Virus record (IMG/VR): IMGVR_UViG_3300028802_000398
DNA from: a virus
DNA length: 64,000 bases
Strand: one strand, 5' to 3'
The translations under genes were made by a program, and so were the position numbers. Below are positions 1 to 64,000 of this stretch, one piece after another (positions within the stretch are counted from its first letter, which is position 1; each line of letters opens with the position of its first letter). The notes under the pieces were generated by a model. The model saw only the letters and a list, made by a program, of their open reading frames with translations. It made no database searches and had not been told where the DNA came from.

Positions 1-63
1 AAGTCCTGGTCGGACGAGATCGCGGCAGTTGTCCCGGAAGCTGAGGTCAGGATCCTGACTGAG

Positions 64-2283
64 GTGAGCGAGTTGGAAGCGGTCGCGCGAGATCAATCCA
101 AGGGGATGATCGTCTCTGTTCTGTCGCGGGAGACGGCCAAGCTCGGCCACGGCTGGGTCAGTGTCGGCGACATTTGCCCGCGGTGCGGGGCGCTTACGCC
201 AACGGGTGATCACGCCAAGAAGCGGACACGTTGTGAGGCAAAAACGCTGCTAGGTACGGGCGTGATCTCTCGCACGGTGCTGCAGCTCGTGCACCTCTTG
301 AAGCGTTTCGCTCCGAATAACGACACCATTCAGAGCTTGGTTAAGCAGCGGTGGGGCATCAGGTCCTTGGCCTGGCACAAAGATAATGTCCAGGAATTCA
401 CCGGACTGCCGGACGGCTACTTGAACGCCGTGATCGAAAAGCTCAAGAGTGAAGCGAAGTCTGAAGACGGTGCCGATGAATCTCTCCGGCGCGCTATCGC
501 TTGGTGTCTGGTCGCCGCGAATGACCAAACCAAAACGGCAGAGATGGCGGATTATTTCCTTGGGCGGACCATCTACGCCGAGCAAGAATTCGGTCGCCAG
601 CTGCTCTATCTCTTGACCCCCGGCTGCGCGCAACAGACGGCCTTGATAGCACAGCACCGCAAAGCTGCCGTCTCATCCATCTATAGTCCTTGGACGGGAT
701 TTGAGAAAGAAGTAGAGAACGCAAGGGAGGGGGCGTCGTATATCAAGATAGCAGACCTCGGGATATCTTGGGAGGGCGGGAAGCTTACCCTTGGGGGAGT
801 AGCGGCGGCCAGTCTAGAAGCTTGTTGCCGGGCCACTCGCGCTCTTACGTACCCATCGAATCTTCACTGGGGGGCCGAGTGCGGCGAGTTTCTGTTTCAG
901 GCTGTGCCGCAGCCACGGCGCGTTGCGCTCGCAAAGCATATTCAGACTCGCTATCCAGCGACGTTCGATTTCCTTGTCTTGGACGAGTGCCATGAATACG
1001 GGTCGGAGTCGTCGGCTCAAGAGATATCAGCACACCGGCTCACCGGGCTCGGGATGCCTACGATTCAAATGTCCGGTTCGATCATGAACGGCTATGCTGA
1101 GCACTTGTTCATGACCATGTGGTCGGTCTCCGCTGCCTTTCGTCAAGAGTTTTCGCGGGCCGACAAGCAACGATTCATTGACCGTTACGGCTATCGCAAG
1201 CGCCTCGTGACTGAGCGCTCGGATAAGGATGATGAAGTGATCTCGTTCGGGGCTGTCTCGGATCGCGTTCTGACCACAGAACGTGTGATCGGTAACGCTC
1301 CGGGAGTCCTGCCGCTGTTCTTGCTGCGGCATTTGCTGCCGATTTCCGTGACCTTGCATAAGGCGGACCTGTCTCTGGACCTGCCACCGTGCATTCAAGA
1401 GCGGCACCTTATCGAGCCAGGGCCGGTCCTCAAGGCACGCTACGATCGGCTCAAGAGCGATTTGATCGAGCGTATCAAAAAGGATAAGTTCGCGCCCGGT
1501 CTGGCTGGCAAGTTGTTCGGTCAACTCGCGGAGTTTCCCAGTTTCTTGGATAGGGCCACGGTTGACCTTGGCAATTCTGATTCGGGGGCCTACGAGATTC
1601 GATACCCAGAAACAGCGGGCGGCGAGCTTGTGGCGTCTCAGTCAGGGCTGCCGGCGAGCACGATCCTTCCAAAAGAGCAGTGGATGCTCGACCGCATCAA
1701 GCGCGAGTTAGCGGAAGGGCGGAATGTCATGGTGTTTTCGTGGCACGTCAGTCTGCTGCCACGGATCGCGGGGATGATATCAACTGCCATCGGCCAGAAG
1801 GTTCCGATCCTCTACGCCGACAAGGTCGGGACGGCCAAGCGCCAAGAATGGATCACAAAGAACGTGGTTCAGAAAAAAGCGCGGGTGATGGTCACGAATC
1901 CGGTTGCCATCCAAACGGGCCTTAACAACTTGGTGCATTTCGCCACGGAGATCTGGCTTGAAAACCCGACCTGCAACCCCGTGATATACCGTCAAGCGAC
2001 GGGCCGGGTAGACCGTATCGGGCAAACCAAAGAAACCCGGATCTTGTTCCCGATCTACGCCGATACCCTGCAGGTTCAGCTACACGAGCTGCTGCTGCAC
2101 AAGGTGGCGGTGAGCACCGCCACGGACGGGCTCGATCCTGAATCCTCGTTGCTCGCGTCTGGCGTCGGGCCGGATGACTACCTGACTGGGCTTAGCATCG
2201 GCAAACAGCTGTGGGCGATGCTGTCGAGCGACAGGCCGGTAACGCCTAGGAAGAAAGCGCGCGAGACGCAGATCGTTGCATGA
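64..2283 (+). CDS. Superfamily 2 (SNF2-like) helicase/ATPase
   Basis: Walker B LVLDECHE, motif III-like SGS, C-terminal RecA-like domain with QTGLNNL and QATGRVDRIGQ (motif VI). Confidence 0.8.
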   Translation: MSELEAVARDQSKGMIVSVLSRETAKLGHGWVSVGDICPRCGALTPTGDHAKKRTRCEAKTLLGTGVISRTVLQLVHLLKRFAPNNDTIQSLVKQRWGIRSLAWHKDNVQEFTGLPDGYLNAVIEKLKSEAKSEDGADESLRRAIAWCLVAANDQTKTAEMADYFLGRTIYAEQEFGRQLLYLLTPGCAQQTALIAQHRKAAVSSIYSPWTGFEKEVENAREGASYIKIADLGISWEGGKLTLGGVAAASLEACCRATRALTYPSNLHWGAECGEFLFQAVPQPRRVALAKHIQTRYPATFDFLVLDECHEYGSESSAQEISAHRLTGLGMPTIQMSGSIMNGYAEHLFMTMWSVSAAFRQEFSRADKQRFIDRYGYRKRLVTERSDKDDEVISFGAVSDRVLTTERVIGNAPGVLPLFLLRHLLPISVTLHKADLSLDLPPCIQERHLIEPGPVLKARYDRLKSDLIERIKKDKFAPGLAGKLFGQLAEFPSFLDRATVDLGNSDSGAYEIRYPETAGGELVASQSGLPASTILPKEQWMLDRIKRELAEGRNVMVFSWHVSLLPRIAGMISTAIGQKVPILYADKVGTAKRQEWITKNVVQKKARVMVTNPVAIQTGLNNLVHFATEIWLENPTCNPVIYRQATGRVDRIGQTKETRILFPIYADTLQVQLHELLLHKVAVSTATDGLDPESSLLASGVGPDDYLTGLSIGKQLWAMLSSDRPVTPRKKARETQIVA

Positions 2284-3769
2284 CCTTTCTGGCTAGGCGC
2301 ATGACTCGCTTGCCGTAAAGCCCGGCGAGAGACAGCGTCCGTTGCATGCGGAAGAGAGACTCGGGCGAGAGTCTCTCTGGCGCGGCCATGAATGCGACGA
2401 ACGTCTCGGCGAAATCCTCCCGATTATTAGTCTTGGCATAGTCGGTCACCAAGGTGCTCTTGAGTCGCGCGAGCGCGTCTTCTGCGTCTTGCAGTATCTG
2501 ATTCATCTCCGGGTCGGCGTCCGCCAGTACTTGCACCTGTTCTTCAGAAATGTCGACCGCGCCCTTTGAATGGGCATCGAGGCTCAATTGCGTCTTGTAC
2601 ATCTCTAGAAGGAGCTGCTTCTTTTCTTCAAGCTCTTCCGGGGTCAGCGTCAATCCGAGATAATCGCGGCGTGTGTAGTCATCGGGATCTTGGTAGAAGC
2701 CCTTGAAGAAATCGAAGACGTTCTGCCCTTTCTCGGTCACTTGAAATCGCCGTGGCTTGATCAGGGGGTCCTTCCAATGCGGTCTCCTTAGCCATGCGCC
2801 AAACTTGAGCTTATCGAGGCCCTTGAGCTTGGCGGCCGCCTTGCTGACATCGAAGTTCGTGCGCTCTAGCACCGCGAAGAAGCGCTCGCGCTCTTGACGG
2901 GACAGCTGCTTGAACTTGACCTTGACGTGCTCTTTTGTGTCTTCGTACGAAGTCCACGGCTCATCCCATGCCCGCACTGCCGCGGGGGGCAAGGCATGCA
3001 TGTGAACGTGGTGTCCGAACTCGTGCAAAAATGCCTCGTGTATAAACCGCTTCAGCTGCTCCCCCTGACTACGCAGGCTTGCGGCGGACAACTCAATAGT
3101 CCCCCCAAAATAGGTCCCTCCGGCCTTCTCGGCCAACTTGGGCTCTAGGTATACCGCATGCAACCCATCACGAAGAAGCGAGAGATTGACCCCGCGCTTC
3201 TTGAATAGAGCCACGAGATAGTCGATAGCGTCTAGCATCGGCAGGCAGATGCTGTCGGTCATCCGCTGTTGGTTGTAGATAGCGAAACCCTTGTAAGTGA
3301 ATTGATCTGGGCCGATCCCGCGTACGATTTCGGCGATAGCATCGTGTTCTTTGCTGAGGAACTCTTGGTAATCCGCGAGCGGTTGATGCCCATCAAGCAC
3401 AGATTGCGGGGTGCGAATGGAGTAGCCGTTCAGCGGGCCTTCATAACATTGGTGCATCCACTGGCCGAACGGGTTTTCATCGACGCGTGGCCATGCTTCC
3501 CTATTGTCGAGCGAAAACAAAGCCAGTTGTTCGCGACCCTGCTCGTCCAAGGGCTCCTTCAGGCGCATGACGGGCTGATATAGTTTCTCGTAGCGGCTTA
3601 GTGCCGCGGTCGCCTTGGACCACAGATCTTGATCAGAACTCCATGCGCGAAGGTAGCGGGCTAGAACTCGGCGCGCCGAAGTGCGTAGCCTTCCCTTGGC
3701 TTGTGGGGTCATAAGAGACGTGCCACACAAATAGACCCACACTTGGTCCAGGTAGCCAATCCATGACAT
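2246..3769 (-). CDS. Zincin metallopeptidase (lethal-factor/MPTase-like), putative virion protein; true start may be ATG at 3712
   Basis: LHEFGHHVH (HExxH) plus DYAKTNNREDFAETF; N-terminal RRVLARYLRA motif. Confidence 0.7.
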   Translation of the reverse strand: MSWIGYLDQVWVYLCGTSLMTPQAKGRLRTSARRVLARYLRAWSSDQDLWSKATAALSRYEKLYQPVMRLKEPLDEQGREQLALFSLDNREAWPRVDENPFGQWMHQCYEGPLNGYSIRTPQSVLDGHQPLADYQEFLSKEHDAIAEIVRGIGPDQFTYKGFAIYNQQRMTDSICLPMLDAIDYLVALFKKRGVNLSLLRDGLHAVYLEPKLAEKAGGTYFGGTIELSAASLRSQGEQLKRFIHEAFLHEFGHHVHMHALPPAAVRAWDEPWTSYEDTKEHVKVKFKQLSRQERERFFAVLERTNFDVSKAAAKLKGLDKLKFGAWLRRPHWKDPLIKPRRFQVTEKGQNVFDFFKGFYQDPDDYTRRDYLGLTLTPEELEEKKQLLLEMYKTQLSLDAHSKGAVDISEEQVQVLADADPEMNQILQDAEDALARLKSTLVTDYAKTNNREDFAETFVAFMAAPERLSPESLFRMQRTLSLAGLYGKRVMRLARKVMQRSASRALSS

Positions 3770-3900
3770 GTGCTACACATTTCGAGATTGGGCTTGAGCT
3801 AGCGATCAACGAGCCTGCCCCCGCGGCCGCTGGTCGTGACGTTCCCCGCAAGAAGTAGCGCTTCCTGGCTTGGTGGATCCTTCGTTGGGATACCTCAAGC

Positions 3901-4326
3901 GTGAAGCAGGCTTACAAGAAGCGGACCAAGGGCGTCCCGGTCAAGAACAAAGACACGGGACGCACGGTCTATGTGCTGCCGGAGACGTTGAAGGAGCATC
4001 CGAGCGACTTCAGCAAGGTCCCGAAGGAGAGGGCGGGCGACCCACGCTGGAGAGGCAAACCAAAGCCTCCCAGACGCCCTAGGAAGCCCGAGAAGCCGGA
4101 GGTGCCACGGGAGTCACCCCCTGCCCCTATCCACCCCCAGGACGAAAAGAAGCCCTTCACGCGCATGGACCCCGTGGTCGACGTACCCGAGGTAAAGCCG
4201 ATGAAGGTTCCAAAACCGAGCCCCCCGCGGCGGTGGAAAAAACTTAAGAAGTTTCAGCCCGTAGTCACTGCCTCAGCTAAGGCAGTACTTAAGAGATACC
4301 TAGCAGCTCTTGACGGGAAAACGTGA
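3901..4326 (+). CDS. Basic Lys/Pro-rich hypothetical protein
   Basis: 141-aa ORF; C-terminal VTASAKAVLKRYLAA resembles the shared terminal motif. Confidence 0.6.
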   Translation: MKQAYKKRTKGVPVKNKDTGRTVYVLPETLKEHPSDFSKVPKERAGDPRWRGKPKPPRRPRKPEKPEVPRESPPAPIHPQDEKKPFTRMDPVVDVPEVKPMKVPKPSPPRRWKKLKKFQPVVTASAKAVLKRYLAALDGKT

Positions 4327-4596
4327 TGGTGGCGGATTCTTGATAGGGCGCCAAGCGGGTGCTACTCCCGTGGCTGACACGTGAACGAGTTGGCGTGGTG
4401 CCCCTCGTGTCGTGTCGACCACCAAGGAAAGAACCTTGAACTCGCCGACCACACGAAGCTCTTCTGTTCGCCCGGCGTTTCTTCGCTGAAGGCTAAACCT
4501 TAGCTCAAGCTTGTCCCCAAGCCTAAGCAAGGGCAAATCCATGCGTACCCTAGGCTCTCCAGAGACATCTGAGAGCGTCAAAAAAGCTGGGGTCAT
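4300..4596 (-). CDS. Hypothetical protein
   Basis: ORF; start chosen at the ATG 11 nt downstream of a minus-strand GGTGTA motif (4608-4613). Confidence 0.55.
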   Translation of the reverse strand: MTPAFLTLSDVSGEPRVRMDLPLLRLGDKLELRFSLQRRNAGRTEELRVVGEFKVLSLVVDTTRGAPRQLVHVSATGVAPAWRPIKNPPPSRFPVKSC

Positions 4597-5347
4597 GGTC
4601 GAATTAGTACACCGTGAAGCAGAACAGCGGTGTACGGACAACATAACCCGTGGAAACACGGGACTAGGTCCTAAGCCCCTTGGTCACTTCGGTGACCCCA
4701 TCAACCTGAGAGCTTACTCAGGATTTGAGAGGAAAGGCCTCGATTGCTCCAACCGACGCCTGATGGTCGGACGCTTCAAGCACTGCCTGAGTAGATAAGC
4801 CCTACGAGGTGTTTGACGGTAAGGGTACCCAGGGGATCGTTCATCCCTAGAGACAGGGTATCCCAGCTAAGTAAGCTGAGAGAGTCTGGACGTATCCCTA
4901 GGGATAAGAACTCTCCCTCTAGACAGAAGAGATCCTTGGTTCCTCTTTCACTCTAGGGTTAGCTGAAGTTGGAGATAACTCAAAACCCTAATCTTCATCA
5001 TCTCGAAACTACCTCTTCCTCAAATCTTCTTTCGACACATGATTCAAGACGACCACCTTCTTCATGTTCATCTCAACTTGCTCATCAAGCTCAATCACTC
5101 CCAAGAACTCGACGACCACTCCCGATAAGAAAATCGCCTTCAGCTACTCATTCAGAACAACCGATACCGACGAATCATCCCCATCATCCGACAATGAGAG
5201 AAACGGCTTCAATGAGTTCACCTGGTCACTCCCAATAAACATCAGACGCTCATCATCATCCTTTTGGTCACACGATTAGCCGTCTTGATTCAGGTCTTCG
5301 TTGACACTCATCATTCGACTTCGTAGAGATGCCTTCTAGAGACCGAT

Positions 5348-6352
5348 TTGTCCGAGTTTGAGTTAGCCGAACTTAGTCAATCGCAGTTCTTAGAGAAAGC
5401 TATGATGTCGCCCGACCGCTTCACAGTCCCAGAGAACTACGCTGAGCTTCAAAAGCAATATGGGCCACACATCAAAAGACTTCTCATGCGTTCAAACCAA
5501 GTCGAGAGTAACTTTGAGGATCTCCACAGCTATGTCTGGGTGAAGATCTTGGAAGCTCGGCTCTTGGAGCGATTCGAGGCTCACATGCAAAAACAAACGC
5601 CAAAAGTGCTCACCACAATTGGGGCTTGCGACTTCCTCGGAGTGAGTTGGTTCGATTGGGTTAAGGCGGCACAGGCGTACCACACCGGCAAAAGCCGGGT
5701 TTGGATGCCGACGCCGGTGAACGAAGCTGAGTTCAGGCTTCAAGGGATCAGCTGGTTCACCGCCAAGAACGCTACTTTTGCTTATGTGGATATAGTCAGG
5801 CTCACTTGGGGTGAACGTATCCAGGGAACAGTTCGTTGGCCGTTCAAACGTTGGGGGCTCGATGTGAGGGATGGCTTCGTGTATGGGATGAGCCGCCCCG
5901 AGGGGCACCTAAAGATCCCTGAGCCGCGTGCGACCCCGAGCCAGTTCAAGAATTATTTGACCACGGCCGTCCTCAACCACTACGCCAACTTCTGTAGAAC
6001 GCTCAAGCGACGCCACAAGGAACGTCCTCAGGCACTTCGTGGGTATGAGGGGGACTCCATTTCTTGGGAAGACACCTTGGAGGAGGTCAGGCAGTCGCCC
6101 CCGGAAGTTAAGATAGCCTTGGGGGAGGCCCGCGCTCTGCTGTCTGAGACTCTTCAATCGTGCCTATTGGAATTCGGGGTTGCGGCGGTCGATGATGCAG
6201 AGGAGAGGATCTTCGTCCAGCTTCAACAGGGCGCAACGCTTCCTCAGGCGCTCAGAGGGATTGGCCTCCCGGTCCGAGTGCGTAAGTCTGTGATCAGCTC
6301 TATCCAGTTGGGCGTGGGTGGTCCCAACCCTAACGAGCCTTTCGGGGAGTGA
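5348..6352 (+). CDS. Divergent sigma-70/ECF-like factor
   Basis: FEDLHSYVWVKIL and FKNYLTTAVLNHYANFCRTLKRR resemble sigma region 2, split by an insertion; helical C-terminus. Confidence 0.5.
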   Translation: MSEFELAELSQSQFLEKAMMSPDRFTVPENYAELQKQYGPHIKRLLMRSNQVESNFEDLHSYVWVKILEARLLERFEAHMQKQTPKVLTTIGACDFLGVSWFDWVKAAQAYHTGKSRVWMPTPVNEAEFRLQGISWFTAKNATFAYVDIVRLTWGERIQGTVRWPFKRWGLDVRDGFVYGMSRPEGHLKIPEPRATPSQFKNYLTTAVLNHYANFCRTLKRRHKERPQALRGYEGDSISWEDTLEEVRQSPPEVKIALGEARALLSETLQSCLLEFGVAAVDDAEERIFVQLQQGATLPQALRGIGLPVRVRKSVISSIQLGVGGPNPNEPFGE

Positions 6353-6390
6353 GCTTGATCTTGCACTAGTGCTTTTGTGGTCCTGCTGGA

Positions 6391-7227
6391 GTGATGGAAC
6401 GCGTCGCACAGCTGATTAGGACCGCCGCAGAGATCCGCCGCATGATTTGGGCCTCCCTCCCTTTTTGGGAACGGTTTGCGCAGGTTATGTGTGTGCTAGC
6501 CAGTAGCAGCACCGATGCTTTCGGGACTGCGCTGTACGGCATTTTCCTGGAGAACGGTGTTGGGGATATGCCGCCGATCAACGGGAAGCCGGCGAGTGAG
6601 TGGTTGGCGAAGCACTCAGCGAAGCGCTTGCCGCCTGGGTATGGCCGGGACTTCGGGCAAAAGGCGTTTCTGTCGCTCATGCGCAAGTACCACAAACCCG
6701 AGATCGTCGAGGATCTTCTCAGCACGTTCATCGTCCGGTTCATGGAAAAGGCCGGTCAGTATCTGAAGCCGGGAACGTCGCTTCGGCAGGCAGAGGCATA
6801 CGTGATGCGGAGTCTCTACAACGAGGGGATCAACGTTCTGCGGCGTAAGCGTTTCGAGCTAGGCGAGTCGGCCCTCACGCGTGTGGATGAAGAAGAAGGA
6901 CCGGGCTTCCTGGATCGGTCGCCGGGTCAGAAGAATGACCTGGAGGATCAGGAGACCGTTCTAGACGCGTCTGATATGAAGGCAAAGCTTCGCCGCATCC
7001 ACCCGTCGGCCGAGCAGTATCTTCGGCTTTTGATGGAGCGCTACAGTGACGTTGAGATCCTCGGTAACCCTGCCCGAGGGAAGCCGTCCATGCTTGACCA
7101 TCCGTTCAATGCGGATGGGGGGCCGCTCACGGCGACGGCTTGGATTAAATATAAGAAGCTCATATTCCAGGCGGTCAAGAACGAATATCCGGCTCTGGTC
7201 GAACAGCTGGAGGACGCGGCGGAATAG
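6391..7227 (+). CDS. Divergent sigma-70/ECF-like factor with N-terminal extension
   Basis: VEDLLSTFIVRF ... AYVMRSLYNEGINVLRRKR resembles sigma region 2; N-terminus MMERVAQLIRTAA. Confidence 0.5.
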   Translation: MMERVAQLIRTAAEIRRMIWASLPFWERFAQVMCVLASSSTDAFGTALYGIFLENGVGDMPPINGKPASEWLAKHSAKRLPPGYGRDFGQKAFLSLMRKYHKPEIVEDLLSTFIVRFMEKAGQYLKPGTSLRQAEAYVMRSLYNEGINVLRRKRFELGESALTRVDEEEGPGFLDRSPGQKNDLEDQETVLDASDMKAKLRRIHPSAEQYLRLLMERYSDVEILGNPARGKPSMLDHPFNADGGPLTATAWIKYKKLIFQAVKNEYPALVEQLEDAAE

Positions 7228-7229
7228 CC

Positions 7230-7580
7230 ATGGCCAATCCTAACCGGCTATCTCAGAGCTACGACTTTCGAGCGCGGCAGGGGCACGGTCAGGAGAGCTT
7301 GGCTGTTTACAAAACCACGGCTGGCGCCCTTGCGCGCATCATGTTCAAAACCGATGGGGCTGGGCTCTCACGCGGCACGTATCCGGGGACCTCGATCCGA
7401 ATGCGTCAGATTGACGACAAGGCTCCGGTCACGCTGATCGTGCGTCGGTACGGCGGCCGTGTGGAGGACCAAGACGGCGGATGGATCGCCGATCGGTTTG
7501 GGCCAGCCGTCGGTGTCCGGGAGGCGCGGCGTTGTGCCGAGCAGCTCGAACGTGAAGGGGTCGAGCCCGAGCTGCGGTGA
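7230..7580 (+). CDS. Hypothetical protein (YDFR motif)
   Basis: 116-aa ORF starting 2 nt after the previous stop; SYDFRARQG near N-terminus. Confidence 0.6.
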   Translation: MANPNRLSQSYDFRARQGHGQESLAVYKTTAGALARIMFKTDGAGLSRGTYPGTSIRMRQIDDKAPVTLIVRRYGGRVEDQDGGWIADRFGPAVGVREARRCAEQLEREGVEPELR

Positions 7581-7601
7581 ACGTCTGGTGTAGCGCAGTG
7601 G

Positions 7602-9233
7602 GTGAATCAGATCCTACTTGGCGATTGCCTGGACGTTCTTAAGACGTTGCCGGGTGAATCGGTGCACTCGGTCGTAACCGACCCTCCATATGGCCTAGGC
7701 ACTAGAGAGCCTAGTGCGGATGAGATCGTCGCGTACCTGCAGGGCGGGGAGCTGGATACCTATGGGGATTTTATGGGCAGGGATTGGTCCATCCCGCCGG
7801 TTGCGGTTTGGCGCGAGTGCTTCCGAGTCTTGAAGCCTGGCGGACACCTGCTTTCGTTCGGCGGGACCCGCACCTTTGACCTGATCTCGATCGGGATCCG
7901 CGCTGCGGGTTTCGAGTGCCGCGACACTGTTGCGAGCCAGTTTGGGGTCCAGTGTCTGCAGTGGGTTCAAGGCCAAGGATTTCCAAAGGCATTGGCGGTG
8001 CAACGAGCGCTTGAGAAGGCTGGGCTTAGCCATGAGGAAGCCGAGCAATGGTCGGGCTGGGCCACGGCGATTAAGCCTAGCTGGGAGCCAATTTTGGTAT
8101 TCAGAAAACCCCTCGCTGAGTCTACGGTCGCGAAGCAAGTGCTCGCGACAGGCACGGGTGCGATGAACATCGATGCTTGCCGCGTTCGCTTCAGGAGCAC
8201 TGAGGATAAGGCCAGCGCGTTTCCAGGCGGCGTTCTGACTTCTCGGGATGTTACGGGTGGGGGGCTCGGGGCCGGCATCAAAGATTGCGAGCGCAAGGTC
8301 TTTGAAGCTGATCGCCCAGCGGGGCGGTGGCCCGCGAATTTGTTGTTATCGCACAGCTCGGAATGCAAAATCACCGGCTCCAAGAAAGTCCCCGCGCCAG
8401 TCATCAATCGCTTTGACGACGGGATGAAGCCCTTCGGCGACGGCGCCGGGCACAAGTATACGTCTGAGCAAACTGGCGACGCGGACGGCATGGAGGAAGT
8501 GCCGGTCTACGAATGCGAGGTCGGGTGCCCGGTCAAGACGCTGGATGAGCAGAGTGGGGTGTCGACATCGCTGGGTGGGAAGAGCTGGGGTAAGTTCGCT
8601 GGAGCTGTCCCATATGAAGACCAATTCAGCGGTTTGAATCCCGGTGCAACTGCTGGTGGCTTCGGCGATACCGGCGGAGCCTCTCGTTTCTTCAGTCAGT
8701 TCGAGCCTGACGCTGCTGACGTACCTGTCTATGAGTGCGCCGATGGTTGCCCGGTCAAGGAGTTGGACGAGCAGAGCGGAATGCTCGTTAGCAAGTGGGG
8801 GCGTACAACTGCCCGTCACTCTGAAAACAACTCGATGTTTGGTATGGGTGTTGGTCTTCCCGACTCGATAAACAAGTACGTCGGAGAAGTCGGCGGAGCC
8901 TCTCGTTACTTCAGCCAGTTTGAGCCCAATGCCCCATTCTTCTATTCTGGCAAGGTCAGCAAGGCGGAGCGTGACCGTGGCCTCCCGAAGGGCACCAACA
9001 AGCACCCGACGGTGAAGCCGCTCGCCGTGATGCGCTGGCTGGTTAAGCTAGTCACTCCCAAGGGGGGCACGATCCTGGATCCGTACTGCGGGAGCGGGAC
9101 CACGTGTTTGGCTGCGCTCGAAGAGGGCTGCCAGTTCATCGGGATCGAGCGTGACCCGGAGTCTCACCAGGTCGCGGTGCTTCGCACGACTCGCGAGCCC
9201 GACCTGTTCGACGAGATCGGGGCGCTCGAATGA
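7602..9233 (+). CDS. DNA amino-methyltransferase (N6_N4_Mtase, beta class) with internal repeats
   Basis: VTDPPY catalytic motif, HPTVKP, LDPYCGSGTT SAM-binding motif. Confidence 0.9.
   Translation: MNQILLGDCLDVLKTLPGESVHSVVTDPPYGLGTREPSADEIVAYLQGGELDTYGDFMGRDWSIPPVAVWRECFRVLKPGGHLLSFGGTRTFDLISIGIRAAGFECRDTVASQFGVQCLQWVQGQGFPKALAVQRALEKAGLSHEEAEQWSGWATAIKPSWEPILVFRKPLAESTVAKQVLATGTGAMNIDACRVRFRSTEDKASAFPGGVLTSRDVTGGGLGAGIKDCERKVFEADRPAGRWPANLLLSHSSECKITGSKKVPAPVINRFDDGMKPFGDGAGHKYTSEQTGDADGMEEVPVYECEVGCPVKTLDEQSGVSTSLGGKSWGKFAGAVPYEDQFSGLNPGATAGGFGDTGGASRFFSQFEPDAADVPVYECADGCPVKELDEQSGMLVSKWGRTTARHSENNSMFGMGVGLPDSINKYVGEVGGASRYFSQFEPNAPFFYSGKVSKAERDRGLPKGTNKHPTVKPLAVMRWLVKLVTPKGGTILDPYCGSGTTCLAALEEGCQFIGIERDPESHQVAVLRTTREPDLFDEIGALE
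8499..8933 (+). repeat. Two tandem ~220-bp units inside the DNA methyltransferase
   Basis: VPVYECxxGCPVKxLDEQSG ... GGASRxFSQFEP occurs twice with different cores. Confidence 0.8.
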
Positions 9234-9859
9234 GTGGCCCGTACGAGATCGTTTACGCCGACTTCCCATGGGCATACACGCCCTTTGGTACGGCCAAACT
9301 CACGTACGAGCAAATGACCGAGCCCGAGATCTCGTGTTTCGATTGGTCACGATTCATGGCCAAGCGCTGCGCGGTCTTTTCTTGGGTCACGGGGCCAAAG
9401 CTCGACCTTGCGTTGCGCTGTGGGGAGCAATGGCGCGAGCGGCACGGCCTACACTATCAAGGCATCGCGTATATTTGGGTCAAAACTACGAAGGACGGCG
9501 TGCCAATCCGAGCAAGCGGACCCAGGCCTAGATTCGTGAAGCCGCTCGATGAGCTGCTGCTGGTGTTCTCGACGCACCCGAACGAGCGCGTGTTCCCGTT
9601 GCTTTCGGAGAGTCAGGTTCAGCACGTGTTCGAGCCAGACCTTGAAGGCTACGAGATGCTGCTGCCCGAGTGGCCGGTTGACTACGTGCTGGCGCCCAAG
9701 CAGCAAGTACATTCGCGCAAGCCTGCCGTCTTCCGTGACCTGATCGTCGAGCTGCTCGGCGACAGGCCCCGCATCGAGTTGTTTGCGAGGGAGCGTTGGC
9801 CTAACTGGGATGCGTGGGGGTTGGAGGCGCCGGCTACTGATTCTCGACTCGTCGAATGA
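9230..9859 (+). CDS. MT-A70 family adenine methyltransferase
   Basis: IVYADFPW, HSRKP, RIELFARE motifs; ATGA overlap with upstream MTase. Confidence 0.85.
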   Translation: MSGPYEIVYADFPWAYTPFGTAKLTYEQMTEPEISCFDWSRFMAKRCAVFSWVTGPKLDLALRCGEQWRERHGLHYQGIAYIWVKTTKDGVPIRASGPRPRFVKPLDELLLVFSTHPNERVFPLLSESQVQHVFEPDLEGYEMLLPEWPVDYVLAPKQQVHSRKPAVFRDLIVELLGDRPRIELFARERWPNWDAWGLEAPATDSRLVE

Positions 9860-10226
9860 CCTCTTGAGCACGCTTGCTGGGCTGTTTGGTCAAGAATCCT
9901 TTGCCTCGACCTTGGGCGTAGATCTCCTTCCGGGTCTCGTTGTCGAACTGTCTACCCGTCGGATCAAGACGCTTCCCGTTCTGCTCGATCCACCAGTGCA
10001 CTCCACCGGGGCACGGTGCCGAGAACGGCTTGGCGCCAGCGGCGCTTCCACCGATCATGTGGTAGAGGGATTCGGCGGCGACGTAACAATGTCCGGCCAA
10101 GGGATTAGGGTTACCGCGCCATTGGGGGAGAAGAAGGTCTGGCGTGAGGACGCGCTGAATCTTCTTGATCAGAGCCTTGGGATCTGGCTCGCCCTTGGCC
10201 GTTCTAAAGTCGTAGCTTGCGCCCAT
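9834..10226 (-). CDS. Hypothetical protein (YDFR motif)
   Basis: MGASYDFRTAKG start; GHCYVAAE and HWW motifs; GTTTTTAT 16 nt upstream. Confidence 0.65.
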   Translation of the reverse strand: MGASYDFRTAKGEPDPKALIKKIQRVLTPDLLLPQWRGNPNPLAGHCYVAAESLYHMIGGSAAGAKPFSAPCPGGVHWWIEQNGKRLDPTGRQFDNETRKEIYAQGRGKGFLTKQPSKRAQEVIRRVENQ

Positions 10227-10259
10227 GCGCTAAAGCGCGGGCATAAAAACAATGGGCTC

Positions 10260-10871
10260 TCACCAGGTGAGGTTGCCTTCTGCCTTCCGCTGTCGGAACG
10301 TAGCGATCACGTAGGGGCCATACGCGTGCATCATGTAGACGCCGCCGGCCCATCGTTTGCGATCGTAGTCACTGCCAGTTTTGAGGGCACGCTCGCGGCG
10401 ATTGCGGATGTTGTCGGCCGCTGCTCGAATCATCTCTTTCCGGTATGGTTCCCAGATCGGCGCGTGGGCCATTACCCAAGTTCCGTAGTCGGCGACAGCC
10501 TCTTCGTAGAACGGATCGCCCTCGGGGAACTGTGATAGGGATCCGTGAATCATCTCGTGCGTGAGTTTCTCTAAAGTCGCCCCCGGCTGGTCGGCGAGAT
10601 GAGAGCCGAGACGGATTTGGCCCGACACGAGATCGAAGCTCGCGTTGGCGCATGCCATATGGAAGCCCTCGGAGAGTGGCAAGATGTTACTCTTGGGCTG
10701 GGTCCCATACGGCCCCAAGGCGTCTTCAATGAACGCGTGAATTTTAGGAGCCCAGAGCTGGACGAATGCGTTCCAATGATCTGGGTATATGGCACAGGTG
10801 AAACTCCGACTCGGCAGCGCGTCACTGGCCGTTCGGAGAAGCTTGTGCACTCCCTCGGGGATAGGGGTCAT
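10260..10871 (-). CDS. Zincin-like metallopeptidase
   Basis: LTHEMIHG (HExxH) followed by YEEAVAD. Confidence 0.7.
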   Translation of the reverse strand: MTPIPEGVHKLLRTASDALPSRSFTCAIYPDHWNAFVQLWAPKIHAFIEDALGPYGTQPKSNILPLSEGFHMACANASFDLVSGQIRLGSHLADQPGATLEKLTHEMIHGSLSQFPEGDPFYEEAVADYGTWVMAHAPIWEPYRKEMIRAAADNIRNRRERALKTGSDYDRKRWAGGVYMMHAYGPYVIATFRQRKAEGNLTW

Positions 10872-10906
10872 GTATAGACGCGGTAAAAGAACCTTTATCA
10901 GATTGC

Positions 10907-11560
10907 ATGGGTATGTCGGACCTATCGATCCCTAGCTCGACCGGATTGGTGTTGAACACTCATCAGGTTTACACGGGTGTTACTCTGGGGACTGAAGAGG
11001 ACCCAATTCAGTACTCCTTCAATGGGACCAATGACTTCACTGGCTACGCCCATCGCCCTGTCCCTGGTCAGCTGCTTCAGACCAACGGGATCGGACAGTT
11101 TGAAATAGAGCATATTGGGGTCCGTGGTTCGATGACCGCGGAGGTCATCACTGGGCCGGTTGGGCTGGCTCGCGCTATCATCAAGGTCACCTCCGAGTTG
11201 ACCAGCCCCCCTCGGGACACGCTTCAGATCTCACTCGACAGCTCGAATCGGCCGGTACTAACGATCGCATATTCTGGCGCCTCGATCATTAAAATATCGG
11301 CGCCAGGCGGTGACCCGATCCCTGAGGGGGCTTATGTTGGGGTCCGTGTTGTCTGGGATTCGATAACCCCGCTCGCCAGCGGCAACCACGTAGACTTTAC
11401 GCTCCTTAACGGCGCGCCCGTTCCTGGCGACATGGGCGACATCCCGACCGCTCCCTGGCCGACGGCCTACAAGAGATACGTCCGAATCGGGTACGGGGCT
11501 CAGTTGTATGATTTCAACGGAACGATCCTCAACCTCCAGGTTGGCGACCAGCGGATGTGA
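10907..11560 (+). CDS. Hypothetical beta-rich protein, possibly structural
   Basis: 217-aa ORF, Gly/Pro/beta-strand-like composition; no family recognised. Confidence 0.55.
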   Translation: MGMSDLSIPSSTGLVLNTHQVYTGVTLGTEEDPIQYSFNGTNDFTGYAHRPVPGQLLQTNGIGQFEIEHIGVRGSMTAEVITGPVGLARAIIKVTSELTSPPRDTLQISLDSSNRPVLTIAYSGASIIKISAPGGDPIPEGAYVGVRVVWDSITPLASGNHVDFTLLNGAPVPGDMGDIPTAPWPTAYKRYVRIGYGAQLYDFNGTILNLQVGDQRM

Positions 11561-11569
11561 GCAGTACTC

Positions 11570-12661
11570 ATGATTAGAGAGGGAATCGCAGATCGTGTCG
11601 CTTGGCGCTATGCCGCGGCCGCGATGTCGGAGGATAAGTTTAAGGAGCTGCTTCTCAAGATACGCAAGGGTGCGACCACGAGCTTGACGATCAAGCAGTG
11701 GCTAGAGGTGCTGGCACGGTTGGGCGGGGGCTGGAAGGTGGAAAAGACTGTCGCCTTCGTTACCACCCAGGGTTATGAGACGGCGGATAACCGGCCCCAA
11801 CACCACTTCGAGTACGACATCGGACGGATTCAGGCGGTACACGCGCGGCTGAAGCAGCAAGAGGTTTCGAGCAAGCCCTCTGCGCCGAAGTTCGGGCACA
11901 AGTACGTGATTGACCTCTCGGATGTGAAGGAGGGACAGCCGGGATCTTGGTATGTCACCTATCACGAGTTCGTCGGGACCGACGGCTTCCTTTTTACGTC
12001 ACCGGAGGGACAAGTCTTCGAGCAGGGCGCCGATCTAAATCAGGTGGAGCGTGGCGACTACAAAAAGATGACGCCTTACGCACTCGCCGCTTGGCTCGAC
12101 AAGAAGACCAAGCTGAAAGAGCAGGTCTCTAACTACTTGGGCATGGACACCCATGAGGCCGAGCGAGACAAGAAGAAGCCCAAGACCCGTAGCGCGAGCG
12201 GGACGTGTTCCTGTTGTTTCCGCAACATCAAGCTGAAGGCCCGCAGTAACGCACCGCCCACGATCGTGCTCCATGGCTATGAGCGCCCTGGTTGGGGACA
12301 GATCCGGGGTAGCTGTTACGGTGTCGGCTATCAGCCTTTCGAGCTTTCGTGCGAGGGAACCGAGCACCTGGTCGAGGTCCTCGACAAGAGTGAAGCCCAC
12401 CACAAGGACTTCCTGCGCCGTCTCGAAAATGGGGAAGTTGACCAGCTGCTCTATGAGCTGTCCGGAAACGCCAAGATGATCAAACCAGGGGATCTGGCTT
12501 GGGATCGTCTGCTCGCGGGAAGGATTGATGAGACCAAGAAGCTCCTAGCGCGGCTGGTGAAGGATCTTCAGGTCCTCCGGAAGCTCATCGTTGATTGGAA
12601 GCCGCAGCCGCTGCCCGAAGAGGGTCAGGCGATCAAGCCGCCTCCCGTGCAGTTTCGGTAG
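11570..12661 (+). CDS. Hypothetical protein with RVAWRY N-terminal motif
   Basis: IADRVAWRYAAA; CSCC..H..C cluster in C-terminal half. Confidence 0.7.
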   Translation: MIREGIADRVAWRYAAAAMSEDKFKELLLKIRKGATTSLTIKQWLEVLARLGGGWKVEKTVAFVTTQGYETADNRPQHHFEYDIGRIQAVHARLKQQEVSSKPSAPKFGHKYVIDLSDVKEGQPGSWYVTYHEFVGTDGFLFTSPEGQVFEQGADLNQVERGDYKKMTPYALAAWLDKKTKLKEQVSNYLGMDTHEAERDKKKPKTRSASGTCSCCFRNIKLKARSNAPPTIVLHGYERPGWGQIRGSCYGVGYQPFELSCEGTEHLVEVLDKSEAHHKDFLRRLENGEVDQLLYELSGNAKMIKPGDLAWDRLLAGRIDETKKLLARLVKDLQVLRKLIVDWKPQPLPEEGQAIKPPPVQFR

Positions 12662-12860
12662 CAGTCCGGAGCCTACCGCCCTTCATCTTTACCCAGACGC
12701 GGGGATTCCCCGTTACGTTTCAGCCACTTGCAACTTTCCAAAGAAAGACTTGCACTTTTCTTTATCAAATGGCTTGCGTGCTAGGCTCGGAGGTGTAAGA
12801 ACCCACCGAACCAGTACCTGGTGGGCTTGTCGCCCGCCGATGGCCCAAGAGAACACGGAC

Positions 12861-13055
12861 ATGACGACGCAGCTCACAAGACAGCCCATAGCCCAGACGG
12901 TGAAAACCGTGGGGACGTGGTGTGCCCTGAGCTTGAGCGCCGAAGGTTTGTCGGCGAGCTATCTCGGTCGCAAGCCCATGGTCCATCAAGCCTCAGAGTT
13001 TATTGCCCGCAATCCGCGGAACTTTGAGGCAGATACTAGGGCGGCACTCGACTAA
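12861..13055 (+). CDS. Small hypothetical protein
   Basis: 64-aa ORF downstream of a GGTGTA motif and followed by a terminator. Confidence 0.45.
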   Translation: MTTQLTRQPIAQTVKTVGTWCALSLSAEGLSASYLGRKPMVHQASEFIARNPRNFEADTRAALD

Positions 13056-13080
13056 TCGATCCCACAAGAGGATTGAATCG

Positions 13081-13118
13081 AGGGCCGACCTGGGAAACCA
13101 AGTCGGCCCTTTTCGTTT
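13081..13118 (+). terminator. Rho-independent terminator
   Basis: AGGGCCGAC/GTCGGCCCT stem followed by TTTCGTTT. Confidence 0.75.
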
Positions 13119-13196
13119 CTAGGGACTCAAGATGATCACGCGACACGAACCATTACACGAACGCTATCGACGCTCAGCTGCCACGGATACGTCTAT

Positions 13197-13276
13197 CCGG
13201 GTGCTGGGCATTGGTGAGCCCAAGGAGCTGTAACCTCCCCGTGAAAGCTGTGCTCGTTCGAATCGGGCCACCCGGA
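13197..13276 (+). tRNA. tRNA-Tyr(GTA)
   Basis: CCGGGTG/CACCCGG acceptor, GGAG-CTGTAAC-CTCC anticodon arm, TTCGAAT T-loop. Confidence 0.75.
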
Positions 13277-13331
13277 CTAATGAAGGTAACCATGAAGGAA
13301 CTCAAACGAATGCTGCGACGCCGCCTATTTT

Positions 13332-13404
13332 GGGGTCGTAGCTAAGTGGCCAAAGCAACCGACTTTTAATCGGGCGATCGAGGGTTCGACTCCCTCCGAC
13401 CCTA
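13332..13404 (+). tRNA. tRNA-Lys(TTT)
   Basis: GGGGTCG/CGACCCT acceptor, loop CTTTTAA, GGTTCGACTCC. Confidence 0.9.
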
Positions 13405-13410
13405 CCGAAT

Positions 13411-13485
13411 GCCGCGCACGCTCAACGGCCGAGCAGCAGATTCTTAATTTGCCCCTACAGGGTTCGACTCCCTGGCGCGGTACCA
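13411..13485 (+). tRNA. tRNA-Lys(CTT)
   Basis: GCCGCGC/GCGCGGT acceptor, GCAGA-TTCTTAA-TTTGC, encoded CCA. Confidence 0.9.
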
Positions 13486-13547
13486 GCAAGACGCGAAAGG
13501 CCCCGAATGCCGGGATCAGCCTGGATAAGCGATAGTGGCGTCTTTGC
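13486..13547 (+). ncRNA. Structured RNA motif, copy 1 (related to 16158-16214)
   Basis: GCAAGACGC/GCGTCTTTGC outer stem enclosing GAAAGGCCCCGAATGCCGGGATCAGCCTGGATAA. Confidence 0.45.
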
Positions 13548-13728
13548 TCTGTGACAACTGAATATTGGAATTCGAGATGATCACGTCATCGGAGTCGTGC
13601 TGGGCGGATCCCTAGGCGATGAAGTGTGGCGTCGTCATCCGTCTTAGCGGGGGTCTTGGGCTCCTAAGGCCTGAGGCCCCCGCGAAGGACAATGTAGCTC
13701 CAGTGCGGAGCTACAGCAACGTATTGTT

Positions 13729-13800
13729 GCCCTCGTACGCATCTGGTGAAGCGGGCCGATTGTCGATCGGTCGAGGCAGGTTCGACTCCTGTCGGGGGCG
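13729..13800 (+). tRNA. tRNA-Asp(GTC)
   Basis: GCCCTCG/CGGGGGC acceptor, GCCGA-TTGTCGA-TCGGT, G73. Confidence 0.9.
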
Positions 13801-13900
13801 CCTAGATGGCTGCAGAGCCTATCTGACAGCGGGTCTGTTAGATCACAGCGAGTGTCGAGAATCTAGCCGGTAGCCGCGACCGTACTCGCAGCGGCGCCAA

Positions 13901-13975
13901 GGGGTCATCGTCCAACTGGGAAGACACCTGGTTTGCACCCAGGAAATCGGGGATCGTAGCCCCGTGACTCCACCA
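13901..13975 (+). tRNA. tRNA-Ala(TGC)
   Basis: G3:U70 pair, CCTGG-TTTGCAC-CCAGG, CCA; atypical T-loop ATCGTAG. Confidence 0.85.
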
Positions 13976-14044
13976 TCAATGCCATGACTTGAATGAACCG
14001 GTCGTTGGGGATAAGGGCCAGATGCGGGCACCCTTATCCCCGTT

Positions 14045-14118
14045 GTCCCCGTCGTCTAAAGGAAAGGCACAGTCCTACGAAGGCTGCTATGAAGGTTCGA
14101 GTCCTTCCGGGGACGCCA
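14045..14118 (+). tRNA. tRNA-Arg(ACG)
   Basis: GTCCCCG/CGGGGAC, CAGTC-CTACGAA-GGCTG, CCA. Confidence 0.9.
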
Positions 14119-14130
14119 AGGTCGTGAATC

Positions 14131-14835
14131 TTAGGCCTGCTGCATGAGTGGAATGTTCGGCCGAACTGTAGAGACGAACTTCCGAAGCTTGCGGTAGGTC
14201 TCGATGTCCGCCTCTACGGCTTCTAAGGCAGCTTGTTTCAGGGCCGCCTCCTGTTGGACCTCTCTAAGAAGATCGACCATCTCATCGTGCTCTGCTTTGA
14301 GGTCTTTTTGTTTCGCGGTCAGCTGTTCGAGCACGACTTTGCCATTCTCAAGCCATGCTGCAATGTTGTCAGTTTTGCGCTTCGGTTGAGTCGGCGCCGT
14401 CACTGGCTCTGGCGTCACCGCTAGTTCTGGCTCTGGATCGGATACCACTCGCGCTGCCGTGGATCGCGGAGCAAGCTTAACGAGCGCCTGTTCTTCGGCA
14501 GGCGGTGGCACTGACGCCGGAGCGGGAGCGGGAACGGGAGCGGCTAGAAGACTCGCAAGTGCCGGTGGGACCGCCCGCAGTAGCGGCAGTGATTGTTGTT
14601 GTGGCTGTGGGTTCGGGACAGGGCGGGGCGCCTTGGCGATTCGTTTCAGGCGCTTGTAGGGGATCTTCTGATTCCCTCCACTATCGAACCGGACCGTCGC
14701 GAAGGCTGACTCCTTGTCCACTATGCGGCCAGCTCGCATGGAGCTTGTTCCGCTGCCATATCCTGGGAATTCGACGTTTACCTCGTCGCCGATCTCCCAG
14801 TCATCCCGTAGATCCTGCAGGCTGTTTTCGGGCAT
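14131..14835 (-). CDS. Hypothetical protein: Tudor/SH3-like N-terminus, Pro/Ala linker, coiled coil
   Basis: WEIGDEVNVEF..GRIV..ATVRFD pattern; heptad-rich C-terminus. Confidence 0.6.
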   Translation of the reverse strand: MPENSLQDLRDDWEIGDEVNVEFPGYGSGTSSMRAGRIVDKESAFATVRFDSGGNQKIPYKRLKRIAKAPRPVPNPQPQQQSLPLLRAVPPALASLLAAPVPAPAPASVPPPAEEQALVKLAPRSTAARVVSDPEPELAVTPEPVTAPTQPKRKTDNIAAWLENGKVVLEQLTAKQKDLKAEHDEMVDLLREVQQEAALKQAALEAVEADIETYRKLRKFVSTVRPNIPLMQQA

Positions 14836-15024
14836 GGTCGCGCTCCTCCAAGCGCAATACCGTGTACGTTACCGCCAAATTGTGCCTGCGCGCAAGCGCT
14901 TGTCCGCGCGCAAGCTTTTCCCCGCGGCTGGTGTAGCGCGGGCTCTGAGGGAACGCCACTGCCACTTGGCCAAGAGCCAGTCGATCGAATCAGGCGTGAC
15001 TTGCCGGAGAGAGTTCCGGCTCAT

Positions 15025-15110
15025 TCCAGGGTGGGGGAACGGTAATCCCACGGCGCTGTTAACGCCGCGTCCCGCAAGGGCAATTGCAGGTTCGAGTCCT
15101 GCCCCTGGAG
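15025..15110 (+). tRNA. tRNA-Asn(GTT) with a long variable arm
   Basis: TCCAGGG/CCCTGGA, CGGCG-CTGTTAA-CGCCG, G73, extra arm GTCCC-GCAA-GGGC. Confidence 0.8.
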
Positions 15111-15140
15111 CCGAGCAGCATCCACATCGACCAAGCAAAC

Positions 15141-15214
15141 AAGCAAAAACGCCCCAAGGTGGGGCATCTTTCGGCAAAAAAGACAAAGGCGGGTTCGATT
15201 CCCGCTTTGCAACA
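15141..15214 (+). pseudogene. Degenerate tRNA-like element (Cys GCA-like)
   Basis: D hairpin GCCCC/GGGGC, TCTTT-CGGCAAA-AAAGA, perfect T arm, only 5-bp acceptor. Confidence 0.5.
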
Positions 15215-15273
15215 TCACTGCTTGATCTCTCGGGTGCTGCTCTAATCTTTTGGTGTAAATCTCTAGTGCATGA

Positions 15274-15346
15274 TGCGGGTTGGAGAAACGGCTATCTCGT
15301 GAGTCTCATAAACTCAAGACACCTGGTTCAATTCCAGGACCCGCTA
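15274..15346 (+). tRNA. tRNA-Met(CAT) with 1:72 mismatch
   Basis: TGAGT-CTCATAA-ACTCA; T1/T72 mismatch, but no 3GC anticodon stem, so initiator status is unclear. Confidence 0.8.
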
Positions 15347-15372
15347 CCGAGAGTGTTCACATTACCAGGCAT

Positions 15373-15444
15373 ACACGCGTAGCTCATTTGGTAGAGCGTC
15401 TGTCTTGTACACAGAATGTTGCTGGTTCGATCCCAGTCGCCCTC
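15373..15444 (+). pseudogene. tRNA-Thr(TGT)-like with broken acceptor stem
   Basis: Canonical D, anticodon (TCTGT-CTTGTAC-ACAGA) and T arms; only 3 acceptor pairs. Confidence 0.6.
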
Positions 15445-15487
15445 GAAAGAGGTTGTCCTGCCTGATTCCTCGAACACTCTCTTTTCT

Positions 15488-15679
15488 ATGACGGTCTCCG
15501 AACTCATCCGCCTGTTGAGCCAATGTCAGGACCCGAATCGGTCCGTGACCATCGGCATCAAGAGACAGCGGTACATGGCGTCGCTTGACGAGGTCTATCT
15601 TGACGCCGAAGGCATCGGGCCGAGTGGCAAAGAGCTGGTGGTGGCCCTCGTCAACGCAGAGGAAGATCTCCCTAATTAG
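15488..15679 (+). CDS. Small hypothetical protein
   Basis: MTVSELIRLL-type small phage ORF. Confidence 0.55.
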   Translation: MTVSELIRLLSQCQDPNRSVTIGIKRQRYMASLDEVYLDAEGIGPSGKELVVALVNAEEDLPN

Positions 15680-15738
15680 GCTCATCCGCCATGCGCGGAA
15701 GGAGTAACGAGGCCGTCTCGCGAGAGGCGGCCTTAGCA

Positions 15739-15811
15739 CGGACGTTATAACTAGGGTTTAGTTTGGCGCTCTGATAAGGCGCAGAAAGAGGTTCGACTCC
15801 TCTACGTCCGA
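15739..15811 (+). tRNA. tRNA-Ile(GAT)
   Basis: CGGACGT/ACGTCCG, GCGCT-CTGATAA-GGCGC. Confidence 0.85.
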
Positions 15812-15821
15812 CTGAGACTAT

Positions 15822-15898
15822 CTAGATGTAGCACAGCTTGGTAGTGCGCACCGTTTGGGGCGGTGAGGTCGTGGGTTCGAATCCCCCCATCTAGACCA
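15822..15898 (+). tRNA. tRNA-Pro(TGG)
   Basis: CTAGATG/CATCTAG, CACCG-TTTGGGG-CGGTG, CCA. Confidence 0.9.
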
Positions 15899-15900
15899 AT

Positions 15901-15977
15901 CGGAGTGTTGCCTAGTGGTAAGGCGCTTGTCTCGGGGACAAGAGATACCGGGGGTTCGATTCCCTCCACTCCGACCA
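15901..15977 (+). tRNA. tRNA-Pro(CGG)
   Basis: CGGAGTG/CACTCCG, CTTGT-CTCGGGG-ACAAG, CCA. Confidence 0.92.
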
Positions 15978-16077
15978 ACCACGTCCAGCACCAAAGCCGC
16001 GTAAGTCGTTCCAAGGAACGTTGCGGTCACTCTGGGTAAGCCGTCTTCACGACGTTCCAGTGGTGCCCGTGGGTCTT

Positions 16078-16148
16078 ATGTCGTTCATCTAATGGTAAGA
16101 TGGAAGATTCCAAATCTTCTCATTCGGGTTCAAGTCCCGAGCGACATG
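16078..16148 (+). tRNA. tRNA-Trp(CCA)
   Basis: ATGTCGT/GCGACAT, GAAGA-TTCCAAA-TCTTC. Confidence 0.85.
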
Positions 16149-16157
16149 CTGAGGACA

Positions 16158-16214
16158 ACCTACGTGAGAGATAGGCCCGAGAGTGCCGGGCGCGGCCCGA
16201 ACAAATCAGTAGGT
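16158..16214 (+). ncRNA. Structured RNA motif, copy 2 (related to 13486-13547)
   Basis: ACCTAC/GTAGGT outer stem enclosing GATAGGCCCGAGAGTGCCGGGCGCGGCCCGAACAA. Confidence 0.45.
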
Positions 16215-16288
16215 GACCGCGTATATTGGTTTCCGCCGCGACCGGCATGGGACGGCGGAAGTTCTCGGTGCGCCTAAACGTAAACAAT

Positions 16289-16367
16289 GCCCGTGTCGCC
16301 TCATGGTGAGGCACCGCACTCGTAACGCGGCTTTTTTCGGTGGGTTCGATTCCCATCACGGGCTCCA
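16289..16367 (+). tRNA. tRNA-Thr(CGT)
   Basis: GCCCGTG/CACGGGC, loop CTCGTAA, TCCA end. Confidence 0.88.
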
Positions 16368-16368
16368 T

Positions 16369-16446
16369 GGGTTGTGAGCTAGTACGGTTATTCAGCGACC
16401 GCCTGAAGAGCGGTAGAACCAGGTTCGACTCCTGGACAACCCACCA
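16369..16446 (+). tRNA. tRNA-Phe(GAA)
   Basis: GGGTTGT/ACAACCC, ACCGC-CTGAAGA-GCGGT, CCA. Confidence 0.9.
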
Positions 16447-16450
16447 CTGC

Positions 16451-16642
16451 CTAGTTTGAAGCCGGAGGCAGTCTGCTCGCCCGTCGAGGCGCGACCGCGC
16501 TCTGATGTTCGAGGCCGACCCAAGTGGCGAGAAAGTAATTCACCCAGCCGAGGGCCTCGGCGACCTCCTTGGCTCCGGCTTCCAGAGAGGCAAAGGTCCG
16601 TACGAACAAGGTGAGAGTCAGGTCTTTCTTTCGTGGCTTCAT
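16451..16642 (-). CDS. Small hypothetical protein
   Basis: 63-aa ORF filling the gap between tRNA genes, GGGAG upstream. Confidence 0.4.
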   Translation of the reverse strand: MKPRKKDLTLTLFVRTFASLEAGAKEVAEALGWVNYFLATWVGLEHQSAVAPRRASRLPPASN

Positions 16643-16823
16643 GGGGTCTCCCTTTTGATTGGCGGGTCCCTGCTAATACATTCTGGCGCGGGGAAATCTT
16701 CAAGCGCTTCTTTGTGGGTTTACGCGGCACATGTTGCCATGTTTCATGCCTCCATCGTCTACGTTGGTTAGGACACGTCGTTCTCAGCGACGGAAACGGG
16801 GATCGTCGCCCCGTGGGGGCGCC

Positions 16824-16945
16824 GGTTCGTGACACAGGCTTTAGTAGGCGCGGCGACCGTCTACGTCGTAGTGGTAGCGCTCGCTTGATCAACGAGGTCT
16901 GCGCCCGGCCGAGAGGCTTAGCGCTTCATGCCGCCGTCACGGACC
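16824..16945 (+). ncRNA. Multibranch structured RNA candidate
   Basis: 10-bp closing stem GGTTCGTGAC/GTCACGGACC enclosing several hairpins; ends 3 nt before tRNA-Glu. Confidence 0.35.
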
Positions 16946-16948
16946 TTT

Positions 16949-17021
16949 GCTCCCATAGTTTAATGGTTGAGAATGCCTGGTTTTCACCCAGGCGATCGGG
17001 GTTCGATTCCCCGTGGGAGCA
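16949..17021 (+). tRNA. tRNA-Glu(TTC)
   Basis: GCTCCCA/TGGGAGC, CCTGG-TTTTCAC-CCAGG. Confidence 0.9.
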
Positions 17022-17464
17022 CTCAACGTCTGCGGATCCAGTCATCCCATTCTTCGGCTTCCGAGCGATATGGGACCTCGATCGGATTGGCCTCGCTAGG
17101 GTCACAACCACAAGCCAGGATTGGACGGCCCTCGGGCTGCTCATCGTGATCGACCGCGGCACCGCAACTAGAGCAAACGTAGTGTGTCATGACAGCCCTT
17201 CTTATTGAGGGGGCTCACCAGAGGATTACGGCGCGTAGGGTGCCTCCCTGCCCGCGCCAGAAGCAGCGCACAGAGCGCATCAACCACTAGTCGAGTCAGG
17301 GGCTTGGCTAAAATGAGCGTCCGCTAGGGGGCGCGGTGGGAAAACCTAGCGCTTTTCTGCCTAGATGTAGGTGCAAAATAGTCTGGACAATAGTCTGGAA
17401 TAGACTTTTTGGATTCAGGGCCGTTGGGCTAGTAGCTCTAGGCTTCTTATGTCACGATCTAGAC

Positions 17465-18598
17465 ATGACATACGACTTCCGAGAACGGACCGCTAGCAGC
17501 AAGAAACCTCTGTACGGACACGATAGTCCTCAGAGCGCCTATGTGATCGACGACTATCCAAGCGGCTTCCGGGCTCGGTGTCGAAAGCGTGTGTGGTTGG
17601 AGTATAAAGCCCGCAGCGGCTGGCGCCTTGTCGAGCAGACAAGCGAGAAATGGTATCCAGGGGAAGAGCCGGCCAAGGATGCCGAGTTGAGCTGGAATAA
17701 GCCGAAAGCCAGCACGTACTCTGATGTCGCCGCATGTATGTACTTGGATGCTCAGGACCACGTCCAGTACGACGCACTCAGCATGCACACGAGCGCCTCT
17801 CACGTCGCGGAGTTCATGAAGGAGTTTCCGAAGGCCGATTTTAGCGGCATCAAGGTGTGCGTGATCTTCCAGGCTAAATACCTGGTGAGCAAGCTCAAGG
17901 GCGCGACCTGGGTCGTGAACGGGGAGCCGCAGCCAGTCTCGGATCACGAGCTGGGTGAGGTTCGCAAGAACTTGGAAGCCTGGTCGGAGATTGGCAAAGA
18001 GGTGGGTGTCAAGTTCGCGCAGCCCGTCTTGGATCTGATCGAGGGCAAGGTTGCCCCCACCAAGGTTGATCCGGAGGCGGTGAAGGCCCAGATTCGTCAG
18101 GAGGAGGCGGAGGCTGCCGCTGCGCGTACGGAGGAAGCGAAGAACACTCCCGGTGCGATGAGTGCTGCCCAGTTCGTCGAGGCTCTCCAAAGTAAGATCA
18201 ATGCTGAGGGGCGCGTCGTGAGGATTGACGGCAAAGTCCGCGGCACGGGCCAGATTTACGTGAACTTCTACAACATCCCGGCGGGGGAAGCGAAAGCAAA
18301 CCGGGGCGGCGGTGCAGAGGCCGAGAACAATCGACAGATGTTTGTGATCGGCGGCTTCGATCGCAAGGACGACAATGCACTCGCCGCCAAGGTCAAGGTA
18401 GAGCTGAGTGTGAACAGCCTCAGCGTGTCTGGGATGTCTTACGCTGAAGCTAAGGCCAAGACTACCCTTCGAGCCAAGACAGGATCTCCCGCCAAGATTG
18501 CCGAGTATCTCGCGGCGCACATCAACAGAATGGTCAAGGAGATCGAGCCACGGCTCACACACGCAAAGTTCGCATCATATGACTACGGGACGCTCTGA
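17465..18598 (+). CDS. Two-domain hypothetical protein (YDFR motif), putative virion protein
   Basis: MTYDFRERTAS start, KFASYDYGTL end; CTTCTTAT 14 nt upstream. Confidence 0.7.
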   Translation: MTYDFRERTASSKKPLYGHDSPQSAYVIDDYPSGFRARCRKRVWLEYKARSGWRLVEQTSEKWYPGEEPAKDAELSWNKPKASTYSDVAACMYLDAQDHVQYDALSMHTSASHVAEFMKEFPKADFSGIKVCVIFQAKYLVSKLKGATWVVNGEPQPVSDHELGEVRKNLEAWSEIGKEVGVKFAQPVLDLIEGKVAPTKVDPEAVKAQIRQEEAEAAAARTEEAKNTPGAMSAAQFVEALQSKINAEGRVVRIDGKVRGTGQIYVNFYNIPAGEAKANRGGGAEAENNRQMFVIGGFDRKDDNALAAKVKVELSVNSLSVSGMSYAEAKAKTTLRAKTGSPAKIAEYLAAHINRMVKEIEPRLTHAKFASYDYGTL

Positions 18599-18607
18599 GC
18601 GCTCCAT

Positions 18608-18678
18608 GCGGGTATAGTTCAACGGTTGAATGCATGCTTGCCAAGCATGAGGTGAGAGTTCGATTCTCTCTACCCGCA
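18608..18678 (+). tRNA. tRNA-Gly(GCC)
   Basis: GCGGGTA/TACCCGC, CATGC-TTGCCAA-GCATG. Confidence 0.9.
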
Positions 18679-18779
18679 CCGCGTGGCTTTTGCCACCAGC
18701 TGTCCTCTCGTCTCATGTGACGGTGCGTGCCGCCAGGTCTCGCAACGTACGACGGGAAGACAGTCAGGCACCTGGTTTC

Positions 18780-18910
18780 GGAGGGTAGGGGGTCGGCCCC
18801 ATTTCGACGGTAACTCGAAAGCAGAGCCCAGCGCCGCACACTCGGTTTCCTATAGGGGAGCCCATCCGCGGTGCTCACAAGCATACTTGGTTCAAATCCA
18901 AGACCCTCCA
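18780..18910 (+). ncRNA. tRNA-like RNA A with ~65-nt variable-region hairpin (GTA loop)
   Basis: GGAGGGT/ACCCTCC-A acceptor, GGGG/CCCC D hairpin, TTTCGA-CGGTAAC-TCGAAA, CTTGG-TTCAAAT-CCAAG T arm. Confidence 0.7.
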
Positions 18911-19190
18911 CCGCCTTCGTAGAATGGGCCAGTCATTCTTGAGTGGCTCGCGCAGAGACTGACGTGCGCAGCATCTATCGGGTGACCTTTTCGTGGTTCG
19001 CGCTGCTTTGTTCTCTTTTCGGTGTACGGGGGGATGGCACTGCTGCGCGACGGAGTTATAGATGAACGCACTGATTGCACTGTCGGTTGCCTTGCTAGGC
19101 GCCGGCTGTGTGGCAAGCACGCAAGGAGTTAGCTTGTGCCAACCTCTATTTAGAGATGCATCAAGCGACAGGCCGGAAAGACGGTCTCAC

Positions 19191-19300
19191 GGGGCTTTTG
19201 GCGGGTGGCCGCCGACTGATACGGCACTAGTACCTCGGGTCTGCAAGGACCCCTATCGAGTGCCCACAAGACCTTGAGAGTTCGACTCTTTCAAGCCCCG
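19191..19300 (+). ncRNA. tRNA-like RNA B with long variable-region hairpin
   Basis: GGGGCTT/AAGCCCC-G acceptor, GGCGG-GTGG-CCGCC, GAGAG-TTCGACT-CTTTC T arm, CACAAG before T arm. Confidence 0.65.
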
Positions 19301-19303
19301 CTA

Positions 19304-19443
19304 GTTCCCGTTCACTCGCAATGACCTTACACGCACAGGTTCGAATCCTGACAAGGGGTGAAAGCTCTTTGAATGCGAGATGGTACTCGCACCCGGCTAT
19401 TAACCAGGCAAACAGCAACCAGGTCCTGCACTCGAACGGGAAC
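19304..19443 (+). ncRNA. Circularly permuted tRNA-like RNA C
   Basis: Order: terminal stem GTTCCCGTTC, T arm, GAAA-closed acceptor, D arm, anticodon-like arm, GAACGGGAAC. Confidence 0.7.
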
Positions 19444-19451
19444 GAAATTTT

Positions 19452-19583
19452 GGCCGCCTACAGGGGGTCGGTCCCCCGCCAGCCTACGGAGCTGGAGCGC
19501 AAGCTCCCAGAGCTATGACTCGTCCCTGAAAGGGGACACCGCATTGCTCTTACAAGTCAGTGGTTCGACTCCACGGGCGGCCT
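19452..19583 (+). ncRNA. tRNA-like RNA D with long variable-region hairpin (ACG loop)
   Basis: GGCCGCC/GGCGGCC acceptor, GGGGG-TCGGT-CCCCC, CCAGC-CTACGGA-GCTGG, GTGG-TTCGACT-CCAC. Confidence 0.7.
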
Positions 19584-19605
19584 CTAAGTTGTTGACTGAG
19601 ATCTT

Positions 19606-19683
19606 GGTGTGCGGTCCCGAAGTGGTCGAGGGGCTAGCCTGTGGAGCTAGTATCAGCGAGTTCGAGTCTCGTCGTACACCCCA
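19606..19683 (+). tRNA. tRNA-His(GTG)
   Basis: Encoded G-1:C73 pair, CTAGC-CTGTGGA-GCTAG, CCA. Confidence 0.92.
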
Positions 19684-19692
19684 TGTTTACTT

Positions 19693-19770
19693 GGCGACGT
19701 AGTCCAATTGGCAGGAGACGGCAGATTTAGGATCTGCACAGTGGAGGTTCGAATCCTCTCGTCGCTACCA
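19693..19770 (+). tRNA. tRNA-Leu(TAG), short variable loop
   Basis: GGCGACG/CGTCGCT, GCAGA-TTTAGGA-TCTGC, A73, CCA. Confidence 0.88.
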
Positions 19771-19771
19771 T

Positions 19772-19844
19772 CGCTCCGCGCCCATGGTGGGTGCCCCACT
19801 CTCATAAGGTGGCTAGGCTGCGGGATCGTTACCCGACGGAGCGA
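19772..19844 (+). tRNA. tRNA-Met/Ile2(CAT)
   Basis: CGCTCCG/CGGAGCG, CCACT-CTCATAA-GGTGG; T-loop ATCGTTA. Confidence 0.75.
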
Positions 19845-19847
19845 CTA

Positions 19848-20216
19848 ATGCCCGATTTCTTAGAGGTTCTAAAGGGCCTGCCAACGCAAGTGCGGCTGCG
19901 CTATGCCGCCTATAGGCAAGGGACCCCTAAGGAAGGCCAACACGCGCTGGATGCCGAGCCAGAGGAAGTTGTGGTGGTGATCCAGTTTTCGGAGAGCGGT
20001 TTCGGGTTTGGTGAAGTCGTGATCAAGCAGACCCCACAAGGGGTGTTCGTTGACACGGAGTGCATGAGCCTAGAGCGGGTGAAGAAGTATCTGGCAGCGA
20101 TTGTTGACTCGGCCATCACGGACAACGACCAAGATCCCGACAAGCATGCACTATACAATGAGGTCATGATGCGCGGGTGCGGCCAGCGGTGCCGTGTCTG
20201 TTTCCCGGAAGAGTGA
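19848..20216 (+). CDS. Hypothetical protein, paralogue of 20231-20614
   Basis: Shared GTPKEG, QTP.GVFVDTE..SL.RVKK.L, ITDND.DP.KHALYN and C-terminal CxxxCxxC. Confidence 0.75.
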   Translation: MPDFLEVLKGLPTQVRLRYAAYRQGTPKEGQHALDAEPEEVVVVIQFSESGFGFGEVVIKQTPQGVFVDTECMSLERVKKYLAAIVDSAITDNDQDPDKHALYNEVMMRGCGQRCRVCFPEE

Positions 20217-20230
20217 TCGATCATAGATAG

Positions 20231-20614
20231 GTGACTGCCGATATGATGCCAACCTTTCGAGAGGTCCTTGATGGTCTGCCAACACGAGCGCGGCTGCAGC
20301 ACGCGTATTATAAAGAGGGCACCCCCAAGGAGGGCCAGTATAGACAGCAGGTCGAGCCCGAGAGGCTTGCTGTAGTGGTGCAGCACTCCGAAAATGGGGT
20401 CGGGTGGGGCGAGTTCACGATCGTCCAAACTCCCCTTGGCGTGTTCGTAGACACCGAGAACACAAGCCTAGACCGGGTAAAAAAGAATCTGACAGCGCTT
20501 CTTGAGTCAGCGATCACAGATAACGATTTGGACCCAGAGAAGCACGCTCTTTACAATAGCGTGATGGGACGGGTATGCGGCTTGTGGTGTCGCGTCTGTG
20601 ATTCGGCGGAGTGA
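20231..20614 (+). CDS. Hypothetical protein, paralogue of 19848-20216
   Basis: End-to-end similarity to the adjacent gene. Confidence 0.75.
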   Translation: MTADMMPTFREVLDGLPTRARLQHAYYKEGTPKEGQYRQQVEPERLAVVVQHSENGVGWGEFTIVQTPLGVFVDTENTSLDRVKKNLTALLESAITDNDLDPEKHALYNSVMGRVCGLWCRVCDSAE

Positions 20615-20619
20615 AGCTC

Positions 20620-20693
20620 GCCCAGTTAGCACAATAGGCAGTGCACCGGATTTGTACCCCGGTGATGCGGGATCGTGCCCCGCACTGGGCTCC
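20620..20693 (+). tRNA. tRNA-Thr(TGT), anticodon arm one nt short
   Basis: GCCCAGT/ACTGGGC-TCCA; CCGG-ATTTGTAC-CCGG; T-loop ATCGTGC. Confidence 0.7.
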
Positions 20694-20708
20694 AGGTAGC
20701 GCGGCTCA

Positions 20709-21194
20709 TTGAATGTTTTCGGACGAATCATGGACCAGCCAGAAGCCACTAAGCCAACGCCCACGACACAGTCCATCCTGTTTTTTCGTCTGCGGGACCA
20801 GCTCCCGCAGCTGGAGGAGCTGCTCAGGATCGTCAACGATGAGTGGGTCTACGAAGACCTCGTGTATCGGTTTTACCACTTGAGCTTCAAAGTCTACCGG
20901 ATTCAGCCCTATACGATAGAGATTGTCGAGGCGCTGCAGGCGCTCGCCCCAGACCTTATTCTGAACCCGTTTTTCCTTGAGATTTACCAAAAGGGCATCG
21001 GTCATGAGTACGAGTGGAGCCATAACGACAGTTGGCTAGAGCGCGCTCGGCCGATGGTCGAGGCATTCTTTCATGCGAAGTTCATGCTGGAGATGGCTGT
21101 TCGCCACGGTCAGAAATTCAGGCAGCAGGATACCGCGCCGCAGTTGTTGGAGTCCGGGTGGGCGGCGTTTCTGTACTTCTTCAATCTCAGATAG
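20709..21194 (+). CDS. Hypothetical protein
   Basis: 161-aa globular-looking ORF (YEDLVYRFYHLSFKVY, SGWAAFLYFFNLR). Confidence 0.7.
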   Translation: MNVFGRIMDQPEATKPTPTTQSILFFRLRDQLPQLEELLRIVNDEWVYEDLVYRFYHLSFKVYRIQPYTIEIVEALQALAPDLILNPFFLEIYQKGIGHEYEWSHNDSWLERARPMVEAFFHAKFMLEMAVRHGQKFRQQDTAPQLLESGWAAFLYFFNLR

Positions 21195-21717
21195 GGCAGC
21201 CATTTGACGGCATCCGTGGGTCAGGCGCCCCGGCCCAGAAGGTCGTGATGATCATCGCGGCGACACCTTTCATCGCAAACACCACGGTGAGCCCGGACGG
21301 ACTCTCGAAGCGGATCTCGTCACCGTAGGCCAGCTTGGTGGTGAGCTGTGTATGAAGTTTGGGGCTTCGGGTCTCGTATTGTTCGAGCTGCTTGTTGAAA
21401 GCGGCGAGGGCAGCCCGCACATCGTCTATCGTCACTGACCTGAGGTCCATCCGGTATTGGGCGTGAGGTCCGACCACGATCTGTTTGATGAAGGCCACGC
21501 CCGGCTCGCGGTCAAGATGGTAAATCTTGGCTGCCTCCGGGTTGGATAGGTCGTCGCCATGCTCGACTTCTTCGATCAGGTGTTTCTGAAGCACGGGGGA
21601 CGGCACTTGGTCACGGATGCGATGGATGACCTGGCATGGGCCACCTGGGTCACCGAGGGGCGGGTGCAGGTCGGCAGCCAGAAATCTAGCCAAGACTCTT
21701 TGGGCATTGGGACTCAC
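21187..21717 (-). CDS. Hypothetical protein with RVLARF N-terminal motif
   Basis: MSPNAQRVLARFLAA; TCTTTTAC 15 nt upstream; C-terminal H..YR..R...IITTF pattern loosely resembles a BECR RNase. Confidence 0.65.
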   Translation of the reverse strand: MSPNAQRVLARFLAADLHPPLGDPGGPCQVIHRIRDQVPSPVLQKHLIEEVEHGDDLSNPEAAKIYHLDREPGVAFIKQIVVGPHAQYRMDLRSVTIDDVRAALAAFNKQLEQYETRSPKLHTQLTTKLAYGDEIRFESPSGLTVVFAMKGVAAMIITTFWAGAPDPRMPSNGCPI

Positions 21718-21746
21718 GATTCAGAGCTGGCAGTAAAAGAACAGCG

Positions 21747-21819
21747 GGGGCCGTAGCTCACCTGGGAGAGCGCTTGCGTGGCACGCAAGAGGTAGAGGGT
21801 TCGACCCCCTCCGGCTCCA
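21747..21819 (+). tRNA. tRNA-Ala(GGC)
   Basis: GGGGCCG/CGGCTCC with G3:U70, CTTGC-GTGGCAC-GCAAG. Confidence 0.88.
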
Positions 21820-22068
21820 CGAATGCTCTGCACGAACGGGCCGTGACTGGACCTGGTTTCAAGAATAGGGTGTCACGAGTGCCTCATGAATCATGAGTCG
21901 TGCCAGGTTCTCAGGGTTGAAGTAGCTTGCGAGGGCTATACAGTCTGGCGTGGGGTATGGCCTGCGTATGGGCTCTCAAGCACTACGGGAAGTTTGCAAG
22001 CCAGGATATGTGAAGCTGACCGACGCATGTACTGGACGCGCGCTGTCATGAGCATGTAGAAGCGGCAG

Positions 22069-25000
22069 ATGGGTTCTGAACGAGGCGCCTACGATCTGCA
22101 ATTGGAGAACTCAGAATTGACGGCTCAGACCCTTGAGTGCCAACGGTTGGAAGCCGCATTGCAGGCTGAAATCATAGAACGCAAGCGCCTAGAAGCAGCG
22201 CTCTGCAAGAGCGAACAGCGCTTCCAGCGCCTCGCCGACACCGGACTCATCGGCATTTTCACGACCAACTCTCAAATGACCATCCTAGAGGCGAACACCG
22301 CGTTTCTGGGTATGGTTGGTTACTCGCGAGACGAACTGCTCGCTCTGGAGATCCGTTGGGACCGGCTGACGCCTCCGGAGTTATTGCAGCGGGACCTGAG
22401 GGAGAAGGCGGAAAGTCAGCGCACAGGCGTGGTTCTGCCGTACGAGAAAGAACTCGTACATAAGGACGGGCGGCGAATCCCAGTCTTGATCGGTGGTGCC
22501 CATCTCGACAGTACCGCGGACGAAGCGATCTGCATTGTCCTGGACATGACTGGTCAGAAGCACGCTGAGGAGGTCAAGAGGGCGCAAGCGATTGCTGAGG
22601 CAGAAATCGCTGAACGTCAGCGCGTAGAAGCGGAGCTATACAAGAGTAAAAGACGCTTCAAGCGTCTTGCCGACGCTGGGATTCTTGGCATTGTTTCGGC
22701 CGACCTCGATAGGAATATCGAGGATGTCAACGATGCGTTTGCGAGGATGCTGGGCTACACGCGGGAGGAATTGACCGATAGCCAACTCGGGTGGAGGCGG
22801 CGACTCACGCCTCCGGAGTATTGGGGGGCAGACGATCGTGCGCGCGAACAACTAGAGCGCACGGGAATGCTTCACGGGTATGAGAAGGAATACCTACACA
22901 AGGACGGTAGCCGAGTCCCCGTTTTGATTGGTTCGGCGGTTCTTGATGAGCCTGGGCAGGGGCGCGAGGCTATCAGCTGTATCCTGGACTTGAGCCACCT
23001 TAAGCGCGCCGAAGACGCACTCCGTGAGAGCGAACAACGCTTTCAGAGACTCTCGGACTCTGGGGTCATCGGCATTTTCACATCTGGCTATGACGGTAGA
23101 ATCATAGCCGCCAATGATGCCTTCTTGGGCGTGATTGGCTACTCGCAAGACGACGTGACATCGGGACAACTTCGTTGGGATCAACTTACGCCCCCGGAAT
23201 GGGACGCATACGACGCGCAGGCGATGGCGGACTGTCGGATCACGAAAGTGGCCCATCCGTATGAGAAAGAGTATTTCCACAAGGATGGCCACCGAGTCCC
23301 AATCTTGATTGGCGGTGCTCAGGTGGACGATACTCTGGGTGTGGGTACTTGCTTTGTCGTGGACCTGAGCGAACGCAAGCGCGTTGAAGCTGCGCTCCGC
23401 CAGAGCGAGCGGCGTTTCAAGACGCTCGCTGAGTCTGGGGTCATCGGTCTGCTTACGGCCGATCTTGATGGGCGCATCCTGGACGCCAATGCTGCATTTG
23501 CCAAGATGCTTGGTTATTCGCGAGATGAGATGGCCGCGGGACAGCTCCGTTGGGATCACCTCACGCCTCCGGAGTGGGGGGAGCGAGATGCGCAAGCGAT
23601 CGCGGAAATACGAGTCTCGAAAGTGCTTTACGGGTATGAGAAGGAATACCTACACAAGGACGGAAGCCGAGTCCCAGTCTTGATTAGTGCTGCGGTGCTT
23701 ACCGACGAGCCGGAAGGGGCGGTCGTCTGCTGTGTCCTGGACCAGACTGATCGCAAACGCGCTGAGGAACTGCGCATAGCGCACATTCAAGTAGAGGCAG
23801 CGCTCCGCAAGAGTGACCTTCTCCTTCAAGGACTTGTCGCTTCCGACATCATCGGCATCCTAAGCGGTGATGCCAGTGGACATATCGTGGACGCTAATGA
23901 TGCGTTCTTGGGGATGGTCGGCTACACGCGAGATGAACTGAACGCTGGTATGGTCCAATGGGATCACCTCACGCCTCCAGAGTGGCGTGAGCGAGCTGCA
24001 CGTGCGCGCGATGAAGGCCTCCGCGAAGGCGCGGTTCGTGCATTCGAGAAGGAACTCTTCCACAGAGACGGCCGGCGAATCTCAGTCTTGATCGGCGGTG
24101 TTCTGCCGGAGGCGGCGATTAATGGCGTCGCCTTTGTCCTGGATCTGTCTCACCGCAAGCAAGCTGAAGTTCTGCGCGAGCAACATGCGGTCGCTGAAGC
24201 TTCCAGCCGAGCCAAGACCGAGTTTCTCTCGTCTATGAGCCATGAGCTGCGCACGCCGCTCAATGCCATTCTTGGGTTTGCCCAGCTACTGCGGCGCGAC
24301 AAGAAGCAGCCGCTATCCGAGCGCCACTTAGATCGGGTCAACCAGATCTTGAACGGCGGAGAGCACCTGCTGCGTTTGATTGAGGACATCTTGGACTTAT
24401 CGCGCATCGAGTCGGGCGGTGTTTCCGTCTCCATCGAGCCGCTCGATGCGTACCAGATTCTTGAGCAGCTGATGCCTGCGCTCGACCCGCTCGCTGCGCG
24501 GTCACAAATCACCATCACTCTGGCAGATTCGCCAGACGATTTGCCACTGGTGGCAGCAGACCGCGTCCGGCTGACCCAAATCCTGACGAACTTCGCGTCT
24601 AACGCCATCAAGTACAATCGAGCTGGAGGTTCGGTCCAGCTTCGCCTCGCAATGAGCGGGCGGGGCCATGTGCGCCTGCTTGTGTCAGACACAGGCATCG
24701 GGATACCGCATGAGAAGCAGGGGCTGCTCTTTCAAGCATTTCAGCGCGCAGGACAAGAGAATGGGAGCATTGAAGGCACCGGCATCGGTCTGTTCATTGC
24801 ACAGCGCTTGGCTCAGCTCATGCTCGGTGCGGTGGGCTTTCGCAGCACGTTGGGACAAGGCTCGGAATTCTGGGTCGACATTCCGATCGCACGTATGCAG
24901 GAGTCCATCAGCTCGCAAGTGCCTCGCACATCGCTGGCAAAGGCTGCGGCCGTTTTGAGAGGGCGTCGAGTCATCCTGCAAGTTGAAGACAGCCCTACCA

Positions 25001-25356
25001 GCCTTGCATTCATGCAGGACCTTATCAGCAGCCTCTTCGACGATGTTTCGGTGTTGAGTGCAACCTCCGGTGAGCTGGGCCTCGCGCTGGCCCGTGTGCA
25101 CAAGGTCGATGCCATCTTGATGGATATCAACTTGCCTGGGATGTCCGGGTACGATGTGCTTCGGGAGCTACGCAATGACCCCAAGACCCAAGATGTGCCG
25201 GTGGTCGCGGTGTCGGCCGCAGCGTTGCCACATGACAAGCAGAGTGGACAGCGTGCCGGCTTCTTTGCCTACCTGACGAAACCCGTCAACGTCGACGATT
25301 TCATTGCGGTGCTAAAGCGCATATTCCCATCGCACAACGACATCGATCTCGACTGA
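22069..25356 (+). CDS. Hybrid sensor histidine kinase (5 PAS, HisKA, HATPase, REC)
   Basis: Five PAS/PAC repeats, FLSSMSHELRTPLNAI H-box, N/G1/G2 boxes, receiver with ILMDINLP and KP. Confidence 0.95.
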   Translation: MGSERGAYDLQLENSELTAQTLECQRLEAALQAEIIERKRLEAALCKSEQRFQRLADTGLIGIFTTNSQMTILEANTAFLGMVGYSRDELLALEIRWDRLTPPELLQRDLREKAESQRTGVVLPYEKELVHKDGRRIPVLIGGAHLDSTADEAICIVLDMTGQKHAEEVKRAQAIAEAEIAERQRVEAELYKSKRRFKRLADAGILGIVSADLDRNIEDVNDAFARMLGYTREELTDSQLGWRRRLTPPEYWGADDRAREQLERTGMLHGYEKEYLHKDGSRVPVLIGSAVLDEPGQGREAISCILDLSHLKRAEDALRESEQRFQRLSDSGVIGIFTSGYDGRIIAANDAFLGVIGYSQDDVTSGQLRWDQLTPPEWDAYDAQAMADCRITKVAHPYEKEYFHKDGHRVPILIGGAQVDDTLGVGTCFVVDLSERKRVEAALRQSERRFKTLAESGVIGLLTADLDGRILDANAAFAKMLGYSRDEMAAGQLRWDHLTPPEWGERDAQAIAEIRVSKVLYGYEKEYLHKDGSRVPVLISAAVLTDEPEGAVVCCVLDQTDRKRAEELRIAHIQVEAALRKSDLLLQGLVASDIIGILSGDASGHIVDANDAFLGMVGYTRDELNAGMVQWDHLTPPEWRERAARARDEGLREGAVRAFEKELFHRDGRRISVLIGGVLPEAAINGVAFVLDLSHRKQAEVLREQHAVAEASSRAKTEFLSSMSHELRTPLNAILGFAQLLRRDKKQPLSERHLDRVNQILNGGEHLLRLIEDILDLSRIESGGVSVSIEPLDAYQILEQLMPALDPLAARSQITITLADSPDDLPLVAADRVRLTQILTNFASNAIKYNRAGGSVQLRLAMSGRGHVRLLVSDTGIGIPHEKQGLLFQAFQRAGQENGSIEGTGIGLFIAQRLAQLMLGAVGFRSTLGQGSEFWVDIPIARMQESISSQVPRTSLAKAAAVLRGRRVILQVEDSPTSLAFMQDLISSLFDDVSVLSATSGELGLALARVHKVDAILMDINLPGMSGYDVLRELRNDPKTQDVPVVAVSAAALPHDKQSGQRAGFFAYLTKPVNVDDFIAVLKRIFPSHNDIDLD

Positions 25357-25389
25357 CCGGTGGGTGCGAGGCTTGGTGTACTGGCCTAG

Positions 25390-25935
25390 GTGACCTGTAT
25401 CGTCGCCCTGAAAGCCAAGAGAGGCTCTCGTCATCAAGTCGTGATGGGCGGCGACTCAGCCGGCGTCGCCCACCTTGATGTCACTCTTCGGAAGGACCCT
25501 AAGGTATTCCGGAACGGGGAGTGCGTGATTGGCTATACCAGCAGCTTCCGCATGGGTCAGCTGCTGCGGTTTAAGTTTAGACCGCCGTTGATGAAGCAAG
25601 GCACGGACACGTTCCGATACATGTGCACGAGCTTTGTTGATGAGGTGCGCCGAACGCTCAAGCGGGGCGGGTTCTCCGAGGTGGACAATAATGTCGAGCG
25701 GGGCGGCCATTTCCTGGTTGGTTTTCGGGGTCGTATCTTTGAGGTCGCCTCGGATTTTCAGGTCGGAGAAGCCGTCGCGGACTATGCCGCCCTAGGGTGT
25801 GGTGACTCTTACGCGCTGGGGGCTCTGGAGGCATCGGCTGTCATCGATCCTGAAAATAGGGTTAGGCAAGCGCTCGCGGTAGCCGAGAAATTCTCCGGGG
25901 GAGTTAGACCGCCATTCATCGTGCTACGCGCATGA
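25390..25935 (+). CDS. HslV/proteasome-beta-like Ntn peptidase
   Basis: N-terminal MTCIV (Thr nucleophile), GGDS, KVF, ALGCG..ALG, closing strand PPFIV. Confidence 0.75.
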   Translation: MTCIVALKAKRGSRHQVVMGGDSAGVAHLDVTLRKDPKVFRNGECVIGYTSSFRMGQLLRFKFRPPLMKQGTDTFRYMCTSFVDEVRRTLKRGGFSEVDNNVERGGHFLVGFRGRIFEVASDFQVGEAVADYAALGCGDSYALGALEASAVIDPENRVRQALAVAEKFSGGVRPPFIVLRA

Positions 25936-26093
25936 AGGACCCAAGAACTTAGTCCGAGACGACGCGGTAAGGTCTTATCTCGTTAGGGGTAAGATGGTAC
26001 TTGGATTACCTTGTATCACAAAATCCTGTCTCTATGAAAAAAGGATTCTAGGGGAAGGTTGCATGGCGTGGTTGTGCGGCTAGCATCTTCTCT

Positions 26094-26402
26094 ATGAATA
26101 GAGACACTCACGCGGCCCCCCAAGCACTGAGGATGCGGGACGATGCTCGGGGATGTCGTGCAAAATACTCCAATGTATCCTATGTGCACTCTCGTGCACG
26201 CTGCGACCATGATGATTGTGGAGAGTGCCGTCGGTGCAATCTATGGATTTGCGTGCGCTGTGGAGGCGTCGAGGGCACCCTAACCAAGGCCGGTTGTCCT
26301 GGGTTTCAGCTCACGCAGGAAGAGCTGGACTTGGTTTTCGAGGGGTGGCTTTCGGCCCGTGATGTCCTGGAGCTGCGGCTGGCCTCGGAAAAAGAACTAT
26401 GA
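26094..26402 (+). CDS. Small Cys-rich (Zn-finger) protein
   Basis: CxHxxCxxCxxCxxxxCxxC pattern. Confidence 0.5.
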   Translation: MNRDTHAAPQALRMRDDARGCRAKYSNVSYVHSRARCDHDDCGECRRCNLWICVRCGGVEGTLTKAGCPGFQLTQEELDLVFEGWLSARDVLELRLASEKEL

Positions 26403-26410
26403 TTCGACGT

Positions 26411-26485
26411 GCGGGGTTAACTCAGTGGTAGAGTGGTTGTCCTACAAACAACTGGCCGGGGGTTCGAGTCCCTCACCCCGTACCA
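26411..26485 (+). tRNA. tRNA-Val(TAC)
   Basis: GCGGGGT/ACCCCGT, GTTGT-CCTACAA-ACAAC, CCA. Confidence 0.9.
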
Positions 26486-26487
26486 AT

Positions 26488-26561
26488 GCGGACGTATCCC
26501 AACTGGCAGAGGAAGTACGTTGAGTACGTACCAAGTGAGGGTTCGACTCCCTTCGTCCGCA
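26488..26561 (+). tRNA. tRNA-Leu(GAG), short variable loop
   Basis: GCGGACG/CGTCCGC, GTACG-TTGAGTA-CGTAC. Confidence 0.85.
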
Positions 26562-26573
26562 CTATTTTCGCAT

Positions 26574-26657
26574 GCGAGCGTGGCGTAACGGAAAACGCGG
26601 TCGGCTCAAACCCGGCTACCCTAGAGGCACCTGCAGGTTCGACTCCTGTCGCTCGCA
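26574..26657 (+). tRNA. tRNA-Leu(CAA)
   Basis: GCGAGCG/CGCTCGC, GTCGG-CTCAAAC-CCGGC, variable arm present. Confidence 0.88.
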
Positions 26658-26664
26658 CTATTTT

Positions 26665-26740
26665 GCCCACGTAGCCCAATCGGCAGGAGGCAGCGCACTT
26701 AAAACGCGTTCAAGTGAGAGTTCGAGTCTCTCCGTGGGTA
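26665..26740 (+). tRNA. tRNA-Leu(TAA), short variable loop
   Basis: GCCCACG/CGTGGGT, loop CTTAAAA. Confidence 0.85.
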
Positions 26741-26744
26741 CTTC

Positions 26745-26818
26745 GCCCTTATAGCATAGTGGAATTGCACCGCTCTGGTACGGCGGTGGCCCGAGTTCGA
26801 TCCTCGGTGAGGGCTCCA
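26745..26818 (+). tRNA. tRNA-Thr(GGT)
   Basis: GCCCTTA/TGAGGGC, CCGCT-CTGGTAC-GGCGG, TCCA. Confidence 0.9.
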
Positions 26819-26819
26819 T

Positions 26820-26896
26820 GGGACGTTAGCTCAACGGTCAGAGCGGCAAGCTTATATCTTGTGTCATTTGAGAAGGTTCAACTCCTTCACGTCCTA
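26820..26896 (+). tRNA. tRNA-Ile(TAT)
   Basis: GGGACGT/ACGTCCT, GCAAG-CTTATAT-CTTGT. Confidence 0.82.
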
Positions 26897-26900
26897 CCGA

Positions 26901-26990
26901 GGAAGATAAACCGGAAAGGCTAGCCGGTCCCCGTTGGAAGCGGGTGAGTGCCCGAAAGGGTATGGGCTTCGAATGCTCTGTCTTCCGCCA
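26901..26990 (+). tRNA. tRNA-Ser(GGA)
   Basis: GGAAGAT/GTCTTCC, loop TTGGAAG, long variable arm, GCCA. Confidence 0.85.
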
Positions 26991-27031
26991 CGGGCTACGG
27001 TAAAGCTCTTGTTTGTCGACATTCTGTGCGA

Positions 27032-27053
27032 GGCGCGGCGGTGGGTCCGAGCC
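27032..27053 (+). promoter_or_regulatory. Conserved 5' leader element, copy 1
   Basis: GGCGCGGCGGTGGGTCCGAGCC; 20/22 identical to 43039-43060 (minus strand). Confidence 0.6.
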
Positions 27054-27068
27054 CAAAGGATTTGACCG

Positions 27069-27806
27069 ATGCACAAGATTGCCAACACTAGTGAGCTTCA
27101 ATCCGAGCTACGCCGCCTCTTGGCGTATGCGCAGAGCCAACATCCTTCACGTGTTGCGCTAGCCAGTGCTTGTCAGGAGCTTGGCGAACGAGTCGCCGGG
27201 CAACGTGAGGCAGCCGCGCCATCCACCTTTCGATACGTGCCGCCGCAAGCCCGAGACAAGGCCCCGGTTGACCCGGAAGGCACGGACGTAGCGGCCTGGA
27301 CGTATGAAGTGCCCGACACGAGAGGCCGCATCATCTATTACGCGATCGCGTTTGTCGGCAAGCAGAGCAAGCCGATCTGGCACCACTCGTTCGGGACCCG
27401 TGAGAATGACCGCGACAATGCTATCCGCGAGCTTATCGAAAGCCGCAAAGAGCGCATTAAATCCAAGGAGAAGGAACGGGAGGAGAAGCGAAGCTTCAAG
27501 ACTGACCTGTTCATGGGCGACATCCTCTATTCGAGCTGGGGTTACGAGCAGACGAACGTTGATTGGTATGAAGTCATCGAGGTCACCGGCCCTCAATCAG
27601 TCATAATCCGCGAGATCGGCGCAAAGGTGGTGCGTTCTGATAGTGTAGGGAATGACTACGTGGCTGGGGTTCCTGGGAACTATATTGGCCCGGAAATGAA
27701 GAAGCGTGTGGCGCGAGGTGACACGATCAAGATCACCAGCTTTGCCAGTGCCTCCAAATGGGATGGCAAGCCTAGATATCAGACCGGCGGTCACGGCGGT
27801 CACTGA
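27069..27806 (+). CDS. Hypothetical protein with KIANTxELQxELRR N-terminal module
   Basis: First ~45 aa shared with 42620-43015; unrelated C-terminal domains (GDILYSSWGYEQTNVDWY). Confidence 0.75.
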   Translation: MHKIANTSELQSELRRLLAYAQSQHPSRVALASACQELGERVAGQREAAAPSTFRYVPPQARDKAPVDPEGTDVAAWTYEVPDTRGRIIYYAIAFVGKQSKPIWHHSFGTRENDRDNAIRELIESRKERIKSKEKEREEKRSFKTDLFMGDILYSSWGYEQTNVDWYEVIEVTGPQSVIIREIGAKVVRSDSVGNDYVAGVPGNYIGPEMKKRVARGDTIKITSFASASKWDGKPRYQTGGHGGH

Positions 27807-27817
27807 TAGAGATACTT

Positions 27818-27891
27818 GCGGGTAAGATGTAACGGCTGCATGACTGGCTTCCAACCAGTTCGAGTGGGTTCGACCCCCTCTACCCGCACCA
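27818..27891 (+). tRNA. tRNA-Gly(TCC)
   Basis: GCGGGTA/TACCCGC, CTGG-CTTCCAA-CCAG, CCA. Confidence 0.9.
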
Positions 27892-27892
27892 A

Positions 27893-27963
27893 GCGAGCAT
27901 CGTTCAGTGGCAGGATGGCTGCTTCCCAAGCAATAGACGCGGGTCCGATTCCCGCTGCTCGCA
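27893..27963 (+). tRNA. tRNA-Gly(CCC)
   Basis: GCGAGCA/TGCTCGC, loop TTCCCAA; T-loop TCCGATT. Confidence 0.8.
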
Positions 27964-27972
27964 CTAGATAAC

Positions 27973-28043
27973 GGCGCGGTGGTCGAGTGGTTAGGCAGCT
28001 GGTTGCAACCCAGCCTACGTCGGTTCGATCCCGGCCCGCGCCT
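27973..28043 (+). tRNA. tRNA-Cys(GCA)
   Basis: GGCGCGG/CCGCGCC, GCTGG-TTGCAAC-CCAGC, U73. Confidence 0.9.
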
Positions 28044-28061
28044 CCGGTGTAGTGACACCAT

Positions 28062-28137
28062 GCTCCCGTAGCTCAGAGGAAGAGCGCCGAGTTTCTACCT
28101 CGGGACCGCGAGGGTTCGATTCCTTCCGGGAGCGCCA
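28062..28137 (+). tRNA. tRNA-Arg(TCT)
   Basis: GCTCCCG/CGGGAGC, CCGAG-TTTCTAC-CTCGG, GCCA. Confidence 0.92.
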
Positions 28138-28142
28138 CGAAT

Positions 28143-28213
28143 GCCCTCGCAGCTCGATGGACGAGCGGCGGTTTCCTAAGCCGATGGTGAAGGTTCAATT
28201 CCTTCCGGGGGCG
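28143..28213 (+). tRNA. tRNA-Arg(CCT)
   Basis: GCCCTCG/CGGGGGC, loop TTCCTAA. Confidence 0.85.
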
Positions 28214-28215
28214 CT

Positions 28216-28404
28216 ATGTTGCGAGTCTTTCAACCATCTGAGAAGGAGCACAAGGCGCTCGTCGCTTTTGAAAAGCGCCACTCCCGGAAGTGCCAAGGCT
28301 CGATGGAGGTGACCTTCACCATCACTGGTATCGGCCTCGGGGTCCACGTGCGTTGCAGTCACTGCCACAAAGAGAAGGACGCCACGGACTACGATTCCTG
28401 GTGA
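28216..28404 (+). CDS. Small Zn-ribbon-like protein
   Basis: HSRKC ... CSHC, DATDYDSW end. Confidence 0.6.
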   Translation: MLRVFQPSEKEHKALVAFEKRHSRKCQGSMEVTFTITGIGLGVHVRCSHCHKEKDATDYDSW

Positions 28405-28407
28405 CAT

Positions 28408-28481
28408 GTCCTCGTCGCCCAAAGGATGGGCACCGGCCTCCGAAGCCGGCTGTGAAGGTTCGAGTCCTTCCGGGGACGCCA
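28408..28481 (+). tRNA. tRNA-Arg(CCG)
   Basis: GTCCTCG/CGGGGAC, CCGGC-CTCCGAA-GCCGG, GCCA. Confidence 0.92.
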
Positions 28482-28504
28482 GCCATTGTCACAGCACGCC
28501 CCTC

Positions 28505-28906
28505 TCAAAATACGAAGTACGCACTCAGAAATGGCGTGGGTCGCCATTTTTGCCAGGGCGTGTTGGCCAGGATTGCTAGGCCGAAGTGCGGAGTTACGTC
28601 ATGGCCGAGACCTATTCCAACGGAGCGAAAGCTTGAGAACGCGTTCAGGTTAGCGCGGTAGAAGTGGAATGGCTCAATCATTATTCCGACGTCCCCGGAG
28701 TCAAGAAATCTCCGTCCGTCGACTATGTCGCGAGCGTGGACGCCAACAGCAGCTTTCAAGCGAAGCTCGAAGCCGAATTTGTGCTCTGTGTCGGAATGGT
28801 GGCGTGGGGTTGATGTCACTTCCGTCGCAGCAGCGGTGTCTTCCTGCGCGTTAGCAGAGAAGGGTGCAACGAGGGCTAATAGTAGAGCGAGACCTATGGT
28901 GCGCAT
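28505..28906 (-). CDS. Exported protein, possible small outer-membrane beta protein
   Basis: Sec signal MRTIGLALLLALVAPFSANA; alternating beta strands; C-terminal Phe (SAYFVF). Confidence 0.55.
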   Translation of the reverse strand: MRTIGLALLLALVAPFSANAQEDTAAATEVTSTPRHHSDTEHKFGFELRLKAAVGVHARDIVDGRRFLDSGDVGIMIEPFHFYRANLNAFSSFRSVGIGLGHDVTPHFGLAILANTPWQKWRPTPFLSAYFVF

Positions 28907-28970
28907 ACCTAAGTCCCCACATCAGAAATTTATGGGGCCATTTCAGGTCCCGTCCTTTCTGGTACGCTAT

Positions 28971-29046
28971 GCCCGCGAAGCTCAAAAGGACGAGCGCTGC
29001 GCTTCGAACGCAGAAGTTGGGAGTTCAAGTCTCTCCGCGGGCGCCA
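28971..29046 (+). tRNA. tRNA-Arg(TCG)
   Basis: GCCCGCG/CGCGGGC, CTGCG-CTTCGAA-CGCAG, GCCA. Confidence 0.92.
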
Positions 29047-29053
29047 TGGTGTA

Positions 29054-29350
29054 GTGACCCTTGTGAACCAAGCAGTCTCCGACAAGATTAGAGAGCTACG
29101 GCACCTCATGGAGCACGCCACTGAAGCGGATCGGCACAAGGTCCCTGAGATGAATCAGTGGTTTGACTCGTATCTGGTGAGCGTCCACCCGGCAGAGGCC
29201 CGTGCTGTGCGGGCGGAGATCCGCAAGTTGTGGCCAACGTGTGCCATGCTCTTGATGAAGCATGCAGAGTCCCAGGACCCGGAGACCGTCGCCGCGGCGG
29301 TTCTTGAGCTGGAGAAGATTAGGTCGCTCCGAGAGGGCGGCAAGAATTAG
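29054..29350 (+). CDS. Hypothetical helical protein
   Basis: 98-aa ORF after a GGTGTA motif; start may be GTG 29063. Confidence 0.55.
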   Translation: MTLVNQAVSDKIRELRHLMEHATEADRHKVPEMNQWFDSYLVSVHPAEARAVRAEIRKLWPTCAMLLMKHAESQDPETVAAAVLELEKIRSLREGGKN

Positions 29351-29354
29351 ACAT

Positions 29355-29445
29355 GGAAGTCGAATCGGCCAAGGGGCCGAGCCCGTTTCGAAAGCGGTGC
29401 GAACCTCGTGAGGGGTTTGGGGATCGTTACCTCCGATTTCCGCCA
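29355..29445 (+). tRNA. tRNA-Ser(CGA)
   Basis: GGAAGTC/GATTTCC, loop TTCGAAA, long variable arm, GCCA; T-loop ATCGTTA. Confidence 0.8.
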
Positions 29446-29446
29446 C

Positions 29447-29531
29447 GGAAGATCAACTCGCAAGGTGCGGGACCCGCCTTGAAAGCGGTGGGCAGGCGAA
29501 AGTCTGTGGGGGTCAGGACCTCGATCTTCCG
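29447..29531 (+). tRNA. tRNA-Ser(TGA), atypical T-loop
   Basis: GGAAGAT/ATCTTCC, CCGC-CTTGAAA-GCGG, variable arm; T-loop TCAGGA. Confidence 0.7.
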
Positions 29532-29540
29532 CTAGTGTTT

Positions 29541-29629
29541 GGAGAGTGAATTCGCCGTGGGGCGAAGCCTGTTTGCTAAACAGTGCGGACCTGAAAGGGT
29601 CTGGAGTTCGAGCCTTCCTCTCTCCGCCA
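29541..29629 (+). tRNA. tRNA-Ser(GCT)
   Basis: GGAGAG/CTCTCC, CTGT-TTGCTAA-ACAG, variable arm, GCCA. Confidence 0.85.
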
Positions 29630-29663
29630 AAAGTCGCGAATGGTTTTATGCCCCTGCAAGGAC

Positions 29664-30050
29664 ATGGATCCCAGACAAGCTTTCGAGAACGCGCTAGCCG
29701 TGGACCGGGTAGCTCAACGCTTCGCCGCAGAAGATGAAGCGCCTGCTGAGGGCAAGAAAAAGAGCGATAAGCCGAAGACGTTTGAGGCAGCTCGGACCCG
29801 TCTGCTCGATCACCTTGAATCCAAGGGCTGGAAACTTTCGAGCCGAAGTCTGAAGATCCCGTATGCGACGTCTCCGAACGGTGAAGATCGTCTGTGGTTC
29901 AAGACGCGGGCTGTGTATAAGACGCACAGCAGAGGCGGCAGTCGCGGGTACGGGCATGAGTTCAAAGATGCGCGGTCTATTTCTTACGACACCGACGATT
30001 TGAAGAACATGTCCCCCGAAGACTATTTGCGACAAGCCATCCGTGCGTAG
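29664..30050 (+). CDS. Hypothetical protein with RVAQRF N-terminal motif
   Basis: AVDRVAQRFAAED; GTTTTAT 14 nt upstream. Confidence 0.7.
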   Translation: MDPRQAFENALAVDRVAQRFAAEDEAPAEGKKKSDKPKTFEAARTRLLDHLESKGWKLSSRSLKIPYATSPNGEDRLWFKTRAVYKTHSRGGSRGYGHEFKDARSISYDTDDLKNMSPEDYLRQAIRA

Positions 30051-30081
30051 TGAATGAGTGCGGCTGTTGACAACTGATTAT

Positions 30082-30155
30082 TGGGGCGCGCCACGGGCTG
30101 GTGGCCGGGTCTCTGACACCCGTGCTTGAGAGTTCGAGTCTCTCCGCCCCAACCA
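30082..30155 (+). tRNA. tRNA-Gln(CTG)
   Basis: TGGGGCG/CGCCCCA, CGGGT-CTCTGAC-ACCCG, CCA. Confidence 0.88.
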
Positions 30156-30157
30156 AG

Positions 30158-31432
30158 ATGATGGAAGCGAACTCGATAGCTTTACGTGTGGCGACTCGTT
30201 ACGTGCAGGCGCTGGTGATGCCTCCGCGGCAGATCTTGTCCTACATAAGCAAGTTCGAGCGGGCGTTCAAGGATGCGTTGGCTACGTACCGCGATTCAGT
30301 CGGGGGCCTCCGCAGTGCCTACGATGATGCTGGCGAAAACAAGTACCTTTGCGAAGGCCTGCTGAAGGAACTCGGAACTAATCCGATATCTAGCTCTTAC
30401 GGAAGGGTGGCGAACGAGGTGTTTCGAGACGTGCTTGATGCGCTCGATATCTTCCAAGCCAACGTAGAGAAGAATAAGGTCACCAAGCTCCGCAACATGG
30501 ACGCTACACCACGGGCTTTGGTGGAGGCATTGGGGAGGGTTTTGCGGCCAGATAGCCCGCTGCAGAAGATCAAGCAGGACTTCGAACCGCATCGTGTCGC
30601 CAACACGATCCGGGACTCAAGTGATGGCTACGTGTGGAATGAGAAGTATGAAGAGGGGGTCCCACCAGCGTTTGTAGCTGTAGTGGAAGCGATCCATCGC
30701 GAGGCTGACGAGCTGCTGTCTCTGGTCGAGACGACTCACAAGCACATCGCCGCGTTTGTGACTGGTGATGTGCAGCCCGAGAAAGTCGAGGTTCTGTACC
30801 ACGCATCCGTGAAGGCTCGTGATATCTACCAGAACGGATTCTCTGCGGAGGTGCCCAAGGATCAGTTGGGCCTTGGCGGATCGCAGTCCACGAGAGGGAA
30901 GGGGGACGGGATCTCGTTTACGTATGACCTGAAAGCCGCACTAGACATTGCCCGCTCGTTCAAGGAGGCGGCGATGATCGCAGTGGGTGACATCAAGGCG
31001 AGCACGATCCTGGATTGGGGCTTGCGTGAAACCGAGATGGAAGAGTTTCTCCTGCACTTGAAGGTCAAGGCGGAGAAGCAGCACTTCAGAGAACGCGTGA
31101 AGATCGACCGAGAGGGCGGGCGGTGGGTCGTCCTGCAGGATGACGAGGAGGGTAAGCTGGTCGAAAAGGGCATTGACCAGATTTTCAAGACGCCGATAGA
31201 GGTCTTCAATGTCTATGATGCCTACCTCTGGGCGCACCCTACGCGGCTGAACCCGGTTCACATGAATCGGTACAAGCTGATCGACTACCTCAAGAATGCT
31301 GACCCGAAGGACATCGGAGTCGTCTCGGCCGAAGTGGATATGACCAACCCAGATATCTCGACGCATGGTGGGGAGCGCGAGTTCCGTGTCCCGCCAGCCG
31401 CTGTGATCAAAGTCACCAAGTTTTACTCTTAG
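30158..31432 (+). CDS. Putative ADP-ribosyltransferase-fold protein, RVATRY motif
   Basis: LYHAS...GF...GLGG...ISFTYD...EREFRVPP; C-terminal half paralogous to 44945-46177. Confidence 0.6.
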   Translation: MMEANSIALRVATRYVQALVMPPRQILSYISKFERAFKDALATYRDSVGGLRSAYDDAGENKYLCEGLLKELGTNPISSSYGRVANEVFRDVLDALDIFQANVEKNKVTKLRNMDATPRALVEALGRVLRPDSPLQKIKQDFEPHRVANTIRDSSDGYVWNEKYEEGVPPAFVAVVEAIHREADELLSLVETTHKHIAAFVTGDVQPEKVEVLYHASVKARDIYQNGFSAEVPKDQLGLGGSQSTRGKGDGISFTYDLKAALDIARSFKEAAMIAVGDIKASTILDWGLRETEMEEFLLHLKVKAEKQHFRERVKIDREGGRWVVLQDDEEGKLVEKGIDQIFKTPIEVFNVYDAYLWAHPTRLNPVHMNRYKLIDYLKNADPKDIGVVSAEVDMTNPDISTHGGEREFRVPPAAVIKVTKFYS

Positions 31433-31435
31433 TAT

Positions 31436-31506
31436 TGGAGTGAGCTGAGGCAGTCAGCGAGTCTTTGACACTCGTGAAGAGGGTTCGACTCCCTCCACTC
31501 CAACCA
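31436..31506 (+). tRNA. tRNA-Gln(TTG)
   Basis: TGGAGTG/CACTCCA, CGAGT-CTTTGAC-ACTCG, CCA. Confidence 0.88.
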
Positions 31507-31529
31507 AACGGTCGGTGTAATTGTGCCGT

Positions 31530-32099
31530 ATGTTGATCGGCAAGAACTCTACTCCTGCGGGAGTCGCGCCGGCTATCGCGCTCATCCAGCCTAGGTTCGC
31601 CTATAACGTCGGGATGGTCGTGCGATTGGCTAGCTGCTACGGCCTCAAGCAGGTCTGGTACACGGGCGACCGCGTTCGGATGGAGGTCGAGCGCCGCGGC
31701 AAGCTCCCACGTGAGGAGCGGATGAAGGGGTACAAGGAGGTCGAGATCGTTCAGTTCGATCGGCCGCTTGAGGAGTTTCGTGACTGCACCCCCGTCGCTG
31801 TAGAGGTCCGGCCCCAGTCGGAGCGGCTACAGGATTTTGAGCATCCGAGGAATGCCGTCTACGTGTTCGGCCCGGAGGATGGCTCGATCCCGCAGTCAGT
31901 GCTCCGGCACTGCCATCGCTTCGTTATCATCCCGACGCGCAACCGGTATTGCCTCAATCTCGCGACTGCCACAGCAACGATTCTTTGGGATCGGGCCGTC
32001 AAGCTCGGCGAGATTCCGGAAGAGGAGCCCGAGTTGCCGTACGTGGAGACGGACCCCAAGGGGATGGGGCTCTATGATGATCGTGGATGGCCGGGTTGA
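31530..32099 (+). CDS. SpoU/TrmH-family RNA 2'-O-methyltransferase
   Basis: P....NVG.VVR..., YVFGPEDG, IP....CLNLA (SPOUT motifs 1-3). Confidence 0.85.
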   Translation: MLIGKNSTPAGVAPAIALIQPRFAYNVGMVVRLASCYGLKQVWYTGDRVRMEVERRGKLPREERMKGYKEVEIVQFDRPLEEFRDCTPVAVEVRPQSERLQDFEHPRNAVYVFGPEDGSIPQSVLRHCHRFVIIPTRNRYCLNLATATATILWDRAVKLGEIPEEEPELPYVETDPKGMGLYDDRGWPG

Positions 32100-32404
32100 C
32101 GCCTTGGCAGCAGACTGTCTGGACAGACCTTTTCGCGATGCTTGAAGACATACGCAAGCACGTCCAGGACTGGGGGCGGGTCTATGCTTATGACGATCCC
32201 GTGAATCGCACGCTGTATTTTCGAAGTGCGGAGCGGCTGTGGGAGATCAGTTTGGCTGCGGTGAGCGTGGCCCGTCCGAGCAACCACTGGGAGGACTTTC
32301 TCTTCAAGCAGTTTCGCACTCAAGAAGGACGCGAGCGGCTCTTGAGGATCTTCGAGTGGGGGCGTCCGCGAAAGACGATCTGGCAGCACTTGAAAGAGGT
32401 GTAA
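32087..32404 (+). CDS. Hypothetical protein
   Basis: 105-aa ORF between the SPOUT gene and the vWA operon. Confidence 0.45.
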   Translation: MAGLTPWQQTVWTDLFAMLEDIRKHVQDWGRVYAYDDPVNRTLYFRSAERLWEISLAAVSVARPSNHWEDFLFKQFRTQEGRERLLRIFEWGRPRKTIWQHLKEV

Positions 32405-32507
32405 CGGCGACACGTTCTCGAATTCCTATATTCAGTTGCCACATCGAGGTTCACTCGCTGTGACACACAGGGCTCGCGTCGGCCTACTTAATTGGCGCGC
32501 AGATCGG

Positions 32508-34391
32508 ATGGGTAAAATGGCAAACGAAAACCTTGGACCGGCAGAGCGCATTCTCGACACCGTGATCGGCTACTCCGACCACTGCGTCCACAACCGCGCA
32601 GGTATTGTGATCCCGGATGTTGGCTCCGCGATCGGAGTGAAGTGGCTTCCGGTCACTCACGTCGTTGAAGACGGGGACAAGGTTGTCTACGAGTTACGCA
32701 AGGTCGGCAAGAAGACTGCCAAGTTCAAGCTCGGCAAGCTCAAGGAGGACGGTCGCGTCAAGGACGTGAATCGGGTCATCGGTCGTTACCAGCCCGCGGG
32801 GCTCTTCGCAGATGTAGCGGTGTGGATGTATCGCCAGGTCGTCGAGGTTTGGAAGCTCGACAATGAGTTCGCGGCCAAGTGGGCATCGCACGAGTTCGTG
32901 CAGCTGCAGGAGCGGCGTGACCTCAAGGTGATCATGGCGGCATTCCTCTTGGTTCAGTCCCGCAAGGGTGACCCGGTGATTGATGCCGGCAAGGTCGCTT
33001 TCTTCGATGAAGACTTGCGAGATGTCGGAGAGGCCATGCTGTTGTTGAGCGGCAAGGACATTAAGGACGTGAAGTCGTTCAACCCGAAGCTTCTGCTTCG
33101 TGTGCATGACGTGTTGATGTTGCCAGGAGTGGCGGCGATCAACCGTGAGCTTGGTTTTGGTCGCTCGGCGCGTAACCCATTCTTGGGCCGTTGGACTAAG
33201 GCGGTAGAGAAGTGGCTTCTCTTCCGTGAGGAAAATCCGCGTCTGCTTGATGGTTTGGTGAAGGCAGGGTTTCGTCGCACGGTGATGGAGTTGGCGCGTC
33301 GTGTTCACTACAAGCCGACCACCCCGCGCTTCTTTGAGGCGCTGCGTTGGAAGCAAGCCCAGGCCAAGGATGGTCGCCGATCGATTGCGATCGGTCAGGC
33401 GGTGCAGGCTGCTGAATCTTGGGAAGGCTTCACCGAGCAACAGATTTGTGAGGCGATCGTCCGCACTAGACCAAACTTCAAGCGCGTGGTTGGGCTTTTA
33501 CCAAAGGGTCAGGGCCTCACCCGTGCGATCGTCGCTGCCGCAATCGAGGTTGGCGCGATGTCTGACAAGGATCTGATCATCGCAACTCCGACTCTTGAGG
33601 AACTTGGTCTCTTGGATGTTCAAGAGGTTCGCGAGCGTTGGGAGCGGGCTATCAAGGCCGCGGAGGATATGCGGGCCGTGAATATCGCGACTCGCGTCAA
33701 GTCCACGGCTACTCAAGAGAAGCTACATGAAGCGGCGGATAACGCCGTCAAGCTAGCTGTCGCCGAAGTTGTCAGGGGTCTCCGCATCTATGTGATCGTG
33801 GATATCTCGGGCTCGATGCAGAATGCGATCGTCGAGGCCAAGGTGTACATCGCCAAGTTCCTGCAGGCGTTTCCACAGGAGCAGCTGCACGTCTCGGTCT
33901 TCAGCACCGCGGGTCGTGAAGTTGAGATCAAGCATGCATCGGCTGCTGGTGTGGAGAATGCGTTCCGCGGCATCTTTGCTGGCGGCGGCACATTGCATGC
34001 GCAGGGCGTCAGGGCTCTGAGCAAGCACAAGCCCAAGGTAGATGAAGACGCGCTGATGATTTTCGTCGGCGACGAAGAAGAGCACTCGACATTCGAGGCA
34101 GCCGTGCGTGACTCGGGTATCAATCCGGTAGCGTTCGGCTTACTCAAGGTGCGTGAGTGCGTGTCGTCTTGTGTGCGCGACACCGCAGCGAGACTAGCAA
34201 TCCCGTGCTTCATGATTGAGGCGCAGACGTTTTCTGATGTCTATGCTATCCCGCGGGTCCTACGTGCATTGATCTCGGCGACCCCAGTGGGTAAGACCAA
34301 GGGCAGCCCGTTGTTTGTCCCCAGGGTCTCCCTGGTAGACACGATTCTGAATACCAAGCTGCTGGTGAAGCCCGTGTGGGCTAGCGCGTGA
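32508..34391 (+). CDS. vWA-domain protein with long helical N-terminus (TROVE/Ro60-like architecture)
   Basis: C-terminal MIDAS VDISGSM, GGT, FVGDEE; basic alpha-helical N-terminal ~430 aa. Confidence 0.75.
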   Translation: MGKMANENLGPAERILDTVIGYSDHCVHNRAGIVIPDVGSAIGVKWLPVTHVVEDGDKVVYELRKVGKKTAKFKLGKLKEDGRVKDVNRVIGRYQPAGLFADVAVWMYRQVVEVWKLDNEFAAKWASHEFVQLQERRDLKVIMAAFLLVQSRKGDPVIDAGKVAFFDEDLRDVGEAMLLLSGKDIKDVKSFNPKLLLRVHDVLMLPGVAAINRELGFGRSARNPFLGRWTKAVEKWLLFREENPRLLDGLVKAGFRRTVMELARRVHYKPTTPRFFEALRWKQAQAKDGRRSIAIGQAVQAAESWEGFTEQQICEAIVRTRPNFKRVVGLLPKGQGLTRAIVAAAIEVGAMSDKDLIIATPTLEELGLLDVQEVRERWERAIKAAEDMRAVNIATRVKSTATQEKLHEAADNAVKLAVAEVVRGLRIYVIVDISGSMQNAIVEAKVYIAKFLQAFPQEQLHVSVFSTAGREVEIKHASAAGVENAFRGIFAGGGTLHAQGVRALSKHKPKVDEDALMIFVGDEEEHSTFEAAVRDSGINPVAFGLLKVRECVSSCVRDTAARLAIPCFMIEAQTFSDVYAIPRVLRALISATPVGKTKGSPLFVPRVSLVDTILNTKLLVKPVWASA

Positions 34392-34403
34392 CCGGAGATA
34401 GAC

Positions 34404-35363
34404 ATGGGATGGAGAGACTTGCTGGAGGCAGAGGGCAGCACGATCGTGTTGCCTTGGGTCGGTGGTAGGTCACTCCGTTCCGGCGCTCGCGTCTGGTATC
34501 TCGATGGCGTGCTGCCGAAGGAGCATGCTTGGGTCAAGTTGCAGTTGAGAGGACGTAGGGCCATTGTTCAGGAGATTTGTTATCCTGAGCCCAGCAACCT
34601 GTTTCGGCGGGTTGTTGGGTACCTGGTTGGCGATCGCTTGATCGACACGGACGGCTACGTCGACCCGGACCCGAAGGTCATTGCCGCTCATTCGGAGAGG
34701 GTGCACCTGATTGATCAGGGATTGGATCGGTTTGTTCGGGTCTCTGCGGGGCGCGCTTACGAGGATGGGCCGCTTGTTTTCATTCAGCAGGAAATGCCAC
34801 TCGGGCCGGAGACGGAAGTGCAGTCGGCTTATCTAGATGACAGACCAACCGTTGACGCGGTGCCCGGCGTCACTCCTGCATTGGACGCGGCCTTTCGCAT
34901 GGCGCGTTGGCAGCGCGTCGAGGCCGAACGCAGACGCGTGGAGTTGGAGGCGCAGCGTCGTAGAGAGGGTGAAGAGAGAGAACGAGAGGCACGTCGCCGG
35001 GAGATTCTCGCGAGGCTTGGGGACGGTGCTGGTCGTCGCGAGATGGCTGCCGTCGATTTTGAGGCGGCGGCGCGGGCGGCGTTGACGGTTGGCGGCGTGA
35101 CGTATTTGGAGCACAGACCATCGCACCGCCAGGGGGAGATGGTGGTGCGCTTCCGGCTCGATGGGCGTCGATTTGAATGCACCTGCGATCGCCACACTCT
35201 CAGGATCCTAGATGCCGGCATCTGTCTGACCGCGCATGGAGACGATGATGATTTTGAACGCGGGACCAAGGGAGACACCCTTTTTACGCTCGAAAGTTTG
35301 CCCGCAGTCATCAGGCAAGCCGACCGGGAGGGGAAGCTTGTTGTGTTTCGTCACGTCGACTGA
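34404..35363 (+). CDS. Putative E2 (UBC-like) domain protein
   Basis: Coiled coil followed by beta-meander ending in ILDAGICL, matching the UBC G-x-I-C-L catalytic motif; operon context. Confidence 0.55.
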   Translation: MGWRDLLEAEGSTIVLPWVGGRSLRSGARVWYLDGVLPKEHAWVKLQLRGRRAIVQEICYPEPSNLFRRVVGYLVGDRLIDTDGYVDPDPKVIAAHSERVHLIDQGLDRFVRVSAGRAYEDGPLVFIQQEMPLGPETEVQSAYLDDRPTVDAVPGVTPALDAAFRMARWQRVEAERRRVELEAQRRREGEEREREARRREILARLGDGAGRREMAAVDFEAAARAALTVGGVTYLEHRPSHRQGEMVVRFRLDGRRFECTCDRHTLRILDAGICLTAHGDDDDFERGTKGDTLFTLESLPAVIRQADREGKLVVFRHVD

Positions 35364-35370
35364 TGATTTC

Positions 35371-35376
35371 GGTGTA
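35371..35376 (+). promoter_or_regulatory. GGTGTA promoter-like motif (representative copy, before JAB)
   Basis: TTCGGTGTAA 10 nt upstream of ATG; the motif recurs before many genes. Confidence 0.55.
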
Positions 35377-35386
35377 ATACAGCACG

Positions 35387-35761
35387 ATGTCCATCGAAGT
35401 CGGCGTACTGGTCAATCTCGATTGCGAGCCTTTTTTTTGGCATCTGCCGGAGGGACGCGAAGTCGCCTCGCTCCCCGACAGTCGAGACCTTTGGAATATC
35501 ATCTGGGATCACAGAGACGAGGTGTTGGGGTTCGCGCATAGTCATCCTGGGTCTGGTGTGCCCGAACCGTCGGAAGAGGATCTGACGACATTTGCGGCGG
35601 TCGAGTCTGGTCTCGGTAAGCGGCTCGTGTGGTGGGTTACGAGCCGTGACGAGTCTATAGAGCTATATTGGCGCGGGCCGGGCAAGCTTGATTATGGCAC
35701 GGTACCGGTGATGTATGAGCCAGAGTGGATGTCGGAGTTGCGGACTCTCTCTCGATTTTGA
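35387..35761 (+). CDS. JAB/MPN metallo-isopeptidase
   Basis: GFAHSHPGSGVPEPSEED = H-S-H-P-x7-S-x2-D JAMM motif. Confidence 0.9.
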   Translation: MSIEVGVLVNLDCEPFFWHLPEGREVASLPDSRDLWNIIWDHRDEVLGFAHSHPGSGVPEPSEEDLTTFAAVESGLGKRLVWWVTSRDESIELYWRGPGKLDYGTVPVMYEPEWMSELRTLSRF

Positions 35762-35772
35762 TTGGAGGATAT

Positions 35773-36036
35773 ATGGAGGAATTTGAAGCTCGCGTTAACG
35801 TCACCTACGCCGGGTCTAACGCAGACCTTCCGGACCCAGTGCCTTTCGATACCGGCGATGCTGTGGTTCGGGAGCTTGTCGAGGAAGCGATCCGAACGGG
35901 AAGCCTTCCTGGGGTCCCGCTGGATAAAGATGTCAGCCTCAGCGACTACGTTGTGGATCGATTCAGTGCGACGACGGAGCGAGGGCATCACGTGATGTTC
36001 TTGAGACCAAAGACGCCGTTCGGCACCGCGTCCTGA
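35773..36036 (+). CDS. Ubiquitin-like (beta-grasp) protein with C-terminal extension
   Basis: 87 aa, RBS GGAGG, ends LRPKTPFG-TAS; lies between JAB and E1. Confidence 0.7.
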   Translation: MEEFEARVNVTYAGSNADLPDPVPFDTGDAVVRELVEEAIRTGSLPGVPLDKDVSLSDYVVDRFSATTERGHHVMFLRPKTPFGTAS

Positions 36037-36068
36037 TGTATTTTCTAGGCTGGGAAGGATGGCACAGG

Positions 36069-36209
36069 GTGCACAGGTATAGCTGTGTTGCCTGCGGTGC
36101 CGTAGTAGAGAGCCCGCACGAGTGGGGCGGCGGACCCCCTCCTAAGTGCCCCGAGGGTTGCCGGTTCGATCCGGAGACAAAGATATGGACAAGACGAAAG
36201 GCGGAATGA
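36069..36209 (+). CDS. 46-aa Zn-ribbon protein (not in the ORF track)
   Basis: MHRYSCVACGAVVESPHEWGGGPPPKCPEGCRFDPETKIWTRRKAE; TGA overlaps the E1 ATG. Confidence 0.55.
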   Translation: MHRYSCVACGAVVESPHEWGGGPPPKCPEGCRFDPETKIWTRRKAE

Positions 36210-36772
36210 AGGTGACTGTTATCGGAATGGGAGCCCTTGGCTCCCATTTCATTTTGTTCGCTCGAAACTTCGCAGAGCTGAAGGGGATCGACGATGGTCG
36301 TGTGAAATCGAAGAGCCCTGTGGCGCAGTTTCACGGCAAGCCGCAAGTTGATCGCGGCAAGGCACAAGCGCTCCAGCAGACCATGCAGTTCTTGTTTGGG
36401 GTCAAGGTCATGGCGGTGCCGCACCGGCTTACCGTAGACAACACTCAGCAATTGCTTGGCGGCGCCGATCTGTTGGTTGACTGTTTGGACAACGCGCCAT
36501 CACGTGGGCTGGTTCAGGCTTTCGCGCGTTCTAGTGGGACTCCATGCTTGCACGGTGCGTTGGCGGCGAACGGGCAATACGGTCGGGTTGTCTGGGACGA
36601 GTATTTTGTGATTGATGGGGCGGCTCCGGGCGCGGCGACTTGCGAGGACGGAGAGCACTTGCCTTTCATCGCTATGGTTTCTTCTCTGTTGTCCCGCGCT
36701 GCTCAAGAGTTCTTGGGTAGCGGGCGCAAGATCGGCTTTGAGATTCATCCTACTGGTGTAGCCAGGACCTAG
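36206..36772 (+). CDS. ThiF/E1-like adenylating enzyme
   Basis: VIGMGALGS nucleotide-binding loop, LLVDCLDN..SR, candidate catalytic Cys in AATCED. Confidence 0.85.
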   Translation: MKVTVIGMGALGSHFILFARNFAELKGIDDGRVKSKSPVAQFHGKPQVDRGKAQALQQTMQFLFGVKVMAVPHRLTVDNTQQLLGGADLLVDCLDNAPSRGLVQAFARSSGTPCLHGALAANGQYGRVVWDEYFVIDGAAPGAATCEDGEHLPFIAMVSSLLSRAAQEFLGSGRKIGFEIHPTGVART

Positions 36773-36782
36773 GAGGATCGAC

Positions 36783-37256
36783 ATGGCGTGGACCTGGAAT
36801 GACCCCGAGCGCGCTCCGCATCCGCGTCTCAAGGAAGCCGCCTTGGACGTAATCAGCAAGTTGCGGGTGATGCTGGACAACAAGCGCTCAATCATCGACT
36901 TCATGCTGAGTGTGGAGGCGATGCTTGGCCTCACTGATTACCATAAAGGGCATATCAGTTCTATGCATCAGACGATCGCGGATCTGGAGGCGATGCTCGG
37001 CGCCAAATGGGTCGTGACGGAAGCTAAGCTCACCGATGCTTGGAAAGCTACCGAGGGACAGGAGCGGGCGCCGGGTGAGGGGGAGCTTGGCTTCACGCTT
37101 TCGTGGGCCGCAGTCGGCGCCGGGATCGGCGAGACCAGCTTTTACATGGGCAAGGATGGGCTCATTCATTGTGACAATGAGACCATGAATCGCGAGTTCT
37201 TTGCTCAGGTGCTGGCCAAGTTCCTGGAGGGCGTCAAGATGGACCACGAGGTCTAG
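36783..37256 (+). CDS. Hypothetical protein
   Basis: 157-aa ORF with AGGAG RBS. Confidence 0.65.
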   Translation: MAWTWNDPERAPHPRLKEAALDVISKLRVMLDNKRSIIDFMLSVEAMLGLTDYHKGHISSMHQTIADLEAMLGAKWVVTEAKLTDAWKATEGQERAPGEGELGFTLSWAAVGAGIGETSFYMGKDGLIHCDNETMNREFFAQVLAKFLEGVKMDHEV

Positions 37257-37509
37257 TGGGGCTGTGAGATTCTTCTAGTGCCGCTGCTAGGGCGTGAGTC
37301 GAGCCCTTACTGCAATCGCTACTTCCTCAGCGCAGGCATATGTTTGCCTGAGTTGCGGCAAGCTCGCGGTCGATAGGGCTGGACTAGGTTGGTGCGCACG
37401 CGGCGCTGTGCGGTTCCCACTGAGCGCCCTGGAGGTTGGCGCCGCTGGGAGGGTGATCGCGATCAGCCGAGAGGCGATCTTGAATGTTAAACTTTCGCGT
37501 CTGAACTAG

Positions 37510-37595
37510 GCTCGGGTGGTGGAATTTGGTAGACACGACAGGGTCGAGCTGGCCCTGTTGCGGGAACGCATGCAGGTCCAACCCCTGCCCCGAGT
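37510..37595 (+). pseudogene. Degenerate tRNA-Leu-like element
   Basis: GCTCGGG/CCCGAGT, Leu-type D arm TGGTGGAATTTGGTAGACAC, 9-nt anticodon loop, 6-nt T-loop TCCAAC. Confidence 0.6.
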
Positions 37596-37663
37596 ACTGA
37601 CAACGTTCATTGAAACCAGGAGAGGCGCCAGATGAAGCGGCTGAGACGCAGGCGATAGGTACC

Positions 37664-38200
37664 ATGCAACATCACACACTTCTATTAACGTCCGGGATGC
37701 AACCCCACAGGATCGTCGATTGGCGGACCGCGATCTGCAAGCTGGTCGAGGGGGAGATCGAGGTGCTTGAGAATCACGACGCAACCGTGTCGTCTCCGAG
37801 CGTCACGTTCAACATTCCGTCCGTCGCGCGAATCAAGACCTATGTTCCGATGAACAAGAAGGGCGTGAAGTTTTCGCGTGAGAACGTGTTGTCGCGGGAC
37901 AACTACCAGTGCCAGTACTGCGGTCAACGTTTCCCGCGCCGGGAATTGAATTACGACCACGTGATTCCGAGGATGCAGGGCGGAAAGACAGTTTGGACCA
38001 ACGTGGTCTCCAGCTGCATCCCGTGCAACTCAAGGAAGGGCGGCAGGACACCGGAGCAAGCCAAGATGAGACTCTTGAGGCAGCCGGTCCGGCCGGCGTG
38101 GCTCCCTCTTCAAATGCCCGCTGTTTCAGTCAAGGCGGTACCGGAGAGCTGGAGGTTTTGGCTTCAGACTGTCCCCCATTTGGAGCTGGCTTTCGGCTAG
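37664..38200 (+). CDS. HNH endonuclease (McrA-like)
   Basis: RDNYQCQYCG, NYDHVIP, NVVSSCIPCNSRKG. Confidence 0.9.
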   Translation: MQHHTLLLTSGMQPHRIVDWRTAICKLVEGEIEVLENHDATVSSPSVTFNIPSVARIKTYVPMNKKGVKFSRENVLSRDNYQCQYCGQRFPRRELNYDHVIPRMQGGKTVWTNVVSSCIPCNSRKGGRTPEQAKMRLLRQPVRPAWLPLQMPAVSVKAVPESWRFWLQTVPHLELAFG

Positions 38201-38425
38201 CTGGTGTCTCTGCGGCGGTCGGGGTACGATTGCACAATGGACAAACCGCGCGCAGGCACACCCTTGGTAGGCGTAGCTGACGATTACGCCAGGTCCGAAC
38301 ATCGGCCTCCCACATGGGAGGAAAGGTACCCTGACGCTGCCGCACGCATGCTCGCGCTCGAAGCTCGGGTGGCGAAGCTCGAAGCGCTGCTGTCCGCATG
38401 CGATAAGGTGTAAGCGTAGCGTGCG

Positions 38426-39358
38426 TTACGGTTGTACCGTCCGCACGTCTATGCCTTCATTCTTGATGCGGAATATCCTGCCGGCACAGTCTCGGCCGAT
38501 GAATAGCCCGACCAAGCCAACTTTCTTGCACTCCGCTACGATGGGGACGAACCATCCGCTAGGGATCTGCTTGCCGCAGGCTTCGCATCCTCCTCCGTTA
38601 CTGAAACGCGACATGCCAAACTTGGTGTTAGTGGGCCAGATAACTTTGTGGATGTCTTCCATCACCGGCTCGCCGAACCTCATGATTGGCTCGCCTTGGG
38701 CATTCAGCTTCGGCTTCTCTCCGACCTTCCGAATGGGCGGAACCTTTACCGTCGAGAGGTCAATATCTAGGTCCATCTCGAACAGGGTTTTGGTCACCTT
38801 CGGGCTCAAACCTTTTGAGGTGATCTCGGGCGGCCGCTGAGCTTGTTCGTAGTTTGCGATGAACTCGTCGACTTGGGCGATTGCTGTGGTTTCGTTACGA
38901 AACCAAGCACCCACCGCCTCTTCATATTTTGAAAGACGGAAAGAGTCGTACTCGATGGTTGCGCCGTTTGGCGCTCGTAACTGAACCTTCCCGGTGGGCA
39001 ATTCCTGCCGCTCCCAGCCGAGCCAGCTTACCGCGTTCAGCAGAGGGCGAGTCGCGTAGTTTCCGCGCTGGACCTTTTTGAGGGAGTCGTACAGCTGCTT
39101 CTGTTCTCGCTGCTTGCGTTTCTCATTCAGGTCCATGGCCGCACTGTAGCGGTGCCAGACGGTCTCGGCGATGGACCTGGGGTGCATACAAGGTGCCTCG
39201 CATAGAAAGATCCAGGATTTGAGTTTCGGAGCTTCGGTGTACGGCTGGAGATGCCGAACACCGTTTCGTACCAAGTATCCAAAGACCTGTTTTTGGTCCA
39301 TCAGCAACACGCGGCGGACCAAGCACCAAAGGTTGCGGTCGAGCTGCCTACCAATCAC
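38426..39358 (-). CDS. Hypothetical protein with C-terminal Zn-finger; true start probably downstream of 39358
   Basis: CEACGK ... GRDCA; long ORF. Confidence 0.6.
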   Translation of the reverse strand: MIGRQLDRNLWCLVRRVLLMDQKQVFGYLVRNGVRHLQPYTEAPKLKSWIFLCEAPCMHPRSIAETVWHRYSAAMDLNEKRKQREQKQLYDSLKKVQRGNYATRPLLNAVSWLGWERQELPTGKVQLRAPNGATIEYDSFRLSKYEEAVGAWFRNETTAIAQVDEFIANYEQAQRPPEITSKGLSPKVTKTLFEMDLDIDLSTVKVPPIRKVGEKPKLNAQGEPIMRFGEPVMEDIHKVIWPTNTKFGMSRFSNGGGCEACGKQIPSGWFVPIVAECKKVGLVGLFIGRDCAGRIFRIKNEGIDVRTVQP

Positions 39359-41611
39359 TTCGCAGTGATCGATTGCTCGGGATCGATGTACTCGGACCTT
39401 CCGCGCATCCGTGAGCAGCTCAAGCGTAAGCTACCCAAGCTCCTGAAAGAGCAAGACACGATTTCGCTGATCTGGTTCAGCGGTCGGGGCGAGTTCGGGA
39501 CCCTCCTGGAGGCCGAGCCGGTCGCCACGCTCACCGACCTCAAGGCAGTGGAGCAAGCGATCGATCGTTGGCTCAAGCCATGCGGGCTGACTGGGTTCAC
39601 CGAGCCCATTCAGGAGGCGGGTAGGGTAGTGGAACGCGTCGCGAAGGCTCGTCCAGGCAGTGTCAGCAGCCTCCTATTCTTGTCCGATGGCTGTGACAAC
39701 CAGGGCACTCGCGCCAGTATCCTCAAGGCGATGGAGGAAGCCGCTAACGGTTTCCAGTGCACCACGGTTGTGGAGTATGGGTACTACGCGGATCGCAATC
39801 TCCTGGCTGCCATGGCTGAGAAGGCGGGCGGTACTCATATCTTTGCGGAGGACTTCACTCGCTACTCGCCCACATTCGAGGCGGCTATGCAGAAGCGCCC
39901 CGTGGGCGCGCCCCGTGTCGAGGTGGTGGTTGACGGGGACCCGATTCAGGGGTTTGTGTTTGCTCTGCAGGACGGGGACTTGATCACGTACTCGGTCGAG
40001 GGCGGCAAAGTCCGAGTGCCAGAAAACCTCTCGGGCTTCTGGTTCGTCTCCCCGGCACAGGTCGGCGTCCCGAGCACGATGGCCTTCGCGGACAACGTTG
40101 CCTATGAAGCCTCGCAGGCGACTCCGCAGCTCGCCGATAATATCTGCGCTGCCTTTGCGGCCATCTCGCTTTACGCCGTCCGGATGAAGCCCAACATCGT
40201 GTACCCACTGCTCAAGGTGCTCGGTGACGTATCGCTCGTTGAGGAGTTTGCGAATTGCTTCGGCAAACAGCGGTACTCGGATTTCCAGGAGCACGCCAAG
40301 AAGGCGGCGTTCGGTGAGGGGGCGTTCAGCAAGGGCTACGACCCCAACCGGGTGCCCGCGGATGATGCCTTCACTGTCCTCGACTTGCTGCAGCTGCTTT
40401 CCAGCGACGACGCCAATCGTGTGTTGCTCGATGATAGTCGCTTCCGCTACAGCCGCATCGGCCGCGGTCGAGTCGACAGTAGTGACCAGCTAACTGACGC
40501 TGAGCAAGACGAGATTCGCACGCTCACTGACGAGATGGCTCGGATCAAGAAGGCATCTCGCATCTCGGAGATCACCGCACGCATCACTGAGATCACGGCG
40601 AGCAAGCCCGCTGCCTTGAGGTTCGAGGCGGACCCCGCGCCCACGGGATATTCAGTTTCTTCACTGACGTTCAACGAAGATCGTCCGAACGTGTCGTTTC
40701 TCATTCGCAAGGCCGGAACGGTCAACCTGAGCGAACGACTGTCGGACACCTTGTTCACTGTGCCGGACACGTTCAATACGCAGGTCTTTCGCAACTATAC
40801 GGTGATCAAGGACGGGCTAGTCAATATTGACCAGCTGCCGGTCAATCTGACCAAGGAGAGCTATGCTTCCTTGCGCGAGAAGCTCGGAGACAAGCTCGAC
40901 CAGGTCTTTCAGGTCGATTACTACAGTGAAGGGGCTGTTGGAGCGATTGGCACTCTGAACCTGCGCGAGCTGCCGGTAATCAATCGCAAGATGGTACGGG
41001 ATGTGAGTGCGAAGGACTTCTTCGCACTCCAATACCAACTGCTGGTCGCGCAGGCGGAGCAGAAGGTCTACAACGGATTCGTTAAAGAGTTGGCTCCTAA
41101 AGAGCGCTCTGAGGGGATCAAGGAGCAATACGGCGAACAAGCGGCGCTGTGGCTCAAGGAGCAGGGCATCACGGATGGCGGATTCGCGCCGAAGAGCGTC
41201 CAGGCGGAGAGCACGGACTTCTACATGGGCAAGGAGCTGAAAGTCTCGCTCAAGGGCTACTCCAAGCTGCCAAGTCTGAAGGAAGCACAGGCCTCGATCG
41301 CGAAGGGCAAGATCAATGGCCCGACGGCGTTGATGCTACCGACCATCACCGAGGTCGAGGATTTCATCGTGAAGGCTAACGGCAAGACCAATGCCGTCCG
41401 CGTGTGGCTAGATGTCCAGGCGGCAGCGGCTAAGACCAAGGTTCGTGACCTGATCTTCAAGATTGCTCAGACCACCTTCGTTCTAGTCGTAGGTCAGATC
41501 TGGTTTAAGGAGTTCGCTACTCTGGATGATCAGACTCTCACGTTCGAGCCAGTGCCCGGAACCAAGATCGAGGGCAAGGTTGAGATGCGTGAGATCGAGT
41601 GCAAGATCTAG
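39251..41611 (+). CDS. Large vWA-domain protein
   Basis: VIDCSGSMY MIDAS, GLTGF, LFLSDGCDN. Confidence 0.8.
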   Translation: MPNTVSYQVSKDLFLVHQQHAADQAPKVAVELPTNHFAVIDCSGSMYSDLPRIREQLKRKLPKLLKEQDTISLIWFSGRGEFGTLLEAEPVATLTDLKAVEQAIDRWLKPCGLTGFTEPIQEAGRVVERVAKARPGSVSSLLFLSDGCDNQGTRASILKAMEEAANGFQCTTVVEYGYYADRNLLAAMAEKAGGTHIFAEDFTRYSPTFEAAMQKRPVGAPRVEVVVDGDPIQGFVFALQDGDLITYSVEGGKVRVPENLSGFWFVSPAQVGVPSTMAFADNVAYEASQATPQLADNICAAFAAISLYAVRMKPNIVYPLLKVLGDVSLVEEFANCFGKQRYSDFQEHAKKAAFGEGAFSKGYDPNRVPADDAFTVLDLLQLLSSDDANRVLLDDSRFRYSRIGRGRVDSSDQLTDAEQDEIRTLTDEMARIKKASRISEITARITEITASKPAALRFEADPAPTGYSVSSLTFNEDRPNVSFLIRKAGTVNLSERLSDTLFTVPDTFNTQVFRNYTVIKDGLVNIDQLPVNLTKESYASLREKLGDKLDQVFQVDYYSEGAVGAIGTLNLRELPVINRKMVRDVSAKDFFALQYQLLVAQAEQKVYNGFVKELAPKERSEGIKEQYGEQAALWLKEQGITDGGFAPKSVQAESTDFYMGKELKVSLKGYSKLPSLKEAQASIAKGKINGPTALMLPTITEVEDFIVKANGKTNAVRVWLDVQAAAAKTKVRDLIFKIAQTTFVLVVGQIWFKEFATLDDQTLTFEPVPGTKIEGKVEMREIECKI

Positions 41612-41783
41612 TCGCTTGAGCTTGCACTTGTTGCTTTGTAGTGTAGAGAAGGGCGGACCACTCCCCATGGGGAGACACCCGTAATCGAGGAGCTTCCCAT
41701 GCGCACCGCTTTCACTCCCCAGGTTCGTAATCAAATGACCGGCTTCGAGCCCGGCCATTTGTAGTTACAACCTGGAGGCAACT

Positions 41784-42584
41784 ATGCGTAAAGACATGGC
41801 GCAGTTGCTCGTGGAGCACCCCCGGCACAATGCCGGGGAACTCTACCGCGAGCATCGGCGCATCGCTAATCGCGACCCCGAAGAGGCACCGACCAAGCAG
41901 GGGATGCGACGGCCCTATTTTGAACGGAAAGAGTTCGGAGAGTACTTCGCACCCATCAAGGGTTTCCTGCGCAAGAACGTGGGACGGCCTTGGGACAAGG
42001 TCTTCTCTGATTTGAGCGGCTCACTGAGTGGCGGCGGGGCCGTCGTCGACCACGTGAAGCTCCACGTGCTGCGCGACTTCGTGATCATCCAGCCCGTGTG
42101 GGAAGGCGGTGTGCCTTGCTACCCGCCGCACCTGAACTCGTTTTGGCGAACGAAGCCGACGCCGATCACGCGGAGCCGCAACGAGGGCTTCTACGTCGAC
42201 AGACTCGGGATTCTTCGGCAAGTCTCGGCTAGGTCCAAGCGACGCAAGCCCAAGCCCGTCGACCTCAGGATCGACGAGCACAGCGCGTACTACAAGATCG
42301 ATGGAGTCTGGTACCGGGTCTGGTTCGCTTCTCTGCCAGAAGCCGGGCCGGGTTTCGCCCCGTTGTATGATGTCGTGTTGAAGAGCTGGGTCCGCTGCAA
42401 GAACTACCCGCCGTCCAAGTACCAGCCGATGGGCTTCTACCGCTGGGAACTCGACAACGGGTACTGGGTCAATGAGCTGATCGAGACGCACGGGGGCGCT
42501 TGGGTGGCGCATCGCCGGGAGCAGATTGGGTCGCGGGTGATCCGGCGCGAGCGCTTGAATGAGCGTGTAAACGAGACAGGGTAA
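41784..42584 (+). CDS. Basic hypothetical protein
   Basis: 266-aa ORF with GGAGG RBS; FLRKNVGRPWDKVFS. Confidence 0.7.
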   Translation: MRKDMAQLLVEHPRHNAGELYREHRRIANRDPEEAPTKQGMRRPYFERKEFGEYFAPIKGFLRKNVGRPWDKVFSDLSGSLSGGGAVVDHVKLHVLRDFVIIQPVWEGGVPCYPPHLNSFWRTKPTPITRSRNEGFYVDRLGILRQVSARSKRRKPKPVDLRIDEHSAYYKIDGVWYRVWFASLPEAGPGFAPLYDVVLKSWVRCKNYPPSKYQPMGFYRWELDNGYWVNELIETHGGAWVAHRREQIGSRVIRRERLNERVNETG

Positions 42585-42590
42585 CACCAG

Positions 42591-42620
42591 GGGGCGTCGG
42601 GTTGAGCGCCCCGGCGCCCC
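42591..42620. terminator. GC-rich hairpin between convergent genes
   Basis: GGGGCGTCGGG/CCCGGCGCCCC stem. Confidence 0.55.
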
Positions 42621-43015
42621 TAGAAGTTGAGGGTGGGCTTCGCCCCGGAGAGCAAGGTAAATGCCTTGTAGACGCGTACGAGGTAGCCGATACCATCAAC
42701 GTCGTATGCGCGGCCGATGGTGCCGATACCGTTGAGGATGCCGAGTAGCGCGAAGAACATCCGCTTTGCATTCCCGGAACTCGCCGACACTTTTGCTTTC
42801 AGGGCCGCCGCATAGATCTCATCAAGTGCCATGATGATGGCTTCTTCTCCGCCGAGCGTGGGCGCGGGGTTAAGCTCTGCTGTCTTGGACAAGCGGTCAC
42901 CGAGGTCCTGCAGCTCGCTCGCGATACGCGTACGAGAAGGCTGCTCACTATGCGTGTAGGCGAGAATGCGGCGAAGCTCCTGTTGTAGCTCGTCGGTATT
43001 GGCGATTTTAGGCAT
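42620..43015 (-). CDS. Hypothetical protein with KIANTxELQxELRR N-terminal module
   Basis: MPKIANTDELQQELRRILAY shared with 27069-27806. Confidence 0.7.
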   Translation of the reverse strand: MPKIANTDELQQELRRILAYTHSEQPSRTRIASELQDLGDRLSKTAELNPAPTLGGEEAIIMALDEIYAAALKAKVSASSGNAKRMFFALLGILNGIGTIGRAYDVDGIGYLVRVYKAFTLLSGAKPTLNF

Positions 43016-43038
43016 CGGTCAGGTTCCTTTGAAGTGAC

Positions 43039-43060
43039 GGCCCGGACCCACTGCCGCGCC
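43039..43060 (-). promoter_or_regulatory. Conserved 5' leader element, copy 2
   Basis: GGCGCGGCAGTGGGTCCGGGCC upstream of the paralogous N-terminal module. Confidence 0.6.
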
Positions 43061-43320
43061 CTTTCAAATGAGGCCAGGGGATAAGAGCAATATTGCGTAG
43101 GCTAAGGTGACGTTTCCCTTGTTGGGTTTGGTGTATGGATCTGCACGTGAGGCCGCGCCTTTTGGTTTTGGGCTTTTCGTACTGGCTGGCCGCGCCCCTT
43201 GGGCTTGGGTTTGCCAGAGGACGTTCTGACAACCAGCTGTTCGCTCATGCCGATTTTGGGGGCCGTCCAGTCCCGCGTCGCTCGAACGAGTAGCCAGACG
43301 GCAACGAGAGGCACTAAGCC

Positions 43321-44841
43321 ATGAAAGTAGAAGCTAGACTCACACACAGCAAGGTTCGTTTTGACCAAGAGACGAACGGCCATCTGGTCGTCACCGTGAC
43401 GGCCCCGGAAACAACCACCAACGAGGAGAAGCGCCCGGCGCTCTGCATCGTGCCACTCATCGATGTGTCCCCCTCGATGGAGGGCGCGAAGCTTCTGTAC
43501 GCGAAGCGCTCGCTGATCAAGCTCATCGATCATCTCTCCGCGAATGACTATTGCGGGTTGATTGCGTTTTCGTTCTCGGCGCAGACGTTGTCCAAGCCTG
43601 TTAAGTGCACGCCAGAGGCCAAGGAAGACCTCAAGCGCAAGGTGCAGGGGCTCACGTTGAGCGGAGCCACGAACATTGCGGACGCTTTGCTTGAAGGATT
43701 CCGCGTCGCGAACAACATGGACCTTCCGAGCGAGGTGATCACCCGAGTCATCTTGTTCACGGACGGTGCGGCCAATACGGGTCCGGCGAAGACTCCGCAG
43801 GAGCTGCTCGCCCTGGTGAAGCCAAACATCGGGATCGCTTCGGTCAGTGCCTTCGGCTACGGTCTCGACGCCGTCCAGGATTTTCTCTCGGACTTGTCCA
43901 AGGCTGGCAACGGTAACTATTCGTTCGTCCAGAACCCTGACGATGCGCTCACTGCTTTTGGCAAGGAGCTTGGTGGCCTCCTAAGCACGTACGCGACGAA
44001 CTTGACGCTCGCCATTGGCCCGCTCGCGGGCCATGAGGTGACCCAAGTCGTCACGGACGTGGATGCTGAAGAAGAGGACACTGGCCAAGTTAGGCTCAAG
44101 GTGTCTGACATCTTGGCGGGCGAGACGCGCAACTTCGTGCTCTCGGTCAAGCTGCAAGCACAGAAGGCCGCCTTTCCTCGGGAAGTCAACGTATTCAACA
44201 TCCAGGCTGGGTACGACATCCTCGATGCCAACCTACGCCGCGAGCACAGGAGCCTTGGGACGAATGCCAAGGTGCAGTTCGTCAAGGACGGCGAGCAACA
44301 GGAGAAGCCTGCACCCGAACTCGACCAAATCGTCGGCTTGGCGCAACTAGTCCGGGCTCAGCTTGAGGCGGAGGACCACGCCAAGCGAGGTGACTTCATC
44401 ACAGCGCAGAGCGTGATGAACACCGTTTCCACGGACGTGAAGACGCGAGGCCTTGTTGGGATCGGGGATGTTGCTACGAGCATCGGTGCCCGGTTGCGTT
44501 CGCGGGACAGCTACGCCGGTAGTCAGGCATACCTGGCCAGCGTCACGCGTGGCGGCACCCGCGGTTATAGCGGCACCTACGAGACATCCGCCGCTCAGGA
44601 CCTGCAGTCCTTGGGTGTCAACCTGACGAATTCATCGCAGGCAACCGTGTCAGCGACCTTCGCGGCGCCGGCTGCTTTGGATGTCAGCGCTGCCCCTGAC
44701 AACACGTTGGGGGCTTGGGGTACGACGGGGAGTATCCCTTGGGGCGCGGCAGTGACGCCGGAGACGGTTACCGGCGCACCGCAGCCCGATAACCCGAAAG
44801 ACAAGAAGCGAAAGATCAGCCAGAAGTTAAAGCTTTGGTAA
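43321..44841 (+). CDS. vWA-domain protein (YfbK/VIT-like)
   Basis: LIDVSPSME MIDAS, GATNI, ILFTDGAAN. Confidence 0.85.
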   Translation: MKVEARLTHSKVRFDQETNGHLVVTVTAPETTTNEEKRPALCIVPLIDVSPSMEGAKLLYAKRSLIKLIDHLSANDYCGLIAFSFSAQTLSKPVKCTPEAKEDLKRKVQGLTLSGATNIADALLEGFRVANNMDLPSEVITRVILFTDGAANTGPAKTPQELLALVKPNIGIASVSAFGYGLDAVQDFLSDLSKAGNGNYSFVQNPDDALTAFGKELGGLLSTYATNLTLAIGPLAGHEVTQVVTDVDAEEEDTGQVRLKVSDILAGETRNFVLSVKLQAQKAAFPREVNVFNIQAGYDILDANLRREHRSLGTNAKVQFVKDGEQQEKPAPELDQIVGLAQLVRAQLEAEDHAKRGDFITAQSVMNTVSTDVKTRGLVGIGDVATSIGARLRSRDSYAGSQAYLASVTRGGTRGYSGTYETSAAQDLQSLGVNLTNSSQATVSATFAAPAALDVSAAPDNTLGAWGTTGSIPWGAAVTPETVTGAPQPDNPKDKKRKISQKLKLW

Positions 44842-44867
44842 CTCTACTCGGGTGTAGTTCGTAGTCA

Positions 44868-44900
44868 GGGGCGGTGACGAAAGTCATCGCCCCTTTTTTT
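44868..44900 (+). terminator. Rho-independent terminator
   Basis: GGGGCGGTGAC-GAAA-GTCATCGCCCC followed by T7. Confidence 0.85.
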
Positions 44901-44924
44901 GTTTTGGCCGGTCGGTTCAGTTCC

Positions 44925-44931
44925 CTCTTAT
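44925..44931 (+). promoter_or_regulatory. CTCTTAT promoter-like motif (representative copy)
   Basis: 13 nt upstream of an RVxxRF-motif gene, directly after a terminator. Confidence 0.55.
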
Positions 44932-44944
44932 CAATCCTGGGAAG

Positions 44945-46177
44945 GTGGGCACCTTGAGGGATACCGCGCAGATTCTCCGCGTCGCGGAACGGTTTAAGCA
45001 GGCTAAGATCGTCGCCTTGCCGGTCGATTTTGGGCCGTACTTTCACTCAGTACTCGCCAAGATCAAGCTGGATGCTAAGCGCATCACGGACAACGTCAAT
45101 CTGATGCTGAAGACGTGCAAGGCAGATGAGGATATCGACTACGGGACCCGCCGCATGGATATGGCTCCGTTCGACTTTGATAGTATCCCGTCAACGTTGG
45201 ACGATCTGCTGCAGAGCTTCGATCTCGCGCTCCGTTTGAACAATTCACGATCTGGTCTAGAGCGATCGCTGAGTCTAGACACCCTTGACGATGACTACCG
45301 ATTCGCGCCTCTGAAGTCGCGAAGCAAGGTGGACCTGGGTGCTGCCATCAAGCACATGAAGGATTACGATGTGCCGAGTTGGTTCATCCGGGCTTACGAG
45401 GAAACTGTCGAGCTGCTTCAAGGTATCGTGCAGCGGGTCGAGAAACTACGAGACCGCTTTCAAGGCTCTAAAAAGCTGGAGCCAGAGAAGATCGAAACGC
45501 TATATCACGCCTCGGTAAATGCACGAGACCTTTACGCGAAAGGGTTTCAACTGACGCGACCTGAGGGCGGGATGGGGCTAGGTGGCAGTGTTGAGGACAA
45601 CGCTGGCAAGGACGCTATCTCGTTCACTCATGATCTTGCCTACGCCCTGCAGATCGCCCGCTGGTTCAAAGAGATGGCCATGGTTGCATCTGGGGACATC
45701 AAAGCGAGCCAGATTTTGCGGTGGGCAAATAAGGAGGGGATCGCTGAGAAGGTGTTCGAGTATGCGAGCGGGCTTGTCAGCCAAGTAGGCGACCTTTTCA
45801 CGGAAGGGGGACGAGTGAGGCTCGACTTCAGTGGAGGTAAGGTCCGAGTGGTCCGAGATCAATGGGGGCCAGCCAAGAAGGAAATTGTAACGGAGACCGA
45901 GGACCCGGATGAGTTGTTCAAGAAGAAGCGGGCGCTCTACGATCTCTACATGTGCTATATCATGCAGAGTCCGCATCGCTCGAATCCGATGTCAATGAAC
46001 ACGACAGCGACGTTGGAACGCATGGACAGGGATAACGTGCAGCCGCGTGACATTGGGGTCATTACCGCCGAGATCGACATGTCAGACCCGGACATCAAGT
46101 ATTTGCCTGGAGAGGCCGAGTATCGAGTTCCTCCCCGCTCGATCAAAAAGGTTGTCCGATTCGTTGGTGACCCATAG
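44945..46177 (+). CDS. Putative ADP-ribosyltransferase-fold protein, RVAERF motif
   Basis: LYHAS...GF...GLGG...ISFTHD...EAEYRVPP; paralogue of 30158-31432. Confidence 0.6.
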   Translation: MGTLRDTAQILRVAERFKQAKIVALPVDFGPYFHSVLAKIKLDAKRITDNVNLMLKTCKADEDIDYGTRRMDMAPFDFDSIPSTLDDLLQSFDLALRLNNSRSGLERSLSLDTLDDDYRFAPLKSRSKVDLGAAIKHMKDYDVPSWFIRAYEETVELLQGIVQRVEKLRDRFQGSKKLEPEKIETLYHASVNARDLYAKGFQLTRPEGGMGLGGSVEDNAGKDAISFTHDLAYALQIARWFKEMAMVASGDIKASQILRWANKEGIAEKVFEYASGLVSQVGDLFTEGGRVRLDFSGGKVRVVRDQWGPAKKEIVTETEDPDELFKKKRALYDLYMCYIMQSPHRSNPMSMNTTATLERMDRDNVQPRDIGVITAEIDMSDPDIKYLPGEAEYRVPPRSIKKVVRFVGDP

Positions 46178-46221
46178 CCACCATTGGCTAGTCGGCGTTC
46201 GGTGTATGGCTGGTCCTGTCT

Positions 46222-46578
46222 ATGTTCACGCTTGCCGAGCTAGCTCTTTGGGATGCTGATGAGACTTTCCAGCAACTAACGGCGGCTCTCCCGCTTGGGT
46301 GGAAGATATCTGCATGGGAGGACTCCGGCTACTTGGTGGCGGAGCTTCATGACGACAAAGGTGAGAGCTGCTGGTGCAAGGCCAGCCCTGACGCCAAGCT
46401 GCTCTTTCTAGATGGGCTGGGTTGGCTCATGACGCGTAACCACAAGACGACCAATCCTGTGTGGAGACCTCGTGCGCGTGAGAGAGAGCTTCGGGTCCCT
46501 AATCCGATTTCGGACGTTCCAGACCCGCCCGATTTGGATCCTGTTGAAGTGGCCGCGGTGTACAGGGCAAGGCGCTAA
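46222..46578 (+). CDS. Hypothetical protein
   Basis: 118-aa ORF 15 nt after GGTGTA. Confidence 0.6.
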   Translation: MFTLAELALWDADETFQQLTAALPLGWKISAWEDSGYLVAELHDDKGESCWCKASPDAKLLFLDGLGWLMTRNHKTTNPVWRPRARERELRVPNPISDVPDPPDLDPVEVAAVYRARR

Positions 46579-48231
<1,653 letters not shown>

Positions 48232-48254
48232 CGATTTTATGCCTGGACATTAGT

Positions 48255-48836
48255 GTGGACTCCAGACTTAAGACCGTGAGGGGGAGCCGCCTTGCTCACC
48301 TCCTCTATTCGGATGCCCCGCGAGTGGCACAGGCTCTGGTCGACAAGCTACGAGGCCGAGCCAAAGTCTTCTCCGGGGTAGTGGGCAGCACGCCATACAT
48401 AGAGTTTAGAGCACCGGGGTACTCAGTTGTGATTCGGGGCGATGACTGGCGCAAAATCTTTCCGTTCATTCGATTCGGATCCGGCTATTTCCACCCGGTG
48501 ATCCCGCCAGCTACTCAGCCCGATCCTATCCCGTCTCCGCAGCCAAATAGGGTGCGGCCAGCGCCGCCCGAGAATCCTGGTGATGGGTTCACATCGTTTC
48601 TGGGATTCTTCACTTGGGACGAGTACTCCACGATTCAACGCCTACTGCCGATCTCTAATGTTGGACGCGATCGTCTGGGGCTCTCATATATGGCCACGCG
48701 TCCTGTGCCGGAGCCGTTCGTAATCAACCCACCTCCGCGCCGGACCGACCAATTCGAGATGTCGGATGTGTACGACCGACTGGTGGCCGTACTTCAGAAA
48801 CTCTTCCCAAGAGACTTCCCAACTTATCAGGTGTGA
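48255..48836 (+). CDS. Hypothetical protein
   Basis: In-frame GTG 14 nt after ATTTTAT; the longer ORF-track version overlaps groEL. Confidence 0.55.
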   Translation: MDSRLKTVRGSRLAHLLYSDAPRVAQALVDKLRGRAKVFSGVVGSTPYIEFRAPGYSVVIRGDDWRKIFPFIRFGSGYFHPVIPPATQPDPIPSPQPNRVRPAPPENPGDGFTSFLGFFTWDEYSTIQRLLPISNVGRDRLGLSYMATRPVPEPFVINPPPRRTDQFEMSDVYDRLVAVLQKLFPRDFPTYQV

Positions 48837-48839
48837 GAC

Positions 48840-49052
48840 ATGCGAGTAGATCAAACTGGAACCTCCCCTGGCTTGACCTCTGAGCCGGAAGAAGCGCCGA
48901 AGATCAACATACGTTGCAAGAACCCTGACTGCGATTCGATTGTCGCAATCGAGCTGAAGCTCGCAGGTCAGGAGCCGGGTCACCGCTTGTACCAGTGTTG
49001 CAAGTGCAAGGTAACGCGTGGGATCGCAGTGGGCGGCAGAATTCATTTGTGA
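48840..49052 (+). CDS. Small Zn-ribbon protein
   Basis: CKNPDC ... YQCCKC. Confidence 0.65.
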   Translation: MRVDQTGTSPGLTSEPEEAPKINIRCKNPDCDSIVAIELKLAGQEPGHRLYQCCKCKVTRGIAVGGRIHL

Positions 49053-49217
49053 CCGATGGCGGCTTCATTCGTTGTCCTGAGTGTCGCGGGCAACTCCTGC
49101 CCAGTGGTGTAGAGGTCCATCGGTTCATTTGTAGCGCGTGCGAACTCAACTTCCACGCAGTGCTGCAGTTCGTGCAGGTACCACCGATCATTAGAACGGA
49201 AGGACTGCTGCTCTCTA

Positions 49218-50165
49218 ATGCTCTCCGAGATTCAACACCAGGAGGCAGCGACTAGGTTTCTGCGCCGAGTGGTATCTGGCGCACTCGTATCGCCGTTACT
49301 GTTGATCGGACCTTCCGGAGTTGGAAAGCGGCACTCGTTGCTCTGCATGATGCGTGAGGTTCTTTGTACGGGGATCCGCGCGTCCAATTGCCTGTGTGCT
49401 GGGTGTTATCAGGTAAAGCGGGGGCTACATTCTGATATTCACGTGCTCACTGCGGATAAGCACATTGACGTCAAGCAGATCAGAGCCTTGATCGTCGAGG
49501 CGCAAACTTGTCCATCGGCTTCCAAGTTCAGTGCTTTCATTATCGATGGTGCGGACCGATTTACGATTGAAGCAGCTGACGCACTATTGAAGACGCTTGA
49601 GGAGCCTCCGACAACGTCCAGATTCTTTTTGCTTGCGGAGGACCTCTCTAAGGTTCCGCTGACAATTCGTTCACGTTGTGGGGCTGTTACGTATCGACGC
49701 CTGCCGGAGGACTTCATCCTATCGATAGTTCATCGGTCTGAAGAGAATCCCGGTAAAGCTCTTGTCTATAGCAGAATGGGTAGCGGTTCGGCCGGTAAAG
49801 CGGTCGACTACTGTAACGCGGGTAGGCTGGCCCTACGTGACCAGGTTGTGAAGGCTCTCCAGGCGAGCGTCGAGAGAGATCTTTGGGCCGTGTTTTCTTT
49901 GGTGGACTCCATGAAGAATGACCTGGAATTGGCGGCGCAGTTCATGGAGCAAGTCATCGAGGACGTGCTGGTCTGTCCGCTTGATCCTGCCCGCGCAACT
50001 AATGTTGACGCCATCGATTCACTGCTGGCCTTGGGCGCGAAAGTTTCCAGTCAGGTATGGATCCGGGTTGCTCGGAAGGTTGGCGCACTTAGGCACAGCG
50101 CCAACATGGTCAGTCTCAATCTGTCCTTCCAACTGAAGACCGTGCTTGCAGAGTCATTCGTCTGA
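49218..50165 (+). CDS. holB: DNA polymerase III delta-prime-like clamp-loader subunit
   Basis: GPSGVGK, CxCxxC Zn site, IIDGAD, ALLKTLEEP, TIRSRC. Confidence 0.88.
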   Translation: MLSEIQHQEAATRFLRRVVSGALVSPLLLIGPSGVGKRHSLLCMMREVLCTGIRASNCLCAGCYQVKRGLHSDIHVLTADKHIDVKQIRALIVEAQTCPSASKFSAFIIDGADRFTIEAADALLKTLEEPPTTSRFFLLAEDLSKVPLTIRSRCGAVTYRRLPEDFILSIVHRSEENPGKALVYSRMGSGSAGKAVDYCNAGRLALRDQVVKALQASVERDLWAVFSLVDSMKNDLELAAQFMEQVIEDVLVCPLDPARATNVDAIDSLLALGAKVSSQVWIRVARKVGALRHSANMVSLNLSFQLKTVLAESFV

Positions 50166-50180
50166 GGTGAGGTAGGACGT

Positions 50181-51143
50181 ATGGCTGGTAAGGCTTCTAC
50201 ATTCAATGCGTTTTACGTCGCATTTGGCGGGGAGCCGCTGCACCTTGATCGTTACATTGAGCGGACTAGGCAGAGTCGCCGTAGGGTCATTGTCATGGAC
50301 GGTGACGGGCTAACTGACGCTACGCTCGTTGAGCTATGCGAAACCAGTGCGGAGGATCCCCGGACTATCGTTGTCGACAACGCTCAAGAGCTGAAAGGTC
50401 ATGAGGAGCTGCGTCGTTACGTCACGGCGCGTAACCCAATTGATCAATCGGTGATACTCGTGTCCATCGTTAGGTCGGAGACGCTCTCAGACTTGTGGTC
50501 TTTCGTTGCGAGCAAAGGCAAGTGTCTAGAATGGAAGAAGGCCAAACCTTGGGATAAGGAGTCTTACCACCTCGACTTCATTAGGGAGGAGGCGACTCTT
50601 AATGCGGTCACGATTCGCAAGCGAGCTGTGGAGGCATTGCTTCAATCCACCGGCCCCGACCTCTATCGTCTGGCAAATGAGATCAAGAAGCTTGCGATCT
50701 ATGCCGGAAGCGCTGGCGAGATCACCGAACGCCACGTAGCCGAGATTGCCACGCAGACTGCCGAAGCGGAGCCGAACATGGTTGCGGAGGCGGTCATGGC
50801 AAAGGACACCGAGCGGGCTTTGCAGCTGTTTTCGGTGCTCTGCGCCAGATCCGGTGAAGCCCAATATGGCGCTGTGGTTCACCAACTGATGAAACACGTT
50901 GAGAACACAACCGTGATTCGCAGCATGTTTGACAAGGGGATGTCTCCGGCTTCTGTGGCTGGACTACTTGGACAGAACCTCTGGCGCTTCAACAATGCCG
51001 TTGCGCCGACGGCCCGCAAACATGAGCTGCGGTCACTCGTTCGCTACATGGGACAGCTCTGCAAATTAGATCTGGATGTGAAGTCGTCTTCCCCATTCAA
51101 GAGAACGATGATCGAGATGGTCATCCTGTCGATCACACAATGA
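50181..51143 (+). CDS. holA: DNA polymerase III delta-like clamp-loader subunit
   Basis: DLYRLANEIKKLAIY / ITERHV pattern; adjacent to holB. Confidence 0.75.
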   Translation: MAGKASTFNAFYVAFGGEPLHLDRYIERTRQSRRRVIVMDGDGLTDATLVELCETSAEDPRTIVVDNAQELKGHEELRRYVTARNPIDQSVILVSIVRSETLSDLWSFVASKGKCLEWKKAKPWDKESYHLDFIREEATLNAVTIRKRAVEALLQSTGPDLYRLANEIKKLAIYAGSAGEITERHVAEIATQTAEAEPNMVAEAVMAKDTERALQLFSVLCARSGEAQYGAVVHQLMKHVENTTVIRSMFDKGMSPASVAGLLGQNLWRFNNAVAPTARKHELRSLVRYMGQLCKLDLDVKSSSPFKRTMIEMVILSITQ

Positions 51144-51165
51144 AAGAAGGAGTTCTTAGGTAATC

Positions 51166-53466
51166 ATGCAGGCCCAACTTCAAGTCCACAATGGCTCTGA
51201 TGTCAACAGCTACCAGCCGAGCGCGATTCGCAAACGAGATGGCGTGACCGTTCAGCCCTTCGATCCTTTGAAGCTCCGCAATGCCGTCTATGCGGCATGG
51301 GTGGACAGCATGGGAGCTGCAGACGACAAGGCCATCAACGAGGTGGTCAGCACAGTGGTGCACTCGCTTCCGGCTGAGGTGGTTGATGTCGAGCTGATAC
51401 AGAATGCGGTGGAGATCGCGTTGATGCGCCTTCATCAATACAAGGTCGCTAAGGCGTACATCTTGTATCGGCATCACCGTCAGGAGATGCGGCAGCTGCA
51501 TGATAAGGCGATTGATCCGAAGGGCCTCTCTGCGTACATCCACGCGAGCAAGTACGCACGTTATCTGCCTGAGTTGATGCGACGCGAAGTGTACGAAGAG
51601 ACGGTCGCTCGTGTGGAGGGCATGCACCTAGGGCAGTTCCCTGGTATGGAAGATGAGATTCGCGAGGCGTTCAAGCTCGTCTACAACAAGCGAGTGTTGC
51701 CATCGATGCGTTCGATGCAGTTCGGAGGTCCGGCGATCCTTGCGAATCACAACAGGCTGTACAACTGCTCTGCGACGCACGTCGATCGTTGGGAAGCGTT
51801 TAGCGAAGCTCTATACTTGCTTCTTTCAGGTTGCGGCGTCGGATTCTCGGTGCAGTTCGATCACGTTGAGCGGCTCTCCCCCGTGGCGCATATTGACCCG
51901 AAGAGAGTTCAGCACCACGTGGTGCAGGACACCATCGAAGGCTGGGCCGACGCGCTCAAGGCGCTCATCAACAGTTTTCAAAAGGGGACAAATCTCGAAC
52001 TGAGCTACCACAAGGTTCGGCCCGCTGGTTCACCATTGAAGACTTCCGGAGGCCGCGCTCCAGGTCACTTGAAACTCAAAGAGTCACTGGAGCGGGTGCG
52101 AGCCACTCTGCTGGCTGCACAGGGGCGCAAGCTGCGTCCGATCGAGGCATATCGCATTATGTGCTTCGCGGCCGACGCCGTGCTGTCTGGTGGCATTCGG
52201 CGAAGCGCCATGATCTGCCTTTTCTCGCTGGAGGACAGCGAAATGATGTTCGCCAAGACGGGCAATTGGTGGCAGACGGATCCGTGGTTCGCCAACTCTA
52301 ACAACTCTGTCGTGCTGAAGCGCGACGAGGTGAAGAAGAAGCAGTTCAAGCGCATCTTTCAGATGACGCGCGAGTGGGGGGAGCCGGGCTTCTTCTTCGT
52401 TAGTGACTACGATCACGCTACCAATCCGTGCTGCGAGATCAACCTATACCCAGTGATCACGGTGACACCAGAGTTGCAGGCGCAGCTAGCCAATCGAGGC
52501 ATCTCTGTCGACGCGGACAGCCGTCACACGGGCTGGGCGTTCTGCAACCTGTGTGAGATCAACGCGTCCAAGCTCACGAGCTACGAGGACTTCGTAGAGG
52601 CCGCGAAAGCGGCAACGCTCATCGGGACCGTGCAGGCGGCGTATACGGATATGCCGTACTTGGGCTGGGCGTCGTCGGAGATCGCCAAGCGCGACGCACT
52701 TCTTGGGATAGGCATGACCGGGATCATGGACGCACCGCAGATCGCGCTGAACGCTGAGTACCAGCGGAAGATCGCCGTGAAGGTGAAGGAGTGGAACAAG
52801 GAATATGCGGCTCGGCTAGGGATCAACTCGGCCGCGCGTACGACTTGCGTGAAACCGTCGGGGACTACGTCGTTGGCTCTCGGGTGCATCGGCTCTGGGA
52901 TTCACCCGCACCACGCACGCCGCTATATCCGCCGCGTCACTGCTGACGAACTCGAGCCAGTTTTTCAGGCGTTCATGGCGGCAAATCCGAAAATGTGCCA
53001 GCGGAAGCCCGATGGTAAGTGGGTCGTCGAGTTTCCCGTGCAGGCGCCGGACGGGGCGATCCTCAAGGGTGACCAGTCGGCGATTCAGTTTCTCGATGCT
53101 GTGCGCTCGACCCAAGTCAACTGGGTTGTTCCGGGTACGGACCGGATGCATCCGGGGTACAACGGGGGGCATCACAATGTGTCGAACACCGTGACGGTGC
53201 AGCCGGACGAGTGGGAGGCCGTGGCGAGCTACATCTGGGTGCATCGCGACGATTTCACGGGTATCTCGTTGCTGCCGGCATCGGCAGACAAGGACTACGC
53301 GTTCGCCCCGCTAGAAGCCGTGACAACTGAGGCCGACGAGCGTCGCTGGCTAGAACTGGTGTCTTGCTACAAGCCTATCGACTACACGGCGATCCTTGAA
53401 ACTGAGGATGGGACTGTGCTGTCGGCCGAGAGTGCTTGCGCGGGCGGGTTCTGTCAGATCGTTTGA
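51166..53466 (+). CDS. nrdJ: Class II (adenosylcobalamin) ribonucleotide reductase with ATP cone
   Basis: N-terminal ATP cone, TNPCCEI, TCVKPSGT, C-terminal CAGGFC. Confidence 0.88.
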   Translation: MQAQLQVHNGSDVNSYQPSAIRKRDGVTVQPFDPLKLRNAVYAAWVDSMGAADDKAINEVVSTVVHSLPAEVVDVELIQNAVEIALMRLHQYKVAKAYILYRHHRQEMRQLHDKAIDPKGLSAYIHASKYARYLPELMRREVYEETVARVEGMHLGQFPGMEDEIREAFKLVYNKRVLPSMRSMQFGGPAILANHNRLYNCSATHVDRWEAFSEALYLLLSGCGVGFSVQFDHVERLSPVAHIDPKRVQHHVVQDTIEGWADALKALINSFQKGTNLELSYHKVRPAGSPLKTSGGRAPGHLKLKESLERVRATLLAAQGRKLRPIEAYRIMCFAADAVLSGGIRRSAMICLFSLEDSEMMFAKTGNWWQTDPWFANSNNSVVLKRDEVKKKQFKRIFQMTREWGEPGFFFVSDYDHATNPCCEINLYPVITVTPELQAQLANRGISVDADSRHTGWAFCNLCEINASKLTSYEDFVEAAKAATLIGTVQAAYTDMPYLGWASSEIAKRDALLGIGMTGIMDAPQIALNAEYQRKIAVKVKEWNKEYAARLGINSAARTTCVKPSGTTSLALGCIGSGIHPHHARRYIRRVTADELEPVFQAFMAANPKMCQRKPDGKWVVEFPVQAPDGAILKGDQSAIQFLDAVRSTQVNWVVPGTDRMHPGYNGGHHNVSNTVTVQPDEWEAVASYIWVHRDDFTGISLLPASADKDYAFAPLEAVTTEADERRWLELVSCYKPIDYTAILETEDGTVLSAESACAGGFCQIV

Positions 53467-53477
53467 AGGAGGTTTCT

Positions 53478-53696
53478 ATGGATCTGGGTCTGATGACTGA
53501 GGGCTTCGTGGAGTTGGACCCCATGAGCGGCAGGATGGTTTTGCGCATTCCCCAAGAGAATGGGGCGAACGAATACTTGGATGTTCAGGACTTCCTGACT
53601 TCGTACAACGGCAGACAAGTCCGGTTCATCATCACGCCTGTTGAGACGATTGCGAAGCTGGCCGAGATGGTCGCGTCCGGGGAGGTCTCGGTTTAG
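53478..53696 (+). CDS. Small hypothetical protein
   Basis: 72-aa ORF with AGGAGG RBS. Confidence 0.65.
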   Translation: MDLGLMTEGFVELDPMSGRMVLRIPQENGANEYLDVQDFLTSYNGRQVRFIITPVETIAKLAEMVASGEVSV

Positions 53697-53701
53697 CCTT
53701 T

Positions 53702-53707
53702 GGTGTA
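53702..53707 (+). promoter_or_regulatory. GGTGTA promoter-like motif (representative copy, before ligA)
   Basis: TTTGGTGTAG 9 nt upstream of ATG. Confidence 0.55.
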
Positions 53708-53716
53708 GTATTAGGG

Positions 53717-55642
53717 ATGGGCAATATCTCGGAACTGTTGGATGAGGCTTCTTCGAGTCGGATCATCGAACTTGAGGGGCTCATCCAACAAGCTCGACAT
53801 GAGTACTACAATACGAGCACGGCCACGATCGCCGACGAGGCCTACGATGCTTGGGTGGATGAGCTTTCGGCTTTGAAGCATGACAGTGCGGAGGTGACTC
53901 AGATCGGCGCACCTCCGGTTTCCGAGTGGGTGAAAGTCGGGCACACGATCCCAATGGGGTCGTTGAGCAAGATCAACACGCTGGAGGAGCTGACTTCGTG
54001 GGTGATGTCTACCGGCAGCGCGAAATTTGCGGCGCTCATGGTGACCGAGAAACTCGACGGCATTTCGATCGCCGTCGACTACGTGAAAGGGGCCTTCTCC
54101 CGCGCCGCCACTCGCGGCGATGGCGTGACTGGCGAAGACATATCAGCGAACGTCGCGAGGATGCAGGGCGTTCCAGGTCGCCTTCCCAAGGCTTTCACCG
54201 GCACGCTTCGCGGCGAGATTGTCCTCACGAAGAGCGACCACGCCAAGCACTTCCCGCAATACGCGAATCCACGAAACGCCGCGAGTGGCATCGCCAAGCG
54301 GTACGACGGCCAGGGGTGCGAACATCTGACGATCATGTTCTACCAGGTCGCTGACGGCGAAGACTTTGAATCCGAAGGGGACCAGTTCACGTGGCTTGTG
54401 CAGCAGGGGCTCAAGGTGCCGAACTGGTATGTCACGGCGATGACGCCGGGGATCCGAACGCCTCACGACCTGTGGCTGGAGTACCAGCAGTTTAAGCGCT
54501 CCGAGCTGAACTACGAGATCGACGGCCTTGTGGTGCGCGTCAATGACTTGGCGAACCAGCTCGCGCTAGGTGAGGTGGACAATCGACCGAAGGGCGCCGT
54601 CGCCTTCAAGTTCGCGCCTATGACTCGCGAATCAACGCTGCGGCGGATTGACTGGCAGGTTGGCGGGTCCGGACGCATCACGCCCGTTGCCGTGTTCGAC
54701 CCGGTGCGTGTGTTGGGCACGGAGATCACGAACGCTTCTTTGTACAACGTCGCGTACATCAACACCCTTGGCATAGACATCGGAGCCACGATCCTGATTG
54801 CTCGCGCCCAGGACGTGATCCCGAGGGTCGCCGCCGTTCGGAAGCCGACCGGCACCGTGGCAGCTCCGCCGCTGGTGTGTCCGTGCTGCGACGGCGCCAC
54901 GCAAATGGATGGGGAGTATCTCATCTGCACGAACTCGATGGGGTGCTCGGCACAGGCCGTGGGCCGCATCAAGCGCTACGTCTCGGTGCTGGATATCAAG
55001 GAGTGGGGCGAGACGCTGATTGAGAAGATTGTCGAGATGGGGCTCGTCAGCGATGTCGGCGACCTCTACACGCTGTCGGAAGCGCAGCTCTCTGACGTGG
55101 ACAGGATGGGGGCGAAGTCCGCGGCGAAGGTCGTGAAGACTCTCTGGGCTAGGCACAAGGTGCCTCTCGACACGCTGCTGGGCTCTCTGTCGATCCCGCT
55201 CTGTGGCCCGAGCAGCATCAAGATGGCGATGGATGCCGGTTTCGACACGTTGGATAGCCTCAAATCTATCACGGTCGAGCAGCTCCAATCCGTGGAGGGT
55301 CTGGGGCCGGTGCGGGCTCGCAACATCCGTGACTGGCTCGACAACCATTGTTGGCTGGTCGACAAGCTCTTGCTCCTCGGTGTGGAGATCGAGGGCAAGC
55401 GGCACGGCACTCTCTCGGGAATGAGCGTCTGCTTCACTGGCAGCTTGACGAGACCTCGTGCGGACCTTGAGCGCTTGGTCAAGGAGGCGGGCGGGGAGGT
55501 CAAGACATCGGTTGGCAAGAAGCTCACGTATCTCGTGATGGCGGACCCAACCTCCACCAGTTCTAAGGCTCAAGCTGCGCGTAAGAATGGCACGAACTGC
55601 GTGTCAGAAGATGAGCTTCTAAAAGTCATTGGGGTCCCGTGA
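53717..55642 (+). CDS. ligA: NAD-dependent DNA ligase
   Basis: EKLDG adenylation motif, ATRGDG, CPCC..C Zn finger, HhH repeats, C-terminal BRCT. Confidence 0.95.
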   Translation: MGNISELLDEASSSRIIELEGLIQQARHEYYNTSTATIADEAYDAWVDELSALKHDSAEVTQIGAPPVSEWVKVGHTIPMGSLSKINTLEELTSWVMSTGSAKFAALMVTEKLDGISIAVDYVKGAFSRAATRGDGVTGEDISANVARMQGVPGRLPKAFTGTLRGEIVLTKSDHAKHFPQYANPRNAASGIAKRYDGQGCEHLTIMFYQVADGEDFESEGDQFTWLVQQGLKVPNWYVTAMTPGIRTPHDLWLEYQQFKRSELNYEIDGLVVRVNDLANQLALGEVDNRPKGAVAFKFAPMTRESTLRRIDWQVGGSGRITPVAVFDPVRVLGTEITNASLYNVAYINTLGIDIGATILIARAQDVIPRVAAVRKPTGTVAAPPLVCPCCDGATQMDGEYLICTNSMGCSAQAVGRIKRYVSVLDIKEWGETLIEKIVEMGLVSDVGDLYTLSEAQLSDVDRMGAKSAAKVVKTLWARHKVPLDTLLGSLSIPLCGPSSIKMAMDAGFDTLDSLKSITVEQLQSVEGLGPVRARNIRDWLDNHCWLVDKLLLLGVEIEGKRHGTLSGMSVCFTGSLTRPRADLERLVKEAGGEVKTSVGKKLTYLVMADPTSTSSKAQAARKNGTNCVSEDELLKVIGVP

Positions 55643-57873
55643 GCTATATCCGAGGACAGGTAGAGAAGGTCATTCATGCGAGTGGCACTTTTCACGTGTT
55701 CGCATTCAGTGTCATTGAGGCTTCTGGGTACCTCACGCCCCGCTCCACGAAGGTCACCGGCCACTTGTTCGGGCTCACTCAGGTGTTCCGAGGACTGGTC
55801 GTTGAACTTGACGGGGAATGGATTACGCACGTGAAGTATGGGCGTCAGTTCAAGATACGCAGCTGGCGCCCATGGTCTAGGCACTCTCTTGACGTTAAGG
55901 CGTTCTTTCAGTTTGCGGTATCCGTGTTTGAAGATAGTGCCTTGATGGACCGTTTCGTCGAGTTTTTCGGCAACGACTCGTATGAAGTGTTGATGGGTGA
56001 CGGCGCTATCAAGTTTGCGGGGGACAACGAGATTGCCCAGAGAGCATTGCAGGAAGCGGGTGCCAAATGGCGTGTGATCCGAGGGCTCGCCGCGCTCGCG
56101 GACTTTCTGCAGGAGTACGAACTCGGGGCTAGCTTGATAGCCTCGGTGTTTCAGAAATTCGGTTTCGATTCGGTCGACGTGCTGACAACCAACCCGTATC
56201 GGCTTGTCGAGGTGGAGGGGGTGTCGTTCCAACGGGCGGACGAGATTGCCGCTGGGCGCGGGATTGCCCCCGGCGACCCTCGCCGTCTCGCCGCGGCTGT
56301 CTTGTGGTCGGTCCGGGACCAGACGCGACAGTACGGCCACCTCTACTTGCGGCGCGGAGAGCTGGTTCCACTGCTTTCCGAGCTAGTCACTCGCTCGGGT
56401 GTGGCCCCCTTCGCCGTTCCCGACCTGACGCAAGCAGTGTCCGATGCATTGGTGGGCTTGGAGAATGACGGCGCTGTGAAGGTCGACCCAGATGTCGGCG
56501 TGTACCCGCCCGAACTCTATACGTACGAGCGGGCTGGTGCTGCGATGCTGTCTCGATTTCTGACTCCGGTAGAGCTAACGCTGGCCTTGGGGACGTTTCT
56601 GTCAGAGTACGAGGCCACTAACGGCATCGAGCTATCAGACCTCCAACGCCAAGCCGTCGCGCGGCTCATGCTGAATCGAGTCTTGGTCGTGACCGGCGCG
56701 CCCGGCACTGGCAAAACGACGCTGATCAAGACCTTCGTGCACCTGTTTAGATCCCTGGGTATCTCTCATGCGCTCATGGCCCCCACCGGGATAGCCTCAA
56801 AGCGTCTATCGCATGTGACTGAGGCAGGAGCCTCCACGATTCACCGTGCCCTGAAGTACGACGGCTTCCAGTGGGGATTCAATGGCGCCCAAAAGCTTGA
56901 CGTCCAGGCGGTGATTGTGGACGAGCTGTCCATGGTTGACCAGGAGCTATTCTATCGCCTCCTTGATGCCCTGGAGCCGACCACGATGCTGGTGTTGGTG
57001 GGCGATGACGCTCAGTTGCCATCGGTCGGACCAGGCAACGTTCTGCGCGAACTGATCGCCTGTCCAAGCATCCCAACCATCCGCTTGGAGCACGTCTTCA
57101 GACAAGCCCAGACGAGCGACATCGTCTTGGCTGCCCACAAGATCCGGCGCGGCGAGTCTCCACTGGGTCTGCCTCCAAAGGAGGCCACGGAGTTTCAATT
57201 CGTCCGGGTCACCAATGAGGAGACTATCGCCGAGCTGATCGTGCGGATGGCGCGCAAGCTCAAGGAACGAGACGCGAACTTCCAGGTTCTCTCCCCGAAA
57301 TACGAGGGCGCGGTCGGTGTCGACAATCTGAATACTAGGCTTCGGGACGCGCTGAATCCGGACGTTGGGCAGTCATCCTGTGACTTTCTGCGGTTCAATG
57401 TCCGTGTCGGAGACCGCCTGATGATCATCAAGAACGACTACAAGCTAAACGTCTACAACGGAGACATCGGCAAGCTTCTAGAGATCCACAGGGACCGGCT
57501 TAGTATTCGCATCCACGGCATTGGCCGGCACCCGGACATGGTCGTCGATATCCCGCGAGATCTCGCCCCCAACATGCTCAAGCTCGCTTATGCCGTGACC
57601 GTGCACAAGAGTCAGGGCGAAGAGTTCGAGACCGTGATCTTGCCCCTGGTAAGAGGGCATGGGCGCATGCTCCAGCGCAACCTGTTCTATACTGCAATCA
57701 CTCGCGCTCGAAAGAAGGTGTGGCTACTCGGGGAGGATGATGCTGTCTTGAAGGCCGTCGCTAACGCGAAGGTTCAACAACGCAACACGGTCTTTCAAGC
57801 GTGTCTCAGTGGTCCTCTGTCAACGGACACGACTGCGACAGCGAAGGCGGCCGCTTCAGAGCTGTCTGTTTGA
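55639..57873 (+). CDS. recD2: RecD2-like SF1B helicase
   Basis: NPY/HhH N-terminus, GAPGTGKT, VDELSM, GDDAQLPSVG, TVHKSQGEEF, YTAITRA. Confidence 0.92.
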   Translation: MSYIRGQVEKVIHASGTFHVFAFSVIEASGYLTPRSTKVTGHLFGLTQVFRGLVVELDGEWITHVKYGRQFKIRSWRPWSRHSLDVKAFFQFAVSVFEDSALMDRFVEFFGNDSYEVLMGDGAIKFAGDNEIAQRALQEAGAKWRVIRGLAALADFLQEYELGASLIASVFQKFGFDSVDVLTTNPYRLVEVEGVSFQRADEIAAGRGIAPGDPRRLAAAVLWSVRDQTRQYGHLYLRRGELVPLLSELVTRSGVAPFAVPDLTQAVSDALVGLENDGAVKVDPDVGVYPPELYTYERAGAAMLSRFLTPVELTLALGTFLSEYEATNGIELSDLQRQAVARLMLNRVLVVTGAPGTGKTTLIKTFVHLFRSLGISHALMAPTGIASKRLSHVTEAGASTIHRALKYDGFQWGFNGAQKLDVQAVIVDELSMVDQELFYRLLDALEPTTMLVLVGDDAQLPSVGPGNVLRELIACPSIPTIRLEHVFRQAQTSDIVLAAHKIRRGESPLGLPPKEATEFQFVRVTNEETIAELIVRMARKLKERDANFQVLSPKYEGAVGVDNLNTRLRDALNPDVGQSSCDFLRFNVRVGDRLMIIKNDYKLNVYNGDIGKLLEIHRDRLSIRIHGIGRHPDMVVDIPRDLAPNMLKLAYAVTVHKSQGEEFETVILPLVRGHGRMLQRNLFYTAITRARKKVWLLGEDDAVLKAVANAKVQQRNTVFQACLSGPLSTDTTATAKAAASELSV

Positions 57874-57880
57874 CCGAGAC

Positions 57881-58618
57881 TCAAGCCTTGGCCTTCGCGC
57901 CGCCGAGGTCGACCTCCTGCCACTTTTCGCCGTCGTACCACTCGACTGACTGCAAGCGTAGAATCTCACCGGCCCCAAGGAACGTCTCTTCCTCGTAGTA
58001 GAACTCTTCCGAGGTCTCTTTAGGCGCGTGCTTGTAGTTACGTTTCTGGTCGTCGCGTCTGTACTGCGCGTGGATGACCACGGGAATTCCAACGTCCTCC
58101 TTGAGTTTGCTCGCCCACCCGGAAAACGCTAGGGCAACGGTTTTGTTCGTTGGCTTTGTCCAGTGGGTACCCAGAGGGCGCGACTGCAATAACCTCAAGA
58201 GAGAGGCTTTGACACCGGCGGGACTTTGGTTGAGCACCGCGGCTGGGTCCTTCATCTCGATGAACATGCCACGGATGTAATCGCGTGGCTCCACGTTACA
58301 TCTGTCTGTTGCCCAGTCTTCTCTGATCAGGCTCGGTAACCATGTGCCGAAGCTGTAGTGCTCGTTTGGGATGAGAGAGTACTTGTTGTTCCCCCGCGTA
58401 TCGATCTCAAAGCGCATGTTGCAGTTGACACATTCGGACTTCCACCTCTCGCCTTTTCTAACATTCTTCCAAGGGCCAAGGTCATGCCCGTGTTGCTCTG
58501 CCTCCTTGGTGATCCTGACTGCGTAAGCATTCGCTTCATCATCGGGCCACATCCCGCGAGGCTTCGTGTACCGGGCCGTCAAGTATCGCTGCACAACACG
58601 CTGGGCAAGGATAGGCAT
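57881..58618 (-). CDS. Hypothetical protein with RVVQRY N-terminal motif
   Basis: MPILAQRVVQRYLTA; CTCTTAT 16 nt upstream. Confidence 0.7.
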   Translation of the reverse strand: MPILAQRVVQRYLTARYTKPRGMWPDDEANAYAVRITKEAEQHGHDLGPWKNVRKGERWKSECVNCNMRFEIDTRGNNKYSLIPNEHYSFGTWLPSLIREDWATDRCNVEPRDYIRGMFIEMKDPAAVLNQSPAGVKASLLRLLQSRPLGTHWTKPTNKTVALAFSGWASKLKEDVGIPVVIHAQYRRDDQKRNYKHAPKETSEEFYYEEETFLGAGEILRLQSVEWYDGEKWQEVDLGGAKAKA

Positions 58619-58634
58619 TCAGGGGAGCGCGCCC

Positions 58635-58641
58635 ATAAGAG
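58635..58641 (-). promoter_or_regulatory. CTCTTAT promoter-like motif (representative copy)
   Basis: 16 nt upstream of the RVVQRY-motif gene. Confidence 0.55.
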
Positions 58642-58647
58642 GAAGTG

Positions 58648-59301
58648 CTAGGACCCAGGCAAATCGCTCGCCGTGGGGGTCGTCATCAGTTTCTTCATGA
58701 CGGCGCTCAGTGGACGGTCGAGGAGCAAGAGCAGGATTTCCTCCGTGGGAAACCACAGCGCGTTGATAGCGTGCCAGACCCCGCCTGAGAATAGCCCTGC
58801 CAATTCTGGTGCGGCAAAATAGATAAGAAGTACCTTGGCCAGGATGCGCAGCAACTGCTGTTTGGCCGCTTGAAACTCTTTAGGGTGGACTTCATCGCCG
58901 TTCGCCCATCGGCTGGCAACGTCCCCCAGATGCCGTGTTGACCGCGCGTCTTTGCGCAGTGCCTTCTTGAAGGCGGCCTTGATCTCTTCCCGGAACGTGG
59001 AGGAGCGGATCAGCTTCCCGAGGACAAAGAACGGGCGTACCAGGGCGTACCAAAGTCCGCGTAAGACTAGCCCTCCTAGTGCCTTCACCATCGGTCCGGC
59101 GGTTTTTCCTTCGGCCATGGAGTTGAGGGCGTCAGCGGTGAGGCCCTTCTCCACGAGTGCGCGGTCGACGCGCTTTTTGCTGAAAAGGTCGAGGCCACTC
59201 AGCTCTAGCAGGAAGGCATCCGCCACCTGGTCAGCGAGTGCCTCCAGCGCATCCTCTTGGGCGCGCTTGAAACGCATTAGCACTCGACCCTGACAGTCCA
59301 T
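58648..59301 (-). CDS. Hypothetical protein with RVLMRF N-terminal motif
   Basis: GRVLMRFKRA; helical with hydrophobic segments. Confidence 0.65.
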   Translation of the reverse strand: MDCQGRVLMRFKRAQEDALEALADQVADAFLLELSGLDLFSKKRVDRALVEKGLTADALNSMAEGKTAGPMVKALGGLVLRGLWYALVRPFFVLGKLIRSSTFREEIKAAFKKALRKDARSTRHLGDVASRWANGDEVHPKEFQAAKQQLLRILAKVLLIYFAAPELAGLFSGGVWHAINALWFPTEEILLLLLDRPLSAVMKKLMTTPTASDLPGS

Positions 59302-59355
59302 ACTCAGCCGAGCATATCGAAGAACTATCGCCCTTCCGTTTGGTGTAGGGCGGGC

Positions 59356-60120
59356 ATGCTCAACGAAAAGCGCGTAGACGCCATCTTCAAAGAGATGGAC
59401 GAACTCGTGATCGAACTGGAGTCAGACCCTGGTTCCTTGGGGCCGCAATACTTTCAGGATTTGATCGCCACGTGTCGAAACTATTTGAATCGCGTCGGGC
59501 TCGTACTCAATGAGTTGGACCGCGAGCACTTGACCGTGAGTACCGAGGTGCGGCGCCTTGAGGCCGCCTATGAGCTTGAGCACGATGACATTCTCACCAA
59601 CGACAAGAGTGTGAAGGATATCGGATCATCTATAGACGATCGCAAGGCGGCGGTCGGCTGGAGACTTCGTGAACAACGTGCCGCTCTTACGGAGGCGCGG
59701 GGGCGTCTCCACAGTTTGAAGGCCGTGCACAAAGTCGTGTCGTTTCGGAACAAGGAACTGCATGCAACGATGACTGCGATCCGAGATCAGAAGCGGCTCA
59801 TGACCGCGGAGATTCGCAGCGGCTCATTCTACGGCGACGAGAGGGCCACGCAGTTGCGCCCCGGTGAAGATGATGGCGGGGGCATGACCACGGAGGAGCT
59901 GGCTCAGATGCTGGAGGAGCCGGCACCCACCGCTGAAACCTTGGAGGCAGTTTCTTCAAAAAACGTGTCGGAGTCCGCTCCGCTCAGTGTAGAGGGGGCT
60001 GAATCTGATGCGCTTAGATTTCTCAGTGAGGGCACCACGGACGCTCCCACAAAAAAGACTGCAACGGAAACTGAGACCGCTGACGCAAATGTTTTGGAAG
60101 ACCTACTCAAGGATGTGTAA
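59356..60120 (+). CDS. Coiled-coil hypothetical protein with acidic tail
   Basis: Heptad-rich; GGTGTA 8 nt upstream; first gene of the recombination block. Confidence 0.7.
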   Translation: MLNEKRVDAIFKEMDELVIELESDPGSLGPQYFQDLIATCRNYLNRVGLVLNELDREHLTVSTEVRRLEAAYELEHDDILTNDKSVKDIGSSIDDRKAAVGWRLREQRAALTEARGRLHSLKAVHKVVSFRNKELHATMTAIRDQKRLMTAEIRSGSFYGDERATQLRPGEDDGGGMTTEELAQMLEEPAPTAETLEAVSSKNVSESAPLSVEGAESDALRFLSEGTTDAPTKKTATETETADANVLEDLLKDV

Positions 60121-60279
60121 TCGCCTTGTTGGGTAGCTTCATAGGAAACTTGACAGTCAACTAAATGTTCTCGGGTCTCACTGGGATCTTCCGGACTGGC
60201 AACTCCAAATCTGCCGATTCTCGACTTCCCGCCAAGGTGGCATTTGTGGTCGGGGCGGCCCGTAAAATAGGGACTGAGC

Positions 60280-61185
60280 ATGTCTGACGATGACTTGGAA
60301 CTGTCTACTGATTACTCGTTTGACGACGACGCCTCTCTTGAGCCCGATCAAAAGAATGCCGGGCGTGACCGGCAAGAGTGGTTCAAGTTGGGCAACAAGG
60401 GCCAGATGGTTCGCGCGGCGTTCGTGTACTTGTACACGGTTGACGCCAACGCTGTCCAGAAGGCCATGAAAGAGGGTACTAAGCGCCTCTCACGTGAAGA
60501 GACCATCGCTGTTGCAAAGGCGGCTCTAACCAAGCGGGCACAGGACTTGGGCAAGTCAGTCTCCCAGCTGTCTGCCATCGAGCGTCTGGATACTACGGTT
60601 GCTCATTTCAAGTCTCTAAAGGCGCACTATCACGAAGACGTAGGGTACGTAATCTCACGTTACGGCAAGGATGGACCAGATGCGGATCTGGTCTGGAAGC
60701 GCGCTGGAGCGGTTAAGACATACTTCACGACGCTACTTCTCATCTATCCCACGGATAGCGAAGGTTCGATCAACAAGGAGGCCCTTGCGAACCAGGTCCA
60801 CACGAACAAGCTGAAGCTCGTTCCGTGGCGTTTCAGCGGGAAGACGTACGATGAGATTTACGGCGTGAATGAAGGGCTACGCGATAATGGACTGAGCCTC
60901 GCCTCTCAGGACGTTAAGATCACTTCTGACAACCCTAAGTTCCACGGTGTCAAAGTGGTCGCTGCTGGCCCAGCTACGTGGCAGCGAAACGACAAGATGA
61001 AGACCGCCGTTTTGACCGGCGCACTGAATCTGTACGACAAGCTGAATCCGTTCCGTGAGATGACCACTGAGCAGCTTCGCGAGAAGCTAGGCGGTTCGAG
61101 CGGGAACAGCAGTCACTCTGGTGATGAAGGTGGCGGCGCGGATGCATCCGCCGACAACTTCAACGACATGCTCTCAGGCGTATAA
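60280..61185 (+). CDS. Possible single-stranded DNA-binding protein (gp32-like position and tail)
   Basis: Aromatic-rich core, Gly/Ser linker and acidic C-terminus (ADNFNDMLSGV); next to RuvC/RecA; inferred. Confidence 0.45.
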   Translation: MSDDDLELSTDYSFDDDASLEPDQKNAGRDRQEWFKLGNKGQMVRAAFVYLYTVDANAVQKAMKEGTKRLSREETIAVAKAALTKRAQDLGKSVSQLSAIERLDTTVAHFKSLKAHYHEDVGYVISRYGKDGPDADLVWKRAGAVKTYFTTLLLIYPTDSEGSINKEALANQVHTNKLKLVPWRFSGKTYDEIYGVNEGLRDNGLSLASQDVKITSDNPKFHGVKVVAAGPATWQRNDKMKTAVLTGALNLYDKLNPFREMTTEQLREKLGGSSGNSSHSGDEGGGADASADNFNDMLSGV

Positions 61186-61229
61186 GGGGAGACACGGGTC
61201 GAGGGGTCGCTCTCGGCCCGTGTTCCATC

Positions 61230-61871
61230 ATGATAACCCTGGGGCTAGATCCGTCGCTGACGGGATTTGGTTGGTGTGTCCACAACTCGCTCGCATCCGG
61301 CAAGGAGCGTGTGATGGCGAAGGGTCGCTGGTCGACATCTTCCAAGGACATCTGGGTCGCTCGATACGTGGAGCTGAGAGAGGAGGTCAAGTCTCTCTTA
61401 GACCGGTACTTGGTGATTGAGGCTGTCGGCGTAGAGTCACCTCCGTTCGGAGAGCAGTTCAGTGAGGGCCTCTACGCTCTCTTTGTCATGGTCAACGAAG
61501 CCGTTTGGTCCAGGCGTCGCGACGTTGTTCATTTTGATCCAGGCACCGTTAAGATGCTCGCCAAGCAGGACCATAAGCAACGCAAAGGAAAAATGTTCAA
61601 GTCGGACATGATCGATGCGGCCAAGCAAGACACTGACATTCCTCGTTGGAATGCAGATGAGGCCGACGCCTATCACATCGCTCGCTTCGCGGCCCGGTTC
61701 TGGTCGCTTCTACGCAGTGACATCACGACCGACGATCTCACGCCCTCGGAACATCAAGCCTTCTCTAGAGAGCACACGTTTGTACGCGGCAAGCGCGCCG
61801 GTCAAACAGTGTACACGGGGGCGGTCTTCAAAGAGAACCAGAGGTACTTCCGGTTTAGTTCGCTACCTTGA
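61230..61871 (+). CDS. ruvC: RuvC-like Holliday junction resolvase
   Basis: LGLDPSLTGFG, VGVESP, DEADAYHIA acidic catalytic residues. Confidence 0.8.
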   Translation: MITLGLDPSLTGFGWCVHNSLASGKERVMAKGRWSTSSKDIWVARYVELREEVKSLLDRYLVIEAVGVESPPFGEQFSEGLYALFVMVNEAVWSRRRDVVHFDPGTVKMLAKQDHKQRKGKMFKSDMIDAAKQDTDIPRWNADEADAYHIARFAARFWSLLRSDITTDDLTPSEHQAFSREHTFVRGKRAGQTVYTGAVFKENQRYFRFSSLP

Positions 61872-61885
61872 GGAAATGAAAGCCA

Positions 61886-63154
61886 ATGCCAGAGAAGAAA
61901 ACTCCATCTGCAAACTCATCAGTTGCGGCGCGGGCACGTGCTGCCATTCTGAAAGCCACGGGCATGAAGCCTCTGCAGCCTGGCTCACACTCATACGGGT
62001 ATGTCTCCACTGGGTCATTCTCGGTAGACATGTTGATCGGCGGAACCAAGACGCTGGACGGCAAGGGTGTCATCTGCCCTGGATTTCCGCGCCGTCGCAT
62101 TACGGAAGTTTACGGGGCTGAGTCGAGTGGTAAGACCACTCTGCTTATCTCGGCGATGGTTCAAGCGCAGAAGGCCGGAGGCAAAGCGCTGCTAATCGAC
62201 TTCGAGCACAGCCTTGATCTTAGCTACGCTCAGAAGCTCGGGCTGTCTATGGACGAGGATAAGATCCTTGTCTACCAGCCTGATAACATGGAGGCGGGGT
62301 TCAACGTGATGTACCTCGGTATCATGTCGGGCTACGATATCATCGGCGTAGACTCGGTTGCAGCGATGGTGCCCAAGGCCGAACTGGAGAAGGGCTTTGA
62401 CGACGCGGCCAAGATCGGCGCCGTGGCTGCGAAGTTCTCGCGCGAACTTCCCAAGTTTGTGTCTTGGTTGAACAGGTACCCGGTCCTCCCTGGTGACAAG
62501 GAGAAGAAGGTTCGAGACCCAAATCACCCCGGCACCGCGTTGGTTTTCATCAATCAGGTGCGAGCGCTGATCTCGACGAGCGGCTATGGCGGAGGCGGTG
62601 GAGATCAGGAGAATACGAGCGGCGGCAAAGCGCTGAAGTTCTTCGCTTACGAGCGGCTACGTCTCGCGAAGATCAAGGCGGAAGTCATCGAGCGCATCGA
62701 CCCCATGACCGGGAGGAAGAAGCGCTACCCTTACGGCAACGTCACTGACGTCAAGGTGGTGAAGTCAAAGATCGATGCCAAGCAAGGCCACTCGACGCAG
62801 ATCTTCATTCGGTATGGGAGCGGTATCGACGATTATTTCTCGGTCATTGAGACGGGCGCCGCGTACAAGCTCATCCGCAAGGATGGTGCGTTCTACACGC
62901 TCGGGACTGAACGATTCAAAGGTCGTGACGCATTCCGCAAGCACTTGATCGACAACCCGACGGTGTATGATGCACTGCGCCTCAAGCTGGCTCAGGTCGT
63001 CAACTCCGGCGCTGTGGCAGCAGAGGAAGAGCCCGAAGAGGACGAGCTGGTCACGGCGTTTGATGGCGCTGATGATGTTGACGATGATGATGACATAGCG
63101 GCTGTCGTCGAATCCGTCGCCGAAGAGATCCTCGCTGAGGATGCCGCGGAGTAA
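61886..63154 (+). CDS. recA: RecA/UvsX recombinase
   Basis: EVYGAESSGKTT, IDFEHSLD, VDSVAAM, FINQVR, TSGGKALKF. Confidence 0.95.
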   Translation: MPEKKTPSANSSVAARARAAILKATGMKPLQPGSHSYGYVSTGSFSVDMLIGGTKTLDGKGVICPGFPRRRITEVYGAESSGKTTLLISAMVQAQKAGGKALLIDFEHSLDLSYAQKLGLSMDEDKILVYQPDNMEAGFNVMYLGIMSGYDIIGVDSVAAMVPKAELEKGFDDAAKIGAVAAKFSRELPKFVSWLNRYPVLPGDKEKKVRDPNHPGTALVFINQVRALISTSGYGGGGGDQENTSGGKALKFFAYERLRLAKIKAEVIERIDPMTGRKKRYPYGNVTDVKVVKSKIDAKQGHSTQIFIRYGSGIDDYFSVIETGAAYKLIRKDGAFYTLGTERFKGRDAFRKHLIDNPTVYDALRLKLAQVVNSGAVAAEEEPEEDELVTAFDGADDVDDDDDIAAVVESVAEEILAEDAAE

Positions 63155-63156
63155 CA

Positions 63157-64000
63157 ATGGTTCGTGTCGACGTACATAACTTCCAATCCATTCAGGATGG
63201 TGTCGTCGATATCGACGGCTTCTCTGTGGTGGTTGGGCGTAGTAACATCGGTAAGAGCGCGCTGGTCAGGGCAATCAAGGCAGCCCTGACCGGCGCTCCC
63301 GCCGATAACTACGTTCGACACGCGCCGGACTGCCAGCGAATTCTGAAAGGGTCCAAAAGCTGTAAGTGCTTTTGCTCCGTTCATATTCAAGGCCCCGGTG
63401 TTGATCTGCTTTGGGAGAAGGGCGACGCGGTGAATCGGTACGTGCACAACGGGTCTGAGCACACCGTGGTTGGTAAGGGCACGCCGGAGTTTCTCGGTCC
63501 GGCGTTTGCTCCGATTCACATCGGGGGCGACACGACCCCAACGTTGTTGCAGGTCGCGGATCAGTTTCGGCCGTTGTTCATTCTGGATCGCTCCGGCACT
63601 GCAGTTGCGGACGTTCTCTCGGATGTTGCGAAGCTTGACGAGATCAATGATGCGTCCCGTGCCGTTGAACGTGATCGCAGAGAGTGTTCGTCAACACGTA
63701 AAGTGCGGGAAAGGGACCTCAAGGAGCTAGAACAGACGATTGCGCTCTACGCTGACCTCGATACTGTGCTTGTTCGCGTCAAGGCGGTCGAGGCGGGCGC
63801 TGAGGCCGTCGCGGCACTCGATGCGAAGGTTAAAACAGTCGAGCGCCTCGCGGCTGCGTCTGCTGCCGTTGTCAGCGCGATCGGGGCCTTGGCGCCTGTC
63901 GAGACGCTTGAGGTTCGCCCCATTGCCAGGCTCCTGGAGCAATCGGCGACGCTGGGCACAGTGACTAGGTGGCGAGATTCGTTGCACGCCAAGGCGGCAG
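63157..64000 (+). CDS. SbcC/Rad50-like SMC ATPase, truncated by the window end (not in the ORF track)
   Basis: MVRVDVHNFQSIQDGVVDIDGFSVVVGRSNIGKSALVRAI Walker A; QVADQF Q-loop; coiled coil. Confidence 0.85.
   Translation, partial: MVRVDVHNFQSIQDGVVDIDGFSVVVGRSNIGKSALVRAIKAALTGAPADNYVRHAPDCQRILKGSKSCKCFCSVHIQGPGVDLLWEKGDAVNRYVHNGSEHTVVGKGTPEFLGPAFAPIHIGGDTTPTLLQVADQFRPLFILDRSGTAVADVLSDVAKLDEINDASRAVERDRRECSSTRKVRERDLKELEQTIALYADLDTVLVRVKAVEAGAEAVAALDAKVKTVERLAAASAAVVSAIGALAPVETLEVRPIARLLEQSATLGTVTRWRDSLHAKAA

Follow-up and report, generated by a model that had tools for sequence, protein, structure and literature searches.

Eight mostly unrelated proteins encoded in a 64,000-nucleotide stretch of viral DNA (IMG/VR record IMGVR_UViG_3300028802_000398, hereafter the window) carry one and the same short peptide, and dozens more proteins carry it in the huge-phage relatives of this virus. 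The peptide, with the consensus small/hydrophobic-A-x-[RK]-V-A-x-R-[YF]-L-x-A over ca. 12-15 residues, is very probably a portable docking (address) tag. It is terminal, portable and clade-wide, would dock to one receptor, and looks like a previously undescribed address signal that one common partner reads. The kind of signal is already known, from the capsid-targeting sequence of phage T4 and from encapsulation peptides, and the tag is a new variety of it.

All ten peptides on which the original prediction was based were found in place, eight of them strong by profile (Table 1). The core motif [RK]V[AVLS]xR[YF] matched eight times in the called ORFs of the window, against a mean of 0.2 expected from 200 composition-preserving shuffles (maximum 2). 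The check proposed at the outset, whether the motif is more frequent at termini than in the interior, came out clearly, as all eight matches were terminal, that is, at most 45 aa from the ORF start or at most 25 aa from the stop (binomial P = 4e-5). A 407-kb relative, G001, had 15 core matches vs. 1.6 expected, 12 of them terminal (P = 3e-5). The reversed core motif, used as a control, had no match in the window or in G001. The eight strong window tags scored 17.5-29.4 with a profile whose training set consisted in part of these very instances; reversed proteins reached no more than 9.3. LR745208.1, a 485-kb relative left out of the training, had 12 profile matches and none on its reversed proteins. 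Synonymous codons vary among the copies of the tag, so this is a signal at the level of the peptide and not a DNA repeat. Among cultured phages we found none with the tag, and the nearest isolate, Tunturi_5, was not enriched (3 matches vs. 5 in the control).

Table 1. Tag carriers in the window and the further matches discussed in the text.
Feature	Position	Strand	Protein	Tag or match	Profile score
Carrier 1	2246..3769	-	507-aa ORF, likely start ATG ~3712	N-terminal, 3641-3685	26.6
Carrier 2	11570..12661	+	363 aa	N-terminal, 11579-11623	25.1
Carrier 3	21187..21717	-	176 aa	N-terminal, 21670-21714	25.2
Carrier 4	29640..30050	+	136-aa ORF, likely shorter	29691-29735	17.5
Carrier 5 (P0001)	30158..31432	+	424 aa	N-terminal, 30170-30214	
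Carrier 6	44945..46177	+	410 aa, paralogue of carrier 5	N-terminal, 44963-45007	26.2
Carrier 7	57881..58618	-	245 aa	N-terminal, 58571-58615	28.0
Carrier 8	58648..59301	-	217 aa	59257-59301, from first residue	25.2
Possible carrier	3901..4326	+	141 aa, Pro/Lys-rich	C-terminal variant, 4267-4311, 5 aa before stop	8.0
Rejected candidate	6391..7227	+		Partial match, 6397-6429	< 3.2
Probable chance match	32436-34391	+	vWA protein	Internal, 32772..32798, 126 aa from ORF start	

The two remaining peptides fared differently. KAVLKRYLAA, described as a C-terminal variant, is indeed present, with its first Arg missing, and its profile score falls inside the null range and is not significant alone. This protein is a plausible C-terminal carrier, judging from the position of the peptide and from the clear C-terminal tags in G001 and LR745208.1. 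The supposed partial tag ERVAQLIRTAA, at 6391, was rejected on its profile score. The strict motif RV..R[YF]..A matches once more, inside a vWA protein; this match is absent among the profile matches scoring at least 11 and is probably due to chance and outside the tag system.

That the bodies of the carriers are unrelated, as had been claimed, was confirmed by BLASTP for all but one paralogue pair (30101-31432 and 44945-46177, 42% identity over 229 aa, E = 6e-49). The idea of a portable tag on unrelated proteins has stood up well, since the peptide is enriched at protein ends, is found in several relatives and is retained between orthologues that share only 30-46% identity; for example, the G001 orthologue of carrier 7 (228985-229773, 30% identity) keeps it. 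Tags were found at the N-terminus, at the C-terminus, at both ends and in tandem, and some copies are internal, e.g., between the HAD and TopoIB domains of a protein in LR745208.1. In the family of carrier 2, ca. 20 of 33 relatives have one or two tags ahead of the conserved body. Two others, P0039 and the orthologue in LR745208.1, have theirs in tandem at the C-terminus instead, so that orthologues of a single family carry the tag at opposite ends. Conservation along the tag has a periodicity of 100 degrees (resultant 0.28, vs. at most 0.08 for other periods), as in a helix, and the AlphaFold2 model of carrier 5 predicts a tag helix at residues 4-16, detached from the confidently modelled body (pLDDT below 50 at residues 1-5 and 7-18). 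In form the tag matches an encapsulation or cargo-loading peptide, a short amphipathic helix with a flexible linker at either terminus.

The carriers themselves are diverse. Firm Pfam matches were obtained for a topoisomerase IB (Topoisom_I, E = 9e-26) and a 2H phosphoesterase (E = 4e-13), and matches below the Pfam cut-offs to DnaJ (26.8 bits vs. the 27.8 needed), to lethal-factor-like zincins and to a C39-like peptidase suggest, from sequence likeness, carriers with zincin peptidase, C39 peptidase and DnaJ domains. Within the window, the C-terminus of carrier 1 has a weak likeness to zincin peptidases (Pfam Peptidase_M90, E = 0.004, under the curated cut-off), phrog_28271 covers the C-terminal part of carrier 2, carrier 3 had no family match in Pfam and PHROG searches, and carrier 4 has an acidic and then a Lys-rich stretch after its tag. 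Carrier 5 is laid out as tag, PPR linker, four-helix bundle and a C-terminal domain resembling the ADP-ribosyltransferase (ART) fold. Its family keeps the tag in P0002-P0007, P0009 and P0013, the distant members being without it, and has invariant residues at H / S-x-T / E-x-E positions (H215, S253, T255, E406, and E408). ARTs occupy most of the top rows of the VIA-align comparison for carrier 5, including the ART-like domain of a cyanophage pre-ejectosome protein (9k3a_B), with a best Z of 6.8, which is weak, and Foldseek and Pfam returned nothing for the ART-like carriers. An ART fold in carriers 5 and 6 is weakly supported.

As to how the tag would work, we propose that an amphipathic alpha-helix, linked to its carrier via a short flexible linker, would present one face (two Arg, Val, the aromatic residue, and flanking Leu/Ala) to a single common receptor, and that this uncultivated clade of huge phages would put it on a variable assortment of carriers that are in many cases enzyme-like. 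The likeliest receptor would be a part of the head during its assembly (scaffold or core, capsid interior, or portal), in which case the tagged enzymes would be packed in the particle and delivered together with the DNA, like the internal proteins and Alt of T4. Loading of the tagged proteins into the head is a real possibility, if not quite a probable one, and the support for it, as for a receptor located there, is circumstantial. In G001 a tagged ART-like gene has the large terminase on one side and the portal on the other. In a further relative, G004, a tagged TopoIB gene and the gene of a charged 697-aa protein lie between the portal and the prohead protease; the charged protein is strongly tagged (score 28.6) and also has a tag-like C-terminus, and in the cultured relative Tunturi_5 the gene at its position is annotated as 'DNA ejection protein.' The portal gene of LR745208.1 also adjoins a tagged TopoIB gene. 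Most tagged genes of G001 are far from the head module, and both there and in another relative, L002, a cluster of tagged genes adjoins the gene of a ClpX-like unfoldase, an arrangement that would suit another receptor. A T-rich motif, defined post hoc, was found upstream of four of the nine tagged window genes and of one of the 58 others. In G001 it was enriched ahead of neither the tagged nor the structural genes, and co-regulation of the tagged genes with late genes thus finds no support.

This picture is reminiscent of the capsid-targeting sequence (CTS) of the T4 proteins IPI-III and Alt, likewise a short terminal peptide, found in a large phage on proteins that change fast and are otherwise unrelated. 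A stretch of 10 residues, the first of IPIII, is enough for targeting to the T4 head, whatever the cargo, and the ADP-ribosyltransferase Alt carries a propeptide at each end and is processed at both termini (PMC9026906). The original prediction had taken the tag for such an N-terminal leader, cut after the Ala, and in that form it is not supported. The T4 CTS (MKTYQEFIAE), with which the tag consensus shares nothing, is the extreme N-terminus of the precursor and comes with an L/I-x-E-type cleavage motif, whereas the tag, N-terminal in many proteins, is also C-terminal, double-ended, tandem and end-switching, and inspection by eye of the body side of N- and C-terminal instances revealed no conserved protease-cleavage motif beside it. 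Besides, the head of this clade is HK97/phage-G-like and not T4-like.

Similar in form are the encapsulation peptides of microcompartments and the cargo-loading peptides of encapsulins, stretches of 10-20 residues at either terminus that dock enzymes, through a flexible linker, to the inner face of a shell, which in encapsulins has the HK97 fold. The tag resembles them in being an amphipathic helix with a flexible linker at either terminus, in a clade whose capsid protein is also HK97-fold. It differs in its consensus and in being viral, with perhaps 20-30 carriers per genome and no BMC or encapsulin genes. The C-terminal helix of scaffolding proteins (e.g., P22 gp8), which binds the interior of the HK97-fold capsid protein, is likewise basic and amphipathic. 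However, the likely scaffold of the clade (G001, 86520-88277) has at its end another motif, conserved in its G004 counterpart, and the tag is thus no simple copy of the scaffold's end. Polyvalent proteins (Iyer, Burroughs, Anand, de Souza, Aravind 2017, cited in PMC7824862) are, in the account given there, thought to be injected with the DNA against host defences, and the kinds of domain mentioned include ARTs, zincin metallopeptidases and nucleotide-signal-degrading enzymes, as among our carriers. They fuse these domains in one giant protein, while the tag carriers are separate proteins of 136-580 aa with one body each. By analogy, separately tagged small proteins would be a modular alternative to them. 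A more doubtful extension is that the tag is a two-way, copy-number-tunable loading code by which each virion injects perhaps 20-30 enzymes. The kit would comprise a topoisomerase, a phosphoesterase that degrades signals and, probably, proteases and ADP-ribosyltransferases.

The carriers could instead be concentrated on their targets, with no packaging at all, if the tag bound a central component of the host (RNA polymerase, the ribosome, DnaK, or the nucleoid, for instance). TopoIB and the 2H phosphoesterase, and less firmly the ART-like proteins and putative peptidases, would have host or nucleic-acid targets, and the majority of tagged genes are dispersed away from the head module. Hsp70-binding peptides have the general shape of a hydrophobic core with basic flanks, which the tag fits, and one carrier has the below-threshold DnaJ match. 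Yet a single fixed host site is hard to square with such chemically diverse carriers, the tandem and both-end copies suggest avidity for a multivalent lattice, and the tagged genes of the packaging module and the tag-like helices of the charged head-module protein are left unexplained. We consider this reading unlikely.

Quite unlikely, too, is that the tag tethers its carriers to a ClpX-type unfoldase, of the phage or of the host, as a degron- or adaptor-like handle for the timed unfolding or degradation of takeover enzymes. Gene order is in its favour, since a ClpX-like gene (zf-C4_ClpX plus AAA+, with the LGF loop in its sequence) adjoins tagged genes; in L002 it is flanked by a tagged ART-like gene and two more tagged genes, and in G001 (366008-367276) it is next to a variant-tagged gene. 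The tail peptide of SspB contains L-R-V-V-K, similar to the A-L-R-V-A at the start of the tag. Recognition signals for ClpX can lie at either end of a protein, and the short C-terminal peptide of SspB is a ligand of the ClpX N-domain (PMC3983244). Among the other genes of the window is one for an HslV-like Ntn hydrolase (25390-25935, assigned from its N-terminal sequence). On the other hand, no ClpX homologue (E < 0.01) was found in the tag-bearing LR745208.1, nor in the window or G004, so a phage ClpX is not the universal receptor, a host ClpX being possible. The likeness to SspB is to a peptide bound on ClpX as an extended strand, in contrast to the helical periodicity of the tag, and neither tandem and both-end copies nor tag-like helices in a head-module protein would be expected of a degron.

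A role in some non-capsid phage structure or in the association of the carriers with each other, i.e., a takeover or replication factory or a polyvalent-like multi-enzyme helix bundle, seems very unlikely. An amphipathic helix with a hydrophobic face, the multivalency implied by tandem and double-ended copies, and the overlap of the carrier set with the domain repertoire of injected polyvalent proteins, as presented in PMC7824862, are consistent with it, but no scaffold protein with matching repeats was found, the capsid of the clade is of the HK97 type and related to that of Bacillus phage G, and the two invariant Arg point to an acidic receptor that complements them, not to tags binding one another. 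Finally, that the peptide has no common function, being a frequent helix-forming sequence of an Arg/Ala-rich genome (58% G+C) or a diverged homologous N-terminal domain, as the one true paralogue pair might hint, is scarcely credible and already close to refuted by counts ca. 10- to 40-fold above shuffled (the reversed motif giving zero), by a position at protein ends kept at 30% orthologue identity and switched within one family, and by carrier bodies that, this pair excepted, have no detectable similarity beyond the tag.

As a loading or docking code, the tag would mark accessory enzymes that are deployed together by a large uncultivated group of huge phages, whose capsid protein counts over 2000 close metagenomic relatives, and it would be a handle for receptor fishing, for predicting cargo from sequence and for loading foreign proteins into capsids. 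Action from either end and in tandem would separate it from the T4 signal and bring it nearer to the logic of encapsulins and microcompartments. Were the two-way loading code true, it would be far larger and more modular than the cargo system of T4 and directly usable as a protein-delivery tag. Even with a receptor outside the capsid, one short motif on ca. 5% of the genes of a genome would be an entry to proteins that are otherwise unannotatable.

The short peptide found at the ends of otherwise mostly unrelated proteins in the window is very probably a portable docking peptide. The original prediction was built on the motif RV-x-x-R-[YF]-x-x-A, which does occur eight times in the six-frame translation, seven of these close to the beginning of a long ORF, and a ninth window copy lacks the final Ala. 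The core pattern used for our counts, [RK]V[AVLS]xR[YF], gave 8 matches in the called ORFs against 0.2 in shuffles and 0 for the reversed motif, and all eight lie at protein ends (P = 4e-5). G001, an IMG/VR contig of 407,634 bp, is one of the nearest public relatives (syntenic with the window at 43-64 kb, with protein identities of 30-60%) and contains 15 matches where 1.6 are expected; 12 are terminal (P = 3e-5). Since the Arg and Val codons vary freely from one copy to another, the tag is not a DNA or RNA element. A profile trained on 30 terminal instances scored the eight window tags, which were part of the training set, at 17.5-29.4, and reversed proteins at 9.3 or less. In LR745208.1, an "uncultured phage" of 485,034 bp that is also among the nearest public relatives and lies outside the training set, the profile found 12 matches against 0 on reversed proteins, and the tag is thus present there; a degenerate DNA-level pattern was too noisy in this genome (7 matches and 7 in the control). 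Two further copies proposed originally fared worse, the C-terminal variant of 3901-4326 (score 8.0) being only plausible and the partial tag in 6391-7227 finding no support in the profile scoring. The tag was not enriched in Tunturiibacter phage Tunturi_5, and our literature searches retrieved no published description of the motif.

Conservation extends to flanking positions outside the search pattern (Leu/Ile at -3, Ala at -2, Leu at +6 and Ala at +8), while the solvent-side positions -1, +3 and +7 are variable. Its periodicity is alpha-helical, 0.28 at 100 degrees versus 0.08 or less at other periods. In the family of the ART-like protein (the tagged product of 30158-31432), AlphaFold2 places a helix at residues 4-16 (pLDDT < 50), followed by a Pro-rich linker and a confident body. 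A docking peptide recognised through one side of its helix has just this build, with two Arg beside a Val/aromatic/Ala-Leu stripe.

The bodies of the carriers had been described as unrelated, and by BLASTP this holds with one exception, the paralogous pair 30101-31432 and 44945-46177. None of ten window proteins could be assigned to a firm Pfam or PHROGs family, and neither a tblastn search of a phage collection with one carrier nor a single-protein scan of viral contigs gave a match. The cleanest case of a portable end module is the family of 11570-12661, in which the body begins at a conserved motif and is preceded by an extension with zero, one or two tags; the LR745208.1 orthologue and a further relative (P0039) have no N-terminal tag and carry two tandem variants at the extreme C-terminus. 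ART-like homologues at 33-73% identity retain the tag, which is missing from the most distant members. The tagged gene at 30158 begins immediately after tRNA-Gln, the window containing 34 tRNA genes in several blocks (13197-30155). Among the G001 carriers, a topoisomerase IB, the ART-like protein and several proteins without assigned function have the tag at the N-terminus. An Acb1/LigT-like 2H phosphoesterase and others, including a protein whose DnaJ match is below threshold, have it at the C-terminus, and two lethal-factor-like zincins, paralogues that Pfam matched weakly, have it at both; several G001 proteins have a tandem doubled tag. The LR745208.1 carriers comprise zincin-like proteins, a fusion of HAD with TopoIB, a 2H phosphoesterase and, with a match below the cut-off, a C39-like peptidase.

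Only topoisomerase IB and the 2H phosphoesterase are firm Pfam matches among these carriers, those to zincin, C39 and DnaJ falling below the curated cut-offs. When the ART-like protein's C-terminal domain was compared by VIA-align, most of the top rows were ADP-ribosyltransferases, among them diphtheria-toxin-like, PARP and pertussis S1 folds as well as an ART-like domain from a pre-ejectosome protein of a cyanophage. However, the assignment is weak, because Z was 6.8 at most and Foldseek returned nothing at E <= 0.001; the full model gave just helical-bundle look-alikes of the N-terminal domain with both Foldseek and VIA. The topoisomerase IB is of the pox type and its gene lies within the head-packaging module in two relatives; the LR745208.1 enzyme is a fusion with a HAD_SAK_1 domain, and in the related contig L003 the topoisomerase and ART-like genes were called as a single ORF. 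This repertoire resembles the injected proteins of other phages, such as T4 Alt and the polyvalent proteins (PMC7824862).

The window (57-59% G+C) is part of a 195,771-bp metagenomic contig, for which no cultured close relative was found, and encodes a GroEL chaperonin, RecD-like helicase, RecA, DNA methylase, NAD-ligase and ribonucleotide reductase; G004, L002 and L003 are smaller related contigs. The major capsid protein of the clade (G001 84874-85752) belongs to the HK97 family (PF25209/PF05065, phrog_2522). A PF05065 search of the genome overlooked its gene, which was recognised by conservation together with phrog_2522/PF25209. The G001 and LR745208.1 versions of the protein share 83% identity, and it has more than 2000 matches in a metagenome protein collection, the best 120 all at least 84% identical; among isolates the nearest are Tunturi_5 (49%) and Bacillus phage G (40%). 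Comparing the sequences of G001 76273-77841, 86520-88277 and 82693-83874 with Atlas and PDB entries led to no usable identification.

The position of tagged genes in these relatives provides a further link between tag and head. The ART-like gene of G001 lies between large terminase and portal, the topoisomerase IB gene of LR745208.1 adjoins that of the portal, and in G004 the interval from portal to prohead protease includes a tagged topoisomerase IB and a highly charged, low-complexity protein of 697 aa, which bears a strong tag and whose C-terminus is tag-like. In Tunturi_5 the annotation "DNA ejection protein" is given to the gene that takes the charged protein's place, and T4 Alt, with end signals at both termini, offers a precedent (PMC9026906). 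Head loading is the best single reading, if a tentative one. Against it, no cleavage motif accompanies the tag, and the majority of tagged genes are dispersed over the genome. Co-folding of the G001 major capsid protein with residues 1-40 of a tagged N-terminus scored 0.00, which weighs neither way. A T-rich element (CTCTTAT/CTTTTAC), defined post hoc, stands 0-17 nt before the start of four of nine tagged window genes and 1 of 58 others (P = 8e-4). Written as the pattern C[CT][CT]TTA[TCA] and considered as a late promoter joining tagged and structural genes, this element was not replicated in G001 (1/15 tagged, 4/84 structural and 11/331 other genes).

Rival roles for the tag are tethering to a host hub and assembly other than that of the capsid. 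A third alternative, a handle read by a ClpX-like unfoldase, is suggested by the tagged-gene cluster that adjoins such a gene in G001 and L002; however, LR745208.1 bears the tag without any ClpX, and the phage enzyme is thereby ruled out as universal receptor.

A further portable module (M-x-KIA-[NS]..EL..EL-R..LAY...PSR..[IV]AS), some 45 aa long and closed by an RVA-like helix, stands at the N-terminus of otherwise unrelated proteins. The copies in the window, two in number, share 57% identity over 47 aa, and this second module is found on the G001 orthologue of 17336-18598, the window protein lacking it. Directly after tag or second module, several carriers have the motif ..P-[ED]-A-L-[KE]-K-Y-L-x-[ED]-H-P-x-A-D-x-S-K-H.., of which a looser version is found in 3901-4326 and in charged head-module proteins. 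Two G004 proteins share an N-terminal R-L-A-S-x-M-P-x-G, possibly a third tag family. GGTGTA precedes about 13 window start codons by 8-15 nt and stands just upstream of many non-tagged genes; with 30 occurrences upstream of G001 genes versus 2.6 expected (11-fold), often as CCGGTGTA, it is a putative promoter or initiation signal of the whole clade. Other window genes are listed in the table.

Coordinates of features in the window and its relatives
Feature	Sequence	Coordinates (strand)	Remarks
Genes preceded by T-rich element	window	2246-3769, 21187-21717, 44945-46177, 57881-58618	
Second N-terminal module	window	27069-27806 (+), 42620-43015 (-)	
Second N-terminal module	G001	146264-146929, 168994-169875, 238761-239582, 241966-242346	
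P-[ED]-A-L motif, examples	L002	14033-14950	
P-[ED]-A-L motif, examples	G001	238761-239582	
R-L-A-S-x-M-P-x-G	G004	1411-3126, 12878-13804	
Start codons after GGTGTA, examples	window	7602, 25390, 39251, 46222, 53717, 59356	
ClpX-like unfoldase	G001	366008-367276	zinc-ribbon N-domain, AAA+, LGF loop
ClpX-like unfoldase	L002	11852-13138	zinc-ribbon N-domain, AAA+, LGF loop
Topoisomerase IB	LR745208.1	404201-405727	
Topoisomerase IB	G004	22929-24110	
Topoisomerase IB	G001	356515-357333	
Topoisomerase IB	L003	about 7030-7859	
Hybrid sensor kinase	window	22069-25356 (+)	1095 aa; multiple PAS, HisKA, HATPase, receiver domain
N-terminal-nucleophile hydrolase-like (HslV/proteasome-beta type)	window	25390-25935 (+)	181 aa; start M-T-C-I-V
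Homologue of 25390-25935	LR745208.1	246786-247334	
vWA-domain proteins (two with G001 orthologues)	window	32436-34391 (+), 39251-41611 (+), 43321-44841 (+)	32436-34391 in ubiquitin-like operon

Tags of this kind are already known, namely the T4 CTS and encapsulation peptides. What is new in these phages is that the tag is used at either end of the protein, occurs in tandem copies and switches ends among orthologues.

What the first reader, a model, noticed from the sequence alone, without database searches (positions are those of the whole stretch)
19304..19443. Circularly permuted tRNA mimic with a tetraloop-sealed acceptor stem
Seen, 5' to 3': GTTCCCGTTC; ACTC internal loop; T arm CAGG-TTCGAAT-CCTG (19336-19350); acceptor-like helix CAAGGGGT-GAAA-GCTCTTTG (19352-19371); D arm GCGAG-ATGGTA-CTCGC; anticodon-like arm CCCGG-CTATTAA-CCAGG; CCAG...ACTC; GAACGGGAAC (perfect 10-bp closure). 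The ends lie inside the same variable-region hairpin that is continuous in neighbours A, B and D, so this looks like a permuted member of the same family that cannot be charged. Established: bacterial and phage YrlA Y RNAs are tRNA mimics with a closed acceptor stem and a long end-forming stem bound by Ro60. As I recall, YrlA lacks a separate anticodon arm, whereas this element keeps one. Inference: a Y-RNA-like or new permuted tRNA mimic, sitting beside its non-permuted relatives.
Basis: partly seen in the sequence, partly recalled or inferred. Interest (0 to 1): 0.88.

Follow-up and report, generated by a model that had tools for sequence, protein, structure and literature searches.

The report
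Back-to-front tRNA mimic, Y-RNA-like
This 140-base stretch of a huge soil phage encodes a real, conserved RNA shaped like a tRNA whose ends have been moved into a long side arm and whose amino-acid-accepting end is sealed shut; it belongs to a large uncatalogued family that travels with a distant relative of the Ro60 RNA-surveillance protein.

Summary
Window 19304-19443 folds (z -4.0) into a 10-bp terminal helix, an ACUC/ACUC internal loop, two short helices, then T arm, GAAA-capped acceptor-like hairpin, D arm and anticodon-like arm. I found orthologues in 5 further lineages and then in 28 of 33 huge-phage genomes (200-620 kb). On 33 sequences, 92.6% of cells pair and 35 of 39 pairs show compensatory changes.

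Neighbours A, B and D carry the same arm signatures (…ACUC-G…, YACAAG before the T arm) with the arm closed and the acceptor open. C is therefore a circular permutant of that family.

It is not in Rfam and fails the YrlA model, the GNCGAA motif and the Pfam TROVE neighbour test. It has YrlA's T-acceptor-D order. The helical+vWA protein at 32508-34391 is probably a very divergent Ro60: the three Ro60 representatives top an exhaustive fold search, and hhalign gives P 1e-4. In 21 of 28 genomes a family RNA lies within 5 kb of that gene on the same strand.

Most likely it is a non-chargeable Y-RNA-like partner of this protein. Binding and expression are untested. About a third of family members encode N-CCA in the acceptor loop.

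The scan found this system before on other DNA (e1-4035439).

The parts
19304..19313 (+). 5' strand of the 10-bp terminal helix (GUUCCCGUUC)
   Evidence: Pairs perfectly with 19434-19443. All 10 pairs show compensatory changes across 33 family members.
19314..19317 (+). 5' side of the internal loop (ACUC; family consensus A-N-C-A)
   Evidence: Unpaired in the MFE fold. Conserved in type across the family.
19318..19327 (+). 5' strands of two short helices (GCA, GACCU) of the handle
   Evidence: Pair with 19427-19429 and 19421-19425. Helices 2 and 3 covary.
19328..19335 (+). Conserved single-stranded linker UACACGCA (family: UACA[A/C/U]GCA) just before the T arm
   Evidence: Nearly invariant in 33 family members. 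Present as YACAAG in A, B and D.
19336..19350 (+). T arm CAGG-UUCGAAU-CCUG with a canonical T loop
   Evidence: The T loop GGUUCGAAUCC is almost invariant and the stem covaries.
19352..19371 (+). Acceptor-like 8-bp hairpin sealed by a GAAA tetraloop (19360-19363); no discriminator-CCA
   Evidence: Orthologues cap it with GCAA, CUA, UUCG or UCG. 8 of 8 pairs covary.
19375..19390 (+). D arm GCGAG-AUGGUA-CUCGC with the GG of a D loop
   Evidence: In more distant members it reads GUGGCGGAAUGGUAGACGC, the D arm of tRNA-Leu.
19392..19408 (+). Anticodon-like arm CCCGG-CUAUUAA-CCAGG (5-bp stem with a C.A mismatch, 7-nt loop)
   Evidence: In the family the stem has compensatory changes at 5 of 5 pairs and 98% of cells pair. 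The loop is 7 nt in 24 of 33 members but its sequence is not conserved.
19409..19433 (+). 3' half of the handle: linker CAAACAGCAACC, AGGUC, UGC and the conserved ACUC directly before the terminal helix
   Evidence: (C)ACUC-G is nearly invariant in the family. The same CCAG...ACUC-G occurs in A and D, and CCUC-G in B.
19434..19443 (+). 3' strand of the terminal helix (GAACGGGAAC)
18780..18910 (+). Element A: unpermuted tRNA-shaped relative (open 7-bp acceptor, compact D hairpin, conserved hairpin with loop CGGUAAC, closed long arm, T arm)
   Evidence: Fold z -3.65. Orthologues in L001 and L006. Not called by ARAGORN or Rfam.
19191..19300 (+). Element B: unpermuted relative ending 3 nt before C
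19452..19583 (+). Element D: unpermuted relative starting 8 nt after C; the closest in sequence to rotated C
32508..34391 (+). Gene for a 627-aa beta + helical-repeat + vWA protein, probably a very divergent Ro60/TROVE-like protein; candidate partner of the RNA family
   Evidence: for the fold and profile evidence. for genomic linkage to the RNA family.
34404..36772 (+). Downstream genes of the same operon: a 319-aa unknown, JAB peptidase, small Ubl-like ORF, ThiF/E1
   Evidence: Pfam Prok-JAB and ThiF hits. The same order occurs in L143. In most family genomes the RNA lies just after this operon.

Best explanation
Window 19304-19443 encodes a structured non-coding RNA that is a circular permutant of a class II (tRNA-Leu-like) tRNA.

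Architecture (shown):
- The 5' and 3' ends pair to form a long 'handle': a 10-bp helix, a conserved A-N-C-A / (C)ACUC internal loop, two short helices and a conserved single-stranded UACA(A/C)GCA. The handle occupies the position of the variable arm.
- T arm, D arm and an anticodon-like arm are kept.
- The acceptor stem is closed into a hairpin. In this phage lineage it is capped by a tight tetraloop or triloop, so there is no 3' end to aminoacylate.
- The RNA belongs to a large family, absent from Rfam 15, that is found in huge phages.

Release from the transcript (inferred): C lies 3 nt after tRNA-like element B and 8 nt before D. RNase P and 3'-end processing of its neighbours would therefore cut it out of a B-C-D transcript.

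Function (inferred): it works like a bacterial Y RNA of the YrlA type. The handle would bind the phage's own very divergent Ro60-like (helical repeat + vWA) protein encoded at 32508-34391, whose gene heads an operon with JAB, Ubl and E1 genes. The tRNA-shaped module would present a tRNA look-alike to a tRNA-recognising factor, either to tether it or to gate the Ro60-like ring. The setting would be RNA surveillance or protection of the phage's large tRNA pool during infection.

Elements A, B and D carry the same handle in closed form on unpermuted tRNA bodies. 'Handle-only' mini versions exist in relatives. Both observations point to the handle as the common functional part.
For: Structure:
- MFE fold z -3.96.
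- Orthologues keep the same order in L001/L002, L006, L019, L014 and L026.
- Covariation on 8 sequences: 19 of 39 pairs with double changes, 0 of 500 shuffles reach the score.
- Covariation on 33 sequences: 35 of 39 pairs, score 0.764 against 0.20, slid controls at most 0.14.

Permutation:
- Shared motifs with A, B and D.
- Rotated C against D gives z 3.3, against -0.6 unrotated.
- Apical loops of A, B and D are GNRA-type caps, so opening them costs nothing.

Sealed acceptor in this lineage: loops GAAA, GCAA, CUA and UUCG, with no CCA.

Handle as the functional unit: mini-C RNAs keep the handle but lack the tRNA body (L006 10340-10410, L019 57-131).

Y-RNA likeness:
- Same T-AS-D order, closed AS and end-forming stem as YrlA (PMC4201824).
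- Stem-bulge-stem as in phage phiLo Yrl1/2, which bind phiRo60 in EMSA (PMC12135203).
- A phage element with a GAAA-sealed AS lies 5.5 kb downstream of a canonical TROVE gene (L030).

Protein:
- The full-length AF2 model gives TROVE/Ro60 as the top Foldseek PDB hits, aligned over 485-570 columns.
- The helical part alone, searched exhaustively against 48,161 chains, puts the three Ro60 representatives first: Z 8.8, 8.5 and 8.4 with about 250 residues aligned; the next hit is Z 7.0.
- Ro60 is the highest-probability non-self row in AFDB.
- hhalign against 23 true TROVE proteins gives P 1e-4 to 2e-4, collinear over 218-289 columns.
- Protein language-model neighbours include TROVE clusters at 0.85-0.88.

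Linkage:
- 28 of 33 huge-phage records that encode this protein have a full-length family RNA at E <= 1e-6.
- The nearest copy is within 5 kb on the same strand in 21 of 28, and in 17 of those it lies downstream, just after the operon. All 44 hits are on the gene's strand. A uniform null expects 0.73.
Against: - No RNA data exist: only soil DNA runs hold the sequence. Transcription, ends and processing are therefore inferred.
- No binding test was possible.
- The protein has no Pfam TROVE hit in any of 28 members and no sequence hit to solved Ro60 chains.
- The fold matches superpose poorly (rmsd about 20 A, TM about 0.2). Z 8-9 is within the range the tool warns can arise between helical repeats. 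hhalign probability is only 47-57%.
- In this window the RNA lies 13 kb upstream of the gene, not within 4-5 kb.
- The operon sits inside the tRNA arrays. By my count of the listed rows, roughly a quarter of ordinary tRNAs lie within 5 kb of the gene. A fair null therefore expects about 10 of 28, not 0.7.
- The genomes are related, so the 28 are not independent.
- The YrlA covariance model does not match C, not even at E <= 10. The GNCGAA motif is absent from the 5' strand.
Confidence: 0.58

Rival explanations
1. It is a permuted tRNA gene in the strict sense. RNase P would open the acceptor hairpin and 3' trimming or CCA addition would follow. The product would be a two-piece tRNA held together by the terminal helix, able to be charged and perhaps to decode. 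This would parallel two-piece tmRNA from permuted genes, or M. smegmatis YrlA.
For: - 11 of 33 family members have N73-CCA directly after a 7-bp acceptor 3' strand, followed by a 2-20 nt spacer. CCA at that position is expected in about 1 in 64 by chance.
- L034, L026 and L036 show the same feature.
- M. smegmatis YrlA, which has a 7-bp closed acceptor, is cut by RNase P and receives CCA in vivo (PMC4201824).
- C has a 7-nt loop with U33 (CUAUUAA).
Against: - In this window and its three closest lineages the hairpin is 7-8 bp and capped by GAAA, GCAA, CUA or UUCG. There is no discriminator-CCA and no spacer. Special stable tetraloops argue that the closed form is the one selected.
- The anticodon-like triplet is not conserved between orthologues: AUU, AUA, UGG, GAA and many others.
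- There is no BHB motif at the ends for circularisation.
Confidence: 0.08
2. It is a tRNA-shaped decoy or scaffold that acts without the Ro60-like protein. Possible roles: soaking up a host anticodon nuclease or another tRNA-targeting defence; titrating a tRNA-modifying or processing enzyme; or binding a different phage protein, such as the conserved 420-aa protein encoded just upstream of the cluster. On this reading the tRNA body serves mainly for stability and processing.
For: - The tRNA elbow features are intact: T loop, GG in the D loop, and a covarying anticodon-like stem.
- It is embedded in a 34-gene tRNA array.
- The 420-aa gene is syntenic with the cluster in L001, L002 and L006.
- The proximity to the Ro60-like gene is partly explained by both lying in the tRNA arrays.
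- Five genomes with the protein show no RNA hit.
Against: - The most conserved sequence is in the handle, not the tRNA body, and mini-C RNAs keep only the handle.
- The anticodon loop, the usual nuclease target, is free to vary.
- Homologues of the 420-aa gene also occur with no such RNA or tRNAs nearby (L008, L011, L010).
- The excess of copies placed just after the Ro60-like operon exceeds the tRNA-based expectation.
Confidence: 0.28
3. It is a rearranged, decaying tRNA pseudogene or a chance fold with no function.
For: It is not called by ARAGORN or Rfam. Phage tRNA arrays do contain degenerate copies.
Against: It is conserved across phages whose neighbouring proteins are only 50-60% identical. 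Compensatory changes occur in every helix, and the element is found in 28 of 33 related huge-phage genomes.
Confidence: 0.02

Closest known systems
YrlA-type bacterial and phage Y RNAs with Ro60/Rsr (Chen et al. 2014, PMC4201824; Rfam RF02553; structure in bioRxiv 10.1101/312249)
   Same: Both are tRNA mimics with the order T arm, closed acceptor-like hairpin, D arm. The 5' and 3' ends pair in a long stem with an internal loop. They are often encoded among phage tRNA genes, on the same strand as a TROVE+vWA-type gene. In the comparison phage element L030 the AS hairpin is also capped by GAAA.
   Different: - The ends open in the variable arm, not the anticodon stem, so a separate covarying anticodon-like arm is kept and there is no V hairpin before the T arm.
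- There is no GNCGAAN0-1G motif near the 5' end. The conserved marks are UACA(A/C)GCA and (C)ACUC-G.
- There is no match to RF02553.
- The putative partner is not recognisable as TROVE by Pfam, carries an extra N-terminal beta domain and heads a JAB-Ubl-E1 operon.
- In this window the gene is 13 kb away.
Thermus phage phiLo phiRo60 with Yrl1/Yrl2 (PMC12135203)
   Same: A phage-encoded Ro60-type protein with phage-encoded stem-bulge-stem RNAs next to its gene. phiLo Ro60 (PDB 9l5y) is the top structural match of the helical domain here.
   Different: As described in the passages read, Yrl1 and Yrl2 are stem-bulge-stem RNAs with a CGAA motif, and no tRNA-like module is mentioned. phiRo60 is a recognisable Ro60 homologue, and RNA binding has been shown there but not here.
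Circularly permuted tRNA genes of Cyanidioschyzon merolae and other algae, and of Thermofilum pendens
   Same: The 3' half (T arm, acceptor 3' strand) is encoded upstream of the 5' half (acceptor 5' strand, D arm, anticodon arm). In a third of the family the junction carries N-CCA plus a short spacer.
   Different: Those genes mature through a circular intermediate made at a bulge-helix-bulge motif and yield ordinary continuous tRNAs. Here no BHB motif is present, the ends sit in a 10-bp helix that looks like the mature form, and in this window the acceptor is sealed by a tetraloop.
Two-piece tmRNA from permuted ssrA genes (alpha-proteobacteria, cyanobacteria; from my own knowledge)
   Same: A bacterial precedent for a permuted tRNA-like gene, whose product stays in two pieces held by base pairing.
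   Different: There is no tag reading frame and no pseudoknots. ARAGORN calls no tmRNA here.

Membership tests
YrlA / bacterial Y RNA (Rfam RF02553) | Module order T arm, closed acceptor-like stem-loop, D arm, enclosed by a stem formed by the 5' and 3' ends | tested here: met
   MFE fold and covariation in all helices. Feature definition from PMC4201824.
YrlA / bacterial Y RNA (Rfam RF02553) | Scores at or above the family's gathering threshold (69 bits) with the Rfam covariance model | tested here: not met
   No RF02553 match to 18500-19800 even at E <= 10. In the 255-kb relative the only hit, at 29.5 bits, falls on two adjacent tRNA-Asn genes by my conversion of its coordinates. However, candidates about 5-11 kb from the TROVE gene in a Myxococcota genome also reach only 27-32 bits, so the model is narrow.
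YrlA / bacterial Y RNA (Rfam RF02553) | GNCGAAN0-1G motif near the 5' end, in the Ro60-binding stem | tested here: not met
   The 5' strand reads GUUCCCGUUCACUCGCA. A CUCGAACG exists on the 3' strand of this copy only and is not conserved: CUCGAGCG in L001, CUCGGAAG in L006.
YrlA / bacterial Y RNA (Rfam RF02553) | Encoded within about 4 kb of a Ro60/TROVE gene on the same strand | tested here: inconclusive
   No Pfam TROVE in the ORFs scanned and no tblastn hit in the window; none in the 255-kb and 86-kb relatives. A fold-level Ro60-like gene lies 13 kb downstream on the same strand. In 21 of 28 related genomes a family RNA is within 5 kb of that gene.
YrlA / bacterial Y RNA (Rfam RF02553) | Bound by Ro60/Rsr; carries tRNA modifications (pseudouridine 55, dihydrouridine) | not testable with these tools
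   No RNA or protein data. The complex predictor takes no RNA.
Circularly permuted tRNA gene (algal/archaeal type) | 3' half encoded upstream of the 5' half, with acceptor strands joined by an intervening sequence | tested here: met
   Order T arm, acceptor 3' strand, loop, acceptor 5' strand, D arm, anticodon-like arm.
Circularly permuted tRNA gene (algal/archaeal type) | Bulge-helix-bulge motif at the transcript ends for endonuclease cleavage and circularisation | tested here: not met
   The ends form a continuous 10-bp helix followed by a symmetric 4x4 loop. There are no 3-nt bulges spaced by 4 bp.
Circularly permuted tRNA gene (algal/archaeal type) | Junction that can be processed to a mature 5' end and a discriminator-CCA 3' end | tested here: not met
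   This copy has 8 bp closed by GAAA and no CCA. The feature is met in 11 of 33 other family members.
Circularly permuted tRNA gene (algal/archaeal type) | Conserved anticodon defining an isoacceptor | tested here: not met
   The loop triplet differs between orthologues (AUU, AUA, UGG, GAA...) and across 33 members.
tmRNA (one- or two-piece) | Tag-peptide reading frame and tRNA-Ala-like acceptor | tested here: not met
   ARAGORN finds no tmRNA in the window. There is no G3:U70 and no ORF in the element.
Ro60/TROVE protein family (for ORF 32508-34391) | Alpha-helical HEAT-like TROVE module followed by a vWA domain | tested here: inconclusive
   vWA is clear: Pfam and Z 14.6. The helical module's best exhaustive structural matches are the three Ro60 representatives, Z 8.4-8.8, and hhalign gives P 1e-4. 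However, there is no Pfam TROVE hit in 28 members, rmsd is about 20 A, and no closed ring was modelled.

The most novel reading that the evidence does not exclude
Huge phages carry a previously undescribed ribonucleoprotein system. Its protein part is a very divergent Ro60-like protein, wired to a ubiquitin-like conjugation cassette. Its RNA subunits are circularly permuted tRNAs. In about a third of these RNAs the acceptor loop encodes N-CCA and would be opened by RNase P, giving natural two-piece tRNAs with a CCA end that might be charged and that are held together through the variable arm. The sealed form in this window would be a derived, non-chargeable version of the same molecule, kept beside unpermuted chargeable carriers (A, B, D) of the same protein-binding handle.
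Probability: 0.2. Interest if true: 0.9.

Novelty: new variant of a known kind. Interest (0 to 1): 0.7.

Why it matters
Y RNAs and Ro60 are a conserved RNA-surveillance pair whose bacterial and phage biology is still thin. If this reading holds, three things follow.

- **A large new branch.** The family occurs in dozens of 200-620 kb phage genomes in the collections searched here. Its RNA is a tRNA permuted at a different point from YrlA, and its protein has diverged beyond Pfam recognition.
- **A link to ubiquitin-like chemistry.** The Ro60-like gene heads an operon with JAB, Ubl and E1 genes. I found no published description of such a link in the papers searched.
- **A natural series for experiments.** One family contains sealed, CCA-bearing, unpermuted and handle-only versions of one RNA. 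That makes it possible to test which part binds the protein and what the tRNA shape is for. It may also show how permuted or split tRNA genes arise in bacterial viruses, where I found none described.

It also has practical value: these RNAs are missed by tRNA finders and by Rfam, so they are currently unannotated in huge-phage genomes.

Tried and rejected
- **Rfam 15.** At gathering thresholds over the whole window, and at E <= 10 over 18500-19800, only ordinary tRNAs and noise appear; there is no Y RNA or YrlA hit.
- **YrlA model on relatives.** Only sub-threshold hits, at least two of them on adjacent tRNAs. My own model R2 also picks up tandem tRNA-Leu genes at 20-45 bits, so I counted only full-length hits of 47 bits or more and inspected the four best-scoring alignments.
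- **Exact-pattern scans.** The T-arm pattern hit only an ordinary tRNA-Arg (L003). The D/anticodon pattern gave seven chance matches, apparently in coding DNA (L015-L018, L020-L022).
- **TROVE by sequence.** No hit in the window ORFs scanned or in close relatives by Pfam, tblastn, phmmer against PDB, or profile against PDB.
- **Structure searches.** Foldseek with the helical domain alone gave nothing below E 0.05. The VIA re-alignment of the full-length model showed only the vWA domain. The ESM Atlas shape search gave only HEAT repeats.
- **Expression.** Only soil DNA runs hold the sequence and there are no RNA runs.
- **Promoters and terminators.** The sigma-70 promoter and intrinsic terminator scan of 18650-19800 found none. 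The GGTGTA motif upstream at 19018 is not enriched by a simple count: 12 found against 8.6 expected.
- **A, B, C, D as the missing tRNA-Ser set.** Rejected, because no Ser anticodon sits in a proper 7-nt loop and the loops are not conserved between phages.
- **Not run.** Complex prediction, because it takes no RNA chain. The window's own genome is not held.
Full report
**1. What is there**

The window is a piece of a huge phage genome assembled from a soil metagenome.
- It encodes a chaperonin, ribonucleotide reductase, NAD ligase, RecD2 and RecA.
- It has no match in the cultured-phage collection beyond its tRNAs.
- No whole genome is held for it, and its DNA is found only in soil DNA runs.
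- ARAGORN tRNAs between 13.2 and 30.2 kb, covering every amino acid except Ser.

The finding lies in a gap of that array. The unconstrained minimum-free-energy fold reproduces the proposed architecture: -49.5 kcal/mol, z -3.96, 0 of 200 shuffles as stable. From 5' to 3' it has:
- a perfect 10-bp terminal helix;
- a symmetric ACUC/ACUC internal loop;
- two short helices (GCA/UGC and GACCU/AGGUC);
- a junction carrying a T arm with a canonical UUCGAAU loop;
- an 8-bp hairpin capped by GAAA;
- a D arm with GG in its loop;
- a 5-bp arm with a 7-nt loop, CUAUUAA.

**2. Is it more than chance?**

The protein encoded just upstream (17336-18598) led to related phage contigs. L001 and L002 carry the same four elements A, B, C and D. 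Their C copy differs from the window's by compensatory changes in the terminal helix and in the acceptor-like hairpin, and its tetraloop is GCAA instead of GAAA.

A covariance model of C (R1) then found more distant copies with the same permuted order:
- L006, at 54.6 bits, has a UUCG tetraloop, a D arm identical to that of tRNA-Leu, and a terminal helix changed at many pairs.
- Pattern scans of metagenome, genome and viral collections added L019 (loop CUA), L014 (loop UCG), a Myxococcota chromosome (L026) and L034.

On these 8 sequences 92% of cells pair, 19 of 39 pairs show changes on both sides, no shuffle of 500 reaches the observed covariation, and slid controls are five-fold lower.

A second model (R2) was run on 33 huge-phage records and gave 33 further full-length copies. 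On these, 92.6% of cells pair and 35 of 39 pairs have double changes. The score is 0.764 against 0.20 in shuffles, and 0.09-0.14 when the partners are slid. Every helix is supported, including the anticodon-like stem. One caveat applies: these alignments are fitted to the model.

The structure is real and under selection.

**3. Is it a permuted relative of A, B and D?**

A (18780-18910), B (19191-19300) and D (19452-19583) fold as tRNA-shaped molecules. Each has an open 7-bp acceptor stem, a compact D hairpin with GG, a T arm, and a long bulged arm in place of the variable loop. ARAGORN and Rfam miss them.

Their arm carries the same marks as C's handle, in the same order:
- CCAG followed after 7-8 nt by (A)CUC-G at the start of the apical helix;
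- YACAAG a few nucleotides before the T arm.

In A, B and D the apical helix is capped, mostly by GNRA loops that differ between phages. In C that helix is the 10-bp terminal helix and carries the ends.

C cut in its tetraloop and rejoined at its ends aligns to D with z 3.3 (1 of 500 shuffles). Unrotated C gives z -0.6. The alignments to A and B alone are weak, at z 1.1-1.5.

Relatives also contain 'mini-C' RNAs with the complete handle but only about 20 nt in place of the tRNA body (L006 10340-10410, L019 57-131). I conclude that C is a circular permutant of the A/B/D type and that the handle is the shared part.

**4. Comparison with YrlA**

The defining features are taken from Chen et al. 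2014 (PMC4201824):
- stem-loops in the order V, T, AS (closed acceptor-like), D;
- ends paired in a stem that replaces the anticodon stem;
- a GNCGAAN0-1G motif near the 5' end;
- location within about 4 kb of Ro60 on the same strand.

C shares the T-AS-D order, the closed AS and the end-forming stem. It lacks the V hairpin, keeps an anticodon-like arm, lacks the motif on its 5' strand, and does not match RF02553 even at E <= 10. It is therefore not a member of the Rfam family.

The Rfam model is narrow, however. YrlA-model hits about 5-11 kb from the TROVE gene of a Myxococcota genome score only 27-32 bits. A phage element with V-T-AS(GAAA)-D, 5.5 kb downstream of a canonical TROVE gene, scores 21 bits (L030).

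**5. The candidate partner**

Evidence against a Ro60 identity, by sequence:
- Pfam sees only a vWA domain.
- There is no TROVE hit in any of 28 family members.
- There is no sequence hit to solved Ro60 chains.

Evidence for, at fold and profile level:
- An AF2 model of the whole protein (pLDDT 73) gives TROVE and Ro60 entries as the top Foldseek PDB hits. These include 9kop, 2i91, 1yvp, 2nvo and phage phiLo 9l5y, at E about 5e-7 to 1e-5 (most near 1e-6). They align over 485-570 columns, but with TM about 0.2 and much of the score coming from the vWA domain.
- The helical part was folded alone (pLDDT 77) and compared without Foldseek to 48,161 representative chains. The three Ro60 representatives come first, at Z 8.8, 8.5 and 8.4 with about 250 residues aligned; the next hit is Z 7.0. 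The rmsd is about 20 A, and these Z values are in a range the tool warns about for helical repeats.
- Foldseek on PDB and AFDB gives only E about 0.1, although the Ro60 rows have the highest probabilities.
- A profile-profile comparison with 23 true TROVE proteins gives P 1e-4 to 2e-4 and probability 47-57%. The alignment is collinear over 218-289 columns and runs from the helical region into the vWA domain.
- Language-model neighbours include TROVE clusters at 0.85-0.88.

Taken together I rate a divergent Ro60-like protein at about 75%.

Downstream of the gene come a 319-aa protein with no Pfam match, then a JAB peptidase, a small ORF and a ThiF-type E1.

**6. Genomic linkage**

The protein is highly conserved: more than 1,600 relatives pass E <= 1e-5, and the 120 best listed are at least 62% identical. 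63 IMG/VR loci encode it.

Of 33 records over 190 kb, 28 have a full-length family RNA at E <= 1e-6.
- The nearest copy is within 5 kb on the same strand in 21 of 28.
- In 17 of those it lies downstream, at 2.5-4.5 kb, which is just after the operon.
- All 44 hits are on the gene's strand.
- A uniform null expects 0.73.

This overstates the case, for two reasons. First, the operon itself sits inside the tRNA arrays. In five genomes roughly 13-47% of the listed tRNAs lie within 5 kb of the gene; this is my count of the rows, where 64 rows were not listed. A tRNA-aware null therefore expects about 10 of 28. Second, the genomes are related. The excess remains, but it is moderate evidence.

In this window's clade the RNA has moved 13-15 kb upstream, next to A, B and D.

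**7. What the family shows about the acceptor hairpin**

Among 33 copies, 18 have loops of 2-4 nt, including UUCG, GCAA and GUAA. Another 11 read N73-CCA directly after a 7-bp acceptor 3' strand, followed by 2-20 nt before the 5' strand. L034, L026 and L036 are similar.

CCA at that exact place in a third of copies is not chance. It recalls M. smegmatis YrlA, which RNase P cuts and which receives CCA. Some family members may therefore become two-piece molecules with a CCA end.

The window's copy and its three nearest lineages are sealed by stable loops and carry no CCA. For them, the closed, non-chargeable form is the simplest reading.

The anticodon-like loop is 7 nt in 24 of 33 copies but free in sequence. 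This argues against decoding and for a structural role.

**8. Mechanism**

Shown:
- the fold, its conservation and the permutation;
- the shared handle;
- the sealed acceptor in this lineage;
- the genomic link to a vWA protein with Ro60-like fold signals.

Inferred:
- C is transcribed with B and D and released by RNase P and 3'-end processing of its neighbours (3-nt and 8-nt spacers).
- The handle binds the Ro60-like protein as a stem-bulge-stem, as in other Ro60-Y RNA pairs (PMC12135203).
- The tRNA-shaped module recruits or blocks a tRNA-recognising factor.

The rivals are a two-piece chargeable tRNA, a Ro60-independent decoy or scaffold, and a pseudogene. They are weighed in their own section of this report.

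**9. Novelty and precedent**

Three literature searches turned up no paper that describes this RNA family or permuted tRNA genes in phages. A jumbo-phage survey mentions only that a few phages have a TROVE protein with a tRNA-like partner (PMC7824862).

The scan itself has met the same system on other DNA. Note e1-4035439 describes a Ro60-like/Ubl cassette followed by tRNA-mimic RNAs in huge phages. I reached the linkage before reading that note, so it agrees with my result but is not independent evidence.

I class the finding as a new variant of a known kind (Y-RNA-like tRNA mimic), with a less likely but more novel reading given separately.

Noticed in passing
window 13197-30155: The 34 ARAGORN tRNAs cover every amino acid except serine. 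The related arrays in L001, L002, L006 and L010 also show no tRNA-Ser in the stretches fetched. A, B, C and D have no Ser anticodon in a proper loop, so they do not obviously fill the gap.
   Followed up: partly
L006 10340-10410; L019 57-131: 'Mini-C' RNAs. They have the same terminal helix, internal loop, GACCU/AGGUC helix and UACACGC linker as C, but about 20 nt replace the whole tRNA body. This resembles a YrlB-like short partner beside a YrlA-like long one.
   Followed up: partly
L006 9311-9363: A roughly 50-nt minimal tRNA-like element (6-bp acceptor, one hairpin, T arm) lies directly upstream of the C copy. It occupies the place that B has in the window.
   Followed up: no
window 19064-19277: A small ORF begins MNALIALSVALLGAGC, which looks like a signal peptide plus lipobox. 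It is conserved at the protein level in L001 (9487 onward) and runs into element B. It could be a small lipoprotein gene, or a conserved leader of the B-C-D transcript.
   Followed up: no
window 31521-32099: A SpoU/TrmH-type RNA 2'-O-methyltransferase gene sits about 400 nt upstream of the Ro60-like gene and directly after a tRNA (31436-31503). It is a plausible modifier of the phage tRNAs or of the tRNA mimics.
   Followed up: no
L001 7557-9410: Between A and B, the relatives L001 and L002 carry two ORFs that the window lacks. One is Cys-rich and HNH-like (also present in L006 at 9713-10210). The other has an HPD motif suggestive of a J domain. This looks like mobile insertions inside the RNA cluster.
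   Followed up: no
L026 6873-7145 (Myxococcota MAG OZ245034, about 4.38 Mb); L043, L045 (same genome, 853-862 kb): A bacterial chromosome carries a C-type RNA whose acceptor loop reads ACC plus spacer, followed by a second permuted unit. Elsewhere, a canonical TROVE gene (848,972-849,880) lies 5-13 kb from a 20-tRNA array and from tRNA-like units with large inserts in place of the anticodon region. This may be a prophage or an island related to these phages, and it hints at Myxococcota as hosts.
   Followed up: partly
L036 (IMG/VR 3300000970_000052) 136.0-137.2 kb; L034: Tandem permuted tRNA-like units in which each acceptor 3' strand is followed by ACC(A), a 5-7 nt spacer and a perfectly complementary 5' strand. 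They resemble permuted tRNA genes more than sealed mimics.
   Followed up: partly
window 22069-25356: A 1095-aa hybrid histidine kinase (multiple PAS domains, HisKA, HATPase, receiver) is encoded in the middle of the phage tRNA region.
   Followed up: no
L006 13498-13851: The related phage encodes a tmRNA (tag ANDNGFAVAA) inside its tRNA array. None is called in the window.
   Followed up: no
window 19018-19026 and 11 other sites: The motif TTCGGTGTA (GGTGTA core) lies about 165 nt upstream of B, and similar motifs lie upstream of the RNA clusters in L001, L006 and L019. In the window 11 of 12 matches are on the + strand, but the count is not above shuffles (12 against 8.6).
   Followed up: partly

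Follow-up and report, generated by a model that had tools for sequence, protein, structure and literature searches.

Why does the gene of a small ubiquitin-like (Ubl) protein, lying on phage DNA close to the genes of a JAB peptidase and an E1-like enzyme, continue for three codons beyond the Gly at which conservation of the protein ends? The question is raised by a 64,000-nt stretch of DNA from a huge soil phage (IMG/VR record IMGVR_UViG_3300028802_000398), the whole of which is called the window below. The Ubl gene belongs to a conserved cassette with the gene order vWA protein, Cys protein, JAB, Ubl, mini-E1. In the window the following genes make up this region:

32436..34391, plus strand: vWA protein, 651 aa, whose C-terminal vWA/MIDAS domain is matched weakly by the Pfam models VWA_CoxE and VWA_2; first gene of the cassette
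34404..35363, plus strand: Cys protein, 319 aa, with an invariant Cys259 and a D[AS]G[IV]C274L motif (alignment A3)
35387..35761, plus strand: JAB/JAMM metallopeptidase, 124 aa (Pfam Prok-JAB, E 8.5e-7, above the cut-off)
35773..36036 including the stop codon, plus strand: Ubl precursor, 87 aa, predicted beta-grasp
36036..36209, plus strand: zinc-ribbon ORF, 57 aa (CxxC...CPxGC), overlapping its neighbours and translationally coupled to both (TGATG at the Ubl stop, ATGA at the E1 start)
36206..36772, plus strand: E1, minimal MoeB/ThiF-type, 188 aa (Pfam ThiF, E 3e-17), two genes downstream of the Ubl

The Ubl ORF starts with the ATG at 35773, which is preceded by GGAGGA (35764-35769), and the stop codon of the JAB gene lies 11 nt before this start. 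At the 3' end the frame reads CTT AGA CCA AAG ACG CCG TTC GGC ACC GCG TCC TGA, i.e. LRPKTPFG-TAS-stop, bearing out the first-pass annotation of this DNA, according to which the Gly is not terminal and is followed by Thr-Ala-Ser. The stop codon TGA (36034-36036) overlaps the ATG of the zinc-ribbon ORF. Two features at this end are central to the argument:

36022..36024, plus strand: codon of Gly84, conserved end of the mature domain and presumed site of cleavage and adenylation
36025..36033, plus strand: three codons of the tail Thr-Ala-Ser, unconserved and predicted to be removed (pLDDT below 50 at residues 85-87)

It is proposed that the Ubl ORF encodes a pro-form. The JAB/JAMM peptidase would cut the bond after Gly84 and the E1 would adenylate the freed Gly84 carboxylate, after which the Ubl may pass to Cys146 of the E1; for the joint claim of trimming and adenylation, both of which are read from the sequences, we estimate a probability of about 0.7. 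A third step is more speculative, namely that the Ubl could be handed on to Cys274 of the 319-aa protein and from there to some target, perhaps with involvement of the vWA protein. Points counted against the pro-form are the terminus, which is Pro-Phe/Tyr-Gly and not Gly-Gly, the lack of a recognisable E2, and the weak fold matches of the Ubl. Trimming of Ubl precursors by a JAB is a known process, and the tail-trimming step alone would be conventional biology.

The pro-form reading depends on the Gly being shared by the relatives of this Ubl. The 87-aa protein had no match in Pfam, NCBIfam, PHROGs or PADLOC, nor did a profile search against PDB sequences yield any. A word-indexed search detected nine relatives at 52-84% identity with tails of 0 to 28 aa, in which the motif RPKTxxG was invariant, xx being Pro-Phe in nine of the ten sequences when the window Ubl is included. 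When 1.84 billion representative proteins were searched with an HMM, the family grew to 275 clusters (at 50% identity) at E<=1e-3, 181 of them at E<=1e-10. The pattern [RKQ]P[KRQ]xx[FYWLM]G was present in 133 of 160 inspected sequences; the others were mostly one-residue variants of the motif with the Gly kept, and one ended in Ala. RPKTP[F/Y]G is thus near-invariant in the family, almost every member having F or Y just before the Gly. The Gly is invariant in alignment A1, is found in at least 90% of the 90 sequences of alignment A2, and occurs in all 120 distinct locus sequences, a figure with an ascertainment bias because the loci were collected by the pattern LRPKTPF; the unbiased estimate of motif conservation is that of the HMM search. 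The Gly is therefore conserved family-wide, and a comparison of the C-termini of the homologues, which the first-pass annotation had proposed as a check, revealed that conservation stops exactly at this residue and that the tail is variable.

The commonest tail consists of a single residue, and the range is 0 to 170 aa. Among the inspected HMM matches, 13 had no tail, 38 had one residue, about 29 had 2-10 aa and about 53 had 16-170 aa, and the 120 distinct locus sequences gave a similar spread (no tail in 19, a single residue in 47, 2-5 aa in 24, 6-20 aa in 10, and more than 20 aa in 20). No preference was seen in tail sequence except for small residues at the first position, where the 160 inspected sequences had A in 31 cases, none in 13, G in 12, V in 10 and S in 10, followed by others. 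Even the closest relatives of the window, in which neighbouring proteins are 78-89% identical, carry the different tails TAS, AGA, A and GQLDG, with the TGATG junction fixed. Long tails are mutually unrelated, with one similar pair among 37. The tail is probably a mere cap or spacer, which would evolve freely because, as proposed, it is discarded. An origin of the tails from an alternative genetic code was ruled out, since translation with table 11 leaves the long ORFs of the window intact.

In some members whole domains follow the Gly. P0169 (316 aa) is an in-frame fusion of the Ubl, a 12-residue linker and the E1, and in P0166 and P0172 the Ubl is fused to a RyR domain (PF02026). In these fusions the conserved Gly is internal and would therefore become available only once the chain has been cut. 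The precursors of eukaryotic ubiquitin and Ubls likewise carry a short unconserved cap or a fused protein beyond the Gly (polyubiquitin caps, ribosomal-protein fusions, and the tails of SUMO and NEDD8), which a peptidase has to take off before the E1 can act, but they belong to other protein families, whereas the proteins described here have a single terminal Gly and are encoded by phage genes. By analogy, the fusions of Ubl and cargo suggest an independent origin of the ubiquitin-fusion strategy.

Further Ubl fusions, to PF26760 or to short CxxC peptides, were observed in P0168 and at L013:6151-6339, L017:6163-6354 and L029:6151-6285.

The JAB is the obvious candidate for the cleavage. Residues E4, H51, H53, S62 and D65 are invariant in 42 homologues and form a complete JAMM site, and the gene was present in 134 of the 145 loci that were parsed. 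A Cys-protein gene directly adjoining the Ubl gene, without a JAB between them, was found only in L053, L058 and L060/L061, and in all of these the Ubl ends exactly at the Gly. A profile search found no family JAB in the assemblies holding these loci; the sequence of L053 stops 22 nt past the Ubl, and a JAB may be located beyond that point, since in its relative L057 the gene is downstream of the Ubl. The loci fall at three separate places in the Cys-protein tree, and their nearest relatives have a JAB. Three zero tails out of three are suggestive, because only 14 of the 134 loci containing a JAB have a zero tail. The 2-3 independent events are too few for significance (sign test, p 0.25), and the pattern as a whole is suggestive support for JAB-dependent maturation of the Ubl. 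At two other loci, L102 (zero tail) and L137 (tail SRLP), no JAB was found within 1.4-2.4 kb upstream, where inserted genes are located; both contigs are short.

In L137 a 207-aa ORF with the sequence HELGH (HExxH, zincin-like) was observed on the minus strand at 1338-1961, just upstream of the SRLP-tailed Ubl.

From these data the JAB is the probable maturase of the Ubl. The first-pass annotation had held that the adjacent JAB is needed for maturation, and this is supported by the conserved Gly, the variable tail, the complete JAMM site, the synteny and the loci in which the JAB is missing only where the tail is zero; the cleavage itself we infer from them. Experimental precedents exist in bacteria, where BilC was shown to pre-process BilA (PMC10557695) and BubAB is cleaved behind a conserved Gly by the JAB domain of BubCD, which may have no other role (PMC11601596). 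The JAB may also do more than trim. That it is kept in 14 loci with a Ubl already ending at Gly implies either that maturation is not its sole role or that those tails were recently lost. The same 14 loci would fit a JAB that acts solely on conjugates, in the manner of a deubiquitinase, with another host or phage peptidase maturing the Ubl, and cleavage of conjugates is known for Cap3 and BilC (PMC11601596; PMC10557695). We regard such a division of labour as quite improbable, because the only lineages without a JAB at the usual position are those with a zero tail, as maturation predicts, in the bacterial systems it is BilC and BubCD that do the pre-processing (PMC10557695; PMC11601596), and the cassette contains no other conserved peptidase.

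An AlphaFold model of the Ubl, built from a 90-sequence alignment, had a pLDDT of 92.6 and the order strand-strand-helix-strand-strand (strands 5-12 and 15-18, helix 29-42, strands 59-64 and 73-79), followed by a disordered tail. It replaced an earlier model from 10 sequences, which had a pLDDT of 69 and gave meaningless Foldseek matches. Almost all entries in the Foldseek and VIA lists for the 90-sequence model were Ubl, PB1 or RBD beta-grasp domains, although the scores were weak (best Foldseek E 0.05, best Z 4.8). Among the matches were a T. brucei Ubl, FAF1, FAT10, SUMO, NEDD8, ISG15, parkin and MoaD, as well as the Ubl of a bacterial E1-E2-Ubl complex (8tyz_B). The sole strong match was the family member of Virus Rctr197k (BFVD, E 3e-10). 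Because the fold scores are weak, the assignment of a beta-grasp fold is based on the topology of the model together with the uniformity of the match list, which point to this fold.

The top matches were tied at Z 4.7-4.8 and included the UBL of NLE1/Rsa4, which is bound by the MIDAS of MDN1/Rea1 (8ql1, 6qta), and the UBL of WDR12. The first gene of the cassette encodes a vWA/MIDAS protein, and this correspondence may be coincidence.

The function of a beta-grasp protein need not involve its C-terminus chemically. The Ubl could be a non-covalent adaptor whose RPKTPFG sequence docks, for example, on the MIDAS of the vWA protein, as Rea1/MDN1 MIDAS and UBL domains do, with the tail never removed and the JAB and E1 acting elsewhere. 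The vWA protein occurs in 58 of 67 loci and the tied matches include the MIDAS-binding UBLs of NLE1/Rsa4 and that of WDR12, but at the same Z these are tied with many other beta-grasp domains. Docking also leaves unexplained the exact stop of conservation at the Gly, the whole domains behind it, the fusions of Ubl and E1, and the lack of a JAB only where the Gly is terminal. An E1 beside a beta-grasp protein ending in Gly is, moreover, the arrangement that marks activation at the C-terminus (Iyer et al. 2006, PMC1779556), and a purely adaptor role is in our judgement very unlikely.

Under the pro-form reading, a second enzyme must act on the freed Gly, and the E1 of the cassette has the sequence expected of such an enzyme. 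In PDB profile searches it matched MoeB (8e-16), ThiF (4e-13) and Uba4. The residues GxGALGS, D29, K52, D92, D95 and R100 are invariant, and N96 is conserved in at least 90% of the sequences. The protein aligns to residues 32-213 of MoeB, and an invariant Thr-Cys146, carried by a short crossover loop, aligns with the Cys of the 'ALTC' motif in the crossover loop of MoeB; a separate mobile CYS domain was not found.

The relationship to MoeB, ThiF and Uba4, which are the closest solved relatives of this E1, raises the possibility that the Ubl is a sulfur carrier like ThiS, MoaD or QbsE. The JAB would then trim it, the E1 would adenylate it, and a Gly thiocarboxylate would donate sulfur to a small molecule or to a nucleic-acid modification. 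A minimal E1 with no separate Cys domain and the lack of a recognisable E2 would suit this function, and maturation of sulfur carriers by JAMM peptidases has precedent, QbsD acting on QbsE and Mec+ on CysO. ThiS, MoaD, QbsE and CysO end in Gly-Gly, whereas the phage family ends in P-[F/Y]-G and lacks the second Gly. The conserved partners in the phage cassette are a vWA protein and a Cys protein, and the cassette of the window had no match to rhodanese, cysteine desulfurase, ThiG, MoaE or CysM; no genes other than those of the cassette keep their synteny from locus to locus. Fusions of the Ubl to arbitrary proteins, too, are more typical of Ubls of the modifier type. Gene neighbourhoods of ThiS/MoaD, JAB and E1 have been described (Iyer et al. 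2006, PMC1779556), but for the present cassette we consider a sulfur-carrier function unlikely.

If the processed Ubl is instead a protein modifier, the remaining cassette proteins become of interest. When the window proteins were used in tblastn searches of 67 loci, the vWA protein was found in 58, the Cys protein in 66, the JAB in 63, the Ubl in 67 and the E1 in 62. No E2 was recognisable in the cassette by Pfam, NCBIfam or PADLOC. The 319-aa Cys protein is a candidate for a thioester carrier (E2-like) or for a target, judging from its conserved Cys residues. It had no Pfam match in 46 members even at E<=5, none in PADLOC or among PDB sequences, and its matches in the Atlas were at chance level, with scores below 0.8. 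For the vWA protein an internal ATG may be the true start; phmmer detected no relative of it in the PDB, so that identity with Ro60/TROVE is neither confirmed nor excluded.

Two neighbouring ORFs were found not to belong to the core. The zinc-ribbon ORF was ruled out as a core component because it is present in 4 of the 67 loci by tblastn (L001, L002, L014 and L039, the window's own clade), and is thus an accessory gene of this clade. A downstream 157-aa gene was likewise not core (three of the 67 loci).

Among known systems the ISG15-like anti-phage Bil operons of bacteria, types I and II (BilABCD; PMC10557695; bioRxiv 10.1101/2023.09.04.556158), resemble the phage cassette in having a Ubl with residues past the Gly, pre-processing by a JAB and adenylation by an E1, the last two being predicted for the phage proteins. 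Bil belongs to host defence islands, whereas the present cassette is phage-borne and its E1 is a 188-aa MoeB-like core without an inserted CYS domain. A BilB-type E2 was not detectable in the phage cassette, which has the 319-aa Cys protein and the vWA protein instead; the phage Ubl has no sequence relation to BilA, and PADLOC reported no Bil components.

Type I Bub (6E/DUF6527; PMC11601596) is similar in that the JAB cuts after a conserved Gly. In Type II Bub operons the Ubl stands alone and a JAB is usually lacking (PMC11601596); such JAB-less operons with a ready-made Ubl are paralleled by the JAB-less zero-tail loci of the phages. In contrast to the phage E1 with its invariant Cys146, the Bub E1 has no crossover-loop Cys, and Bub forms Tyr/Ser oxyesters (PMC11601596). 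The phage cassette also lacks a DUF6527 protease, and its JAB and E1 are encoded by separate genes.

Sulfur-carrier systems (QbsE/QbsD/QbsC, CysO/Mec+/MoeZ, ThiS-ThiF and MoaD-MoeB) share with the cassette a small beta-grasp protein, a MoeB/ThiF-type E1 and a JAMM peptidase, but differ from it in the Gly-Gly end and in their sulfur-transfer or biosynthetic partners, of which the phages have none that is conserved. The PRTRC_ThiF model scored 21 bits for the window E1 against a cut-off of 144.75, and the Ubl had no NCBIfam match of this type. By these comparisons the phage cassette fits none of the Bil, Bub, PRTRC and sulfur-carrier systems, the E1 without a separate CYS domain setting it apart from Bil. 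A further phage system, TAPI (Ubl) and TAPK (JAB-NlpC) of lambda/T1, combines a beta-grasp protein that has a conserved Gly followed by more sequence with an adjoining JAB predicted to cut it (Iyer et al. 2006, PMC1779556), but it is a tail-assembly system without an E1, in the context of tail morphogenesis. The window JAB has weak PHROG matches to tail proteins of the lambda/T1 type.

A hexanucleotide upstream of the JAB gene had been taken by the first-pass annotation as the JAB's own signal, through which the peptidase could act as a timing switch. The motif is present where it was described, and recurs elsewhere in the window:

35371..35376, plus strand: GGTGTA, 16 nt before the ATG of the JAB gene at 35387
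7587, 25375, 29048, 31514, 35371, 38407, 39236, 53702 and 59342: examples of GGTGTA near start codons

In the window 27 copies of GGTGTA were counted, where 12.8 +/- 3.3 would be expected, and 24 of them are on the plus strand. It lies 14-16 nt before the start codon of at least nine different genes, often preceded by T/C, and the copy in front of the JAB gene is shared only by L001, L014 and L002, the closest relatives. The hexanucleotide is therefore a general motif near gene starts in this phage, and a JAB-specific regulatory signal was ruled out because the same motif precedes at least nine genes. The proposed timing switch therefore loses its basis, and there was no sign that the tail or the JAB is timed separately.

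The distance of GGTGTA from the start codons exceeds that of an ordinary Shine-Dalgarno site, and the motif may be an initiation or promoter element peculiar to this phage.

Co-expression of the cassette genes is the simplest reading of the region, because the gap between JAB and Ubl is only 11 nt, the next genes overlap (TGATG, ATGA), and a consensus scan of the cassette detected no convincing internal promoter or terminator.

The Ubl family is found almost only on contigs of huge phages, which include IMG/VR contigs of up to 618 kb and contigs in MAGs, mostly of Myxococcota. Among 50,697 GenBank phage records a single one contained a family member, KX853510.1 of Virus Rctr197k (L149, 4838-8510). 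In this record the Ubl, which has a 61-aa tail, is annotated as 'hypothetical', the JAB as 'conserved hypothetical' and the E1 as 'thiamine biosynthesis protein ThiF-like'. The window also encodes a phage-type GroEL, RNR, NAD-ligase, a RecD-like helicase and UvsX, and the cassette is located in its replication and nucleotide-metabolism region. A clade of huge phages has this large, unannotated Ubl family among its core genes. In the literature that was searched, no description was found of the family, its P-F/Y-G end, its phage location or its partners (mini-E1, Cys protein and vWA protein).

To our knowledge, experimental work on prokaryotic Ubl conjugation has dealt solely with its part in the defence of bacteria against phages (CBASS Cap2/Cap3, Bil and Bub). 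A broader hypothesis, which we put forward tentatively and with the odds against it, is that huge phages carry a self-contained Ubl conjugation system of their own. It would consist of the mini-E1, a Cys carrier replacing a UBC-type E2, the JAB, the Ubl with its P-F/Y-G end, and a vWA partner that is perhaps Ro60-like, and the Ubl could also serve as a removable N-terminal module for diverse cargo proteins, in the way of eukaryotic ubiquitin fusions. In the course of infection such a system might mark proteins of the host or of the phage, perhaps as a counter to host defence or as a means of controlling an RNA-surveillance complex. The tail of the precursor and the pattern of JAB loss provide a simple, testable handle on how phages use a Ubl system of their own.

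Nineteen of the contigs bearing the cassette came from MAGs (L049-L067), mostly labelled Myxococcota, Polyangia or Kofleriaceae. These are probably phage contigs that were binned with their hosts, which gives a hint at the host range.

It was also observed that the distance from the Ubl stop to the E1 start ranges from 3 to about 5,500 nt (L001-L067). This interval is often occupied by HNH endonuclease-like or other inserted genes, and appears to be a hot spot for insertion.
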